In this document: positions 1-64,000 of the stretch, one piece after another
How the letters are laid out: each line of letters opens with the position of its first letter
Position numbering within the stretch: position 1 is the stretch's first letter
Assembly: GCF_030028105.1 (NCBI RefSeq)
Contig: NC_092401.1
Location: forward strand, 26,712,399-26,776,398
DNA length: 64,000 nt
DNA from: Mobula birostris
Lineage: Eukaryota
Reading direction: 5' to 3'
The notes under the pieces: model-generated
The model's database searches: none
The model's input: the letters and a program-made list of their open reading frames with translations, nothing else
Told to the model about the DNA's origin: nothing
Translations under genes and position numbers: made by a program

Positions 1-199
1 CCTCTCCTCCACCTCCGAGACCCCAAGTTTCTAGTTTCCCCTTCCCGCCATGTCCCCTTTCTTCTCCATTTCACTCTTCCCTCTCTCTCCCCACTTCCTT
101 CCTCCCCCCCTCCTCTGCCTCTCCCTCCACTCACACAGTACCTCCCCCCTCACACACGCACCCTCTTCCCCTCGCCTTGTACCTCCCCTGCCCTGCCCT

Positions 200-560
200 C
201 CCCGAGTCCGTACCCTCATCTCCCGGATGGCCTCCCAGCCGGCGCGGACACCGCCGATCGGCCGGTACTCGCTGCGCTGCGGTAGCAGCAGCTGGTCCAG
301 GACGCTCAGGCTGCCCCGCCGGTAGCGCAGTGCCTGCAGGCTCATGGCCGCTGACCTGACCGGAGCCGAAGAAACTGCGAGCGGGAGGAGGAGCCGGATC
401 ACTCGAGTCGAGTGTGACGTGTTTCTGTGGGTGCCGGGGTCATGGGATTCCCAGAGTGGTTTCAGCAAATTGTTGATGTGGATTTCGGTCCATGTCGGTG
501 CAAACGACGGAGGCAGAACAAACGCTAAGGATCCGCAGACTGAGTAGAGGGAGTTGGGTC
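200..560. promoter_or_regulatory. CpG-rich promoter/first-exon region of MRI1
   Basis: High CpG density compared with the CpG-depleted flanks; overlaps the MRI1 start codon. Confidence 0.6.
214..345 (-). CDS. MRI1: Methylthioribose-1-phosphate isomerase, coding exon 1 (gene continues beyond the left edge)
   Basis: Translates as [44 protein letters not shown], matching the MRI1 N-terminus (L..LDQ.LLP...Y...W.AIR.M.VRGAPAI). 44 codons followed by a GTACGG donor at 213. CpG-rich context. Confidence 0.93.
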
Positions 561-1289
561 AGAAATTAAAATGCACAACGTTAATAGTAGCGATCTCTGG
601 ATTATGTGGATGGTTGAGAGGAAGGGGCAGGTCCACCACTCCCGACTGCTCAGCAATTGCGGAAGGAATCAGGAGCACCAAGTTTCTTGGGGCACACATC
701 ACCGACGATCTCATCTGGTGAATCAACACCACCTCTTTTGTCAACAAAGAACATCATCGTCTCCGCTTCCCGAGGAGATTGAGCTGAGATCCCTGCCCCC
801 ATTCTACCCGAGCACCATCAAGAGCGCACTGACCAAGCTGTATCAGTGTTGGGATGGGAATTGCGAGGCAAGAAATATCCACTTATGGACAAAGTATATT
901 ATGGATATTACTCCTTTCTCCATGTTTGACTCTAGATCAAGAGGGTATCAACCATGATTTCACCAAAATATTCAAGGGACCATGACCAACTGCTGCTGGT
1001 ATCCATGTTCACAGAACCAGGCGTTTCAGCCCACAATATTTGCACTGAACATTGCAGCATTATTTTCTTCTTGAATTATTTCGCACCCTCTTCTCTCTCT
1101 GTTCCTCCTTCATCTAAATCCTAGCTTTGTCTCTCATCAACAACATTGTCATGTAGAAACAAGAGCTTGCCTCTTTCACTGAGAGGGTACCTGACTGAGA
1201 TCTGACAGGAGAGAATGCAAAAATTCATCTTCCCACAGATAATTTGATGCTTTGATTGTCTATTATATAAACTTGAAATTCCAATTTAC

Positions 1290-1560
1290 CGAACAACTTC
1301 AGCAGATCAAGCTGCATCTATGGAGGGGATAAATGATAGACGTTTCAGGCAGAGGCCCTTCATCAGGATTGGAAAGGAAGGGGGCAAAATGAGAATAAGG
1401 TGTGGGGAGGGGCAGGAGTAAGAAGCTGACAGGTGATAGGTGAGGGGGAAGGTGGGTCAGTCAGGGAGATGAAGTGAGAAGCAGGGAGGGGAATGATGGA
1501 ATAGGTAAAGTAGAGTGGACCATGGGAGAAAGGGAAGAAATAAGAGCACCAGAGGGAAGT
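1290..1560 (-). mobile_element. Penelope-like 3' fragment
   Basis: Same terminal family with a hammerhead and a GA-rich UTR. Confidence 0.6.
1334..1371 (-). ncRNA. Minimal hammerhead ribozyme motif, core intact, stem I eroded
   Basis: Reverse complement: CAATC CTGATGA A GGG CCTCTG CCT GAAAC GTC TATCA. Confidence 0.6.
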
Positions 1561-3244
1561 TTCTTATTCATAGATGTACTGGGCCCCAAAACTTCACAGA
1601 ACCATTGAAAATAAGCCATTCTGTTCATCCTATCCCTACTTTCCATTCCCTTGATTAATTTCATTGGCAGCTTTTTTTGCTTGGAGTGAATGGGGGGATG
1701 CAAGGTTGTTGAAAGGATCCTGCACTAAAAATCTCTCTCTCGATGAACAGACAGAGATTCAACAGAGTTCAAGCTCATGAACTTACCACCAAGATCAACT
1801 GAACATTCTGCAGCATGGCAAAGTAATTGGACTGTGAGGCTGGCAATGAACTTGGAGTTCAATTCTAGAGTTTGGTGCACTGCTGTCGGCTACACCAAGG
1901 GTCATGTCAAGGATCAAGGCCTGGAGGTTGACTGGGCGTCTGGAAGTCATAACCCAATGGCTGAAAACTGCAGACCCGTGTGTCTGGGTGGGTGGGAGGA
2001 AGGGAGGAAGGGAGGAAGGAAATCGGCTTGTTTTGCTGTTGTTGCTTCGGCACTTGGTATGTTCTGTTTTGTTGTGTTCTCTGTTCTTCTGAGCACAGTG
2101 GGTGCACTATGTTGACGGCAGAGTGTGTGGTGACACTTGTGGGCTGCCCCTGCCACATCTCAAATTGTGTCGGTTGTTACTGCAAACTATGCATTTCACT
2201 GTATGTTTCGATGTTTATCTGATTAATATATAAATCTGAAAGGCACTTGTTCCTATTACAACTGTGAGATGAAGCAGCTGTCCTGTGTCCCTGAGCCTGC
2301 ATGGCTAGTCTGTGGATTTAGAAACACTGTCGTTGCTGGCAATCCCTCCACATAGTGCCTGCCTCCACCACCAAGTGTCTGAGTTTTGTTCTGATGCAAT
2401 GTCCTGACTTTAACTCTGTTTCTCCCCTCCTCCTCTGCTGAGAATTTGTAACAATGATTTTGGATTTCCAGATGAGAAGGTCATTCAACATGCTAGACCC
2501 CGCAGTGGCAGTGATCATTGACGGTTTATAGCCAGATGTAGGTAAGGACTTTGGGGGAGGCCGGTGAGTAATGCGATATATGGCCGCTCTTCCTGAAACC
2601 ATCAAAGTGAAGTCCAATTCTCAGACTAGGCTGGGACTTGACCACCAGCTCTGGGTTATTGAACCCATCATTTTTGGGTTAGAGTTAACACAGGAGTAAA
2701 ATGGTGGAAATCTGCAATTCCCACTTAGAAAGACTGTGGATTCTTGGAATCCTTTGTCACTTTCCAGATAGCATTAGGCAGGGGTGAGAAGATATGGAGT
2801 GAAGGTGTACAACGAGAGTATAAATCAGGCAGGTGATAATTCTGTAGTAGATACTCTTAACTCATTTGCCCTCCAACTATTCTTAAATGGTGTGGATAAC
2901 TTCACTCACCTCAACACTAAACTCATTGCACAACCTCCAGACTCACTTTCAAGCACTCTACAACTCATGTTCTCAGTATTATTTATTTACTTTTTATTTA
3001 TTCTTTTTTTGTCTTATTTTGCACATTGGTTGTTTTTCAGTCTTTGTGTATCTTTTTGTCATTCATACTATTGTATTTTTTTGTTCTACAATGAATGCCT
3101 GTAAGTATTTGGCGACCTATGTGTACTTTGATAATAAATTTACTTTGAACTTAAGGGCTTAAGGGTCCCTCTCAGGTGCAGAACTAAAAGATTGCTCAAA
3201 TGATGCTGAATCATGGTCTTCCAAGGATATATTCTCTCCTGGGG

Positions 3245-3250
3245 TTTATT
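3245..3250 (-). terminator. Candidate polyadenylation signal AATAAA of AP1M2
   Basis: AATAAA on the minus strand about 190 nt downstream of the stop codon. Confidence 0.45.
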
Positions 3251-3438
3251 TTGGAGGACCGTGTGCTGATAGACTTCTGAAACTGTAGGTGTCTGTCCTT
3301 AATTATTGCACAGTTAGCTGAACAGAACAAAAGTTAACAAGATGTTTAAGGCATTCGTCACAACAGTACTGTAATACGTAGCCCAATTCAAACCAATGAG
3401 AGAGGAAAATTAGAAGTTTCCTGAATCCATCAAAACTT

Positions 3439-3461
3439 TTAGTGTGTCCGCAGTTGGTAAT
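3439..3461 (-). CDS. AP1M2: AP1M2 exon 12 coding part (DYQLRTH-stop)
   Basis: Acceptor TTTTACAG followed by AT TAC CAA CTG CGG ACA CAC TAA. Confidence 0.94.
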
Positions 3462-4119
3462 CTGTAAAATAAGACACGGAGTTAAACTAGTATCTGTTTT
3501 CAGAGAGGAATCCATTCAAACAGTTTGTAAAATTTGAGATCAGTCTTTGACTTTTTTTAAAATAATCACTAAGTTTAGAGAGCAACTGTATTTACAAAAT
3601 AATCCAAACAATCTCAGTTTTACAAGGGAGGTTTAACCCCTTGTGAACCACCAACCCTCTTTCACACCGATCTCACTGTGAGGCAAAGCACTGGACATTT
3701 CAGGCTGCTGCACTACAAGTTTGATCCCTGTGGACAGCCAGGGTGGTGTTAAAGATCTGCTTTGATGGAACCTGAATCTTCAGCCTGGTATTCAATGCCC
3801 CTTCTGCTTACTTGGGTGTAGAGGAAAGCCACCTTGATATTGTCCACCATTGTTAAATAGCCCAGAGTCAACACATGAAGAATTATTCAAAGACAGCTTC
3901 TACCTTGCTGTTACAAAACTACTGAACACTCCTGGTATGTTCAGATAGACTCTGAGGTCAAAAGTCTAACTTCTTATGACTCTGCACCTTATTATCTGCC
4001 TGCAATGTACTTTCTCTCTTAACTGTAGCACTTTGTATTCTGTTGTTTTCCCTTGTACCACCTCGATGCACTGATGAGATAAAACGATGGGTCTGGACAG
4101 CATGCAAAAGCTGCTTTTA

Positions 4120-4372
4120 CAGCTCAGGGCGTTCCAGAGTGTGAGGTTCAATTCTGGCGCCGTTCTGTAAGGAGACTGTACGTACTCCCCATGGAATGCA
4201 TCAGTTCTTCCCCAGTGTCCTGGTTTCCTCCCACAGTCCAAAGACATACTGAGTAGGTTAATCGGTCATTGGCAATTGTCCTGTGATTAGGTTGGGGTTA
4301 ATCGAGGTGGTGGGATTGCTGGGCGGTGTGGCTGAAAGGGAAGAAGGGAAGAATTCCGAAATAAATAAATAA
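4120..4372 (+). mobile_element. tRNA-derived V-SINE (HE1-like); other copies at about 21475-21745, 29520-29925 (-), 33480-33750 (-) and 34945-35240
   Basis: B-box-like GTTCAATTC followed by the V-domain GGTTTCCTCCCACAGTCCAAAGAC and an (AATA)n tail. Confidence 0.7.
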
Positions 4373-5885
4373 AGCAAAGTTTTCACTGAACCTTGGTACC
4401 TGTGATAATAATCAATGAGTTTACCAATTTGTTAATTGTCTTGTTTCACAACTGAGTACAGAACCCAGGCGGTCAATATTAGGTGATGGAGGTGATTGAA
4501 ACCAGTGAGGTGAAGGGTTAAAAGTTTAGCAAACTATGTTATGTGGTAGGATGATTTATGTTTGAAATTTTTCACTGTGGAACAGCAGTTTATGCTTCAA
4601 TTTCATAGTTTCAGTGAGTTGCATTAAGCATGTTTTTTGGTGAAGAATTATCATTATGGACATTGGAGGAGCAAGTTCTCCATAGTAGACAGCTATCAAT
4701 GTTGCGATTCTGATATGGGCTTAGCAATTGTTGGTGTGGTGTGATTTTTAAACAAAACCCACTATAATTCAATGCCCCTTGTGCTTGCTTGTGCATTGAG
4801 AGGAGCCAGTTTAATGTTGTCCACTATTGTTAAATAGCCGAGCATCAATTCATGAAGCATTATTCAAAGACAACTTCTACTAGCTGTTATAAAACTATTG
4901 AGCAGTCCCCTAGTACGTTAAGATGGACTTTTGACCTCACAGTCTACCTCATTATGACCTTTCACCTCATTGTCTACCTACACTCATAAAGAGGAAGATT
5001 AGTTTTATTTGTCACATGTACAACGCAATATACAGTGAAATGTGTTGAACTTTCTCTGCAACTGTAACACTCTTATGATCTTCCCTTGTGCTGCGTCAAT
5101 GCACTGTTGCAACTAAATGACCTGCATGGACGGTATGCAAAACAAAGATTTTCAATGTGACTTGATACATGTGACAGTAATAAGCCAATTTATTCACTCA
5201 ACAATAGGCATTTGCAGCCAAGAAGCCCCTTTGGGAAACACACCCAAGCACCTTTGGGATTCCGACTCCATTGACATCAGAAGGGGAGATGTATAACCAG
5301 ATGTCGGCTGAATTACTTCAAAAGTTCCTTTTCTCTCACACTGTGGAGGTTCCATCACAGATCAAGGAACAGCAAATGACAGGAAATGCAGTACAAAGAA
5401 TCTCTATTGGTGGTGGTCATAGGGTGGCTGACCGACACATATCTTCCTCTTAAAAATTGTTTAACATCAATAATTTATGTGTGTTTTCAGATCTTTTCAG
5501 TTCATTTAAAACTAGGGTTTTTTTTATATGTGAATGTGAAAGAGATTTGAAAACATTCTTAATAACAGAGATATTTAAACACTATTACAACTTCCACAGC
5601 TGGCCAGGTTGGAGATGGGCTTTTCCAGCTGTTAGGGAGAGAGCCACCTCGCCAGGCACTTGTCCATTTGATGCCACCAGGTTCTGGGCTGGCTTGGACC
5701 AGATGAGTGGAGGTGGGGAGAAGGGCTGGGGGAGGGTGGAGCTCCTCTGTGGGAGAGGGTGTTCCTGCTGGAGAATCAAAATTCAGACCAATTCCCACAC
5801 ATTTGGACAGTACAAAGACCCCTCTTTGACAAGCAACACATTGTCACATTTTATCCTTCCCCACCCCTGCCACGGCTGCACTAAC

Positions 5886-5961
5886 CTCCACTCTGGGTGA
5901 TGTATCTGACCCAGGGGAGTGCCTGGTAGCCACTCTTCTCAATAATCTTCATGTACCTCAC
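5886..5961 (-). CDS. AP1M2: AP1M2 exon 11 (VRYMKIIEKSGYQALPWVRYITQSG)
   Basis: Acceptor TTGTAG; donor GTTAGT; 76 nt. Confidence 0.96.
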
Positions 5962-7202
5962 CTACAACATGGGGAAACAAACCAAGTGTTACTCACCGGA
6001 CCTGTCAGAGAGGCATCAGAATACAAGACGTTGAACATAAAAGACAAAACATTACAGTACATTTCAGGCCCTTCAGCCCACAACATCGTGCTGGCCTTTT
6101 AACCTATTCTAATATCAATCTTAACCTTCCCTTCCATATAGATAGGCACATGGATATTGAGAAATGGAGAGCTACTAATGGATCTGCCTCTACCACCAAC
6201 CCTGACACATCCTCCACTGTGTATAAAAAAAAATTTAGCTCTGACATCCCCCCTATAAATTCCTAGACTGCCCAACCCTTCCATACAACTCAGACCCTCA
6301 AGTCCTGGCAACCTTCCAATAAACCTTCTTTGCACTCGTTCCAGTTTAGTGACATCTTTCCGTCAACAGCGTGACTAAAACCTGCACACAACTGTCTCCA
6401 AATCCAAACCTCACTTGGACCAGTATTGATTGGCTTCTGTCCTGCTCTGTTTAACCTGGTCAGCCTTGAGTTGATAGAACATAGGACAGTACAGCACAAT
6501 AACCTACGGCAAGTTCAACCTAACCCTTCACTCCCGCATAGCCCTCTAGTTTTCTTTCATCCACATGCCTATCTGAGAGTTTAAGTGCCCCTTATGAATT
6601 AGCCTCTATCACCACCCCTGGCAGTGCATTCTCTGTACCTACCACTACTCTCTGAAAAAAGCTGCCTTTGAACATCTTGCTTAGAATGAATGTCATTTTT
6701 AGACGCTGTATGATCTACTGTGTTCCTCCACATTTTGAGTGTGATCATTTGATATCCCCCCATACTTTCCACCAATCAATCTTAAAATTATGCCCCCTTG
6801 TGTTAGCCATTTCTGCCCATCGACTACAGAATGCCTCCTATATCTCATAAACCTCTATCAAGTCACCTCTCATCCTCCTTTGCTCAAACTACCCTCATAA
6901 GACATGGTCACTACTTCAGGCAGCATCCTGGTAAATCTCCTCTGCATCCTCTCTACAGCTTCCATATTTTTCTTATAATGAATTGACCAGAAATTAACAC
7001 AATACTCCTAGTATAATTCATGTTCATTTTAATATTCACTTGTGTCTCTCTTGCACTGTGTTTCTGCCAAAACTAACTTTTCAGTTTTGAGCTACCTGCC
7101 TATTTTTGTCCTGGTGAACATCTAGCAATCCAAATTAGCTGATGGTTTGGAGGGACAAGTTTCGACCTCCACACTGGACACCACAGATACACCAGCACTG
7201 AC

Positions 7203-7328
7203 CTGTACCCCTGAGACGGTGAAGTAAGGGATCTCGAATTTCACGGTGATCGGTGGCCTGCCTTCATTGTTCTCATTCTCCACGCTCGGCAGGCCAAAGT
7301 GGGCCCGCATCAGGTATTCTTTTCCTCC
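7203..7328 (-). CDS. AP1M2: AP1M2 exon 10 (GGKEYLMRAHFGLPSVENENNEGRPPITVKFEIPYFTVSGVQ)
   Basis: Acceptor GGATAG; donor GTCAGT; 126 nt. Confidence 0.95.
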
Positions 7329-8162
7329 CTATCCAGGGGGAGATACAGATAGAGAAGTTAAAACAAAAGTCAATTTATAAAATGTAATGGTTAACAAGCT
7401 CAGATTAATTTATTTATCATCTGTCCATCAAACCATATAGTGAAATGCATCTTGCATTAATAAACAACACAAGCTAGGGGTGCGCTGGAGAGAGCCCACG
7501 AGAGTAGCCACACATTTGGATGCTGGCTGGTTCAAAGTAAACTCATTATTATACACATATATACGCACGCACACGCATACACCTTCTCCAGAACAGGACT
7601 CTGGGCCTTCAGTTGGGCTTTGGCTTCCAGACCTCCTGTCAACCTTCAAGCTTCGATTTTCAGGATTGGCTCCACAAATCAGTACATTTTTCCTTGCCCT
7701 CCCTTCTTTGGCCTCTTTTCAGTCTTTCTGTCTAGGCTCATTGATATTCCACTTGCATTTATGTAGCACCAAAGGATACCCACCACTCTGTAAATAAACT
7801 TGCCCTGTAAATCACCGTGGAACTTACCCCCTCATCTTAAGTTGTATGGCTGTTACTGTGAAACATTTTGACCCTGAGGAAAGGAAACCCTCTGCCTCTC
7901 ATAAACTTATGAACTTCACATCTCCCCTCAGCCTCTACCACTCAAAAGAGAACAGCTGTAGTTTGTCTAGCCTCTTCTACACCCTCTCCAAAGCCTATAC
8001 ATCTTCTCTGTAACATGATGACCAGGATTGAATGCCGTACACTAGGTGAGCAGGAGTGGGATTCTAACAGATGACTTTCTGACTGAGATTTGGATCTCAC
8101 CCGCTGCTGACCCACCTAACCTCGTTCCAGCTGGTGCAAGGAATAAAACAGCTCTCACTCAC

Positions 8163-8321
8163 GGGCAAGCATTTGATGGTCCACACCACTGTGTTATTTT
8201 CGGGAACCCACTTGGCGCTCCCCACGCTGGTCTTGAACTTGGGCGTGTCAGCATCACTTGGCACAGGGATAATGATTTCCACATTGTTGGCGACAGACTG
8301 CTTCTTGAACTGACTTTTGGC
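8163..8321 (-). CDS. AP1M2: AP1M2 exon 9 (AKSQFKKQSVANNVEIIIPVPSDADTPKFKTSVGSAKWVPENNTVVWTIKCLP)
   Basis: Acceptor AACAG; donor GTGAGT; 159 nt. Confidence 0.96.
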
Positions 8322-9269
8322 CTGTTGGGAGGAAAAAATATTAACATTTGCCCTCCTACCACAGACCTCCTCCTTTTTGTACCATTTTTAAAGCTATATT
8401 TCTTATAACTTACAGTAGTTTTATGTCCTGCATAAAGCAAAAAAAATCACCTCAAATGTCAGTGATAATAAACCTGATTCTGAACCATCCTGCCTGTCCT
8501 GAACTTCATGAGCCTTACAGTGACTGCTTCAATATCTCACTGAAGCGACCTCATCATGATCAGCCTGGAAAGTGTGGAGCTTCTGACTTTTCCAGTACAT
8601 AGTATCATTCAGTATAGAAACAGGCCCTCAGTCCAAATGGTCCATGCCAACCAAGATCCAAGCTAGTCCCATTTGGCCCATATCCTCTAAACATTTCCAA
8701 TCCAATGTACCGGTTCCAATGTCTTTTAAAAGTTGTGCATTAATCCACATACATACCTCACTTTGTGTAAAAAGTTGCCCCTCGGTTTCTATTAAAACTC
8801 TCCCCCCAAACCTTAAACACATACCACCTAGTTCTTGATTCCCCACCCCTGGGAAGAAGACTGTGTCGGATCCTGATACTTCAGCAATCCAAAGGATTTT
8901 TGGAAGTCAAGAATGAGTCAAAAAAAAACTTACTGCTAAGCAATTTTATTAAGTGCTACAAGAACAAAGAACAAGCAAAAGAGGAGCTGAGAGAATGAAG
9001 AAAAGACAAAGGACAGAGCAGCCGTAGTTGTCTCATACTCAGAGTAGAGATAACACAATTGCAGTGATAACAATTAACCTACAAAATAGCCTGAGTAAAG
9101 TGCCGTGACACCTGCTACTGAAAACTACAAAAATACAGAAGCAACTGTACTGTAATCACCAATTACATGTATGTCAGCAATTATGTAATAAATACAACTA
9201 CGCATTGGAAAGTTCAAATTGGGGATGGTGGCTGATGCTGAATGATAGTGGCATCTAAGAAGCTGTTAG

Positions 9270-10187
9270 ACACACGGATATGCAGGGAATGGAGAGAGCA
9301 GATCACACGGATATGCAGGGAATGGAGGGAGCAGATCACACGGATATGCAGGGAATGGAGGGAGCAGATCACACGGATATGCACGGAATGGAGGGAGCAG
9401 ATCACACGGAATGGAGGGAGCAGATCACACGGATATGCACGGAATGGAGAGAGCAGATCACACGGATACGCAGGGAACGGAGGGAGCAGATCGCACAGAT
9501 ATGCAGGGAATGGAGGGAGCAGATTACAAGGATATGCAGGGAATGGAGGGAGAAGATTACAAGGATATGCAGGGAATGGAGGGAGAAGATCACATGGATA
9601 TGTAGGGAATGGAGGGAGCACATCACAAGGATATGGAGGGAGCAAATTACAAGGATATGGAGGGAGAAGATCACGTGGATATGGAGGGAGCAGATCACAT
9701 GGATATGCACAGAATGGAGGGAGCAGATCACACGGATATGCAGGGAATGGAGGGAGCAGATCACACGGATATACACGGAATGGAGAGAGCAGATCACACA
9801 GATATGCAGGGAATGGAGGGAGCAGATCATAAGGATACGCAGGGAATGGAGAGAGCAGATCGCACAGATATGCACGGAATGGAGGGAGCAGCTCACACGG
9901 ATATGCAGGGAATGAAGGGAACAGATCACACAGATATGCAGGGAACGAAGGGAGCAGATCACACGGACATGGAGGGAGAAGATCACAAGGATATGCAGGG
10001 AAAGGAGGGATGTCAATCACATGGATATGGAGGGAGTAGATCACATGGATATAGGTAGTAGATCACATGGATATGGAGGGAATGGGGGTAGTAGATCACA
10101 CGTATGCAGGGAATGGAGGGAGTAGGTGACACGGATATACAGAGGATGGAGGGAGCAGATCACACAGATATACAGGGAATGGAGGGA
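9270..10187. repeat. 33 bp minisatellite (CACACGGATATGCAGGGAATGGAGGGAGCAGAT), roughly 30 units including 24 bp and 21 bp variants
   Basis: Direct tandem repetition, embedded in a CR1 3' end. Confidence 0.95.
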
Positions 10188-10873
10188 TGTATTTTATGTG
10201 CAGATAGAGAGATTTAGTTTAATTTGACATGGTGTTCGGCAAGAGTATCGTAGGCTGAGTGGCCTGTTCCTACACTGTACTGTTCTATGTTAAAATAAAG
10301 GAGTGAGGTTGGTCTTTCCAATCTTGTCCAGCCCATGTGACCTTCCTTGGTTTTGAGGGAAATACAGTAATTAAAAAATTTTTAAGTGCTAGAACCACTG
10401 GAGAGGCCATGGGCCATGCGTTAACTCAAAATGAATCTTTGACGCCCTTACTATTCAACCTATCAATCTCCACTTTAAATATACCCAATGATCTGGCCTC
10501 CACAGCCGTCTGTAGCAATGAATTCCACAGATACACCAACCTCTGGCTCAAGGAATTCCTCATCTTCGTTCTAAAAGGACATCTTTCTATCTGGTCCTAG
10601 AGTCACCCACTATAGGAAAGCAAAGGCTAATAGGATCTTGATTAGTAAGGGTGTCAAAGGTTATGGGGAAAAGGTAGGAGAATGGGGTTGAGAGGGATAT
10701 TAAATCAGTCATGATTGAATGGCGGAGCAGACACAATGAACCAAATGGCCTAATTCTGCTCCTATGTTTTAGTCTTAAGGGGAAATTAATTGCTGAAATA
10801 ACTCCTCTACCTTCAAAAAACAAAGAGATGAGATTTAATTCTGTTTCTTGATCATGCACAAAATGGAATTTAC

Positions 10874-10945
10874 CTTGATCATGTATTCAACCCGACTATG
10901 TGAAAATTTCTCGATAACCGATTCAATCCAAATCAGAGGCTTCAC
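10874..10945 (-). CDS. AP1M2: AP1M2 exon 8 (VKPLIWIESVIEKFSHSRVEYMIK)
   Basis: Acceptor TTTAG; donor GTAAAT; 72 nt. Confidence 0.96.
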
Positions 10946-12031
10946 CTAAAATCAAACACAAAGTCCTTCAGTAAGTTTCTTCTCTACAGTGTCTGAATGA
11001 CTGTTTAGATTCTGGGAAGGCCGGCAGGATTGTCGGGTTATCCCAAGTGGAGCTGCGAACACCTCTTTCATGATCTTGGGAGACTCAGTCTCAATCCATC
11101 ACACCACCATGTGATGTCCATTGCCTTGTTAACATCTCTGGTGAAGATGGTGCTGAACATCACAGCTTCTCTCCTTTATAAGTGCACAGTGGAGAGTATC
11201 CTGACTGGTTGCATTATGATCTGGCATGGGAACACCAATGTCCATGGAAGGATCTACTGAAAGTGGTGGGCACAGCCCAGTCCATCACCAAGGACGCCCC
11301 ACAAACCACCATCTAGGCCGTGCTATTTTCCCACCTCACCCATTGAGCATGAGGTGCGGGAGCCTTAGATCCAAACCACCAGGTTCAGGAACAGTTATTA
11401 CCCATCAACCACTGGGCTCTTGAACCACAGTGGATAACTTCACTCACCTCAATGTTAAACTAAATCTACACACTACAGACTCAGAATTCATGTTCTCAGT
11501 ATTTTTTATTTAGTTATTGACAATAACTTATTTGCATGATTTGTCATCTTTTCCACATTGGTTGTTTGTCAGCCTTTATTTATGTTTACTTTTTCATAAA
11601 TTCCAAATATGTTTATTTTCCTGTAAATGCCTGCAAGAAAAAGCATCTCTGCGTGGTAAATGGCAACATGTGTGTTTTCTGATAATAAATTTACTTTTTG
11701 ACTTTGATTTTAAGCTGTGGTCTCCAACAAGGTTGTGACTCAGACATGGCTTTTTTTTTAATTAAGGTTTGTACAGATGGTTTTGGAGACAGCAACGTGG
11801 GGCGTTAGTGGTCAGGCCTCCACTCCATGTTCAAAAATCAACGACATGGATGTGGGTGGGTGGGACAGTGGAATGGGGCTGGTTTTGTTGTTTTGTTGCT
11901 TGCTGTGTTCTGTGTTGTTCTGTTGAGCATTTTGGGTACGCTACATTGGCGCCATCGTGTGTGTTAGTTGATGACGTAAGCGAATCTGAATCAGAATTTC
12001 CTTCTTCTGTGGACATTACGTTGAGAAGAAT

Positions 12032-12506
12032 GAACAGCTTCCATCAGACTGTGAAGAGGTGAGGGTCACTCAGTCTGGAGAGTGAACAGCTTCCATCGGA
12101 CTGTGAAGAGGAGTGGAGAGTCACTCAGTCTGGAGAATGAACAGCTTCCATCAGACTGTGAAGGAATGAGAGTCACTCGGTCTGGAGAATGAACAGCTTC
12201 CATCAGACTGTGAAGGGGTGAGGGTCACTCAGTCTGGAGAGTGAACAGCTTCCATCAGACTGTGAAGGGGTGTGAGGGCCACTCGGTCTGGAGAATGAAC
12301 AGCTTCCATCAGACTGTGAAGGGGTGAGAGTCACTCAGTCTGGAGAATGAACAGCTTCCATCAGACTGTGAAGGAGTGAGAGTCACTCGGTCTGGAGAGT
12401 GAACAGCTTCCGTCAGACTGTGAAGGGGTGTGAGGGCCACTCGGTCTGGAGAATGAACAGCTTCCATCAGACTGTGAAGGGGTGAGAGTCACTCGGTCTG
12501 GAGAGT
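12032..12506. repeat. 52-55 bp minisatellite, 9 units
   Basis: GAACAGCTTCCATCAGACTGTGAAGGGGTGAGAGTCACTCAGTCTGGAGAAT starting at 12032, 12084, 12139, 12191, 12243, 12297, 12349, 12401 and 12455. Confidence 0.95.
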
Positions 12507-13599
12507 GTGGCTATGTAACGATTGGGCGCCATTTTCTGTGAAGATCAGCTCCTTATTTTTTAAGATGAGAGTGAATCCTATGGGCAACAGGGTTTCCATG
12601 GACTAAAGACTTGCTGGAGAAGAAAGTCAAATCGCAACTCAACCATGACCCCTCTTGACCTCACGATCTGCCTCATTATGACCTTGCACATTACTGTCTA
12701 CCTGCACTGCACCTTCTCTGTAGCTGTTACACCCTGTTCTAGACTCTGTTGTTGTTTTATTTTACCTTTTCTATCTCAATGCACTGCTGTAATGAATTAA
12801 TTTGTTTGAGCAGTATGCACAGCTAGCTTTTCACTGTACCTCGGTGAATGACATTAATAAACCAATTCCAATCTTTCTCTGTAACTATAACACACAATTT
12901 TTATTACTTTCCTTTTCTATTGCAACCTCTGGCAGCACACCCTAGGTACCCATTACTCCGTGTAAGTAAAACCTACCCGACACACCTTCCTCACCACCAG
13001 GCCACGCCATCTTCACACAGCTCAAATCAGGCAGGAGGTACAGCAACCTGAAGTCCCACACCACCAGGTTCAAGAACAGCCTCTTCCCTTCAACCATTCA
13101 GTTCTGAACCAACAGGCAAAACTCTAATAACTAGAGATTAGCAACTCTATGACCACTTTGATCATTTTGCACCAAAATCTACTTTTATTTTGTTCTAATT
13201 GTGTTCTTTCTTGTAATAATTGTGTATAATTTACGTTCCATTGATACCTTTAGCTTGTGACAGCTACTAATATGGTGCTTATGTGATGCTGCTGTAAACA
13301 AGGTTTTCATTGCACCTTGTACTTGTGCATACAGCAGCAAACATGACCGACTTTTAATGCATCCTGATATCTGCCCTTCAATCTTGGCTGACAGCAGGAG
13401 ACTACAGTTGGGCACAAAGTCACTCCATTGACCCAAGGACATCTGGGTCTTTAACCTGGAAGAGTTCATGAAAACAAAACAGGGTAAAGTCCTCCCAGAT
13501 TTTAGATTTGATTGCTAATCATTGATATTGGAGGAGGCTAAAAGGTTGGCACAACATCATGGGCCAGTAGTGTTCTAAATTCTAAGTTCCTTTACTCAC

Positions 13600-13742
13600 T
13601 TGAATGTTCAGTCGATAAGACATTAGTTCAAAATCGCCGTCCGGTGGGACGAAGGAGATTGTTCGGTCATTTTCAAAGCGAGAGAGCCTCACACATTGAT
13701 GAAACTTCACATCCTCCAGTTCCACCGATTTATTTTTGCCTC
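13600..13742 (-). CDS. AP1M2: AP1M2 exon 7 ([47 protein letters not shown])
   Basis: Acceptor TTTAG; donor GTGAGT; 143 nt. Confidence 0.96.
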
Positions 13743-14559
13743 CTAAATTAAAGCAAATCTGAGATTATTATTGTACTTTTCACAAGATGTCCCAGAACGA
13801 CTTGGGGCAAATCAGATTCTTTCAAAGTGTAGAACAAAACAACCAATTTGTATAGAGTGGGAAATACAATGGAGAGTACAGCAAGCTTTAGAATCAATTA
13901 TTATCATCAGCTCAATGTTCCTTTGATTATGTTAACCGAAGGATGAATATTAAGTTTGATGTCTCTGAGCCTGTAGGATGGTGGTGGGGATCTCCTGGAA
14001 GCTTACTGGATACTGGAAGGCCTGGATAGACTGGACATGCAGAGAACATTACCATCTGCAGGAGCACCTAGGACTAGAGGGCACAGCCGCAGAATACAGA
14101 GAACTGAGACCAGGAGGAATTCCTTCAGCCAGTTGGTGGAAACTCTGTGAAATCTGTTGGAGGCCAAGTCATTGGATGTACTTCAGGCAAAGATTGAGAG
14201 GTTCTTGATTGGTAAGGGGAGGGTTAAAGGTTACGGAGGAAAAAAGGTGGGCACTCAGCTGCTGAGATCAGAGTGTATTTGTGGCTCCCCTATCCCACAG
14301 TTAGTACCAATGCACCTTTGCCTTGAGTGAGAGCCACTGGTCAGAGCCAGGCCCAGCAAAGTGCGGGTTTCTGGCTTACTCTCACAATCCAAGCACGTAC
14401 AGGTTAGGATCAGTAAATTGTCTGCTTGTTATGTTGGCGTTGGAACTATGGCAACACTTGCAGCTGCCCACCACTATCCTTGCTGATTTAATTTAATTTG
14501 ATGCAAATGACACATTTCACTGTACATCCTAATGTACGTGTGACAAATAAAGCTAATCT

Positions 14560-15152
14560 TGCCTGGGGGTGTATCCGATGACAGGCTCCAACACAGGAAG
14601 GACCAGAGTCGCCTCTACTTCCCGAGGAGACTGAAGTCCTCTGGAGTACACAAGTCTCTCCTTCACGTGTTCTCCCAGTACCATCTTCTATGTGGTGGTG
14701 TGCTGGGGTATTGGCATCAACACGGGCGATGCCAACAGGCTCAATAAACTGATTAGAAAGGCTGGCTCTGTTTTAGCAGTTGACCTGAACAAACACTGGA
14801 AGCTGTGATAGAACAAGGGACCCTGTGGAAAATCCTGGCAATTCGGGACAATGCTTCCCACCCTCCGCATGCCACCTTGGCTGAACAGAGGAGCACTTTT
14901 AGTAACGGACTAAGACAACTGTGCTGCTCCGAAGAGCGCTATATGAGGTCACTCTTACCCTTGGCCACTAGGTTCTATAATGAGTCAACCTATAGCAGGG
15001 GAAGTGATGACCCCCCCCCCACCCCCGTTAGACTGTTTGGGCTAGCTTATTTTTTATTCTTTCTTACTTCTACTCTAATATTTGTATATCTGTGAACTTA
15101 TAATGCTACTGTGACACTGTAATTTCCTTTGGGATCAATAAAGTATCTATCT
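14560..15152 (+). mobile_element. Rex1/Babar-type LINE 3' fragment
   Basis: QSRLYFPRRLKS...HPPH...; 3' end GGGATCAATAAAGTATCTATCT is related to the element at 40520-41258. Confidence 0.8.
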
Positions 15153-15828
15153 GCTTGGTACATGTGGCAATAATAAACAAGTACTAAGGGGAGACCTAAT
15201 ACAGGTCTACAAACTTACAAGGGGCACAGATAGACAGCCAGTTTCTTTTTTCCCCAGGGTAGAAATGTTTAATACCACAGGGCAAGCATTTAAGGTGAGA
15301 GGGAGTAAAACGTATGGGGCAAGATTTTGTTTAAGTTGGGTGTCTGGAATAAATTACGAAGGATGCTGGTGGAGGTAGATACAATAGTAGCATTTAAGAG
15401 GCTCTTAAATAGGCACCTGAATAAGCAGAGAATGGAGGGATAAGGACATTGTGTTTGTAGATGGGATTAATGTAGTTTGGTATTTAATTACTAGTTTAGT
15501 AAGTTTGGCACAGTATCTCGGGCCAAAGGTCTGTTCCTGTGCTGTACTGTTCTAAGTTCCATTAACAATGTCACCACAACTGAAACTCAGTCCATGAGTA
15601 TAAAAAGTTTTCAGTGATGTTTGCAAAAATCTACTTTAGGTAATAGACCATAAACAATTATTTTTGAGACCCATTTTGATTTTGAATATTTCAAATATAT
15701 CATTCGTGAAACGGTTGTTTCTGATGCTGACTATTAATGTGTTGAAGTAGGAAAAACAATGGACAATTCAGCTTAGCAAGCACTCAGCCCTGACAACGTC
15801 GGTGTCTGGAAACTGCTGTACTACTCAC

Positions 15829-15955
15829 GCCCAGTTAGTTCGAAGAGGACCTTGTCGTTCAGGCCCAGCCGGAGTTCTGGCATTCCCGAGAGGAAGACCC
15901 TCAGTTTCACGCTGCCGACTATCTCGCTCTGTAGAACATTCCCGTTCGCACTGAC
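15829..15955 (-). CDS. AP1M2: AP1M2 exon 6 (VSANGNVLQSEIVGSVKLRVFLSGMPELRLGLNDKVLFELTG)
   Basis: Acceptor GACAG; donor GTGAGT; 127 nt. Confidence 0.96.
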
Positions 15956-18724
15956 CTGTCCAAGAACAAGGAGCAATGAACTGAACCCACGGGGGACTAT
16001 CGCCAGGACAGACGAAATGACTAGAACAGAGAATGTACAGTGCAGGAAAAAGGACTTTGGCCTACCATGTTGTCCTGAACTAATTAGGCTAATGATGGCC
16101 AATTACATTCATCATTTCTCCCTACACAATGTCCATGTCTTCCATTCCCCGCACATTCATGTACCCAAGAGTCTCTTAAACACCTCTGTCGAATCTGCCT
16201 CCACCACCACCCCTGATAGTGCATTGTAGACACACCCCACTGTCTGTGTAAAAAAAAAAAACACATCTCCTTTAAACTTTCCTCCTCTCGCTTGAGAGCT
16301 ATGCCCTCTACAATTCAAAATCTCTACCCAGGGAGAAAGATACCAGGTGACTATTTTCTCTATGCCTCCTGCAGTTTAATAAACCTCTGTCAGATCTTCC
16401 CTTAGCCCCTGCTCCTCCAGAGAAAACAATCCAATTTGCCTGACCTCTCCTTTTAGCATCTGACCTCTAATCCAGGCAGCAATCTGCTGAACACCTTCTG
16501 CCTCCTCTCCAAAGTATCCACATCCTTCCTTAACGAGGCAATTGGAACTGAACGCAATACTCCAAATGCAACCTCATCAGAGTTTTATGAAGTTGTAACA
16601 TAACTTCCTGAGTCTTGAGCTTAGGGCCTTGACTAATAAAGATGAGGATGCTATACAACTTCCTTAACACCCTCTTGATTTACGTGGGTGGCCACTTTCA
16701 TGGGAATTGGAACGCAAGATCCCTCTTCACATCAACAATAAGATCAAAACCAGTTCACTCACTCTTTGCCTAGGTACCCGCTGCTACAGGCCTCTGGGAT
16801 TGTCACCTACACCTGGCATTCTCTCTCCATTTCTTCAAGAGCATCTCCCAAAATCTCAATCTCTGCCACCCCAGTGGAAAAGGACACCACTATTCGAACC
16901 ACTGGCACCTGCAGGTTCCCCACCAGACTCAGCATCTTACATTAAAACTTCTACAGCATCAGTGGCCGGAGTTCTGGCCTACAAACGGTGGGCGTGCCTT
17001 CCACGAAGGACAGCTGTGGTTCAAGGTAACCCATTAACCCATCTTCCAAAGGGCAATTCAGGATGATCAATAAATACTGGTCCTGCCTCCGATACCCAGA
17101 TCACATTTGATGCCCTCTGTTTATCTGCGAGCAGTACGACATGGTGGGCAAGCTGCTGCCCACGCGGGCTCCCTCTCTCCACACAGGGGAGCTCACGTGG
17201 GCAGCAGAATCCAAAGGAAAGGCAGAGACTGATACAGGTTGGCAGCAGCGGCGTTACAGGAGTTGCCCGTCACGTTGAACGCAACATAGGGCTGCTTTAG
17301 GGACTTCAGCTCCAGATTTCCCCCCTCGGGGTTTACTCCCAAAGACTTCCCCATGAGTGGCTATACAGTAATTGCATGGCAGCGATGTTTGAGATCAGAT
17401 TCACCTGGAAATCAGAATCAGGTTTATGATCTCTGTCTTGTATGATGTAAAAATTGTTGTTTTGCAGCAGCAGTATAGTCCAAACATAAAATAATACAAG
17501 ATAGTGCAAAAATTAGCTTAGGAGGATTAATGGTGCCTAACAGCAACTCCTTTGCTTGCTTCTTCAGAAACAGCTCGATTTCCATCTTTAATATCTCTAT
17601 TTTTCCCCTTCAGGGTTCTTTTGAAGACCCTGACATGGAGAAACATGCTGACTACGGTTCTTTGTGGGAAGGGGTCCAGCTCTCAGGGTTTCACAACTGG
17701 CCGTTATTCAGCACGCCAAGGGCTTGGCCTAAGAGCTCAGCTCGCCTTTGAAGGTTCGAGATCTCATGGCTCTGGAGACGGGCGGATCGATGGTCGGTTT
17801 CAGGGCAGATTGGTGTCTCGTGGGAGATGGAAGGTCTAAGGCTGTATGCCCAGAGACCTGAGATCTTTGGGCTCAGAGCTCGGAAAAAGTGACGCAATGG
17901 ACTTTTAACATCGTAAACCAGTGAGTTGTTTGTTATGTCTCCCCTCTTGCTGTGAAACGGAGACACCTTTTTCTCTTTCATTAGGGAGAGAGAGAGCCTG
18001 TGGTAAGTTGAATACCAGGAGAACAAGTAGTCTTTGAAGTACTGCAAGTGTGTGTCCTTGCTGTTGCTTTGCTCACCCTTGGGTGCTCAGTGGTGGGTGT
18101 CAATGCCTTTTTTTTTGTCGGTGGGGGGGAGGGATTGTTGCTTGCTGCTGCTTATCTGTGGGAGGGAGGGCAGCTGGAGCGGACTTTGGGGTTCTAACAT
18201 TTAACTGTCATTCATTCTTTGGAGCACTCTTCTGTTTTTGTGGATGTTTGCGAAGAAAAAGGATGTATTATTGTATACATTTCTCTGACATTAAATTGTA
18301 TCTTTGAAACCTTTGAAAAATAAAAGGAACAACAAGGTACTATTCGTAGACTGTTCAGAAATATGATGGCGGAGGGGAAGCTGTTCCTGAAATGTTGAAT
18401 TGGGTCTTCAGGCTCCTGTACCTCCTTCCTGACAGTAGTAACGAGAAGAGGGTATGTCCCAAATGGTTAGGATCCTTAATGAGGATACCACCTTCTTGAG
18501 GTACCTCTCCCATGCTGTTCCTTCTCTCTTCTACCCTCTCCCATCAGGCAGGGGATACAAAAGTTCAAGAACATACCATCAGGCTCAAGAACAACTTCTA
18601 TCCCACTGCTAAAAGATGCTTGAATGGACCTCTTGTATGTTATTTGTCTGTTCTGCGCTTCCAACTTTAACTGTAACACTATAATCTGGATTCTGTTACT
18701 GTTTTCTTTTTGTACTCCCTCAAT

Positions 18725-19310
18725 ATTTGAGGACCGCCATTGTTCAGGGTCACCCATGGGTGTTGCATCTCAGCTGTCTACATAATATGCAAGGCAGTAC
18801 ACAAGCCGGGGCAGTACGATATGGAGACCAAGCTGTTGCCCGTGCAGCAGGCTCCCCCTCTCCAAGCAGCTGATGAATCCAAAGAAACGATACAGACCAA
18901 TACAGTATGACACCAGTGGTATTGTAGGAGTTATCAATCAGTGATGAACACAACGTAGGCCTTCGGCACTGCAGCTCCAGATTTTTTCTCAGGGTTTATT
19001 CCCGAAGCCTTCCTCAAGAGTGAGTATACAGTAGCTGCAAGGCAGCAGAGGTTTGAGATCAGAGTTTTCCCTCTCCGAGATGAGCTGACAAAACCCATTT
19101 GCTTGAAGCAACTGGTTTTAAGGTGTCACTAGCCCACCTTTGCCCCTTCTCCTGTCAGTAGAAATGGTTCCGCTGGACTCAGTAGGTAACCCACGCGTGA
19201 AGGCCAGGAGCTGGATTTGGTTGTCAAAGGCTATTTGAGATGTGCACTATGGGGAGCAATTAATGTTTATTCCCACAACAACCCCCTGGCTATAACAACC
19301 TTAAAGAACC
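18725..19310 (-). mobile_element. RTE-like non-autonomous element (related fragments at about 17130-17400 and 29600-29770)
   Basis: Multi-copy family within the window; structured 5' end on the minus strand. Confidence 0.45.
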
Positions 19311-19880
19311 TCCCTCAGTGTACGTATGTATGAAGTAATCTGTCTTGATGGCACACAAAGCTATTCACTGTGGCAAAAATAAACCAATTATCAATTTTCA
19401 CAAATGTTCCTACAGTATAAGAGTCCATCAGGCCCCTGTGATCTCCTAGAAGAACTATCCTGTCTGGTTGCATCACCACCCTGGTGTGGAGGGGCCAATG
19501 CACAGGATCAGAAAAAGCTGCAGAGGGTTGTAAACCCAAACAGTTCCATCATGGGCACTGGTCTCTCCACCAGAGGATAACTTCAATACGCAATGCCTCA
19601 AGATGGTGGCATCCACCATGAAGGACCTTTGCCATCGATACCTTCTTCTCATTGCTACCATCAGGGGGAGATATAGGAATCTGAAGATGCACACTGATGA
19701 ACAGGTTCTTCCCCTTTGCCATCAGATTTCTGAACAGCCCATGAAAATTACTTCATTATTTTGCTCTCTTTTTGCACGATTTATTGTATATATTTATTTA
19801 TATACAGCGTGGTCTTATTGTCATTTATAGTCTTTCTTTCGCTGTAATGCTGCTTGCAAAACAACAAGTTCCATGACATA

Positions 19881-20708
19881 CACTCAGTGGCCACTTTATT
19901 TTAAAAAGATTTTAATTTTAAGGAATTGAAAAGAAGAGGGCCGGGCTGGTGGTCAGCTCGCTGTCCCGCCAAGTTTACTCATCTCTGTGCTGACCTGAGA
20001 CTGTGGCCTGCAACTAACGGGCTCCTAGATTGGCTTCATGGCTGTAGACTGACCTACAGGAACTTCAGTTCTGAATGTGATTTGCTTACTTTTATTGTTT
20101 GCACGACTTGTTTTCTTTTCTGCACATTGGGTGTTTTGACAGTCACTTTTTTAAAATGGGTTCTATTGGGTTTCTTTGTTTTGTGGCTGCCTGCAAGGAG
20201 ACACATCTCAAGATTATATGTAGGAATCATACTTCAATAATAAATGTACTTTGAACTTTGATTAAGTACATCTGCTTATTAATGCAAATATCTAATCAGC
20301 CAATCACATTGCAGCAGCTCACTGCATAAAAGCATGCAGACATGGTCAAGAGATTCAGTTCTTGTTCAGACCAAACTTCAGAATGGGGAGGAAATGTGAT
20401 CCAAGTGACTTTGACAATGGAATGATGGTTGACGCTGGACAATGGCTGTTGTTGAGTATCTCAGAAACTGCTGACCTCCTGGGATTTTCACGCACAGCAG
20501 TCTCTAGAGTTTACAGAGAATAGTACGAGTGGTTAAAGGAGAATGGCCAGACTGGTTCAAGCTGACAGGAAAGCGACAGGAGCCCAAATAATTGCACGCT
20601 ACAACAGTAGAGTGCAGAAGAGCATCTCTGAACGCACGTGTTGAAGTGGATGAGCTACAGCAGCAGAAGACCATGAACAGGAGGTACCTAATAAAGTGCC
20701 ACTGAGTG
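19881..20708 (+). mobile_element. Tc1-like non-autonomous DNA transposon, interrupted by a later insertion (about 19901-20260)
   Basis: TIRs CACTCAGTGGCCACTTTATT and AATAAAGTGCCACTGAGTG; HTH remnants SISETADLLGFSRTAVSRVYRE and RMARLVQADRKAT. Confidence 0.85.
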
Positions 20709-20921
20709 ATAATAAACCCAATTCTGATTCCGTCACTCCTATTCTCCAAGTTCTGCAAGTTATCCTCTGTCGATGTACCTATGACCTTGTTAGAGCCAAT
20801 ATGGACCTGAGGTCCTACTGATTTTAACAGAAACCACGCCCCAACCTTGATCTGAAGGATAGTGTGGACCCGAGAATGATTGGTGTACCACTAGGCAGAG
20901 ATCTCAAAGCTCTACACTCAC

Positions 20922-21069
20922 CAACACGTTGACACCTTCGATGACATCAATGAAGACCTCGTTCTTCTTGTACTTGATGCCTTCTGATCTCCAGGACACA
21001 GCATTGGTGACGGTGGCCGGTGGCCGTGGGGCAGCCAGTTCCAGTTTTTGGCTCTGCTGAGTGATGTAC
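20922..21069 (-). CDS. AP1M2: AP1M2 exon 5 (YITQQSQKLELAAPRPPATVTNAVSWRSEGIKYKKNEVFIDVIEGVNVL)
   Basis: Acceptor GACAG; donor GTGAGT; 148 nt; contains the mu-chain signature sequence. Confidence 0.96.
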
Positions 21070-21929
21070 CTGTCCAGGGAACAGGGAGTGCTCAGGCCTG
21101 GCTCGTGCTCGGTCAGAACAAAACCCAGGAAGCAGAGGGCAGCACCTCAGTCAGAGGCAGGCTCGTCATGAGTTCAAAGCAGGTACCTCATCGGTCTCCA
21201 TGGGCATATGCCTTTGCCTCCCCCTCCAACATCTAAAACTCACCTCTTTCTTGCCATACATTCCCACAAAACCCTGCCTCTCTCACTCCCCCCCATGTAC
21301 CCTCCCAATATCCTCCTTCCTTCTTCCCACACACCTCAAAAACCCACTCATTCTTCCTACATTCCTCAGAAATTCACCCTCACCCCAAACGGTTCTACAG
21401 AGCGATGACGAGCACTCTGGACTCTGAATCCAGTGGTCAGAGTTCATATCTCGGTGCAACCTGTTTGGGCTCCATAGTAACGGAGCGGTTAGCTCACACT
21501 ATTATACCTCGGGGTGTCAGAGTTCAGAGTTCAATCTCGACATCCTCTGTAAAGAGCTTGTAGGCCCTCCCTGTGGAATGCATGGGGTTTCTCCCACAGT
21601 CCTAAGATGTTTAGTAGTTTAATTGGTCGTTGTAAATTGTCCTGTGATTAGGCTCGGGTTAGACTGGGGGATGGTGGGCAGTGTGGCTTGAAGGGCTGGA
21701 AGGGGCCTATTCCATGCTGTATCTGGGGCAATAAGTAAATAAATACCCCAGAAACACACACTCCCTCCCCACAATCTCCAGAAATCCTCTCCTCATCCCC
21801 ACACACCCCAGAAACCCACTTTCTCCCTCTCCCCACATACATTGGGAACCTACTCTCTCCCCCACGCACGCCCCAGAAACCTACTCTCTCGCTCTCTCCA
21901 CACACCTCATAAACCCACTCTTTCCTCCG

Positions 21930-22360
21930 GTTCAGGGTACTTGGAGGCACATGATAAAATAGGCCAGTCATCGTGGTTTCCTTCAGGGCAAATCTTGCCT
22001 AACAAATCTGTTGGAATTCTTTGAGGAAATAACAGGCAGGATAGACAAAGGAAAGGCAATGGATGTTGTTTCCTTGTGTTCTCAGAAGGCCATTGACAAG
22101 ATGCTGCACATGAGGTATCGAAACAAGATAAGAGCCCATGGTATTGCAGGAAAGATACTAGCACGGATGGAAGATTGGCTGGCTGGCAGGAGGCAAAAAG
22201 TGGGCAAAAAGGGGGCCTTTTCTGGTTCGCTGCCAGTGATTCGTGGTGTTCTGCAAGGGTCTGTGTTGGGACTGCTTCTTTTCACATCATATGTCAATGA
22301 CTGAATTGATGGCTTTGTGGCCAAGTTTACAGATGGCACAAAGATTGGTGGAGGGGGAGC
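21930..22360 (+). mobile_element. CR1-type LINE reverse transcriptase fragment
   Basis: EFFEEITGRIDKGKAMDVV...KAIDK...GVLQGSVLG...YVND. Confidence 0.85.
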
Positions 22361-22820
22361 TGGGAGTGGGATTTAGTTCAGAAAGAGAAAATACAAGACA
22401 TTTTGATATTCCGTTCACAGCGTAACGACACTTGGAGAATATCCTTTGCTCCTTGCAACCTATTGCACACGATACACGAATTATAAGACAATAAGACACA
22501 GGAGCAGAATTAAGCCATTTAGCCAATTGGGTCTGCTTCACCATTCCATCATGGTTGAATTATAACCCCTCTCAGTTCCATTCTCCTTCCTTCTCCCCAT
22601 AACCTTTCACACCCTTACTAATCAAGAACCTATCAACCTCAACTTGAAATATACCCAATGACTTAGCCTCCACAGTCACCTGCAGCAATAAATTAGATTC
22701 TGGAATAGGCATCCATTAGTCTAGTGAGACTATGGACTGCAGAGCAATGTGTGGTTAAGTGCCTTGCTCAAGCATACAACACGCTGCCTCAGCCAAGGCT
22801 CTACATGCCCCTTCCCTCTT

Positions 22821-22858
22821 CAGTCCTGACGAAGGGTTCTGGCCCGAAACATTGACTG
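22821..22858 (+). ncRNA. Minimal type I hammerhead ribozyme motif (Penelope-associated), core intact
   Basis: CAGTC CTGACGA A GGG TTCTGG CCC GAAAC ATT GACTG: stem I CAGTC/GACTG, CUGANGA, stem II, GAAA and an NUH triplet. Confidence 0.75.
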
Positions 22859-22949
22859 ATCGTTTCCATGGATGCTGCCCGACCTGCTGAGTTCCTCCAG
22901 CGTGTTGTGAGTGTTGCTTTGACCCCAGCATCTGCAGAGTATTTTGTGT

Positions 22950-23580
22950 TTACAGTGGGACACCGATAGGATGCAAAACTTGGCTGAGAAGTGGCAGATG
23001 GAGTTCAACCCAAATAAGTGTGAGGTGGTTCATTTTGGTAGGTCAAATATGATGGCAGAATATAGTATTAATGGTAAGACTCTAGGCAGTGTGGAGGATC
23101 AGAGGGATCTTGGGGCCGAGTCCACAGGACGCTCAAAGCTGCTGTGCAGGTTGACTCTGTGGTTAGGAAAGCATAGGGTGCACTGGCCTTCATCAACTGT
23201 GAAACTGAGCTCAAGAGCCGAGAGGTAACGTTACAGCTATACAGGACCCTGGTCAGACCCCACTTGGAGTGCTGTGCTCAGTTCTGGTCACCTCTCTACA
23301 GGAAGGATGTGGAAACCATAGAAAGGGTGCAGAGGAGATTTACAAGGATGTTGTCTGGATAGGGGAGAATGTCTTATGAGAATAGGTTGAGTGAACTCAG
23401 CCTTTTCTCCTTGGAGCGATGGAGATGAGAGGTGACCTGATAGAGGTGTATAAGATGATGAGAGGCATTGAATGTGTGGATAGTCAGAGGCTTTTTCCCA
23501 GGGCTGAATTGGCTTGTGTGAGAGGGCACAGTTTTAAGGTGCTTGGAATTAGGTACAGAGGAGTCATCAGGGTTTAGTTT
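22950..23580 (+). mobile_element. CR1-type LINE ORF2 C-terminal fragment
   Basis: WQMEFNPNKCEVVHFG...QRDLG...LVRPHLE...QFWSP...RGDLIEVYK. Confidence 0.88.
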
Positions 23581-23917
23581 TTTGAACTGACATGTGGCCC
23601 AGTGTCCAACTTCTCCACCTCTGGTGTTTAATCAATGAGGGATCATGAGACCATAAGACATAGGGACAGAATTAGGCTATTTGGCCTATCAAATCTGTTC
23701 TGCCATTCAATCATGGTTGATCGTTTTTTTTCTCCCCTCCTCAGCCCAACTCCCCGTCCTTCTCCTTTTGATGTCGTGTCCACTCAAGAACCTATCAGTC
23801 TCAGTCTCAAGGCACCCAACAACCTGGCCTCTGCAGCTGCCTGTGGTAATAAATTCCACAAATTCACCACCCTCTGGCTAAGCTGGAGCTGGGGATGATG
23901 TGACTGCTGATACTCAC

Positions 23918-24048
23918 TCCTGTAGAATTTTACTTTCGGTGGTCTGGGGGAACCCAAAGTCCATCACTTCGTCCAGGAGCTCATAGATGATCACAAAGTT
24001 GTCCCGGATACTCTCCTCCTCCAGCTCCTTGAAGTATTCTGTGAAGAC
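23918..24048 (-). CDS. AP1M2: AP1M2 exon 4 (VFTEYFKELEEESIRDNFVIIYELLDEVMDFGFPQTTESKILQE)
   Basis: Acceptor CCCCAG; donor GTGAGT; 131 nt. Confidence 0.96.
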
Positions 24049-26117
24049 CTGGGGAGGAAGCAAGGTGTGAGATTCCAGGGGAACACCAATTTCTGAAAGT
24101 GACGTTGAACTACCAGAATCAGAATTATTATTACTGACATGCGGTACTGAGTAAAAACCTTAGGCACCTATATAAAGCTATAGCTAGCCTAAGGCATGTA
24201 CACAGTGCTATAGTAATTTTATGTATTGCACTATACTGCTGTCACAAAAAATAAAACAAATTCCATGACATGTGTGAGTGATGATAAACCTGATTCTGAT
24301 GTGGGTCTTTGTTGTGGATTGAGAGTGGGAAGGGAGCAGGGAGAAGGGAATCATGGTTGGGAAAGGTGGGAGTGAGAGGAGAGGGAGCAGGTAGTGCCAA
24401 AGAGACATTCTGAGATGATCAATAAACCAATTGTTTGGAATTAAGTAACCTTGCCTGGTGTCTCAAGGCTGGGTGTGTCTGCACCTGAGTGACCCCCGCC
24501 CCTGGAACTCCTCTGCCATCTGTCCCACACCCCTCCCACTGTGCCGCACCCTCGCCATTCCCTACATCCTTTGCTCCTGCCAGATTTACAAACTCGCCCT
24601 CCACTCCACGTTGACAAATACAGTCCTGTGTAAAAGTCTTAGCTATAGATATGTGCGTAAGACTTTTGCACAGGACTGTATAACATGAAAGCTGTTGACA
24701 TTATAATGAAACATAAAAATTACCATAAATTACAGTAAAAGTATTAAAAAATATGTAGTGTAAAGAGAGAGCAAAAGGAAACACTACCTCTTGCACTACC
24801 ATTGTCTCATCTATGATTGTGTTCCTTTGCACTAATGTCTTGGGCAGTTTTTTTTCTTCTCACTGTTCTGCACAATTTATATTCTGTGTGTTGTCTGAAC
24901 CTGCGCCTGTGAAGTTGCTACAAGCAAGTTTTTCATTGCACATGACAATGACCTTGACTACTACTGTGACAGTAATGACAATGGCCACTCATGATGGTCA
25001 GCCTCTCTGATTAACTCATCCACCATCTCATGAGTGTATGATGTGGAGAGTACACGACTGAAGTCATACCAATATTTACAATTTAGGGCATCTAGATCTG
25101 GACTTGCCTACCCAACCCAAGACCAGGGGAGCCCAGTCTGTGTGTTGGATGGGATTGAAAACCAATTACAGGTCCTCAGACCAGATTGGCGTTTTGTAAA
25201 TTGTTAGAGGTGCCCAACTGAGTTGTGTTTCATGTGTGTGCGCACCACAAGTCATGCAACGGGTCAGATCCCAGGTAGCTATGGTTGGGTTGAATAGGGC
25301 CTAAGCTGCCCACAACTGTTTGTGTCTATGACCATACGCAGGGTTTCAAAATGACCCCAAGCTAAGGTCTCCATCGAGTTTGTGGCTCTGACTTGGTTGA
25401 TTCTTTTTTTTTAATTTGTAAGAATGGATTTTAGGGACAGAGCGGGGAGTTAGAAATCAGGATACGGTTTAGGAACAGTGATGTGGGGAAGTTAGAGGTT
25501 GGATTACGGTCCAGGGACAGGGATGTGGAGGAGTTAGAGGTCAGACCTCCACATTAGAAATCCAGCAATGTGAATGGGTGATGTCAGGCTCTCCCAGCTC
25601 AGTGGGCCCTAGGACCAGATGCCCATGCAAGCAGGAGACATAAAGGCTGGTCAGTTGGTGAACTCGGAGTCTGAGCCTGGAGATCAGGGTCCCATCACTG
25701 CCCTGTCCAAGACCTGATACCAAAGATCAGAGCACCAAGTCCGAGTGTCGAAGGCCTGGAGACCGGAGGCTGAAGGCTTGTCCGTGTGTGTGGCGGGAGG
25801 GAGGAAAGGGGATTGTTGTTTGGTTTTGCTGTGTTCTGCTTTGATCTGGCGAGCACTATGGTGCCGGAATGTGTGCCAAGACTTGTGGGCTGCCCCCAGC
25901 GCACGCCCAGGTTGTGTAGGTCGTTAACACAAACAATGCATTTCACTGTATGTTTGATGTACATGTGATAAATAAATTTGAATCTGAATCTGTTCAGGAG
26001 GGACGGTGGCCCAGGTAGGGTCCGAGGGAGCTGCCTGCTTGTTAAAGGAGCAGACACAAAGCAAAAATTATCAACTGGAATCATCTAGTTAAACAGGAAC
26101 TGAATAGGAACTCTTAC

Positions 26118-26185
26118 CTGGATGATTTTATACAGGAACGCATACACGAGAGAGGCATTTGCATTTTTCTTTGTCATTGCAACCA
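26118..26185 (-). CDS. AP1M2: AP1M2 exon 3 (LVAMTKKNANASLVYAFLYKIIQ)
   Basis: Acceptor TTCAG preceded by a U12-like branch site TTCCTTTAAC; donor GTAAGA. Confidence 0.95.
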
Positions 26186-26429
26186 CTGAACTCCAGGTTA
26201 AAGGAAAATGACTCAACAGTTTTCAACTTATCACGTAAGTTCCCAAAGTGGCAAAACCGATGAAGTCAATTCCATCATTAACTCCTTGTCGACCTTCTTG
26301 CTTCTGCTGTTTGTTTGACTATCTTGGATCATCAATTTGAAAATCAGTTGAAATTGTTAACCTGTTTAATGCTCTCGAGTGAAACAGAGCCCGTGCTGAA
26401 ATGGTCACCATTACATAAAAGTAAAGCAG

Positions 26430-26820
26430 TGCAACACACAACTTGCCAGAGGAACTCAGCAGCATCAATGGAGATGAATAAACAGTCAACAGTTTGGGCT
26501 GAGACCCTTCATCAGGACTGGAAAGATGGGGAGGAGAAGCAGGTGGCATGTGATAGGTGAGACCAGGTGGAGGGGAAGCTGGGTGGGTAGGGGAGAGAGT
26601 AAAAGCAAGAAGCTGAGAGGTGATAGGTGGAAAAGGTAAAGGTCTGAAGGAGGAACTTGATAGGAGAGCGGAGTAGGCCATGGGAGAAAGGGGAGGAGGA
26701 GGAGCATCAGGGGGAGGTGATGGGCAGGTGAGAAGAGGAGAGCTAGAATGGAGAATGGGTAAAGGGAGGAGGGAGGGAGAGGAATTACTAATTGATGTTC
26801 ATGTTGCCTAGTTTGATATT
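26430..26820 (-). mobile_element. Penelope-like 3' fragment
   Basis: Same terminal sequence family; GA-rich UTR on the plus strand; ORF end ...MNI at about 26800. Confidence 0.65.
26483..26520 (-). ncRNA. Minimal hammerhead ribozyme motif, decayed GAAA
   Basis: Reverse complement: CAGTC CTGATGA A GGG TCTCAG CCC AAACT GTT GACTG. Confidence 0.6.
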
Positions 26821-28267
26821 GTACAGCACAACACAGGCCCTTCAATCCACAATGTTGTGCCAAACCTTTAATCTACGCAAAGATCGGTCCAACCCTTCCA
26901 GCCCACGTAGCCCTCCATGTTTTTCTGTCATCTGTGTGCCTATCTAAGGGTCTCTTTAATGCCCCTAATGTATCTACCTCTACCACCACCTCTTCATTCA
27001 TTCCACACATCCACCAAAACCTACCTCTGACATCGCACCCCCCCCGCCATACTTTCCTCCATTCACCTTAACACCATGCCCCCTCGTACTAGACAGTTTT
27101 GAACTGGCTGTCCATTCAACCTAAACCTCATCATCTTAAACACCTCATCAAGTCACCTCTCATCCTTCTTCACTCCGGAGAGAAAAGCACTAGCTCACTC
27201 AACTCTTTAGATTTGTGTAAAGGATGGACTTTTGCTTTGGTGGTTGTGGGCTTGATCAGAATGGTGGAACATCAGCAGGTCAGCAGCATCAGTGGAAGGA
27301 AAGGGACAGCACTCCCTTTCACCGAGTGCCTTCATCACTACCTTTGTTGCCCCAGACTCTAGCATCGGCCATCTCATGTCTTCTGAGGCATGGTCACAGC
27401 TCCATTCCCATCAAATACAACTGCACAGAAACCCCACTCTAATACCACTATAATGGCAACCACACGATAATCAGACTCCTTGCTGACAGAGTCGGCATCT
27501 GGAACTTACTGAAACAGAAAGTTTTTGAAATACTCATCACATCAAGGAGCATCCATGATCGAGTGGAAATCAAATGCGTTTTAAAATGAAGTTAAGTGGG
27601 AAGGTAGGAGACAATAGAGTGGGTGTCGTGATTGGGCAGATTGGAGCCCAAAGGTCAATCAGTAGTCCAGAAGTTGGAGCCCGATGACCAAGGCCTGGAG
27701 ACTGGAGTTGGCCAGAGCACTGGGTCTGCAAAATCCCAAGTCCACTGGGGTCGTCGAAGGTACACTATCTGCGTTTCTGAGTCCACTGGAAGCTGAAGGC
27801 CCAAGAAGACAACCTGTCTTGGGATTCAAGGACTGTGTATGTGTGAGGGAGGAAAGGAGCTTGTTTTCCTTCTGGTGTCTTGTTGCTCATTGTGTTCTGT
27901 GTTGCTCTGCTGATCACTGTGGGCATGCTGTGCTGGTGCCGGAACATGTGGTGACACTTGTGGGCTGTCTCCGGCACTATCTTTGCTTATTTGACGCAAA
28001 TTATGTATTTCACTGTATGTTTCGACATACATGTGACAAACAGAGCTAATCTTTTTTAAAAAATGTAATTGAAGGTAAGAGAGGGGTATGTCAGAGGTAA
28101 ATTCTTTACATAGGGAGTGGTAAATGCAGGGAATACCCTGACAGGGGTGGTAGTAGATGCTGATACATTGGGGCATTTAAGAAACTCGTAGATCAGCACA
28201 TGGATGATAGAAAAACGGAGGCCTATGTAGGAGGGAAGGGTTAGATTAATCTTGGAGTAAGTTAAAG

Positions 28268-29472
28268 CAGTGGTCCCCAACCACCGGGATGCGGACCGGT
28301 ACAGGGCCGCAAAGCATGTTCTACCGGGCCGCGAGGAAACGTTATGATTTGGCGATGAGTCAGCTGCACCTTTCCTCATTCCCTGTCACGCCCACTGTTG
28401 AGCCATTACACATGCGAGGTCATTACCCGCGCGTCATCCGTGTCAGCGTGGGAAGGAGATCAACTCCTCGAGCTTGCAAATGACGGTGGGCTGAAAAGAT
28501 GCTTGACATAACATCTCTGCCGGCATCCTGGATCAAAGTCTAAATATCCTGAGATAGCCACGAAAGCACTGAAAACGTTGCTTCCATTTCCAACATATCT
28601 CTGTAAAGCGGGGTTTTCTGCAATGAACGCAACGAAAACTAAATTGCAGAATAGACTGGACATAAGGAACCTCCTTCGAGTATCGCTGTCTCCCATCACC
28701 CCTCGATGTTGCAGGGAACAAGTATTCAGCCCAGGGCTTCCACTGATACAGCGATATTGGTGTGTTGCAATGATTTTATATGTTCATACGGGGAAAATAT
28801 GTGCTGTGTGTTTAATATCCAAACGTTACTTAAAATGTTATGATGCTATTGACTTATAAGTGACTTATATAACCATATAACAATTACAGCACGGAAACAG
28901 GCCATCTCGGCCCTTCAAGTCCATGCCGAACGCTACTCTCACCTAGTCCCACCGACCTGCACTCAGCCCATAACCCTCCATTCCTTTCCTGTCCATATAC
29001 CTATCCAATTTTCCTTTAAATGATAATATCGAACCCGCCTCTAGCACTTCTACTGGAAGTTCTTTCAACACTTACTTCAAGCTCCCCTGTCCTCCCCTGA
29101 TAATTGACTTATCACTATATTCACGCGAGGAAAATATGCGCTGTGTGTTTAATATTAAATTCGTTAGAGAAGCCCTTTTAGAAACGAAATTGAGTGTATT
29201 AGCCACATATCAACTATATTCCGGTCGTGATTAACCCCCCCCCCCCCGAAACAGAATCGCCAAAAACGATTTTCAGGAAAAAATTGGCACGTACACGCAT
29301 GCGCACTGGTGCCCGCACAAGGCTTCATGGTCATTGTAGTCTTTCTTGGGGTAAACACAACGTATTTGACTGCTACTCTTATCCGTTGGCAACCCTCCCC
29401 TCCATGGCCAGTCCGCAAGAATATTGTCAATATTAAACCGGTCCGCAGTACAAAGAAGGTTGGGGACCCCTG
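28268..29472 (+). mobile_element. Non-autonomous hAT (Charlie/Buster-type) DNA transposon
   Basis: TIRs CAGTGGTCCCCAACC and GGTTGGGGACCCCTG; perfect 8 bp TSD AGTTAAAG; transposase C-terminal remnant YPEIATKALKTLLPFPTYLCKAGFSAMNATKTKLQNRLD. Confidence 0.92.
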
Positions 29473-31399
29473 AGTTAAAGAGTAAAGTCCAGAGTAGATC
29501 CTTCTCGCCCTTTGTGTCACCCAGCAATGCCCAATTTAATCCTAGCCTAATCACGGGACCATTTACAATGACCAATTAGCCTACTAACTAGTATGTCTGG
29601 TGCCAAGCTGTATTGGTCCCTGCCCTTCCCTTGGACAACATCGGTGTCGTGGAGAGGGGAGACTTGCAGCATGGGCAACTGCTGGTCTTCCATACAACCT
29701 TGCCCAGGCCCGCGCCCTGGAGAGTGAAGACTTCCCAGGCACAGATCCATGGTCTAGCAAGACTAATGGATGCCTTTAGCATGTCTTTAAACTGTAGGAG
29801 GAAACCAGAGCACCCAGAGGAAACCAACATGGTCTCAGGGAGAAAGTACAAACTCCTTACAGGCTGCTGCAGGAATTGAATCTGGGTTGCCTGTACTGTA
29901 AAGTGTTGTGCTAACCACTACGCTACTGTGCTGATATACTGTTCTATGTTCTACGTGTGTGGTTGGGTGGGATGGAGAAAAGGAGCTTGTTTGTCTATTG
30001 TCATTTGTTTGTTGCTATTTTTGTGTTGTTGTTGCTGCTTGTGTTGTTTGGCTGAAAATGGGGGGCATGTTGTGTTGGTGCCAGAATGTGTGGTGACAAC
30101 TCTCAGGATGCCCCCAGCTGTGGTTAACATTAATGACACATTTCACTATACATTTCCATGTACATCTGGCAAATATATGAACCTCTAATCTGAAAGAGCG
30201 AGCCTCAGTAGTGTCGGTTGAGACACAGTGTGGAGGCCTCATTCGGAGCTGATCTACCTGGAGGGTGAGGTAAGAGAGAGAGTTGAATGAGGGCGGGTGG
30301 TGGGGTAAACACCCATATTGGAACTACAAGATATGGAGGAACAGACCCTGCAGATCATCAAAACCTGTGATAAAATCTGGAGAGATCGCAGAGAGAGAGT
30401 CTGACCTGCTGAGTTTCTCCAGCATTTTGTGTGAGTCATTCTAAAATCTGGAGATAGCCCCCTCCCATTCTCCTTAGCCTAATGAACGAAATATCAACCT
30501 GTTGAGCCTGTCTAGCTGAATACCTTGTGTCCCACCAACATGAATACAAATCTCTCTCTCTGTCGGAAGGAAAGGCTAGAATGATTGTGGAGTGGTTTTA
30601 TGTTGGCTGGCATGACATTGTGGCCTGAAGGACCATACTATGCTGAACTGTTCCATGTTCTTAATGCCATCAGAAAGCTTTTCCACTGAGCAGTCGAGAG
30701 AGAACTGGTTGTCCTTGAAGGATAAATTAGATTCACAGAGCAAAGAGTTAACATGGAGCAAAACAAGTCTATTTCCTCCCTCCCATCCACCCACTCAAGC
30801 TCACATACAGTCCTCCAACCCCCAGGACAGGCTGTCCTTGGCCTCCCGCGGACTTGTGGATTCGCAGGCACTGGGCTTCGACTTCCCCGGTGGTTTTACA
30901 GACCCCCGATCAACCTTTGGGCTTTGATTTTTGGTATCGGCCCCAGGACTCACCAATGAGTGAGGTCACTACGTTTGCCTGCATTTGGCCCATATCCCTC
31001 GAAACCCTTCCTATCCATGTACCTGTCCAAGTTCCTTTTAAATGTTGATCATATACCTGCCTCAGCCCCTTCTTCAGGCATATACCGACTGCTGTCTGGG
31101 TGAAAAAGTTGCTCCTCAGGTTCCAACTAAATCTCTCCGCTCTCATCTTAAACCAATGCCCTCTGGTTCTTGAGTCCCCAGCCCTGGGTGCAGATCATGG
31201 AAAGAGCTCAGGGTACCAACCGCTCAGTCAACTGAGCAGTGTAAGTGGCAAAAGTTTTTTTAAAACTCTCATTCAGTATGCCCAATACCAGACCCGTCAG
31301 CAGTTAAGGTGTGGGTTTCAACACCCAGGCTTTGTGAATCATCATTTTTACCCACTGGGTGGAGACACTGCAATGTAATCTGTCACACAGAAAGGATAC

Positions 31400-31556
31400 A
31401 GTACAGGTTTCGGTGTTTAATCCACAAGAAGTGAACTTTGCCGTGAGATACAAGTGGGGAGAGAGTTCCTTCATCTTCCCTCTGTGTTAGAATGGGGATG
31501 AAGTGCTCGATCTCTGACATGTCCACATCGCCTTTGTAATTTCGACATATTAGGAG
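31400..31556 (-). CDS. AP1M2: AP1M2 exon 2 (LLICRNYKGDVDMSEIEHF...HFLWIKHRNLY)
   Basis: Acceptor TTACAG; 157 nt; ends at a U12-type donor GTATCCTTT. Confidence 0.95.
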
Positions 31557-34500
31557 CTGTAACAGGAGGTTAAAAGACACAAATAGTAGTGTCAAGAATC
31601 AAAATTGCTTATTGTCATTCTTCAGCACTCAAGTGTAAAGAAGAACATAATGATTGTTACTCCAGATCCAATACAGCATATAAAAAACACACACAAGATA
31701 AAGAACACAATAAATATAAATAAAAGCAATCCTATAAAACACAATGTGGAAGTAACTGTTGATTGTGGCATAATCTTAAGAATATGCACAAGATTAGCTT
31801 CTAGACAGTACGTAGACTGATTGTAGAAAGTGACACTAGGCGCAGGGATACCTGAACATAAGGAAATGATAATATGATAAAGTGACTCTTGGCAAGAGCA
31901 ACTCTTCAGGTAGCAGCAGGGAATATGGAAACACAGTGACTGTGTCAGTGTAGGTACGAGGTGTGGAGTGTAAGCATAAAGTGACAGTGCATGGGGGGGG
32001 CGGGCGGGGGAAATGAAGGGTGCCATCCTTCTCATTTGCCTTATTTTGGAGGAGAGTGTGGAAGTTCTCCCCAGCGCCCTGTCCACTATTTGTCATTTAA
32101 TCCAACATTAGGAACACATGAAAAACACCAATAACCAGCAATATCACTGCTGTTTGTGAGGGGTTGTGATATGCAAATCGGCCATTCAGATAAAACCAGT
32201 TGTGTTTTTAGAACTAAAGAAAATTGGATTTTAGTGACAATACACATTTCCTTTAAAACCTGAACTCTTCACTTCTGAGTCCTGGAACTTCAATTAAACC
32301 CAGAGATTAATCTTTGCTGCAAGACATTGACTGTTACCTGGTTGCAAATTAAACTAGCAGCAGTTCTTTTTGACCTTTCAAGTTCTAATGGAACTTGGAT
32401 TATTCACCTTAAAACTCTTCATCTGCATAAATTCTCCAAGGCTCAAAGGGCATATGTATGTTCCACAGAGTCACAGGGACATACAGTGTAGCCACAGGCC
32501 CTTTAGCCCACTGAGACTGTACCAAAGATCAAACGACCACTTACACTAATCCTACACGACTTCAATAGATCCTGCAGATGCTGGAAAACTGGAGCGATGC
32601 ACACAAAATGCCAGTGGAACTCAGCACTTCAAGCAGCTTCTATCCCTTTCTTTCCAGTTCTGATGAAAGGTCTCAGACCAAAATGTTGACTGGTTATTCT
32701 CCTCCAGAAATCCTATATGAATTCGTTTATATTATAACATAGAACAGTATAGCTCTTCCCCACACAATGTTGTGCTGAACTTTTAATCTGCTCTACTCCA
32801 TAATCAATTTAACACTTCCCACCCGCATAGTCCTCCATTTTTATTTCATCCATGTGCCTATCCAAGACTCTCTTAAATGTCCCCAATGTATATGCCTCTA
32901 CCATTACCCCTCGCACCTACCACTCTATGTAAAAAACTTGCTTGTGACATCCCCACTATACTTTCTTCTGATTATCTTAAAATGATGCCCCTTTCATTAG
33001 CCATTTCAGCTCTGGGGAAAAAGTCCACTCTATTTCTGCTTCCCCATACTCTTTTACACCTCTAACAAGTCACTTCTCACCCTCCTTTGCTTCAAAGAGA
33101 AAAGCCTGAACTCGCTCTCCCTCTGCTTATAAGACATGCTTTCTAGTTCTGGTAAATCTGCTCCACACCCTCTCCAAAGCTTCCACATCCTTCCTATAAT
33201 GAGATGACCAGAACGGAATGCAATAGTTCAAGTGTGGTCTAATCAGTTTTATAGAGCTGCAACATTATCTCACAGCTCTTGAATTCAATCCCCAGACTAG
33301 TGAAGAGTAGCACACCATATGCATTCTTAGCCACCTAACTAACTTGCACTGCATCTTTGAGTGATTAACAGGGATCCCAAGATCCTTCTGTTCCTCCACA
33401 CCGCTAAGGATCCTGCCATTAAACTTGTACTTTGCCTTGAAGTTTAACCTCCAAAATTAAAGCATTCTCCCCACGTTCTTCAAAACGTACAGTGAAATGC
33501 ATCATCTGCCCCAACAACCAGCACAGTCCAAGCATGTGCTGGGGGCAGCCCGCAAGTGTTGGCACACTTCTGGTGCCAACATAGCATGCCCACAACTCGC
33601 TAATCCTAACACACATCTTTTGGAATGTGGGAGGAAACCAGAGCACCCGGAGGAAACCCACATGGTCACGGAGGGAACATACAAATTCCCTACAGACAGT
33701 GGTGGGAACTGAACCCCAGTCACTGGGATTGAAAAGTGTTACGCTAGCCACTTATCCATTTCTACCAGATTCTAGCACTCGCCTACACAATAGGTGAAAT
33801 TTGCAGCTGCAAATTAACCTACCAACCTGCAAGTCTTTACGATGTTGGTGGAAACTGAGGAACCTACTGTCATTACTGAAATCTGGAGCAAAAAACAAAC
33901 TACTGAAGGCACTCAGAAAGCCATGCAGCATCTGTGGAGGCAGAGGGATGATTGTGGATTCAGGTCAAGACCCTGCATTAGGACTTGATGCAAGTCCTTC
34001 AGTCTGTTTCATTGCAAACTGCTTACACTGACACAAGGTCTCAACCCAAAACGCCAACCACCCTTCTGCCTCCACAGATGCTGCCTTACCCACGGAGTTC
34101 TTCCTTCAGCCTTTTATGTGTTGTCACGTTCTATGAAATGCTTCAACATATACAAATTAGAGGTCAGCTTTCTTTGAGCAATCTTATTACAGTCCAACGA
34201 ATCCAAATCCCTTATACAATTTACCTGCGGTTTCAGTTGTCACACATAAACAAGAGACAATAAGTCAAAGGATCAGAATTAGGCCAAACGGCCCATTTGA
34301 CCATGGCTGATTTACTGTCCGTCTCAACCCTATTCTCCTGCTCTCTCCTCATCTCCAGTTTCCCTCCATTTTCCAAAGACATTTGGGCTAGGAAGTTGGT
34401 GGATCACATGGGCTTGTGGGCTGGAAGGGCCTGTTACTGTGCTGTATCTCTCAAATAATTAAAATATCCTTACTAATCAAAAGCCTATAAATCTGCTTTA

Positions 34501-35274
34501 AATACACCCCATGACCTGGTCTTCACAGCCATTTGTGGCAATGATTTCCACAGATTCACTACCCTCTGCTTAAGGAAATTCCTCCTCATCTCTGTTCTAA
34601 AGCGATGTCCTTCAATTTTGAGGCTGTGTCCTCTGGTCCTAAACTCATCCACTATTGGAAGCATCCTCTACATGTCTACTTTTTCAATATTTGGGGGATT
34701 TCAATGAGATTCACCCCACCCCCCGCATTCTTCTAAACTCTGGTGAATCAAATGCTCAAAGAGCATAGAGAGACAGGAGCAGGAAACAATCTCCCAGCTC
34801 TTCAAATCTGCCCCACAACTCAACATGATGGTGGACGATCTACCCAGTCCTCTACCCCTCCTCTCTGAGTTCCCACTTGCCCTCAGCTCCTGATCTATCA
34901 AACACTTTTCTGCCTTATTTTCAAGCAGAACATAGAACATAAGTGGTACGGTTGTGTAGCAGTTAGTGCAATGCTTTACAAGGGCAGCGATCTGCGTTCA
35001 GTTCCTGTTGCTGTCTATAAGGAGCATGTACACTCTCCCCGTGACTGTGTGGTTTTCCTCCAGGTGCTCTGGTTTCCTCCCCCATTCCAAAGACTTATGG
35101 TTAGGATTAGTGAGGTGCGGGCACGCTATGTTGGCACCAGAAGCATGCCAACACTTGCAGACTGCCCCCTGCACATCCTTGGACTGTGTTGATTGGCTTT
35201 TCATTGGTATGTTTCGAAGTACTGTACATGCAACAAATAAAGGAAATCTTTCTTTACATTTCAACATTTCAAAA

Positions 35275-35910
35275 TGCAGGAACTCCCATTGGCTACCCAT
35301 TTCAATTCCATTCATATTCCCTCACCTGCACATCTGCCCATGGCCTCCTCTACAGCCACGATGAGGCCAGATATATGTTGGAAGAGCAAACCCTCAATAT
35401 TGTCCCGGGAGTCTGAAACCAAATGGCAGCACATCGATTTTCCAACATCCATCAACCACTCCCATTTGTCCTACTCCCCTCACCCTTTGTTTTCCCTCAC
35501 TCTGAAGGCCTTCTTACCCTTTCTCTTTCATTCTGCCAGCCTCATAACTTGCCCATCTCCTCCCTCTGGTTCCCCACCTCCTTTGCTTTATCCATTGCCT
35601 ACTGTCTTCTCTTAACAGATTCCTTCTTCAGCCCTTTCCCTATTCCATCTGTCACCTCTTAGCTTCTCTCATAATACCCCCTACCCCACCTACGTTTTCC
35701 ATCACCTGAATTCACCTATCACCTGCCAGGTTGTGTTCCTTCTTCTCCAACATTATCCTGGTTCTTGTCATCTTCCTTTCCCATCCTGATGATGTGCCTT
35801 GGCCTGAACCATCGACTGTTCACTTGCCTCCATAGAAGCTGCCCGATCTGTTGAGATCCTCCAGTGTTTTATGTGGGTTCAAAACTTCAGATCTGCAGAA
35901 TCTCATGTCT
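35275..35910 (+). mobile_element. Penelope-like element 3' remnant (GIY-YIG endonuclease C-terminus, pyrimidine-rich UTR, hammerhead-bearing end)
   Basis: Frameshifted LPLATHFNS...HGLLYSHDEARYMLEEQTL...IDF, then a CT-rich tract and a degenerate hammerhead at 35781-35818. Confidence 0.75.
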
Positions 35911-36029
35911 TTGGCCCAATGAATCCAACCTGACCATTCAAACTCCTCCATTCCCGTCAATGTGCCAACACCTCTCTTTACGACTCCATCCACTTGGTGA
36001 CATACATAGATAGATTCATAAAGAAAGCT

Positions 36030-36630
36030 TTCGGCATAAGGAAATTCACAAATCAGGGCAATGAGTACAGGCATTGGGATGTTTTGTTGAAGTTGTAGAA
36101 GACAATAGTGAGGGCAAATTTGGAGTATTGTGTGCATTTCTGGTCATCTACCTGCAGGAAAGATATCAATAAGATTGAAAGAGTGCAGAGAAAATTTACA
36201 TGAATGTCGCTGGGACTTGAGGACTGAGTTATATATAGGTTAGGACTTCATCCCCTGGAGTGCTGGAGAATGAGGGCGGATCTTATGGTGTTATACACAA
36301 TTATGATGGGAATAGCTCAGGTGAGTACTTGCAGGCTTTATCCCCTCCGGTTCTACTAGTAGAGGCTATAGGTTTAGGGTGAAAGGTGAAATATTTAAGG
36401 GGAACCTGAAGAGCAATCTCTTCACTCAGAGGGTGCTATGAGTATAGAACGAGCTGCTGGTGAAATTGGGAGATCTAAGTTCAATTGTAACATTGAAGAG
36501 AAGTTTGGTTAGCTACATGTACGTGAGGCCTTTGGTGGGATATGGTCTGGTGCAGGTAGATAGAGTTAGGCAGAGGACCAGGCCAACTAGAAGGGCTGAA
36601 GATCCTGCTTCTGTACTGTGGTGTCCTATG
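36030..36630 (+). mobile_element. CR1-type LINE 3' fragment (many further CR1 3' relics occur throughout the window)
   Basis: Degenerate LEYCVHFWS...IERVQRKFT and a 3' UTR. Confidence 0.75.
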
Positions 36631-36724
36631 AATCTAACTCCTTCAATACTTGTAGCAATTTACAGTGGAAATCTAAAAGCCAGAAGAAAAAAGAAAATCA
36701 AACCTTTGCAGGAATACAACATAT

Positions 36725-37185
36725 TCTGCAGATGCTGAAATCTTGAGCATCTCACACAGAATGCTGGAGAAACGCAGATCAGGAAGCATCTATGGAGGTG
36801 AATAAATGATCAGCAATTCAGGCTGAGACCCTTCATCATTGATTTCTGCCCACTCCCACTCCTCTCTCTTTTTCAATCCCCATTCTGGCTCCCCTCTTAC
36901 CCCTTCTCTTCATCTCTCACTGGTGCTCCCCTCCTTCCCTTTCTCTGATGGTCCTCTATCAAATTCCTTCCTCTTTAGCCCTTTACTTATTCGAAGCACT
37001 TATCATCTCCCAGCTTCTCACTTCACCCACCAGTTCGTACTTCTTCCCCTTTCCTCTCCCATCCTGATGAAGGGTCTCAGCCCAAAACGTCTGTTTATCC
37101 CTCAGAAGTTGCCTGACCTGTTGAGCTCCTTCAACAGTTTGTTTGTGTAGCTCTGGGTGGGTTTCCGACATCTGCACAATCTCAT
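36725..37185 (+). mobile_element. Penelope-like fragment with an inverted terminal copy
   Basis: Inverted copy of the element end (36725-36838) followed by the CT-rich UTR and a sense hammerhead at 37061-37092. Confidence 0.65.
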
Positions 37186-37788
37186 TTTCCACCAGTAGTG
37201 TTTTTGCTTCTGGTTTGCTGATTGCAACCCGAGATGCTGCTGGACCTGGTGAGTTGCTCCAGCCTTTTGTGTGTAACTACTAGAGGAACTCAGCAGGTCA
37301 GGGAAATGGAAAGTCAGTTTTGTGTTTTATTTGCTCCAGATTCCAGCATCTGCATCTTGGGCCTCCATTTAGCTACCAGGACAGACACGTCGCCACGGTC
37401 ACAACTAACCCTCAAATGCAAGGCTGGCATTAAATCAGATTGAACTAATTTCTTCTACTCAGCTTTAATTAGCAGCACGCTTAAAACAAAAGGAACTCCA
37501 CATCGAAGGCCTTGGCATAGGTTTCAACGCGTCTTGACTTTGTACTTGAAAGAACAAAGCACAGTTTTGGAAAGTTGAAAAGTTCCCATTCTTATGAAAA
37601 TTCCAGTACCGGGACTAAAACCCAGTTAAGTGAAACAGGAAATGCAGCATCGACTAGCGATCACTTACAATGCAAGGCGTGGACCTGGATGACCTGTACC
37701 TCGTCAACCGGCCCGGGGAAGGTAAATCCTTCCCTCTTGTCCAGAATTTTTGGAGATTCCAGTGGGAAGTGACCATAAAAGAACTTAC

Positions 37789-37830
37789 CTTGCCTTTAAG
37801 GTCAAGGATAAAAACCGCGGAGGCTGACAT
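37789..37830 (-). CDS. AP1M2: AP1M2 exon 1 (MSASAVFILDLKGK)
   Basis: ATG at 37830; donor GTAAGT at 37788. Confidence 0.95.
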
Positions 37831-37989
37831 CCCCCGTGCCTTAGAGAGTTGCTGAAATCCCCAGCAGCCACTTCCTGCTTCCCTGCGCACCTTTCCACAG
37901 GTAACTCCCGCCTCCGACCGGCCTCTTAAAGGTGAGGGCGTCGCCCGCATTCCCTGTCACCCGACAGAAAACATAGCAAGCAAATGTTG

Positions 37990-38430
37990 ACTAACACACA
38001 AAATGCTGGCTGAACTCAGCAGGTCAAGCACTATCCATGGAGAGGAGTAAGCAGTTGACGGTTCAGGCTGAAACCCTTCATCAGGACTGGAAAGAAAGGG
38101 GGCAGAAGCCGTACTGAGAAAGTGGGAGTGGTAAAGGATTACGAAGTGAGACCAAGTAGGGAGTAAGGTAGGTGGGTGGCGAAGTGAGAAGCTGGGAGGT
38201 TAAATATGTGGACGAGGCTGAAGAAGAAGGAATCTGATAGGGGAGGAGAGCGGACCATGGGACAAAGGGAAGGAGGAGAGGCAAGAGGGGATCCTGAATG
38301 GGTGATGATAAAAGATAGAAGAAGGAGGGGGATTCCAAAGTTGCCACCAGAAGGGGAAGAGGGTGTTTTTTTCAAACTGCAAGTGAAAGACAGCAGATGC
38401 TAGAAATCTAAATCAAAAAGAGAAAATCTT
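37990..38430 (-). mobile_element. Penelope-like 3' fragment just upstream of AP1M2 exon 1
   Basis: Same terminal family with a hammerhead at 38052-38089 and a GA-rich UTR. Confidence 0.65.
38052..38089 (-). ncRNA. Minimal hammerhead ribozyme motif
   Basis: Reverse complement: CAGTC CTGATGA A GGG TTTCAG CCT GAACC GTC AACTG. Confidence 0.6.
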
Positions 38431-39237
38431 GAGAGTACTCAGCAAGGATTAGACAGGGTGGACATTGAATGAATTAAGTAAGAGGAGGTGTCTGAAAGGT
38501 GCCTGGTCTCAGCAAGGTGGAGGTGCATAGCCGCCAACCCCGGATTCGGGACGGCACCCCTGACTGACTGACTGACCGACTGAGGAAGGTGGAGGTCAGT
38601 TCGCCAGACTGAACAGTCCTGGTGAAGAGCCACGGCCCGAAACGTCAAATATTCATTCCTCTCCTCAGATGAGTTCCTCCAGCATTGGACAAGGCGCTGG
38701 AGAGTTACAAAAAAGCCAGGAAGATGCTTAAGAACGGATTTAGGAGAGCTAGAAGAGGACACGAGAAGGCTTTGGCAAGTCGGATTCAGAAAAGCCACAA
38801 TGCATTCTACATGTATCTGATGAACAGGAGTGAGGATTGGATTGATCAGGAATAAAAGAGGAAACATGAGCTTGGAGTCCCAGGATGCAGTGAAGGCCCT
38901 TAATGAATACTTTGCTTCAGTATTCACCAGGGAGAGGCTAAGTTATTTAGTGCGAAAGGGAACTTGACGAAGACGAGGACAGCGCAAAACAGGCTGATAT
39001 GCTGGAACATGTCAACTTTAAGAAAGAGCATGTGCTGGAATTTTTCGATGAGAGTCATAGCTGGCGTGGACAGCCAGAGCCTATAGACTGTAAGCCGCGC
39101 TGTAACCGAAGTGCTCATGCACGCATAGCCTTTGTTACCCTGCAGCTGGAATGTTCTTTTATACAACATTAATATAATTTTGAAAATATGTTATGCAAAA
39201 GCAAAAATTATCAAATTACGGTCAAGTATCTTGGTGA

Positions 39238-39436
39238 CATACTCAAAAAATTCTGGCGAACGCAGCAGGTCAGGTAGCATCTATAGGAAGAGGTACAGTC
39301 GACATTTCGGGCCGGGACGGGTCCCGACCGTACCTCTTCCTATAGATGCTGCCTGGCCCGCTGAGTTCACCAGCATTTTTGTGTGTGTGTTGCTTGAATT
39401 TCCAGCATCTGCACATTTCCTCGTGTCTGTGTTTTT
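39238..39436. mobile_element. Palindromic Penelope-derived insertion with a 14 bp TSD
   Basis: Two inverted arms; flanked by AAGTATCTTGGTGA (39224-39237) and AAGTACCTTGGTGA (39437-39450). Confidence 0.8.
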
Positions 39437-39449
39437 AAGTACCTTGGTG

Positions 39450-40204
39450 ATACCGTTTATAGGAGTGAAAGCTGCGCTTGCATCTCTAAGTTCTGACATC
39501 GACACTGCGCCTATTATTTTACTCTTTGAACGTGTATGTAATCACTTGGATAATGGCATTACTGACGATGAGTTAAGAGAATGGCAAGCTTTTGACTATG
39601 TTGCTATTGCGAACGCAAACAATCTTGAATTTGGAAAAAAGAATGTTTACGACTGACAAAAGAAATTACTCAGCTACTATTATGAACTACGGTGAAAGCA
39701 TTTCTTCAAAAATATCGCAGCAACAGTGTGATCTCAAATTTGTCAATTCTAAGAAAGTTAAGATTGGTTCAATTAAGGCGTTCACTGATGTGTTGAATTT
39801 TGCTTAGAATCAAAGAATTTGAAGAACTGTCAATTTTTATTGACATCATTGAAATGTTTCAAGCTTCTAGTGCTGACTGTAAGCGTGGATTCTGCCTTAT
39901 GAATATAATGAAATGTAAATCTTGAAACAGACTAGAAGTGGAACAGCTGGATGATCTAATGAGCATTAAGACATATCTTTCATCTGGATGTGAAATTAAT
40001 CTGGACAGTGTTTATAGACAATGGAGTTGTAAGAGACAGATGAGAAAACGTTTACGAAATGTGAAAGATTTTCTCTGACATATTGTATTTCATTACATAC
40101 TTCAATTAATAAATAAAATCAAAAGTATATGATTCTTCAGTTTTCATTCTAAATATTCCCAGTATGCAAAAACATTTCAAATGCCGCTCAGTTTTCAAGC
40201 CCTG
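39450..40204 (+). mobile_element. Degenerate hAT transposase 3' part (ZNF862-like dimerisation domain)
   Basis: ASSADCKRGFCLMNIMKCKS*NRLEVEQLDDLMSIK at about 39863-39970; ends in a TIR-like TTTTCAAGCCCTG. Confidence 0.75.
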
Positions 40205-40519
40205 CCAAAACTTTCTGCTCAGGTCAATGGTTGGGCTGAATAACTATTAAAAAAATTAGAGGAAACGATAGGGTAGAATTAGGCCATTCAGCCTATCAAG
40301 TCTGCTCGGACATAACATATTGGCTAATTTATTAATGCCCTCAACCCCATATTCCCGTTGTCTCCCTGTAATCTTTGACACCTTTCCTTATCAAGAGCTA
40401 TCTACCTTCTATCTATATGCCCCGAATGACTTTGCCTCCACAGCTTTCTGTAGCAACAAATTCCACAGATTCACCACCCTCTGGCTAAAGACATTTTTCC
40501 TCAGGTGGAAATGGCTAAT

Positions 40520-41258
40520 AGTCATAGTCATAGTCATACTTTATTGATCCCGGGGGAAATTGGTTTTCATTACAGTTGCGCCATAAATAACAAATAGTAA
40601 TAGAACCATAAATAGTTAAATAGTAATATGTAAATTATGCCAGTAAATTATGAAATAAGTCCAGGACCAGCCTATTGGCTCAGGGTGTCTGACCCTCCAA
40701 GGGAGGAGTTGTAAAGTTTGATGGCCACAGGCAGGAATGACTTCCTATGACGCTCTGTGTTGCATCTCGGTGGAATGAGTCTCTGGCTGAATGTACTCCT
40801 GTGCCCAACCAGTACATTATGTAGTGGATGGGAGACATTGTCCAAGATGGCATGCAACTTGGACAGCATCCTCTTTTCAGACACCACCGTCAGAGAGTCC
40901 AGTTCCATCCCCACAACATCACTGGCCTTACGAATGAGTTTGTTGATTCTGTTAGTGTCTGTTACCCTCAGCCTGCTGCCCCAGCACACAACAGCAAACA
41001 TGATAGCACTGGCCACCACAGACTCGTAGAACATCCTCAGCATCATCTGGTAGATGTTAAAGGACCTCAGTCTCCTCAGGAAATAGAGACGGCTCTGACC
41101 CTTCTTGTAGACAGCCTCAGTGTTCTTTGACCAGTCCAGTTTATTGTCAATTCGTATCCCCAGGTACTTGTAATCCTCCACCATGTCCACACTGACCCCC
41201 TGGATGGAAACAGGGGTCACCGGTACCTTAGCTCTCCTCAGGTCTTCCACCAGCTCCT
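40520..41258 (-). mobile_element. 5'-truncated young Rex1/Babar-type LINE with a (CTATGA)n tail
   Basis: Uninterrupted ORF end YKYLGIRIDNKLDWSKNT...QSRLYFLRRLRSF...HPLH...SFLPVAIKLYN; AATAAA plus microsatellite tail; possible TAAT TSD. Confidence 0.88.
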
Positions 41259-41908
41259 TAATGCAGGAAGGCATAATTTTAAGGTGATTGGAAGAAAGTA
41301 TAGGGCAGATATCAGAGGTATTTTTACAGAGAGGCACATTGATGAAAGAAAAACAGAGGGCGAGAATGGTTGAGAAACATAGAAAATGTTTGATCGTGTA
41401 GGTTAAAGGTCGGCGCAGCGTTATGGGCTGAAGGGCCTGTACTGTGCTGTATTGTTCTGTATTCATCCAATATTTGCAGGTCCAACAATTAGGAACTGAT
41501 TGTGGACGTCAGGAAGGGGAAGACGGGAGAACCCACACTAGTCCTCACCGAGGGATCAGCAGTGGAAAAGGTGAGCGGCTTTAAATCACATCACTGCAGG
41601 TCTATCCTGGCCTGACATATTGATGCAAAGGCATGAGAGCAGTTAGACTTCATTAGGAGTCTGAGGAGATTCAGTATGTCACCAAAGACTCCAGCAAATT
41701 TCCATAGATGCATCATAGAGGGCATTCGAACTGGTTGAATCACTGTGTGGTATGAAGGTGCCAATGCACAAGACTGGAAAAAGTTCCAGAGGCAAATAAA
41801 GGCTTATTTTGTTGCTTTGTTTTGTTACTGTTGTTGTTGCTTGTCTTTTTCTGCTGAACATTCTGGGCAGAATGTGTGGCTGCCCCCCAGCAAATTGTTA
41901 ATACAAGT

Positions 41909-42102
41909 AACACACACACACACACACAAAATGCTGATGAACACAGCAGGCCAGGCAGCATCTATCTTTCTTTCAGTTAGTCTCGGCCCAAAATGTCGAC
42001 TGTACCTCTTCCTATAGATGCTGCCTGGCCTGCTGCGTTCACCAGCATTTTGTGTGGGTGTTGCTTGAACTTCCAGCAACTGCAGATTTCCTCACGTCTG
42101 CG
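41909..42102. mobile_element. Palindromic Penelope-derived insertion with a 13 bp TSD
   Basis: Inverted arms; perfect direct repeat TGTTAATACAAGT at 41896-41908 and 42103-42115. Confidence 0.82.
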
Positions 42103-42555
42103 TGTTAATACAAGTGATGCATTTCACTGTATATTTGAATGGACATATGATAAATAATTGAATCTGAAGCTGCCAACCTCATATCATTTGCATATTCCTC
42201 TAAATCTTTCCCATCCGTGTACTTTTCTGAATATATTTTAAATGTCACTATTGTATGCACTTCAACCACTTTCTCTGGAAGCCTGTTCCAAATACCTAGC
42301 AGGACTGTGCCTGAAGAAGTTGTTCCTCTCCTTAAACCTGTGCCCTTTAGCTTTAGATATGGCCCTTGTGGCTAAAAGGATCAGGGGGTATGGAGGGAAG
42401 GCTGGTACAGGGTTCTGAGTTGGATGATCAGCCATGATCATACTGAATGGCGGTGCAGGCTCGAAGGGCCGAATGGCCTACTCCTGCACCTATTTTCTAT
42501 GTTTCTGTGTTTTAGAATCCCTCTCTGCCAAAAAGACCGTGAATCTCCTTCTGTC

Positions 42556-42593
42556 CAGTCCTGATGAAGGGTCTCAGCCCAAAACGTTGACTG
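42556..42593 (+). ncRNA. Minimal hammerhead ribozyme motif, G12 to A decayed
   Basis: CAGTC CTGATGA A GGG TCTCAG CCC AAAAC GTT GACTG. Confidence 0.65.
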
Positions 42594-45319
42594 TTCATTC
42601 CTCTCAATAGATTATGCCTGACCTGCAGAGTTCCTCCAGCATTTTGTGTGTGGTGCTCTGAATTTCCAGCATCTGCACGGTGTCTTGTGTCCAGATATCT
42701 AATGGAGAATAAACAATGGTACTAATGTAGGATTAATTTAGATGTATGGTTTAAAAAGAATATGGAAAATAGTAAGACACTCAAAATGCTGGAGGAACTC
42801 AGCAAGTCGAGCAATAGCAATGAAGGCGAATAAGCTCCCTTCTTTTTTCACCCTTTCTTTCCAATCCTGATGAAGGGTCTCAGCCTAAAACATTGGCTGT
42901 TTTTCCCTCTCCATAGATGCTGCCTGACCTGTTGAGTTCCTCCACCATTGTGTGTGTGTTGCTGTGAATCCTTTTTTCATTTGTTTCATATCAATATTTC
43001 TGTTGTGTTATTCTCACACAATGCACCCTCGAACACAAGGCAGAAGCCTCCAGGTTCTGTTTGCTGGTGATCATTGCTGCTTTACTGTTAAGGAGAACAC
43101 ACGGAGTGGGCCTCCAGCTCTGTGGTTTAACTGTGACGCTCTCCCTTTGTGCAATTTTTTTTTGTTTATCTTCCCAGCCAGTCGAAACCACAAGCTTTGT
43201 CCAACATCGACAAGAAAATGTGAGGCCTTTCGTCTGAATCACCACCCCCTCCTCCAAAGTTCAGCCTCTGTCCAACCTGCACAGCACATGCTAAACCCCA
43301 AAAGCATTTTAAGCGCCAAAACAACAAATACAAGAACTGTGTAAGCCTTGTCCTAGCTGGAGTGAGTTTGCAGGGTGGTTTACAGGGAAAAATATTGCAC
43401 AAAGTGAGAGGAGATGGAAGATGGGAAATTTACATCACTGTTGACATTGTAGATTACTGCAATGTCCTAAATCTAGAGTAATTGAATCTTACCCTGCTAG
43501 CCCATCTAAGTTCGTCCCATTTGTTCATGTTTGGCCCATATCTTTCCTAAGTCAACCATCCAGCTCCTGAACCAGTGTGGATAAATTCACTCACCACAAC
43601 ACTGAACTGATCGCTGAACACAACCTATGGGCTCACTTTCAAGGACTCTACAACTCATGTTCTCAATGTTATCTATTTATTTATCATCTGTCTATCTATC
43701 TATATATCTATTTATTTTATATATTTGCACAGATTGCCTTCTTTTGCGCAATGAGTGTGTGACAGCCTTTATGTGTTGCTTTTCATTGATTCTATTGCAT
43801 TTAGTTGTTCTGTGAATGCTGACAAGAAAATAAATCTCAGGGCAGTATACAGTGACATATAAGTACTTTGATAATAAATTTACTTTGAACTTTAGAGCTG
43901 TCTGAGCGCTTTTTAAACGTTGTTAGTGTAGCTGCCTCGACCACTTCCTCTGGCAGCTCATTACACGTTCTTCGTAAAAACATGAGAAAAAATTCAGTTG
44001 ACAATCTGATTCATAAAACTACCATGTCCCGTGGTTTAAAATTATTCTCTGACCTTCGCTCTGTATAGGGTGATTGTCATTTTTGTAATTTTAATACCCA
44101 GAAACTTACAGCACAGTTCAGACCCTTCAGCCCACAGTCTTGTGCTGCCCCATGAACAAAGATCAATCTAACCCTTCCCTCCCAACATATACCTCCATTA
44201 TATTTATTGCATTTTAAAAATATGTTCTTCATGATTATTTCGTTTATTGGATCCAGAGTAACAAACATTTTACTCTCCTTTACGCTTCCATACTGAAGTA
44301 CGACAATAAACAACCTTGAATCGTGAATTTTTCTTTCAACCATGTCCCTAATGTATCTGTCTCTACCACCATCCCTGGCAGGATGTTCCATATACCCAAC
44401 ACTCTGTGTAAAAATCCTTCGGTACCTCTGCCATCTCCCCTATACTTCCTCCAATCACCTTCAAATTCTACCCTCTTAGATGAGTAAATTTCACTCTGGG
44501 GAAAGGTCTCTGGGTGTCTAAAACCTGCACTGCAGGTAAACATTAAGCTGCTAGTCGACAGTGTGGTAGATTGTTGAGGATAAGAGTCTATCTCATAGCC
44601 CTGTGGAACCATTTAATGGTCTTAAAACAGCAGGGTAAAAGCTGTCCTTGAGCCTGGCAGCATGCCTGTCACACTTTTGTATTTTGGGAGGGGGGGCGAA
44701 GAACAAATATCCAGGATGGGTGGGTCTGCGATTGTTCTGGCTGCCTAACTGAGACAGTGGGAAATGAACGTGCTATCGGGGGTGGTGGTAGAGGCAGATA
44801 CATTAGGGACATTTAAGAGACTCGTAGATAAGCACGCGGATGACAGAAGACTGAAGGGCCGTGTAGGAGGAAAGGGTTAGATTGATCTTAGAGTAGATTA
44901 AAATGTTGGCACAGCATTGTAGGCCAAAGGGAATGTGCTGGGCTGTCAAGTTCGATGTTACAATTTATTCTTCATCTGCTACTGATTTACTTTGCTCTGT
45001 AGTTATGTACTATGTAATGAATTGATCTGTATGAACAGTATGCAAGTTTCCCACCATCCAGGACATCTCATTACTACCATCAGCAAGGAGGCACTGTACA
45101 GATGCCTGAAAATGCACATTCAACTTCTTCCCCTCCACCATCAGATTTCTGAACAGTCCATGAACACTGCTTCATGACTTTGCTCCCATTTGCACTAATG
45201 TATTTTAAAAAATATTTTTATTGAGTCTGAGAGTATTTTTTATATACTGTAATGTATTTTTGCTACAAAAAAAACCGGTGGTGTATGTCAGTGATAATTC
45301 TGATTCTCTGGAAAGTTAT

Positions 45320-46930
45320 CTCACGTGCAAAGTGGCAATCCTGGACCAAACTGGAATCACTGAAGGATGCTCGACTGCTGAGACAGGACCGGAATGCAAT
45401 CACTTCCTACAAAGTGAAACCAAGCAACATTAGGCGACAGCAAGGCTTCGCTCCAAGCCCGATGCTTTTTATGCTCGCTTTGACTGTCAAAACACGAAGG
45501 CACCTCCGCAAATTCCCACAGCCTCTGATGACCCTGTGATCTCAGTCTCTGAGGCCAATGTGAGAGCATCTTTCATGAGGATGGACCCATGGAAAGCATC
45601 TGGCTGAGATGCGGTATCTGGCCGAGCACTAAAAATCTGTGCTGGAGTGTTCACCTATATCCTTAACCTCTTGCTTTGTCAGTCTGAGGTACCTGCCTGC
45701 TTCAAGCAGTCTTCAATTATACCAGTGCCCAAGAACATGATAACCTACCTAGATGACTATTGTCCAGTAATGCTTACATCCACAGTGATGAAGTGTTTTG
45801 AGAGGTTGGTGATGAAACATTTCAACTCCTTCCTGAGAAGTGACTTGGATCTGCTCCAATTTGCTTACTGGCACAGCAGGTCACCAGCAGATGTCATCGC
45901 ATTGGCTCTTTACTGAACCCTAGAACATATGGACAGCACAGATGCATACATCCTCTTTATTGACTCCAGCTCGGCATTCAATACCATCATCCCCTCAAAA
46001 ATAATCAACGAGCTTCAAGACATTGGCCTCAATACCTCCTTGTGTAATTGGATCCTTGAATTCCTCACTTACAGGACCCAGTTAGTTCAGATTGGCAACA
46101 ACATCTCCACCACAATCTCCATCAGCATAGGTGCACCACAAGGCTGTGTGCTTAGTCACTTTTTACTCAGGACTGTGAGGCTAAGCACAGCTCCAATGCC
46201 ATATTGAAGTTTGCTGATCACACCACTCTCGTAGGCTGAATCAAAGTTGGTGACAGATTAGCATATAAGAGGGAAATTGCAAATCTGGCTGAGTGGTGCC
46301 ATAACAACTTCACTCAATGCCAGCAAGACCGAGGAGCTGATTATTGACTTCAAGAGGAAGAAACCAGAGGTTCATGAGCCAGACCTCATCGGGGGATCAG
46401 AAGTGGATAGGGTCAGAAAACTTAAATTCCCCGGTGTTATCATTTCAGAGGATCTGTCCTGGGCCTGCCATGTTATGAAGGAAGCACGGCAGAGCCTTTG
46501 CTATCTTAGAAATGTGCAAAGATTTGATATGTCATCTAAAACTTTGACAAACTTCTACAGACATGTGGTGGAGAGTATATTGATTGGTTGCATCATGGCC
46601 TGGTATAGAAACACCAATACCCTTGAACAAAAATTCTGACAACAATTAGTGGTTAAGGCCCAGTCCGTCATGGATAAAGACCTCCCCACCATTGAGCCCG
46701 TCAACTGTACATGGAGCACTATCATAGGAAAGCATTCTCCATCATCAAGGACCCGCTCCATCCACACCAGACCATGGCTACTCTGGCTGCTGCAATCAGG
46801 AAGAAGGTTAGGACCCAGCCCATCAGGTTCAGTAACAGTTATTACCCCTTCAACCATCTAGCCAGCACTGGACTATTCCCATAACCGTGGACTCACTTTC
46901 AAGGACTCTTCATCTTATGTTCTTGATATT
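45320..46930 (+). mobile_element. Degenerate Rex1/Babar-type LINE reverse transcriptase
   Basis: Frameshifted ACFKQSSIIPVPK...[52 protein letters not shown]. Confidence 0.88.
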
Positions 46931-48381
46931 TACTTTCAACCTTGAAGACAGGCTTGTCACAGTACCACCATATACTGTATGTGACAATAGTGACCCAGGT
47001 CCACTTCCAGTTGCAGTTCTGGCTGTGAACTGTGATAGGTGATGAACACTGAGGTCAGGCAGATGCTAACATTGGCCAGCGAATGTGGTTTATGTATCAG
47101 TGTGATTGGGATACGTAGCACATGTGGACTCTCTGATAAATGACCACTTCCCAGCACCTCCACTATCTGTCTCCTCATGCACTTTATCCTCCTTCCTTCT
47201 TATTATTTCATGTTGTCCTTTCATTTTCATTGTCTCTGATTGTGCAATCGTTAAAACAAGTCACCAACTGTTAAGAATTGAAACCAAAGACTCCAGCAAG
47301 ATGTATTGTGGAGATCATTCTAACTGGTTGCATTGGCGTCTGGTATGGAGGCTCCAAATGCACAGGATGACAGGAGGCTGCAGAGAGCTGTAGACACAGC
47401 CAGCTCCGTCACAGGCACAACCCTCCCCTCCATCCAGGACACCCTCACAAGGTGGGACATGCCACCATCAGGAAGGAGGTAGAGGAGTCTGAAGGCTTAC
47501 TCTCAACTGTTCAGAAACAGCTTCTTCCCCTCTGCAACACGATTTCTGAATGGTCCCTAAACTCATGAACATTACTTCCTTTTTTTGCACTATTTATTCT
47601 GGTAATTTATCGTGATTTTATACGTTTACAGTGTACTGCTGTCACAAAACAACAAATTTCACATCATCTTTCTGAGCTGTTCATGAACACTCCCTCACTA
47701 TTCCTGTTTTGCTCTGTTTATTTATTGTAACTTACATTCTTTGCTATGCCCGCACTGTACTACTGCCACAAAACAACAGATTTCACAAATTATGTCAGTG
47801 ATAATAAACCTGATTCTGTTTCTGTAAAAGGAAGCTTTTGGGCTCACCAGGACTCTCTCAGTCCCCTGTAAGAATGAGTCAGACTCATTCCCCATTGCCC
47901 CACAACGTACCTTTCCCTCTCGTGTACCAGGACATGACCACGTCTCTTCTTCCCAGTTGCAGAAGCTGATTTAAATCAAGCATTAACACCTTTTTGGGCA
48001 GCATTCTAATGTTAATTAAATGATTTGAAAAGCAGAATGTGAGGCAGTAACGCTGGCACTGAGGTCAGCGCTGGAAGCCATGCCATTATTGGTCAGATCG
48101 GATTGTGGATCAGAGTGAAATCTGATGAAAGTAAATCCAATCGCTGGCTTGTGTAGAGGCTCAGACCCTGAGGTGAGTGTTCTCTTTCTCTCTCTCTCTC
48201 TCTCTCACTCTGTCACTCTCCCTCTCTCTCTTTTCCCTCTCTTCTCTTCCTCCTCTTTCTCTCTCTCTCTATACCACAGTGCCCATGATATAGCTGAATT
48301 CAGCTTCTTTTGACCCTGTGCCATGCGCCCCCCCCCATACCAGACGGTTGTGCAACCAGTGAGAATGCTCTCCACAGTACA

Positions 48382-49037
48382 TTTTTTTAAGATTATGAGA
48401 ACACTCAGTCCTCGTTTATTGTCATTTAGAAATACATGCATGCATTAAGAAAAGATACGATGTTCCTCCAGAGTGATATCACAGAAAAACAGGACAAACC
48501 AAAGACTAACACTGACAGAACCACATAATTATAACATATAGTTACAGCAGTGCAAAACAATACTATAATTTGATAAACAACAGACCATGGGCCCGGTAAA
48601 AAAAAAGTCTCAAAGTCCCGAGTCCCCAATAGCAGGCGGCAAAGGGAGAAACTCCCTGCCATAAACCTCCAGGCACCGACAACTGCCGATGCATTGGAAG
48701 AACCCGACCACAGCCGACACTCTGAGTCCGTCCATCTGAAAACTTCGAGCCTCCGACCAGCCTCTCCGATACAGCCTGCCGAGCGCCTTCAACCTTGCCC
48801 GGCTGCCAAAACAAGCAAAGCCGAGGATTCGGGGCCTTCTCCTCTGGAGATTCCAGACCACGCAGTAACAGCGGCAGTGAAGCGGGCATTTCAGAAGTTT
48901 CTCCAGATGTTCCTCCGCACTCTCACGTCTGTCTCCATCAAATCAGAATTGTGCACGGTCCGCTACCTGACAAATAACAGACATCACCACCGAAGTGGCT
49001 GCACGCGCTGCGTCGCGCCGCCATCTTTTCCTCCTCC
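48382..49037 (-). mobile_element. Short non-autonomous retroelement nested in a Rex1-like fragment
   Basis: Begins GAGGAGGAAAAGATGGCGGCG and ends AATAAACGAGGACTGAGTGTTCTCATAATCT; a second, 5'-truncated copy lies at 60845-61298 on the plus strand. Confidence 0.7.
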
Positions 49038-49269
49038 TGTAGAAATCTGCGAGTGTCTCTGATGACATACCAAATCTCCTCAAACTGCTAATGAAATATA
49101 GTTTACCAGACTTCTCTGTCCTGAGCCAGTCTTTCAAGGTGAAGCCCTTTGAAGATCCCTTCTCTCCCAGGGATGAGGTCTTTGGAGCTTCTGTTGGTGT
49201 TTCTGCAACACTGTTTTTTTAACGGAAAGGGGTTGCTCGCCCTATGTCCAACCTTCTGCCATGAAGCTG

Positions 49270-50375
49270 CCTAACAAACTACAAGCCCTGGTATTACAGG
49301 AAAGATTCTAGTATGGATGAAGCTGATTGGCAGGAGGCAAAGAGTGGGAATAAAGGGAGCCCTTTCTGGTTGGCTGCCAAATAATGGTGTTCCATGGGGG
49401 TCAGGATTGGGGCTGATTCTTTTTACATTATATATCAATGATTTAGATGATGGATTTGATGGCTTTGTTGCAAAGTTTGCAGATGATATGAAGATAGGCA
49501 GGGCCAAGTGGTTTTGAGGAAGTAGAGAGGCTACAGAAGGACTTGGACAGATTAGGAGAATGGGCAAAGAAATGGCAGATGGAATGTGTATGCTCATGCA
49601 CTTTGGTAGAAGAAATGAAAGGGTTGACTATATTCTAAATGGAGAGAAAACACAAAAAAATAGAGACACAACTTGGGATTCCTTGTGCGGGATTCCTCAA
49701 AGGTTAATTTAGCGGTTGAGTCTGTGGTGAGGAAGGCAAATGCAACGTTAGCACTTTTTTCAAGAGGACAAGGATATAAAAGCAAGGATGAAATGTTGAG
49801 AATTTATAAAGTACTGGTGGAGCCTCACTTTGAGTATTGTGAGCAGTTTTGGCCCTCTTATCTTTGAAAGCATGTGCTGAAACTGGAGAGGGTTCAAACG
49901 AGGTTCAGAAAAGCGATTCCAGAATTTAATGACTTGTCAGATGAAAAGAGTTTGATGGCTCTGGGCCTGTATTCACCAGATTTCAGAAGAATGAGGGGTG
50001 ACTTCATTGAAACCTATCGAGTGGTGAAAGGCCTTGATAGAGTGGGAGTGGAGAGGATGTTTCTGATGACGGGAGACACAGGAGAGTCTAAGACTGTCTC
50101 AGGATAGAAGGGTGTCCTTCTAGAACAGAAATAAGGAAGAATGTCTTTAGCCAGAGAGTGGTGAATCTGCGGAATTCTTTGCCACAGGCAGCTGTGGAGG
50201 CCAAGTTTTTTTTGTGTATATTTAAGCCAGAGGTTGATAGATTAAATATTGATTGATCAGGTCAAAAAAGAATACAGGAAGAAGGCAGGAGATTGGGGCT
50301 GAGAGGAAAATTGAATCAGCCATCATGAAATGGTGGAGCTTGTCGATGGGCCAAATGGCTTAATTCTGCTCCTTT
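49270..50375 (+). mobile_element. CR1-type LINE 3' portion
   Basis: RQRVGIKG...YINDLDDG...KFADD...PHFEYCEQFW...RGDFIETYR, followed by a CR1 3' UTR. Confidence 0.88.
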
Positions 50376-52149
50376 GTCTTACCTGTCTCTAGCTCTAGCC
50401 CACTGTCAACATTTGATACATACTCTTGCAGCACCGTTCCATTGCGTCACCGTTCTGTTAGGCAGTACCAAAGCAGATATTTTGCCTCAATTAATCCAGG
50501 GGAATGTCTTTTTGGTTCGGTTGAGCCCCCTCCCCCCACCCCCAGTAACATGCGTTTAAATATGCTGCCTGTATCCTGCTCTCACTCCTGCTTGTCCCAC
50601 TCCCTTGAACTAGATCAAGGTTCAAACATATAGGGTCAACTTTCTTTGACACATAAAGTACATTTACATGTAATTAGAATTTGCTGGGATGTGTTGGTCA
50701 GGGTGCAACATGTAAAAAACAACCCAAAATTCAACAATTATAAAGAATAAAAATTATATAAAATATAAAATTGGAGGTTAAAGGACAGATATGGAATAAA
50801 ATGTACATATTACATTAATACCAGCACATATTTACAATGTAAACGTCATTAGAAAAAGTGGTTTTAATTAAAGGGGTGGGAAGACTAACTAGAATGTTTG
50901 ATCAGATTAACTGCTGGGGGAAGGAACCTTTAAGATGATGTGAAGATCAGTCGTATCGGACTCAACCATTACCAGTGGAAGTGAGTTCAGCACAACCCTC
51001 TCCACCATCAAGGACATTTTTAAAAGGCAATGGCTTTAAGAAGGGGGCTATCATCTTTAAGAACCCTCACCATCTAGGAAACTCCCTCTTCTCATTACTA
51101 CCATTGGGGAGAAGATACAGGAGCCTGCAACCCAACACTTAAAGACTTAGAAACAATTTGTTCCCCTCTGCCGTCAGATTTCTAAATGGCCCATGAACTC
51201 ACAAACACCGTCTCGCTATTCCTCTTTTACACAATTTATTAATGTTATTTCTCAGCAGAGTTTGAGGGCTGTGCATGTGCATGGGTGGGAGGAAAGGAGA
51301 TATGCCTTTTGTTTCACTGTTGTTCCTTTTTCCTTGGTATGTTCTGCATTGTTCTTCTGAGAATTGATGGCACCAGAATGTGGGGTGACATTTGTGGGCT
51401 GCCGGCAAGACACCCTTGGGTGTGTTGGTTGTTACCTCAGATGATGCATTCCTCTGTGTTATAACGTACATTACAAATAAATCTAAATCTGATTCTATTA
51501 TAACTTCTAGTGATTTTTATGCCTTGTTTTGTACTGCTGCCACGAAACAACACATTTCACAACATATGTCAGTGATTCAGGTTCGGATTCTCTCCCTGAT
51601 TCCAATGATTTCCCTGCTGGATCTGTTGCTAACTCTCTTAAACTGACACCTTTAGTCTTGCTCTTCCCTAGAAGAACTGGATTTACAGCCAGTGGTGACG
51701 ACATTACAAGCCTATTGAGGAAGTGAAGCATAGAGGGGATGCTGATTTCCGTGATGTGCTGAGCCGTGTCTACAACTCGCTGCAGTTTCGCGCAGCCTCA
51801 GCCGGAACAGTGCCGTAGCGCTACAGGATCTGACTGTGAACAAATTATTTGTGGCTTTTCCCAGCAATGGGGAATTGTGACTGGAACTCCAGGGTACTCG
51901 AGTAGCGATATTCGGAATAACTTCCCCTCTACCATCAGACTTCTGAACGGACCATGACCCCGTGAGCACTGCCTCACTTTCCTGCTCTCTTTTTGCAGTA
52001 CTTGTTTTTTGTATTCCTTGTTGTAATTGAATGTAATTTTTTATTTTGCATTGCACTGTACTGCTGCTGTAAAGCAACACATTTCACGACATACAGCGTG
52101 TCAGTGATAATTCTAAACTATTGAGTACTTTACAGCTTAGAGTTGTAGT

Positions 52150-52360
52150 GAAAACAGCACTATCTCTCATAGTAGCTTGGGGCAAAAACCATTGGCTCCC
52201 AACCCAGATTCGAGAGTGGGTCTACTTCAATTAAGAAAGGTTTCATCAGATTAAGAAAGTATTGAAATTGTTTCTCAGCAATGGATTGGAAGGTTTGGTT
52301 CTCTACTCCTGGCTCCGCCTCCAATTGACACAACCCCACCCCCCCGACTCAAACTCCTTC
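52150..52360 (+). promoter_or_regulatory. Candidate EPOR proximal promoter
   Basis: GATA site CTATCT (52160), GC-box-like CTCCGCCTCC (52313), CCAAT (52321) and CACCC box (52334) upstream of exon 1. Confidence 0.45.
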
Positions 52361-52462
52361 CCTCCAGATCTCAGAGATTGGAAAACAGTCTTGATGTGTT
52401 TACTTGGCTCAGAAGCCTTTCAGGAACAGTCAGAGCCACTCCAAAGCAAGAATCTACAGATC

Positions 52463-52565
52463 ATGATTAGTGCCAACTGCCTGTGGAAACTGGGACTGTA
52501 CCCCTTGTTGTTGAGTGCAGCTGCTGCTGTCCTGAAGCCACGACCCTCCAACCTGGATCTCAAAA
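52463..52565 (+). CDS. EPOR: EPOR exon 1, signal peptide (MISANCLWKLGLYPLLLSAAAAVLKPRPSNLDLK)
   Basis: Hydrophobic leader ending ...K plus a phase-1 donor GTGAGT; joins in frame to exon 2. Confidence 0.8.
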
Positions 52566-55500
52566 GTGAGTTCATTACTGTGCATACGAGGTCTTGATAA
52601 TTACAAATCATTCACCTCTATTTTAGCAGATGAAATTTCAAGCACCAATATGTCAATTTTACTAAATCTAAGTATATATATAAAACCATTGGCAGTATGA
52701 GTTAGTTTAAAGGAAAATGTAATTTTTCCCCACTTTTAAGTATACTCCGTTTTCCTTTGTGTGAATGACATTGCCTGTGTGATACAGTGAGCTTGCAGGT
52801 GAGAGGAAAGCTATTTGCGAGTCCTGATGAAGGCTCAGCCCGGAACATTGACTGTTTATTCCCCTCTATAGATGCTACCTGACCTGCAGAGTTCCTCCAG
52901 TATTTCGTGTGCAAGTTTCCAACATCTGTAGAATCTCTTGTGTTTATTCTTGTTCATTAGTTGTTTTTCTCAATGAGTTTACAACATTAATCTTTCAATC
53001 TTGTGTGTGATCCAAAGTGTTGTTTCTGCTCTATAGTTACATTGTTGAGTATTTTAAATTTGCAGTCATTATTTCTATAGGGAGGACTACATCTTTTGAA
53101 TTTACACTGTTAACGGGTCTATCGTTGGAAGTCATAAAACTGAATAAAATCTTGTGTAGTTTTTACAGAATCCAACCAAAAGACCACTTGGCATAGGAGC
53201 AGAATTAGGCCATTCAGCCCTTTGAGTCTGTTCCATTATTCAATCATGGCTGACTTATAAGATCCTTCACATATTCTTTAACAAGTCAACATGTTTTGTA
53301 TTAATGTATTGTCAATGTGATTTCAATTGACATATTGAGGTGTGTGGTAATGTAGTAGTTACCTAACTAGCAGCCAGAACTATGGCATATTGATTCAGGG
53401 GTGTAAGTTTGGATCCAACCAGGACAGCTATGGGATTTAAATTTGGGTGATTACATAAACCCAGAATTAAAATAAGATGAATTAGTCTCAGTAAAACTAT
53501 GAGACTGTTGGATTTTCATTAAAAAACTGTCTGGTTTTCAAGAGGAGAGATGTGTTATCCTTACCCATTCTGGTCCATGTGTGACCAGTGAGGTTGACCC
53601 TTAACTGAAAATTATCTGACATCCACCATGTCAACATATTTTAAGAAATATGTTTTAGAAGTTATTTTGAGGAATTGTTTTAGTTAGTTTAAAGATTTAA
53701 ACAATTTGTTGGATGATTCAGTCTTGGGTTTTTGTTTAGTTCCCCAATGAATGGAACACAATTGTGTCCTTTGAAATATGATGACAGTTGCATGTAGGGG
53801 TATCTTTCTGTGACCTAGTTGAGGTTCTGACTACAAAGTACCACACGACATTTCAGTCACATGGTAACACACTCACTTCTGAATGTCAGGATCAAAGGTC
53901 CACGCTGGGCCAACAATACAAGGTCAAAGCAGAACAACCAAATACTAGGTTAACTTCTTGAGAGAAAGGCTGCTGGATGATATTCCAGGCAACTGGACAA
54001 TATTCCAATAAAATTATTAATCGAGTGCTTAATCCTTTATTCCTTGGAGTAGGAGGCTGAGGGGGTGACCTTATAGATCAAGAGGAATATAAAAGGGGTG
54101 AATGTGCACAATCTTTTTTCCCAGGGAAGGGAACTAAAACTAGAGGGTACAGGTTTAAGGTGAGAAAGAACATCTTCAAAAGGGACTTGAGGGGCAATTT
54201 GTTCACGCAGAGGGTGGTGTGTTTACAGAACAAGTTGCCAGTGGAAATGCTTGAAGAAGTGCATTTGGATTTGGATTTGGGTAAGTGTGTGGATAGGAGA
54301 GGTTTAGAAGGATATGGGTCAAAGGCAGGCAACTGGTTCCAGCTTGGCGGGCACTATGACAGGCATGGGCAAGTTGAGCCAAAGGCCCGTTTCCGTGCTG
54401 TAGGTTACCCATTCTAGCTGCTGGACCTGGAGACGGGAATATCACAAACTGAAGTGGAAGTTAGCCCTAGAAAATTATTGACTGGTTCTCAGTCATATCC
54501 AACAATGAAAGTGGAACCTGTGTGGTAGAGTTTTTAAAGTGGAAAAGCTATTATACTGGGATAGTTCCATTCTCTTGACCTTGGAAGTCCAGGTCCACTG
54601 GTACAAGTAATTGCCACAACTGGAGTCTTCCTTGCTTGTGGTGGATGACCACAACTTCTTCTACGCTTTGTCATGCCCTTCACTCTCCATGCAGAGCCAC
54701 CTTCCCAGCTGTTGGATCTTACTGTTGGTCTCATTCACCCTGTCTGTTGGAGCTGACTTTGCCTGCTAGGACAGGCATGTCCCTATCTCTCTTATGGGTC
54801 TCTCCTCACCTGTCAAAACATTGTACCAGGGTGTTTTAAATTCAAAGTCCAAGCAGCATACATGTATGTCACCATATATTACAATGATATTCATTTTCTT
54901 GTAGAAATTCACACGAAATTAATGAAATACAATAGAATTTATGAAAAACTATGAAGACTGACAAATAACCAAGTGCAAAAGAAAACAAATCATACAAATA
55001 ATAAAACAAATACATAAATAATACTGAGAACATTGAGTTGTAGAGTTCTTGAGAGCGAGTCTGTAGATTGTAGTCAGATCAGAGTTGAGGTGAGTGAAGT
55101 TATCCATGCCAGTTCAAGAGGCTGATGGTTGTAGAGTAATAACTATATTTCCAGATCCCCACCACCCTTGCTTTGACAGCACAGCAACAACCTGCATTTA
55201 CATTGTGCCTGAGTAAACCATAAACCTTAACCACAAGAGATTTTGCAGTTGCTGGGCATCCAGAGTAACACACACACACACAAAATACTGGAGAAACTCA
55301 GCCGCTCAGCCAGTGTCTGTGGAGAGGAATAAACAGTGGAGATTTTGGGCTGAGATCCTTCTTAAAACTTAAATGCTTATTGCCACATTTAACAACACAA
55401 CGTTTAACTGTCATCCTAAAGGAACATAAACCTAATTGCATTTATTCAACTGTTTTACAATTAAGTTCTGGGGAACTCAGATGCAAAATCTACAGGACCG

Positions 55501-55574
55501 ATTTGAACCGCACCACAACCCTGTTCCCTGCAAAAACACAAACATCTGGCTTGCAGAAAAGTTTTCTTGCTGCG

Positions 55575-55740
55575 GCAGCAAGATAACATTATTAACTGCA
55601 AGTGTGGTACAAACTGTCACCCAGTCTTGTTTGTCACAGGATTTACCAGCAGTGAAGTTAGCAATGTGTCTTATCTTTCCAAACACGTGTTTGAGTTGAT
55701 GGGCTGGGAATGGGCACTTGGAGCCCCAGGATAAGTGCTT
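55575..55740. promoter_or_regulatory. Candidate erythroid enhancer in EPOR intron 1
   Basis: AGATAA (55581), TGTGGT (55603), TTATCT (55671) 7 bp from E-box CACGTG (55684) and GATAAG (55730), in non-repetitive DNA. Confidence 0.4.
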
Positions 55741-56444
55741 ACTCACAAGAGCAGACTGCATCATATTTTATGATTTTGTGCATGTGACACTGGAAGATTA
55801 GCATTCACCCTACCGTTTAAAGACACAGAAACCAGTAATTAGCATGTCCTTTTCTGTGGCATACTAGAATTGTCAATTTTAAAAACACAGACTGCTGGGG
55901 GATCTCAGTGGGATGGGCAGCATCTGTGGAGGGAAGTGGACATTGGGGGCTTTGGGTGGAGACCCTTATCTGGCCAACCTGGAGCGTCAACTCTCCATTT
56001 CCCACTATCGATGCCTCCAGAAGACACGGTACATCATTAAAGACCCCTCACACCCTCTCCATGAACTGTTTGTTCTTCTGCCATCAGGCAGACGTTACAG
56101 GAGCATCAAAACTAAAACCACAAGGCTACTAAACAGCTTCCTCCCACAGGCGGTCAGACTGCTAAGCAGCTGCTCCACCTGACTCTGCTTTGGACACTTT
56201 TAACTCACACTGGACACTTATAACTGATTTTAACTGACATGTGGCTGTTGTGTTTTACTATTTATTGTTATGTTTATTATTTAGTGTTGCATTTGATATG
56301 TTATGATTGCACTGCCCCTGAGAAACGTTGTCTCATTCTGCCCTGCAGAGCTGATGTATGGTTAGAATGACAATAAAATTTTTTGAATCTTTGAATCTTT
56401 GATTCTGCCTGACCCACTGATTTCCTTCACTTTCTTGTGCACTG

Positions 56445-56735
56445 TCCCAGTTGACCAAGTTGCCTCAGTTTCCAGTTTCACCAGATGCCCTTGTTCCTTC
56501 AGTTATTCCAGCTTCCAGAGCTGCCTCTGTTGCCCAGCTCCTCCAGTTCCCCAATTGCCACATTTGCCCCAGCTGCCCCATTTACCCCAGTTGCCTCAGG
56601 TTTTCGGTTTCCTCAGTTGCCCCAATTTTCCCAGTTTCTCCAGTTGCCCAGTTCCTCCAGTTGACCCAATTCCTCAGTTTACCCAGTTCCCCCGGTTGCC
56701 GCAGTTGTTCCAGTTACTCCAATTTCCTTTGCTTC
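56445..56735. repeat. Degenerate ~9 bp tandem repeat (CCCCAGTTG-like)
   Basis: Repeated CCCAGTT(G/T/C) units. Confidence 0.8.
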
Positions 56736-58125
56736 AGATGCCAGTATCTTTTGCCTCCAAGAGTCAGGGTTATTTTATGTCACGGGTGAGTAAACAGGCC
56801 CTTTCCAAATTCCTATGTGAGGTTTCAGGAAAACATCCTTGTAGATAAAAGCAGATTTGCCCTGTTAGTTCAGGCAAGTTTCTTCCCTCATTCAATAAGG
56901 CTAAAGATGAGGTTAATTGTTCACTTATCTTATTACTGGTTGCACGATCTTCTTGTCCATGAGTCGGCTGCTGCACTTCCCTGAAAGTGGCACCACAGGT
57001 AGACGGGACGGTGAAGGAGGTTTTGCCCTTTATCACTCGAGGCAGAGAGAATAGATGTTATTTTGCAGTTATTTAAGACATTGATGAGGCTGCACTTGGA
57101 ATATTGTGCTCAGCTTTGGAAAGATGCCATTAAGTTTGAAGGAGTATAGAGGAGATTTACAAGGATGTTGCCAAGACATGAAGTTCTGAGCTGTTGGGAG
57201 AGGTTGAGCAGGTAAGGACTTCATTCATTGCAATGAGGGGTGACATTTTAGAGTCACAAAAGTCATGAGGAGCATATACAGGGTGTATGAACTCATCCTT
57301 TTTCCTAAGTTTGGAGAATCAAGGGCATAGGTTTAAGGAGAGAGGGAAGAGGTTTAATAGGAACCTGAGCGGTAAATTCTCAGTTTCACCCAGAGGGTGG
57401 TCTGTTGATTGAACAACCTACCCTATGAAGAGTTTAAGGCAGGATAGAAAAGGTTTTGGAGTATAGGCCAAACACAGGCAAATGGGATAAGCATCATAGT
57501 CAGGAGTGGGCTATGGAGGCCAAGTCATTGAGTTCAGTTAAAGCAGTGACTGTTAGATTCTTGTTTTGATTGTTGAGGGTGCAGGGAGAAGGGAGGATAA
57601 TGGGGCTGAGAGAAAGAAATTAGCTGCAGTTAAACGGTAGAGCAGATTTAGTTGACTGAATGGCCTAATTATGCTGTTTGGCCCATTGGCTACAGCATCA
57701 GCCAGTGTGTAATGGAATTAGGTTTATGTTTGACATACTGTACCTTGGGATATTTTCCGATCAACAGCGTTATCTAAATTCAAGCTAACAAATTAGTATT
57801 ATGCCTGGAAAATGTTCCACAACATTTTACTCTGTTCATAAATCTCAAGAGGAACATGCAAACTCCACACAGACAGCATTGAACCTGGGTCTTCAGTGTT
57901 GCGAGGCAATGGTTTAATCAGTGCAGTGTTGCTAAACCACGGTAGTGATTAGAGCTGTGTCACTTGTTTCAAGAACTGAATAGTTGAGGGGAAATAGCTC
58001 TTCCTGAATCTGTTCTTGAAGCTGTCAGTCAACTGTATTATCTGTCAGCCTGCTCACAAGCCCTTGTGTTAGGGTAACCCCTGTAGAGCCGGCTACAAGT
58101 GACTTACACTGGTCTTTCTCACTAG

Positions 58126-58264
58126 TCCTCCAGGTTAACACGGTTGGGTCGGAGAAGTTGAAATGCTTCACTCAAACACTGGAGGATTTCACCTGTGTCT
58201 GGGATGAAAGGAACAACACAAGCAACAGCAGCCAGTACAGATTCTTCTACCAGTACCAATACCA
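58126..58264 (+). CDS. EPOR: EPOR exon 2 (LQVNTVGSEKLKCFTQTLEDFTCVWDERNNTSNSSQYRFFYQYQY)
   Basis: C-F-x4-EDF-x-C-x-W motif of the class I cytokine receptor D1 domain; acceptor CACTAG; donor GTAAGT. Confidence 0.9.
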
Positions 58265-58602
58265 GTAAGTTGTCCGTTTCTCAGCTACAGTGCCCAACAC
58301 AGGTTCTGGATCATTGATCCAGGGACATGAGTTTAATTCCCATCACAGCAGCAGGGGCATCTTCTCAAGTCTTTATTAATTCATGTTTGAGGTACACACT
58401 CATTGGGGACCATGTCTCTTTCAGAAAATGTGCAGAAAAGTTTTATTACTTAGGAATCCAATTTTTTTCTATGATGATAATATAGACAAAAGTCATTCCA
58501 GGATATTTCTTTGTCCAAGACACATACAAGTCCTGTGGCACCAGTAGACTGCATCCATAATAATAGGACATCTGTAGAGTTGCAAAATCCTGACCTTATT
58601 CA

Positions 58603-58963
58603 AGCAACACACACACAAAATGCTGGCGGAATTCAGCAGGCCAGGCAGCATCTTTGGAAAAGAGTACAGTCAACATTTTGGGGTGAGACCCTTCTTGGCC
58701 CAAAACGTCAAAGTTCTGCTGAAGGGTCTCGCCTGAAACTCTGAGTCCTGCTGAAGGGCCTCGGCCTCAAATTTCGAGTCCTGCTGAATGGACTCGGCCT
58801 GAAACATCGAGAGTCCTGCTGAAGGGACTCGGCCTGAAATGTCGAGAGCCCTGCTGAAGGGTCTAAGCCCAAAACGTCAACTGTACTCTTTTCCACGGAT
58901 GTTGTCTGGCCTGCATTTTGTGTGTGTTGCTTGGATTTCCAGCATCTGCTGTTTTTCTCTTGT
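58603..58963. mobile_element. Palindromic Penelope-derived insertion with a 15 bp TSD and an internal hammerhead array
   Basis: Inverted arms; TCCTGACCTTATTCA (58588-58602) and TCCTGACATTATTCA (58964-58978). Confidence 0.82.
58712..58883 (+). repeat. Tandem array of five 32-35 bp hammerhead-core units (CTGCTGA variant)
   Basis: CTGCTGA at 58716, 58748, 58781, 58816 and 58851, each followed by a stem II-like segment and (G/C/A)AAA. Confidence 0.85.
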
Positions 58964-59619
58964 TCCTGACATTATTCACCATTTTCCTGGAGTGAGATTA
59001 CCCACCTTACCTGTAATGGCTAAAGTGTAACTTCAGACTCAACAGTACTGTTAATTAGCTCAAGGGTAGTTAGGATGGGCGATAAATGCTGGAACTGTCA
59101 GTGATGTCCACGTCCCGAGAATCAGAATCGGAACCAGGCTTCTTATCACTGACGTATGTTGTGTGAAATTTATCGTTTCGTGGCATCTGTACAATGCCCT
59201 ACATATAATAAATTATACTTTATAATAACATGAACGTGTGAAATAATTGGTGCAAAAAGAAAGCAAAAACTGTTGGGTGGTGTTCATGGGTTCATTGTCC
59301 GTTCAGTAATCTGTTAGCAGAGGGAAAGAAGCTGTTTCTAAATCATTGAGCATGTGTGTTCAGGCTCCTGTACCTCCTCTCTGATAGTAGTCAGGAGATG
59401 GGGGCACGTCCTGGGTGGTGAGGATCCTTAAAAATCTTTATGTTACATCTCCATCTAAATGTGCAATGTGCAACTTACTGTAATTTGTTAATAAATAGCT
59501 TGTATAGCAGGGCAGTCAATATAACATAGAAATACAATTGTATAAGTGTGAATTAATCAGTCTAATGGCCTGGTGGAAGGAGCTGTCCCGGAGCCTGTTG
59601 GTCCCGGCTTTTATGCTGC

Positions 59620-60185
59620 CATGTTGTTGTTCGTCCATCGTCATCGTCGATGAAGACCTCGACACCATTATGATGGTGTCGAGACTAGCGCGTGATTTGG
59701 ATTTAAGTGAGGGAGAGTTGAGCAGCGTCAGCCTCACTCTCTCTTCCCAATTCCCATCTGGATCCAGTGGCAAGACAGAGTTGAGACGGCTGGAGATGGG
59801 ACTAGGCGCAGTGGATGACCAGGACGTCTTCTGTGTCTTGTCCTGCTCTACACGTTCCACGACGCTTGCAGAGACCGCCTTCTTGACCGTTGGACCTTCC
59901 ATTGGTCTCATCCGCTCAATCTGCCGGAGTCTGTCTTCACATGCTGGGATAGACAACTCCCTATCTCACCGAGGGTTTGAGACCCGACGGCTACCCTTAC
60001 TTGGCTTAGCCGGCTTATCGAAGCTGTTGCCCGGGGTGTGGCCGCTGTCGCATGCAAACAGCTACGGGGAGCCACAGGTGAGAGCTGAGTGCCAGGTGGG
60101 GACCAAAGGTGGACTAACCACCTTGAAAAGGAAGCGACATTTTCCCCCACCAGAGATGCTACCCCTCCCTGACACCCCAGCTAGA
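59620..60185 (-). mobile_element. RTE-clade non-autonomous element
   Basis: CpG-rich and well preserved; 5' part CTCTCACCTGTGGCTCC...GCATGCGACAGCGGCCACACC resembles RTE 5' UTRs; ends in (CAA)n. Confidence 0.55.
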
Positions 60186-60844
60186 ACAGTTTGTGGTTGG
60201 GGTGACTTCAGAGATGTTGATACCAAAGAACCTGAAACTGCTCACCATTTCAACTGCTGCTCCTTGATGAGGACTGGTAAAAAATTAATTAAAAATTGCC
60301 CTTGAACATATTGTGGAAATGCTAAGCCTAAAGAACTCACTATGGTCAATTTTAATCCTTCCCTTTTGGCAGAACTGGATGGATGAGAATTTAAGCATTT
60401 TAAAATCAATCTGGTTTTCTTCTTTAGAAATTTAGAGACAATTGGGCCCATTGTCTATGCTTTATTGCCTCTGTCTTCAGGTTTCAGCTGCTCTCCGTCA
60501 TGTTGATAGAGGTGTACAAATGATAAGAGGCATAGATAGAGTGGACAGCCAGAGACTTTTTCCCAGGGGCAAAGAGCTAATACGAGGGGTCAAAACTTTA
60601 ATGTGATTGAAGGGAAGCATAGAGGGCAATGTCAGAGGTAGGTTTTTATGCAGAGAATGGTGGCTGCATGGAATGCCCGTTAGGGGTGGTGGTAGAGGCA
60701 GATACAATAGGGGCATTTGAAAAACTCTTAGGCATCTGGAGTGAAAGAAAAATGGATGGCTATGTATGAGGGAAGGTTAGATTGTTCATGGAGTACGTTA
60801 AAAGATCAGCACAATATCGTGCCTTAATGTTGTACATTATGTGA

Positions 60845-61298
60845 TCGAGAATCTCCGGAGAGAAAGCCCCAAAATCCCCAGCTTTGCCTGCTGTTGGCGA
60901 CCGAGGCTGAGGTCGAATCGTTCGAATAGAGCTGGTGCTCAGTACTCGGTGTCGGAGGGCTGATCGGAGCTCGAAGATTTCGGACAGCTCAGAGTCAGAC
61001 TGTGGTCGGGCATGGCAGGGAGAGTGTTCTTCTTTCTCCCGTCTGCGTGAGATGTGGGACTTTCGAGAAACTTTGAACTTTTTTACTGTGTCATGGACTG
61101 TTCTTCATCAGGTTATGGTGTTGTTGAACTGTTGTAACTAAATGTTATAATTATGTGGTTTTAGTTTTTCAGTCTTGGTCTGTCCTGTGTTTCAGTGATA
61201 TCACACCAGAGGAATATTGTATCATTCCTTAATGCATGCATTACCAAATGACAATAAAAGAGGACTGCGTGTCCTCATAATCTAATCTAATCTAATCT
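60845..61298 (+). mobile_element. Second copy of the same element family, with an (AATCT)n tail
   Basis: Clear similarity to the reverse complement of 48390-48860; inserted in a CR1 3' tail. Confidence 0.7.
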
Positions 61299-61330
61299 AT
61301 GTTTTATGTTCAATGCTCTTTCTCCTCCAG

Positions 61331-61509
61331 GGATGACGAGAGAAAGAAAGAATGTCAATTATCCATGGAAGAGATTGCCAACAACACAACACGTCACATC
61401 TGTTCCCTTCCAATGATGGAGGTCTCCTTGTTTACCCCACTGGACATTGAGGTGTTGCTAAACAGAAGTGTTGTCATGAGCAGAAAGGACATGTATATTA
61501 ACCACATGG
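61331..61509 (+). CDS. EPOR: EPOR exon 3 (DDERKKECQLSMEE...HICSLPMMEVSLFTPLDIEV...INHM)
   Basis: Second cysteine pair and the CSLP...FxPL motif typical of EPOR; acceptor CTCCAG; donor GTGAGT. Confidence 0.9.
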
Positions 61510-62322
61510 GTGAGTGCATTTGCAGAGTCAGAACCAGCTTTACTATTGCCAACTTAGATGATGTGAAATGTGTTGTTTTGCATCAGCGGTACAGTATAAA
61601 GAATAAAATTGCTGTAAGTTACAAGAATAAATAATGCAGAAAACCTGAGCTGGTGTTCACGGGTTCCTGGACTTGTCAGAGATTTGATGGCAGAGATAGA
61701 GAAATTGTTCCTAAAACATTGACTGTGTGTTATCAGGTTCCTGCACCCGCTCCTTGATAGTCGTAATGAGAAGAGAGCATGTCCTGGACAAGGAGGGTCC
61801 TGAATAGGTGCTCGGTGGGGAGGGTTGAATAGGTGCTCGGTGGGGAGGGTTGTGCCAGTGATGGAGATGGAGACCACATCCATCTGCAGCCTCATGCAAT
61901 CCTGTGCATTGGTGCCTCCATACCAGACAGTGGTGCAACAAGTCTAAGGCCTACTCTAAGCTTTAGTTAATTTAACCTTATCTAAGATCAATCTAACTCT
62001 TCCCCCCTATATACCCTCCATTTTTCTATTTATCATCCATGTGCCTATCTAAGGGTTTCCTGAATATTCCTAATGTATCTGCCTCTACCAGGGCGAATTC
62101 TGTGCCTCTGTTTATACAGGCCAGTCGTGCATGTCCTCCTGCACACCACTGAGGAGATCTCTTCACTGTCAGAGGTGGTGCATTGGACTAGGGTCCTGCC
62201 TGTTCTCTTAGATTGGTGTAAAAGACCCCCTTTCTGAAGAAGAACAGGACACTCCTGATATTTGTTGAACGATCAATATCACAGACAGGAAGTTCTGATC
62301 ATTGGCTTTCTTCTTCCCTCAG

Positions 62323-62474
62323 TTGTCTTGGATCCGCCGTCCAATGTGACCGTTCGGCCAACCGGGAAACCTGGGCAGCTTCACGTCAAGTGGTCAGCGC
62401 CTCCATTTAAATATCTAGACAATTCCTTAATGTACGAAGTCAACTTCTCTTCCGTTGGATCCAACATACAGCAG
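62323..62474 (+). CDS. EPOR: EPOR exon 4 (VLDPPSNVTVRPTGKPGQLHVKWSAPPFKYLDNSLMYEVNFSSVGSNIQQ)
   Basis: N-terminal half of the FN3 D2 domain; acceptor CCTCAG; donor GTAGTG (an alternative in-frame donor at 62478 is possible). Confidence 0.88.
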
Positions 62475-63287
62475 GTAGTGAAACGTACAGTTCTTTCAAC
62501 ATGCTCACACTGCACACTCAAGGCAATCACCAACTCGAGATCTTGGTTTGTTCTCACACTTGGATATTACTGCTCTGAAGTATGTGCCAGCATAGGCATG
62601 TACACACATCAGTGTGCAAGTGTGTGAATGCCAATGTGTGGTTCAGTGTATGTACAGGTTAATTTACTTGTTTATCACTTGTACGTTGAAACGTACACTG
62701 AAATGCATCGTTCGCATCAACAACCAACACACCTAAGGAGGTGCTGGGAGCAGCCCGCAAGTGTTGCCACACATTCTGCTGCCAACATACAGTGCCCAGC
62801 AGATCAACACAGAACCACAACAAAACAGAAAAGAACAAGCAACAAAACTGCAGCAAAACAAGCCCCGTCCCTCCCTACCACCCACTCACCCACACACACA
62901 CACGGAGAGTTCTCCAACCCCTGGACAGCTTTCCCAGCCTCCAGCACACTCGCAGATAACGGGCCTCCAATTTCCCCATCGGACTCCAGACTCACTGACC
63001 CAGACTTTCAGTCATCACGCTTCGACTTCCAGATTTTCAATTGAAAGTGTGTGAGTGTGTGTGAGTTTCTCTCTGTGTGAAGGTATGCTTGTTTTTCTGT
63101 GTGAGTGTATGTGTGAGCATGGGTGAGGTTGTGTGTATTTTTGCATTCTGTTATTGTTTTACCTTGTTCTGCACAATGTACTGTGTATTGATTTGATCTG
63201 TATGAACAGTATGCAAGGCAAGTATTTCACTGTGTATCAGTACATGCAATAATAATAGACCAATTTCAATTCCTATTCTGTGCAAAG

Positions 63288-63515
63288 TCTTTCTCTCTCT
63301 CCTCTTCTCTGCTCTCCCTGCTCTTCCCCCTCTCCCCCTCTCTCCCTGCTCTCACCCCTCTCCTCTCTGCCCCTTCCTCCCCTCCCTCCCCCCTCCTTCT
63401 CTCTCCTCTCTCCTTTCCCCTCCCTCTCCCCTCCCCTCTCTCTCCCCTTTTTTCCCTCTCTCCCCTTTCTTCCCTCTCTCCCCCTCTCTCTCTCTTCACC
63501 TCCTCCCACCCCCTG
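63288..63515. repeat. CT-rich low-complexity tract in EPOR intron 4
   Basis: Nearly pure polypyrimidine sequence. Confidence 0.9.
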
Positions 63516-63584
63516 CATGATCGAACATTGTGAACCTGGTCATTAAGTAATACACATCTCAGTAACTTTCCCCTGTCTGTGTAG

Positions 63585-63738
63585 GTTAACACTGTCAAAG
63601 GGAAAACGGAGTGTGTCATTCTGAAGCTGAAATCACAGACGGAATACGTTATCAGTATCCGTGCGAAGCCGGATGGAGTCTCCATGGACGGATACTGGAC
63701 CACGTGGTCTAAGCCGGTGTCTGCTTTCACCGATTCAG
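63585..63738 (+). CDS. EPOR: EPOR exon 5 (VNTVKGKTECVILKLKSQTEYVISIRAKPDGVSMDGYWTTWSKPVSAFTDS); gene continues beyond the right edge
   Basis: GxTECV...RAxP...GxWxxWS pattern; 154 nt, phase 0 to phase 1; acceptor TGTAG; donor GTATTG. Confidence 0.9.
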
Positions 63739-64000
63739 GTATTGCAATCATCTCAGGGCGCCTGACATGTTCTTCTGGTTGGCAGAGGGCAAGGTGAAGG
63801 GCTTCAGTTACTGTTGAAAACTTGTTAGAGACAAAGAGCATCCCTGTTTCTTGCCCGTAAGTCTCCTGGAGCGGGTCAAGTCTCAGGACTTGACTTTATT
63901 CATTAGTGTGGAGGAAATTTCACTGAACCACCCAGAAATTCCAACTGCAAGTATGTTTTCAAGGGGATCCTAGATGTCCACCAGCGAGGGAGTACAGGGT

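Follow-up and report, generated by a model that had tools for sequence, protein, structure and literature searches.

Decayed copies of a minimal hammerhead motif in the probable pseudo-LTRs of an abundant Penelope-like family in Mobula birostris

We analyzed a 64,000-nt stretch of the Mobula birostris genome (contig NC_092401.1; hereafter, the window), in which a 38-nt hammerhead-like motif recurs on both strands. All 17 sites named in the preliminary description aligned as copies of one family in the 64-kb window. The plus-strand sites are at 22821, 32655, 35781, 37059, 38614, 42556, 42862, 52819 and in an array at 58693-58883; the minus-strand sites are either full (1334-1371, 26483-26520, 33950-33987 and 38052-38089) or placed approximately (~36808-36838, ~39291-39318, ~55335-55361 and ~58668-58694). 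Beyond these 17, further partial copies occur at ~34028 (+), ~41980 (+) and ~55973 (-). Ungapped matches to the motif with at most 10 mismatches numbered 14, and none appeared in any of 20 dinucleotide shuffles; its first 16 nt, allowing up to 2 mismatches, matched 12 times where 0.09 were expected. Chance does not account for the repetition. The density had been put at about one copy per 4 kb; with 24 motif-bearing arms or units, and 29 fragments of the family once the array interior is set aside (16 plus, 13 minus, an about equal use of the strands), the real figure is a little higher. The very large family size that had been proposed was upheld by the summed contig depth, which gives an order of magnitude only, not a copy number: the family runs to at least tens of thousands of copies.

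The dispersed copies differ widely in length. Long ends without a tail lie at 26423-26797 (-; motif 26483-26520) and 37994-38327 (-; motif 38052-38089), both with a broken GAAA, and in a 5′-truncated long end at 1295-1560 (-; motif 1334-1371) stem I is without its 3′ strand. A short end with a tail occupies 22803-22951 (+; motif 22821-22858, palindrome broken). Among the short copies, 38614-38686 (+) begins at the front edge of stem I and has lost A6; 52815-52945 (+) starts at the same edge, there with G instead of the family C, and carries a tail; 55229-55361 (-) starts inside the motif and also carries a tail; and 55878-55973 (-) is heavily decayed. The copy nearest the family majority is 42549-42690 (+; motif 42556-42593), in which G12 is lost. 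In the longest copy, 35451-35912 (+) comprises a pyrimidine-rich 3′ untranslated region, a decayed motif (35781-35818) and the tail. Motif-less family fragments were found at 37232-37360 (mixed orientation), 6700-6757 (+), 27262-27337 (-) and 30401-30454 (+).

Seven head-to-head pairs, each a 5′-truncated copy with an adjacent inverted copy, are present in the window. At 32563-32714, a minus arm (32563-32643) meets a plus arm that begins at ~32643 and whose motif (32655-32692) has lost G12. The pair at 33878-34121 has a short spacer and two heavily decayed motifs, at 33950-33987 (-) and ~34023-34060 (+); the pair at 36713-37183 joins a short minus arm (36713-36838) to a long plus arm (motif 37059-37096); and the plus-arm motif of the pair at 42763-42970 (42862-42899) lacks G12. 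The other three units are bounded by target duplications: unit 39238-39436 (39224-39450 in all) by 14 bp (39224-39237/39437-39450, 1 mismatch), unit 41909-42102 (41896-42115) by a perfect 13 bp (41896-41908/42103-42115), and unit 58601-58963 (58588-58976) by 13 bp (58588-58600/58964-58976, 1 mismatch). These are 3 of the 14 loci searched, and a weak fourth duplication lies at 42548. All three units have the ~30-nt tail on one arm only, namely the right arm in the first two and the plus arm in the third, whose minus arm (58601-58694) is tailless. The 3′ ends fall into two groups, 9/29 at +129 to +131 and 10/29 at +91 to +107, and contig loose ends in the region of copy 42556, at 42652 and 42677, also speak for a tail. 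Two such groups, or tails, are described for Penelope-like elements (PLEs) in passages of PMC8557442, PMC11167929 and PMC3846280. The 5′ truncation, the adjacent inverted copy, the one-sided 30-40-bp tail and the short target duplication likewise resemble the endonuclease-bearing PLE units in the relevant parts of PMC8557442 and PMC3846280. The Mobula duplications, however, are 13-14 bp rather than the 8-10 bp of the rotifer passages in these papers, and most Mobula units, unlike the PLE units there, are only 130-360 bp long.

The longest copy (motif 35781) runs upstream into a frameshifted C-terminal tail of a GIY-YIG endonuclease (35271-35450, +). This remnant was the best match in the window to a 97-position endonuclease profile (25.0 bits, ending at position 96), a score reached by 0/1000 shuffles of the 600 nt upstream and by 3/60 whole-window shuffles. 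Two frames of the remnant match protein P0115 (E 0.01 each), and the loose-end majorities of the contigs there, read by eye, give FVEHLCSV, NSTSHSHSDM and LRLEEQHLI, all of which keep register with the profile. Five long copies have 200-280 nt of upstream sequence in common. The remnant had no match in Pfam, no homologue in word-index protein searches, and no hit by plain tblastn or by hmmsearch with a first profile of distant invertebrate-type endonucleases; a first frameshift-aware profile had its top match there, at 22.6 bits against a window-wide shuffle maximum of 28.2. Together with the head-to-head arms, the tail and the target duplications, the remnant bears out the suggested Penelope link, and on these sequence features the repeats are read as the pseudo-LTRs, or ends, of a very abundant Penelope-like retrotransposon. 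Since neither an intact element nor a reverse transcriptase of the family lies in the window, we can only infer the autonomous parent.

Short copies prevail: 24/29 fragments start at most 45 nt upstream of the motif or within it, and the summed contig depth is far higher on this stub than on the endonuclease remnant. The ~130-nt stub might accordingly be a separate non-autonomous, SINE-like or retrozyme-like element, which would be cut by its hammerhead, circularized and copied by a borrowed Penelope enzyme; non-LTR retrozymes are indeed reported from one chondrichthyan genome in the portion of bioRxiv 10.64898/2026.07.22.740005 consulted. We consider this improbable, as the stubs grade into the long copies that reach the endonuclease, and the head-to-head arms, tail and target duplications are features of the parent class. 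Animal non-LTR retrozymes, as outlined in parts of that preprint (see also PMC7229834), resemble the Mobula family in being non-coding repeats with type I hammerheads, a PLE link and one chondrichthyan host. They are nevertheless defined by at least two consecutive tandem units (51-972 bp), every one with its own complete hammerhead, whereas in the only tandem of the window (58693-58883) the units measure 32-35 nt, their cores are broken, and the run as a whole lies within a PLE-type insertion. The earlier label "retrozyme-like" does not fit a window with no cut-to-cut tandem units of retrozyme size, a few hundred bases, and no copy starting at the cut site.

The family majority, derived from contigs aligned to copy 42556 and from the window columns, has every part of a minimal hammerhead, including the CUGANGA and GAAA boxes, whose retention had been expected of the consensus, and the UH cleavage step. 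In the contigs on this copy (run X1), G12 is restored in 55% of the depth and C17 in 55%, and the CUGAUGA positions show no alternative letters among the rows listed. The extra base 9/10.1, G10.1-C11.1 and the palindromic 15.2-16.2 are all seen in the window columns (A 17/18, G 16/18, C 14/20, C 13/20, G 13/20), while the G12 column has A in the majority (11 A, 9 G, n=20). Minimal hammerheads in the pseudo-LTRs of metazoan PLEs were described in 2014 by Cervera and De la Peña (PMC4209133), and the Mobula motif is of this already described kind. As in the sections of that paper on the motif, it is a type I hammerhead without stem III, with a 4-5-bp stem I and the three features just listed; the minimal layout first noted here, with an extra A after position 9 and a palindromic ACGT in place of stem III, agrees with it. 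Mostly single dispersed motifs, opposite-strand pairs 100-700 bp apart and an occurrence in fish PLEs are further likenesses to these sections. Stem II, by contrast, has 3-4 bp in the Mobula family and 7-8 bp in their Schistosoma examples, and 24 motifs in 64 kb is far denser than their 4,000-9,000 per genome, which count intact motifs only. The searched portion of supplement file 2 of PMC4209133 contains no shark or ray term, and our literature searches (listings, with most subscription papers and repeat databases outside them) returned no description of the family in sharks or rays.

The copies in the window are no longer whole. Of 24 copies scored for integrity (17 full length, 7 partial), CUGANGA is kept in 10 and GAAA in 7; both boxes and the UH step survive in 2, and none combines these with stems I and II and the ACGU palindrome. 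Copy 1334-1371 keeps both boxes with the 3′ strand of stem I gone (2/5 pairs); in copy 22821-22858 the two boxes and both stems I and II are preserved and the stem III palindrome is broken. A search for CTGATGA...GAAAC gave 2 matches (0.43 expected), one a family copy and the other unrelated. The motif in the exact form first given has no intact occurrence in the window, and the Rfam search that had been proposed, run on the window, found no hammerhead family at E<=1. The picture of a window seeded with working ribozymes was therefore not sustained. Changed letters are concentrated at CpG sites (65/158, against 61/519 elsewhere in the motif), and non-CpG changes in the core (15/168) and at other motif positions (46/351) do not differ significantly (P 0.19), so the core is not better kept; the pattern fits neutral decay that is quickest at four CpG sites, the catalytic G12 among them. 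The idea that some dispersed copies have been retained as functional ribozymes and cleave host transcripts could draw on the two copies with intact boxes and on family contigs in two runs (X15, X16) guessed to be RNA. It is very hard to reconcile with the integrity count, in which even the best two copies are without stem I or the palindrome, with the lack of excess core conservation, with the even strand use, and with the statement in PMC4209133, in the part consulted, that minimal motifs show hardly any cleavage, even as dimers.

Covariation in stems I and II had also been anticipated. Within the family none was seen among 15 window copies (2 pairs; shuffles 227/500), as expected because the copies are dead descendants of one template. 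Across unrelated families with the same core, compensatory changes do appear in stem I, where pair 2 is paired in 25/29 clusters, which are not independent (shuffled mean 13.6; 0/10000); the fourth pair of stem II gave a weak signal (494/10000), stem II being set by the search pattern. Covariation is seen only between families, in stem I and weakly at the fourth pair of stem II. Several of these unrelated families sit just behind GIY-YIG-like frames. The 120 exact-core loci of a metagenome scan included none like the Mobula family outside the motif and no one-strand hammerhead-only tandem shorter than 200 nt. Single copies fold with z-scores of -1.0 to -1.7, which is not distinctive. In the dimer folding model, the double-hammerhead form (-19.9 kcal/mol) is less stable than the best dimer fold (-33.7), and would therefore need help.

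The copy ends bear on the template. The cut site is spanned by 21/29 fragments and none of the 29 starts at its predicted position (+28), suggesting that the template RNA was likely uncut. The 5′ starts cluster, with 13/29 at -14 to +10 and 0 at +11 to +33 (P about 0.002 under uniform starts); the ends were placed by local alignment of copies 10-20% diverged. This absence of cut-site starts is in line with the green anole Poseidon element PAc (Frangieh et al. 2024, PMC11167929), for which, in the sections available, uncut RNA was the main template in vitro and reads that end at the cut site were not observed. For the Mobula family, RNA ends were absent from the aligned contigs. The anole element also has its hammerhead in the pseudo-LTR near the start of the reading frame, and two internal starts of reverse transcription that explain the tail; the evidence in those sections is biochemical, whereas in the Mobula family it comes from copy ends. 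Taking the pyrimidine tract and the CAG at stem I for a splice acceptor was rejected, the front-edge copies having no common upstream exon sequence.

Taken together, the repeats are very probably decayed pseudo-LTR copies of an abundant Penelope-like retrotransposon, with a complete minimal hammerhead in the family majority and in none of the 24 window copies, and likely reverse-transcribed from uncut RNA. The element RNA would begin at the front edge of the motif, to judge from about four copies that begin at -4/-5 and from an initiator-like match, although such a motif occurs once per 92 bases. The target would be nicked by the element enzyme at positions 13-14 bp apart, and reverse transcription would begin within the RNA, either ~100 or ~130 nt behind the first core base, which would yield the ends without and with a tail, respectively. 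A copy initiated in the 5′ repeat would reach the RNA start and end there as a ~130-nt stub; one initiated in the 3′ repeat would continue into the 3′ untranslated region and the endonuclease and break off at varied places, and a second priming would produce the inverted arm. Neutral decay would follow insertion. In the active element, the motif is predicted to cut after GUC only with the help of a second copy or of the element's protein.

The hammerhead-only tandem run at 58693-58883 (+), inside unit 58601-58963, is the only unusual piece and may record how the element RNA was copied. It consists of one partial and five further units at spacings of 32, 33, 35 and 35 nt, with the predicted cut site, or the position 2 nt past it, joined to the front edge of stem I at each joint. 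All five units carry A6-to-C, the core of every unit is broken, and in the folding model the run adopts other hairpins. Copying slips and template jumps are indistinguishable as its origin from the window alone. We envisage, as an unlikely but specific scenario, that the hammerhead lies in the first 33 nt of a capped RNA, from which a ~32-nt capped piece is cut off in the cell; the telomerase-related enzyme, on reaching the capped 5′ end, would add a base opposite the cap and jump to the 3′ end of the released piece, once or several times, leaving the run as a genomic fossil of in-cell cutting and repeated short-template copying. Consistent with this, the run lies within a single target duplication, its opening unit, at the arm junction, is partial, and its joints carry 1-3 extra purines and a G in place of the family C. 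Units 2-4 differ at 3-5 of 33 nt and the two arms at 5 of 28 over the motif; because these divergences are similar, the run and the insertion are probably of about the same age. On uncut RNA, however, a 2-nt microhomology is also available at the GA behind the cut site, which is one among 8 GA sites of this kind; a C-to-T common to units 1-4 and a loop change common to units 3-4 point to DNA-level duplication; a 14-nt perfect repeat flanking the run suggests a later duplication; and A6-to-C in all units and the restriction to one locus also weigh against jumping. Literature searches (listings, most subscription papers lying outside) yielded nothing on Penelope enzymes that jump repeatedly between templates or on a cap-derived G. 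If true, the scenario would provide in-cell evidence of cutting by a minimal Penelope hammerhead and the first sign of repeat-addition-like behavior in a Penelope enzyme.

At present the finding matters little in itself, the kind having been known since 2014 and the window copies being dead. The function of Penelope minimal hammerheads is called unclear in the part of PMC8557442 consulted, and the question for the field is whether they cut in cells, and what for. So abundant a family is a good natural record, in which copy starts and rare joints can be counted genome-wide; joints that concentrate on the cut site and carry a cap-derived G would support in vivo cutting and template jumping.

A copy of the hammerhead repeat was present at all 17 sites named in the preliminary description. 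When up to 10 mismatches to the 38-nt motif were allowed, 14 ungapped matches were found in the window, and none of 20 dinucleotide-shuffled sequences gave a single match. A profile built on 11 of these matches detected 32 fragments at E<0.001, and removal of three array-internal ones left the 29 family fragments counted here. The motif is embedded in a repeat unit of ~130-150 nt. We scored 24 copies, of which 17 are full length and 7 partial, for the hammerhead parts: CUGANGA was kept in 10 and GAAA in 7, and both boxes with the UH step in two. The intact motif originally described was found in none of the 24; of the two best-kept copies, 1334-1371 retains 2 of the 5 stem I pairs and 22821-22858 has a broken palindrome. 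Most of the decay falls on four CpG sites, where 65 of 158 letters were changed, versus 61 of 519 elsewhere (P about 1e-14). One of these sites, which survives in 4 of the 20 copies aligned, spans C11.1 and the catalytic G12, which is the general base of the hammerhead (PMC6155905). The non-CpG core was conserved no better than the remaining motif (15/168 versus 46/351 changed, P 0.19), and covariation in the stems, whose absence counts against the preliminary reading by its own terms, was not seen among 15 window copies. In two arms, at 41966-41985 and 39319-39335, an internal deletion has removed part of the motif, and in the former the CUGAUGA box is gone between two GTC triplets; these two copies belong to a subfamily with other sequence 3' of stem I.

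To look beyond the window, contigs from four public sequencing runs were aligned to 42400-43100 at 80% likeness. On this stretch, which also includes a second repeat, run X1 placed 89,487 contigs and run X5 144,633. The summed depth in X1, which is not a copy number, was 417,502 on the motif versus 5-9 on the unique flanks, and, read as an order of magnitude, it indicates that the family has at least tens of thousands of copies. The second repeat, at 42400-42520, is itself of very high copy number (summed depth about 1.6 million in X1). The majority letters in the X1 contigs restore G12 and C17 (55% each), and no alternative letter appeared at the CUGAUGA positions among the 40 rows listed of 70. 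The source element thus had a complete minimal hammerhead, whose cleavage is predicted. In a folding model, the double-hammerhead dimer reached -19.9 kcal/mol versus -33.7 kcal/mol for the best dimer fold, in line with reports that minimal motifs have low activity (PMC4209133).

An exact-core scan of metagenome contigs yielded at least 120 loci, which come from other families; none of those listed resembles the window family outside the motif. Among the loci listed, which fall into 29 flank clusters that are not independent, pair 2 of stem I was paired in 25 clusters (as C-G, G-C, U-A or A-U), against a shuffled mean of 13.6 (0/10000). Endonuclease-like frames lay near the motif at five of the loci listed; two of the five had weak Pfam GIY-YIG scores, below the curated cut-off (E 0.0008 and 0.03), and one led to proteins with reverse transcriptase domains. 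At two loci from unrelated families (L008:1642-1722 and L023:4259-4339), minimal hammerheads stand head to head, 26 nt apart, in a fold-back layout like that of the window.

The proposed Penelope origin of the repeat was borne out by an upstream endonuclease remnant, paired arms, a tail and target duplications. Five long copies share a pyrimidine-rich upstream sequence of 200-280 nt, and the longest, ending at 35912, continues into 35271-35450, where pieces in three frames resemble the C-terminus of GIY-YIG-like endonucleases. This remnant was not detected by Pfam, two protein searches, tblastn or a first profile; for a later profile of 147 relatives and 97 positions, with frameshifts allowed, it was the top site in the window (25.0 bits, alignment ending at position 96 of 97). 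That score was reached by 3 of 60 whole-window shuffles; when the 600 nt preceding the motif were shuffled 1000 times, no shuffle reached it. The remnant is itself repeated (contig depth up to 48,778 versus 2.9 in X1), and its loose-end majorities, read by eye as FVEHLCSV, NSTSHSHSDM and LRLEEQHLI, agree in register with both the profile and a matching protein, P0115. This protein appears to fuse a LINE-type reverse transcriptase piece to a Penelope-type endonuclease tail, and is probably a gene prediction that spans two insertions. Seven head-to-head pairs were found, and target duplications of 14, 13 and 13 bp were detected at 3 of 14 loci searched, each flanking a unit with the tail on its right arm only. 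Head-to-head arms, a one-sided tail, a target duplication and two groups of 3' ends, as given below, are published marks of endonuclease-bearing Penelope-like elements (PLEs) (PMC8557442, PMC3846280, PMC11167929). The family probably had an autonomous parent element. In the family majority, an ATG at +49 (first core base as 0) lies 21 nt past the predicted cut, and its reading frame stays open across the repeat and on into the tail once a single-nucleotide gap of the window majority is filled from the contig loose ends. The element's protein may begin at this ATG, as has been described for rotifer pseudo-LTRs (PMC3846280).

The copy ends, like the family anatomy and the decay pattern, are shown by the data. 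Of the 29 fragment starts, 5 lie at -199 or further upstream, 16 at -44 to +10 (13 of them at -14 to +10), none at +11 to +33 and 8 at +34 to +57; the 3' ends comprise 9 at +129 to +131, 10 at +91 to +107 and 10 scattered. The start-free gap surrounds the predicted cut between +27 and +28 (P about 0.002 under uniform starts). Since 21 of the 29 fragments span the cut site and starts avoid it, the most straightforward explanation would be an uncut template RNA. Such a template would resemble that of an anole element, for which the evidence is in vitro rather than from copy ends as here: core mutants left insertion unaffected, and the motif cleaved only with protein present (PMC11167929). About four copies begin at -4/-5, and the family sequence there fits YYANWYY, the initiator consensus, which is matched once per 92 bases. 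Drosophila Penelope is reported to have an internal promoter with an initiator (PMC2377424). We infer an RNA start at -4/-5, as well as priming sites of reverse transcription; the stubs would have been copied by run-off on the 5' repeat.

A tandem run at 58693-58883, consisting of one partial and five units with spacings of 32, 33, 35 and 35 nt, sits inside a single target duplication, between an inverted and a direct arm. The two arms differ at 9 of 78 positions, 5 of them within 28 motif positions. Among units 2-4 the pairwise differences amount to 3-5 of 33 nt, rising to 7-8 in comparison with unit 5, and a G replaces the family C in four of the five units and also in the solo copy 52819. 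A reverse transcriptase can copy a cap, and the run could have arisen by the enzyme jumping off the capped 5' end onto a ribozyme-released piece, as every joint connects the front edge, via 1-3 purines, with the cut site or a point 2 nt past it. The R2 enzyme is known to add bases when it jumps between templates (PMC8857657); our literature search found no paper on cap copying. We nevertheless consider this origin improbable: of 8 GA sites, one follows the cut and would provide a 2-nt microhomology on uncut RNA, the changes shared by units 1-4 and by units 3-4 point to duplication at the DNA level, A6-to-C is present in all five units, the run is enclosed by a perfect repeat of 14 nt, and the case is a single locus. 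The retrozyme-like status suggested in the preliminary description was not supported, because the window holds no tandem of complete hammerheads.

The window is animal DNA with a GC content of about 45%, and its remainder includes the first coding exon of methylthioribose-1-phosphate isomerase (211-345, minus strand; E 1.8e-12 to PDB 4ldq), whose gene leaves the window at the left end, and a fibronectin-III exon of the class I cytokine receptor type (62322-62480, plus strand), with weak matches to the leptin receptor. Minisatellites with 33-bp and 52-bp units (9271-10187 and 12027-12504) are unrelated to the hammerhead repeat. A tRNA-like stretch (21391-21462, plus strand) scored 28.1 bits with Rfam, just under the cut-off, and is perhaps a pseudogene or SINE head. 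LINE remnants are numerous across the window, with reverse transcriptase pieces at 40672-41508 on the minus strand and at 21963-22304, 45608-46639 and 49338-49637 on the plus strand.

A search of published papers found none describing the family in sharks or rays, nor did the searched supplement of PMC4209133 name a shark or ray; a 2026 preprint (bioRxiv 10.64898/2026.07.22.740005) reports one chondrichthyan genome surveyed for retrozymes and PLEs. In the tested features, the window family matches the minimal hammerheads reported in PLE ends (PMC4209133). Judged from its sequence, the repeat would work like, and by these features is, the minimal hammerhead-bearing end of an endonuclease-type PLE.

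Follow-up and report, generated by a model that had tools for sequence, protein, structure and literature searches.

The closest described relatives of the locus reported here are the minimal type I hammerheads of metazoan Penelope-like pseudo-LTRs (Cervera and De la Pena 2014, PMC4209133). According to the available portion of that paper (the sources cited in this report are drawn on in part throughout), these motifs have a short stem I, a bulged base between positions 9 and 10.1, no loop III and a palindromic 15.2-16.2, and they occur as many dispersed truncated copies; our locus resembles them in all of these respects. The array at its centre differs in consisting of the core alone, at 32-35 bp, with C at position 6 (C6) throughout and mostly without stem I, whereas the tandems in that paper are whole elements placed ~3 kb apart. 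Penelope-like insertions, as presented in the accessible text of Craig et al. (2021, PMC8557442), are similar to ours in having an inverted arm, a one-sided 30-bp tail, a target duplication of variable length and a hammerhead near the 3' end. Unlike them, the insertion described here has no coding region, and its centre is a minisatellite of hammerhead cores.

The non-LTR retrozymes of animals (Cervera and De la Pena 2020, PMC7229834; Li et al., bioRxiv 10.64898/2026.07.22.740005) share with the array head-to-tail type I motifs, Penelope ancestry, a small number of units and an often intronic position (44% are intronic in X. tropicalis according to the part of bioRxiv 10.64898/2026.07.22.740005 at hand). 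Their monomers are 51-972 bp long and carry complete motifs, whereas the units here are 32-35 bp long, none of the five is complete and the whole array lies inside an inverted repeat. A retrozyme is defined in the available text by at least two consecutive monomers of 51-972 bp with a complete type I hammerhead, and the array falls outside this definition. The phage Bcep176 A6C hammerhead (Perreault 2011, PMC3088659; Naghdi 2020, PMC7151607) has the same CUGCUGA in place of CUGAUGA, but in the portions available that RNA is otherwise complete and its cleavage has been shown, whereas the array units carry further core and stem defects. Amniote intronic hammerheads such as that of RECK, as covered in the accessible part of a review (PMC6155905), are like the array in being intronic, in sense orientation and of retroelement-like origin; theirs are single, canonical and highly conserved, whereas the array appears to vary in unit number between two related species and shows no excess conservation in a comparison of low power. 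Titles and abstract openings in the literature gave no description of core-only hammerhead arrays of 30-35 bp or of this ray family; many subscription papers were outside reach, and absence from print is not established.

We consider that the array is very probably a decayed and inert hammerhead minisatellite within a Penelope-type insertion, likely produced by local slippage and with copies that are predicted to be non-functional. In all likelihood the insertion is an ordinary relic rather than a hidden gene switch.

Position and layout of the insertion

The window (the whole stretch of ray DNA that was analysed, 64,000 nucleotides) contains exons of the erythropoietin receptor gene (EPOR). 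Of the 12 matches to the exon at 62322, all 12 carry the name erythropoietin receptor or receptor-like, and the best two are ray proteins with 100% identity to this exon. Comparison of four exon pieces with solved structures placed the thrombopoietin receptor first for two, EPOR first for one and was uninformative for the remaining one; the thrombopoietin receptor was ruled out as the host gene by the 12 EPOR-named matches to the exon at 62322. The gene model is as follows.

52394-52564, 58126-58264, 61331-61508, 62322 and 63585, + strand: EPOR exons, mapped in order
58126-58264, + strand: EPOR coding exon 2, a mapped exon
58265-61330, + strand: EPOR intron 2, between mapped exons

This exon map places the insertion in EPOR intron 2 on the same strand as the gene, with its start 339 bp into the intron. 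A sense location in EPOR intron 2 had been proposed in the initial annotation and is borne out by the protein matches together with the exon map on the + strand. Transcription of the array within EPOR pre-mRNA would be expected from the gene structure. The sense intronic placement is itself unremarkable: nine of the 16 other hammerhead-like cores in the window are on the + strand, and one of them lies in sense in EPOR intron 1. The parts of the insertion are listed below in order.

58588-58602, + strand: left target-site duplication, 15 bp, one mismatch against the right copy
58603-58694, - strand: left arm, an inverted copy of the 3' end of the element
58695-58711, + strand: half unit, comprising the 3' half of stem II, AAAA in place of GAAA and a GTC site
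58712-58743, + strand: unit 1, 32 bp; C6, GAAA kept, G-U at 10.1-11.1, position 16.2 missing
58744-58776, + strand: unit 2, 33 bp; C6, G12 changed to C
58777-58811, + strand: unit 3, 35 bp; C6, GAAA kept, U-U at 10.1-11.1
58812-58846, + strand: unit 4, 35 bp; C6, GAAA kept, 3-bp stem II, 2-bp stem I
58847-58883, + strand: unit 5; C6, G12 changed to A, continuing into the right arm
58856-58933, + strand: right arm, the 3' end of the family
58934-58963, + strand: 30-bp tail, on the right side only, which fits the one-sided tail of 30-40 bp of Penelope-like insertions (PMC8557442, available part)
58964-58978, + strand: right target-site duplication, 15 bp, one mismatch against the left copy

A 15-bp direct-repeat match of this quality arose by chance at 30 of 2000 random window positions. 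The inverted arms pair over 59 nt (58636-58694 with 58856-58914, 85% complementary), with outer pieces extending to ~58603 and 58933. By comparison with the left arm, the right arm is missing 14 bp near 58914, and paralogous contigs carry extra sequence at 58913. Read as its reverse complement, the left arm starts at hammerhead position G8 and is thus silent on position 6. The CTGCTGA boxes (n = 5) start at 58716, 58748, 58781, 58816 and 58851, giving spacings of 32, 33, 35 and 35 bp, and TRF describes the array with a period of 35, 4.7 copies and a score of 188. The half unit and unit 5 have 14 identical nucleotides in common. With five boxes, inverted arms and a 15-bp duplication, the locus agrees with the earlier description of a five-unit tandem array inside a palindrome flanked by a target-site duplication, the coordinates of which were exact; what that description had not recognised is that the palindrome and its duplication belong to a repeat family of very high copy number.

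Repeat family and probable Penelope affiliation

The arms of the insertion have matches at many places in the window, and the summed contig depth on the arm is ~3-5 x 10^5 times that of the flank in four of four public runs (with four species labels), a ratio that is not a copy number. The repeat family to which the insertion belongs is very abundant. The 16 other hammerhead-like cores in the window are found on both strands; the core probe gave no matches in three of three simulated windows. None of these 16 cores has a neighbouring core beside it, and the array thus occurs once among 17 family loci. The consensus of the family alignment (16 rows) has CTGATGA, a bulged A, a 4-bp stem II and a 5-bp stem I (CAGTC/GACTG), with a palindromic 15.2-16.2 and no loop III, and the majority form of its second box is AAAA. 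C6 is present in none of the 13 solo window cores with a readable first box (12 have A and one has G); the first box is unreadable in three others, including the two closest relatives.

A bulged base before stem II and a palindromic 15.2-16.2 are traits of the minimal hammerheads (PMC4209133, available part), and an inverted truncated copy with a one-sided tail of 30-40 bp is the layout of Penelope-like insertions in the portion of PMC8557442 at hand. The traits of such insertions that are present here are a minimal hammerhead near the 3' end, an inverted copy on the 5' side, a one-sided tail and a target duplication of variable length (15 bp at this locus, 15 and 14 bp at two sister copies, and none clear at a third that was tested). 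As both the layout and the motif fit, with no protein match, we infer a Penelope origin, and the insertion is likely to be the truncated end of a Penelope-like retrotransposon. Family patterns had no matches in viral contigs, prokaryote genomes or metagenomes; ray DNA is not expected in these collections, so this result is uninformative.

Penelope-like elements have a partner open reading frame for a reverse transcriptase with a C-terminal GIY-YIG endonuclease. A frameshifted stretch at 35275-35445 (+), upstream of the core at 35782, resembles by eye the C-terminus of a Penelope-type GIY-YIG endonuclease; it is followed by a pyrimidine-rich body and then by the hammerhead. None of three pieces of this putative remnant matched Pfam, and searches gave no homologue, off-target matches only and no atlas match. 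The 15 off-target matches to the remnant query fall on residues 2-33, most of which are read in a different frame from the suspected remnant, and these matches were set aside.

Other family copies in the window have structures of their own. The two small sister palindromic insertions at ~39240-39430 and 41910-42100 have target duplications of 14 and 15 bp and centres without a first box. At ~36720-37150 two family ends stand back to back around one body, with cores at 36843 (-) and 37060 (+). The copy at 52820 (+), in sense in EPOR intron 1, has kept CTGATGA and has a 2-bp deletion in stem II. The solo core at 22821-22858 (+) has both boxes, five of five stem I pairs and four of four stem II pairs, with C-A at 15.2-16.2 and U at position 17. 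Judged by its sequence, this solo copy at 22822 has the best-preserved motif of all rows scored and would be a better ribozyme candidate than any array unit.

Core defects of the array units

The units were compared position by position with the hammerhead criteria given in the available part of PMC3088659. In the first box (C3 U4 G5 A6 N7 G8 A9) A6 is found in none of the five units, and the other six positions are intact in all five. The second box (G12 A13 A14 A15) is intact in units 1, 3 and 4 (three of five) and reads CAAA in unit 2 and AAAA in unit 5. The cleavage site (U16 H17) is present in all five, with unit 1 lacking position 16.2. The closing pair 10.1-11.1 is G-C in unit 5 only, G-U in units 1, 2 and 4 and U-U in unit 3, and in the whole element its pairing probability is 0.005 or less. 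Unit 5 is also the only unit that still has the family 3' strand of stem I downstream, with its first base changed.

Two of the points made initially are upheld by this comparison, namely that position 6 is C in every unit (five of five) and that the cores derive from a hammerhead of the minimal, dimer-dependent type. The further statement that each unit corresponds to a ribozyme core template is contradicted, as the full template is matched by none of the five: unit 1 starts with AAGTT and has no 16.2, unit 2 has CAAA, unit 3 has the U-U pair, unit 4 has GAAAT and unit 5 has AAAA. For A6C hammerheads, cleavage is slow in Mg2+ and efficient in Mn2+ (PMC7151607, accessible portion). The suggestion that C6 may damp activity or alter metal dependence stands to the extent that A6C is a described variant, weak in Mg2+ and preferring Mn2+, and by analogy with it the loss of A6 would not on its own be fatal for cleavage. 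If C6 marks a whole ray subfamily, this would be a source of many natural A6C variants. A search of Rfam returned no hammerhead among nine matches up to E 10; it missed the solo family copies too and is hence uninformative.

Stem I, folding and predicted activity

We combined the 5' half of one unit with the cleavage half of any unit, giving 25 pairings (the half unit was left out). Stem I has at most two contiguous pairs in 24 of the 25, and four in the combination of the 5' half of unit 1 with the cleavage half of unit 5. The downstream strand of unit 2 makes four of five stem I pairs around a G-G mismatch. The repeat ends two to four bases past the cleavage site, and the start of the next unit occupies the place of the downstream strand; the period of 33-35 bp has thus cost units 1-4 the downstream strand of stem I. 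This disagrees with the earlier idea that head-to-tail copies are what a dimer needs: a dimer gives stem III only, every site also requires a stem I, and units 1-4 have lost the downstream strand of theirs through the period.

Forcing an open core and stem II within the whole element is predicted to cost 5.4-13.4 kcal/mol per unit (units 1, 3, 4 and 5), since units 1 and 5 are engaged by the left arm and the middle units by one another. All folding energies given here are secondary-structure predictions, which leave out tertiary contacts, proteins and co-transcriptional traps. The fold of the array alone is more stable than those of shuffled sequences (z = -2.5), a result that any repeat with self-complementary halves would give. 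None of the array units is predicted to fold into a working ribozyme or to cut RNA.

The single combination with a longer stem I suggests a different reading, in which the 5' half of unit 1 and the cleavage half of unit 5 form a composite C6 hammerhead, with the middle units as a dispensable loop of stem III, and this would cut EPOR pre-mRNA at a low rate or when Mn2+ is raised. Each of its ten pairs is either standard or G-U, and its stem I is 4 bp long, with U-A at the place of the C-G of the consensus. Cleavage with Mn2+ is described for natural A6C hammerheads (PMC7151607, available part), conserved intronic hammerheads exist in amniotes (PMC6155905, available part), both halves of the composite lie within the part that is retained in related species B and the insertion is common to species E (see below). 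We nevertheless regard a latent module of this kind as very unlikely. Forcing the composite would cost 30 kcal/mol in the whole element and 11.9 kcal/mol without the left arm, its stem III has two contiguous pairs, its 10.1-11.1 pair is G-U and it was picked after the fact as the one favourable pairing among 25. In vitro cleavage is weak even for intact minimal Penelope hammerheads, also as dimers (PMC4209133, accessible text), the available part of PMC11167929 reports no RNA ends at the site of the Anolis element, and the comparison with species B gives no excess conservation. A latent cleaver in the array is unlikely on these models, and there is little to recommend the more specific proposal of a slippage-rebuilt, Mn2+-preferring cleavage site 0.6 kb into EPOR intron 2, the strength of which would depend on how many units there are and on whether the flanking hairpin opens. 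Cleavage at the composite site, if it took place, would make this a metal-tuned cut site in the pre-mRNA of a vertebrate red-cell hormone receptor, produced by repeat slippage.

Origin of the array

The end of stem II reads CCT in units 1-4 and CCC in the consensus (a CpG-type change), and units 3 and 4 have GGAC in common (a transversion), and each of units 1-4 has its own alteration of the CpG at 15.2-16.2. Units 1-4 differ from each other by 3-6 substitutions and from unit 5 by 7-10, so that the range over all units is 3-10. The CpG-type changes that units have in common point to local DNA slippage after insertion. Two further CpG-type changes are common to the half unit and unit 5 and absent from units 1-4; a slippage series running in one direction fails to account for this sharing, for which later copying, conversion or parallel decay could each be responsible. 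The five C6 copies would most simply represent one inherited change and not five. Two larger minisatellites in the window, at 9271-10187 and 12027-12507, have periods of 33 bp and 52 bp and TRF scores of >750; they show that sequences in this stretch often expand locally into tandem arrays.

The array might instead have been written whole at insertion, either by template jumping of the reverse transcriptase or as a copy of a multimeric or circular (retrozyme-like) RNA, and have decayed since then to an equally inert state. Penelope-like elements give complex tandem and inverted insertions (PMC8557442, available part), tandem hammerhead repeats are reported from vertebrates including one cartilaginous fish (bioRxiv 10.64898/2026.07.22.740005, available part), and the 7-10 substitutions between unit 5 and units 1-4 imply that one split is old. 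We judge this origin improbable, however, since units 1-4 have the same CpG-type change, units 3 and 4 have the same transversion and units 1-4 show only 3-6 differences among themselves. The reported monomers are also longer (51-972 bp in the accessible text of the same preprint), a unit of 33-35 bp being too short for both strands of stem I, and a neighbouring core is found at none of the 16 other window cores. The array had initially been called either a relic of multimeric or slippage replication or a latent self-cleaving module; a slippage relic fits the substitutions, and the multimeric origin and the latent module are kept here only as rivals.

Local slippage after insertion, the reading that we prefer, would have proceeded as follows. 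Penelope-like enzymes would have inserted a 5'-truncated 3' end, with its inverted copy and tail, into EPOR intron 2. C6 would already have been in the inserted core or would have been gained once before amplification, and an early duplication, possibly a template jump at insertion, would have split unit 5 from the ancestor of units 1-4. As the common changes suggest, a CpG-type C-to-T change would have come next, followed by slippage or unequal exchange that multiplied a stretch of 33-35 bp, the end of which would lie just past the cleavage site. The copies have since diverged further, and a single contig from a related species is two units shorter. In the pre-mRNA the arms are predicted to form a long hairpin that pairs with units 1 and 5, with units 2-4 pairing mutually, which would make cleavage negligible.

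Read in this way, the array is one of very many Penelope-type ends in the ray genome, with a local stutter, and it matters little. It does show that a minisatellite can arise from a ribozyme core, and that stem I is lost when head-to-tail cores are shorter than the full motif.

Related species and assembly support

A 175-nt contig from related species B (run X5, record 30) has a depth of 5.6, compared with 6.2 and 5.8 in the flanks. It maps to 58642-58741 and then to 58810-58884, spanning the arm-to-array junction, and the skipped 68 bp correspond to units 2 and 3. The check for copy-number variation proposed at the outset, run on contigs, thus gave two units fewer in species B (one contig), and unit number appears to differ between close species, five versus three. 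The three-unit state comes from one short contig of one run, and the flank contig ends at 58638 with no overlap; a second allele in species B or a graph shortcut may be the explanation in place of unit loss. The contig has six differences over 175 positions, compared with 23 over 1105 in the flanks (Fisher p = 0.27, a comparison of low power with one contig), so that the array shows no sign of conservation above its flanks in this species.

A contig from species E (run X15, record 17) has 42 differences over 715 flank positions and reaches 15 bases into the left arm, and the insertion is therefore likely to be older than the species E split. Among the matches listed, no piece lies over the array in species E or in species C (run X12, which also has no cover at 58981-59027), and none spans it in the window's own species. 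The differing letters listed include none in the array, which says nothing about the share of C6 among paralogs. In the best run, which may be that of the source sample, 0.94 of 151 sampled words are present.

Hairpins and tandem repeats are error-prone, own-species pieces across the array are absent among the matches listed and related species B has fewer units, and each of these would be in keeping with a five-unit array that is an artefact of assembly or consensus. That possibility had been raised as a potential refutation, and we attach hardly any probability to it: there are 3-10 substitutions between units, which a collapsed or duplicated read would not show, 0.94 of the sampled words are found in the best run, and the arm-to-array junction with three units is present in a second species.

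Other features of the window

The open frames at 31-558 (-) and 8097-8387 (-) may be exons of MRI1 and of the gene for an AP-1 mu subunit. A tRNA-like match at 21391-21462 (+) scores 28.1 bits against an Rfam gathering score of 29 bits and is possibly the head of a tRNA-derived repeat.
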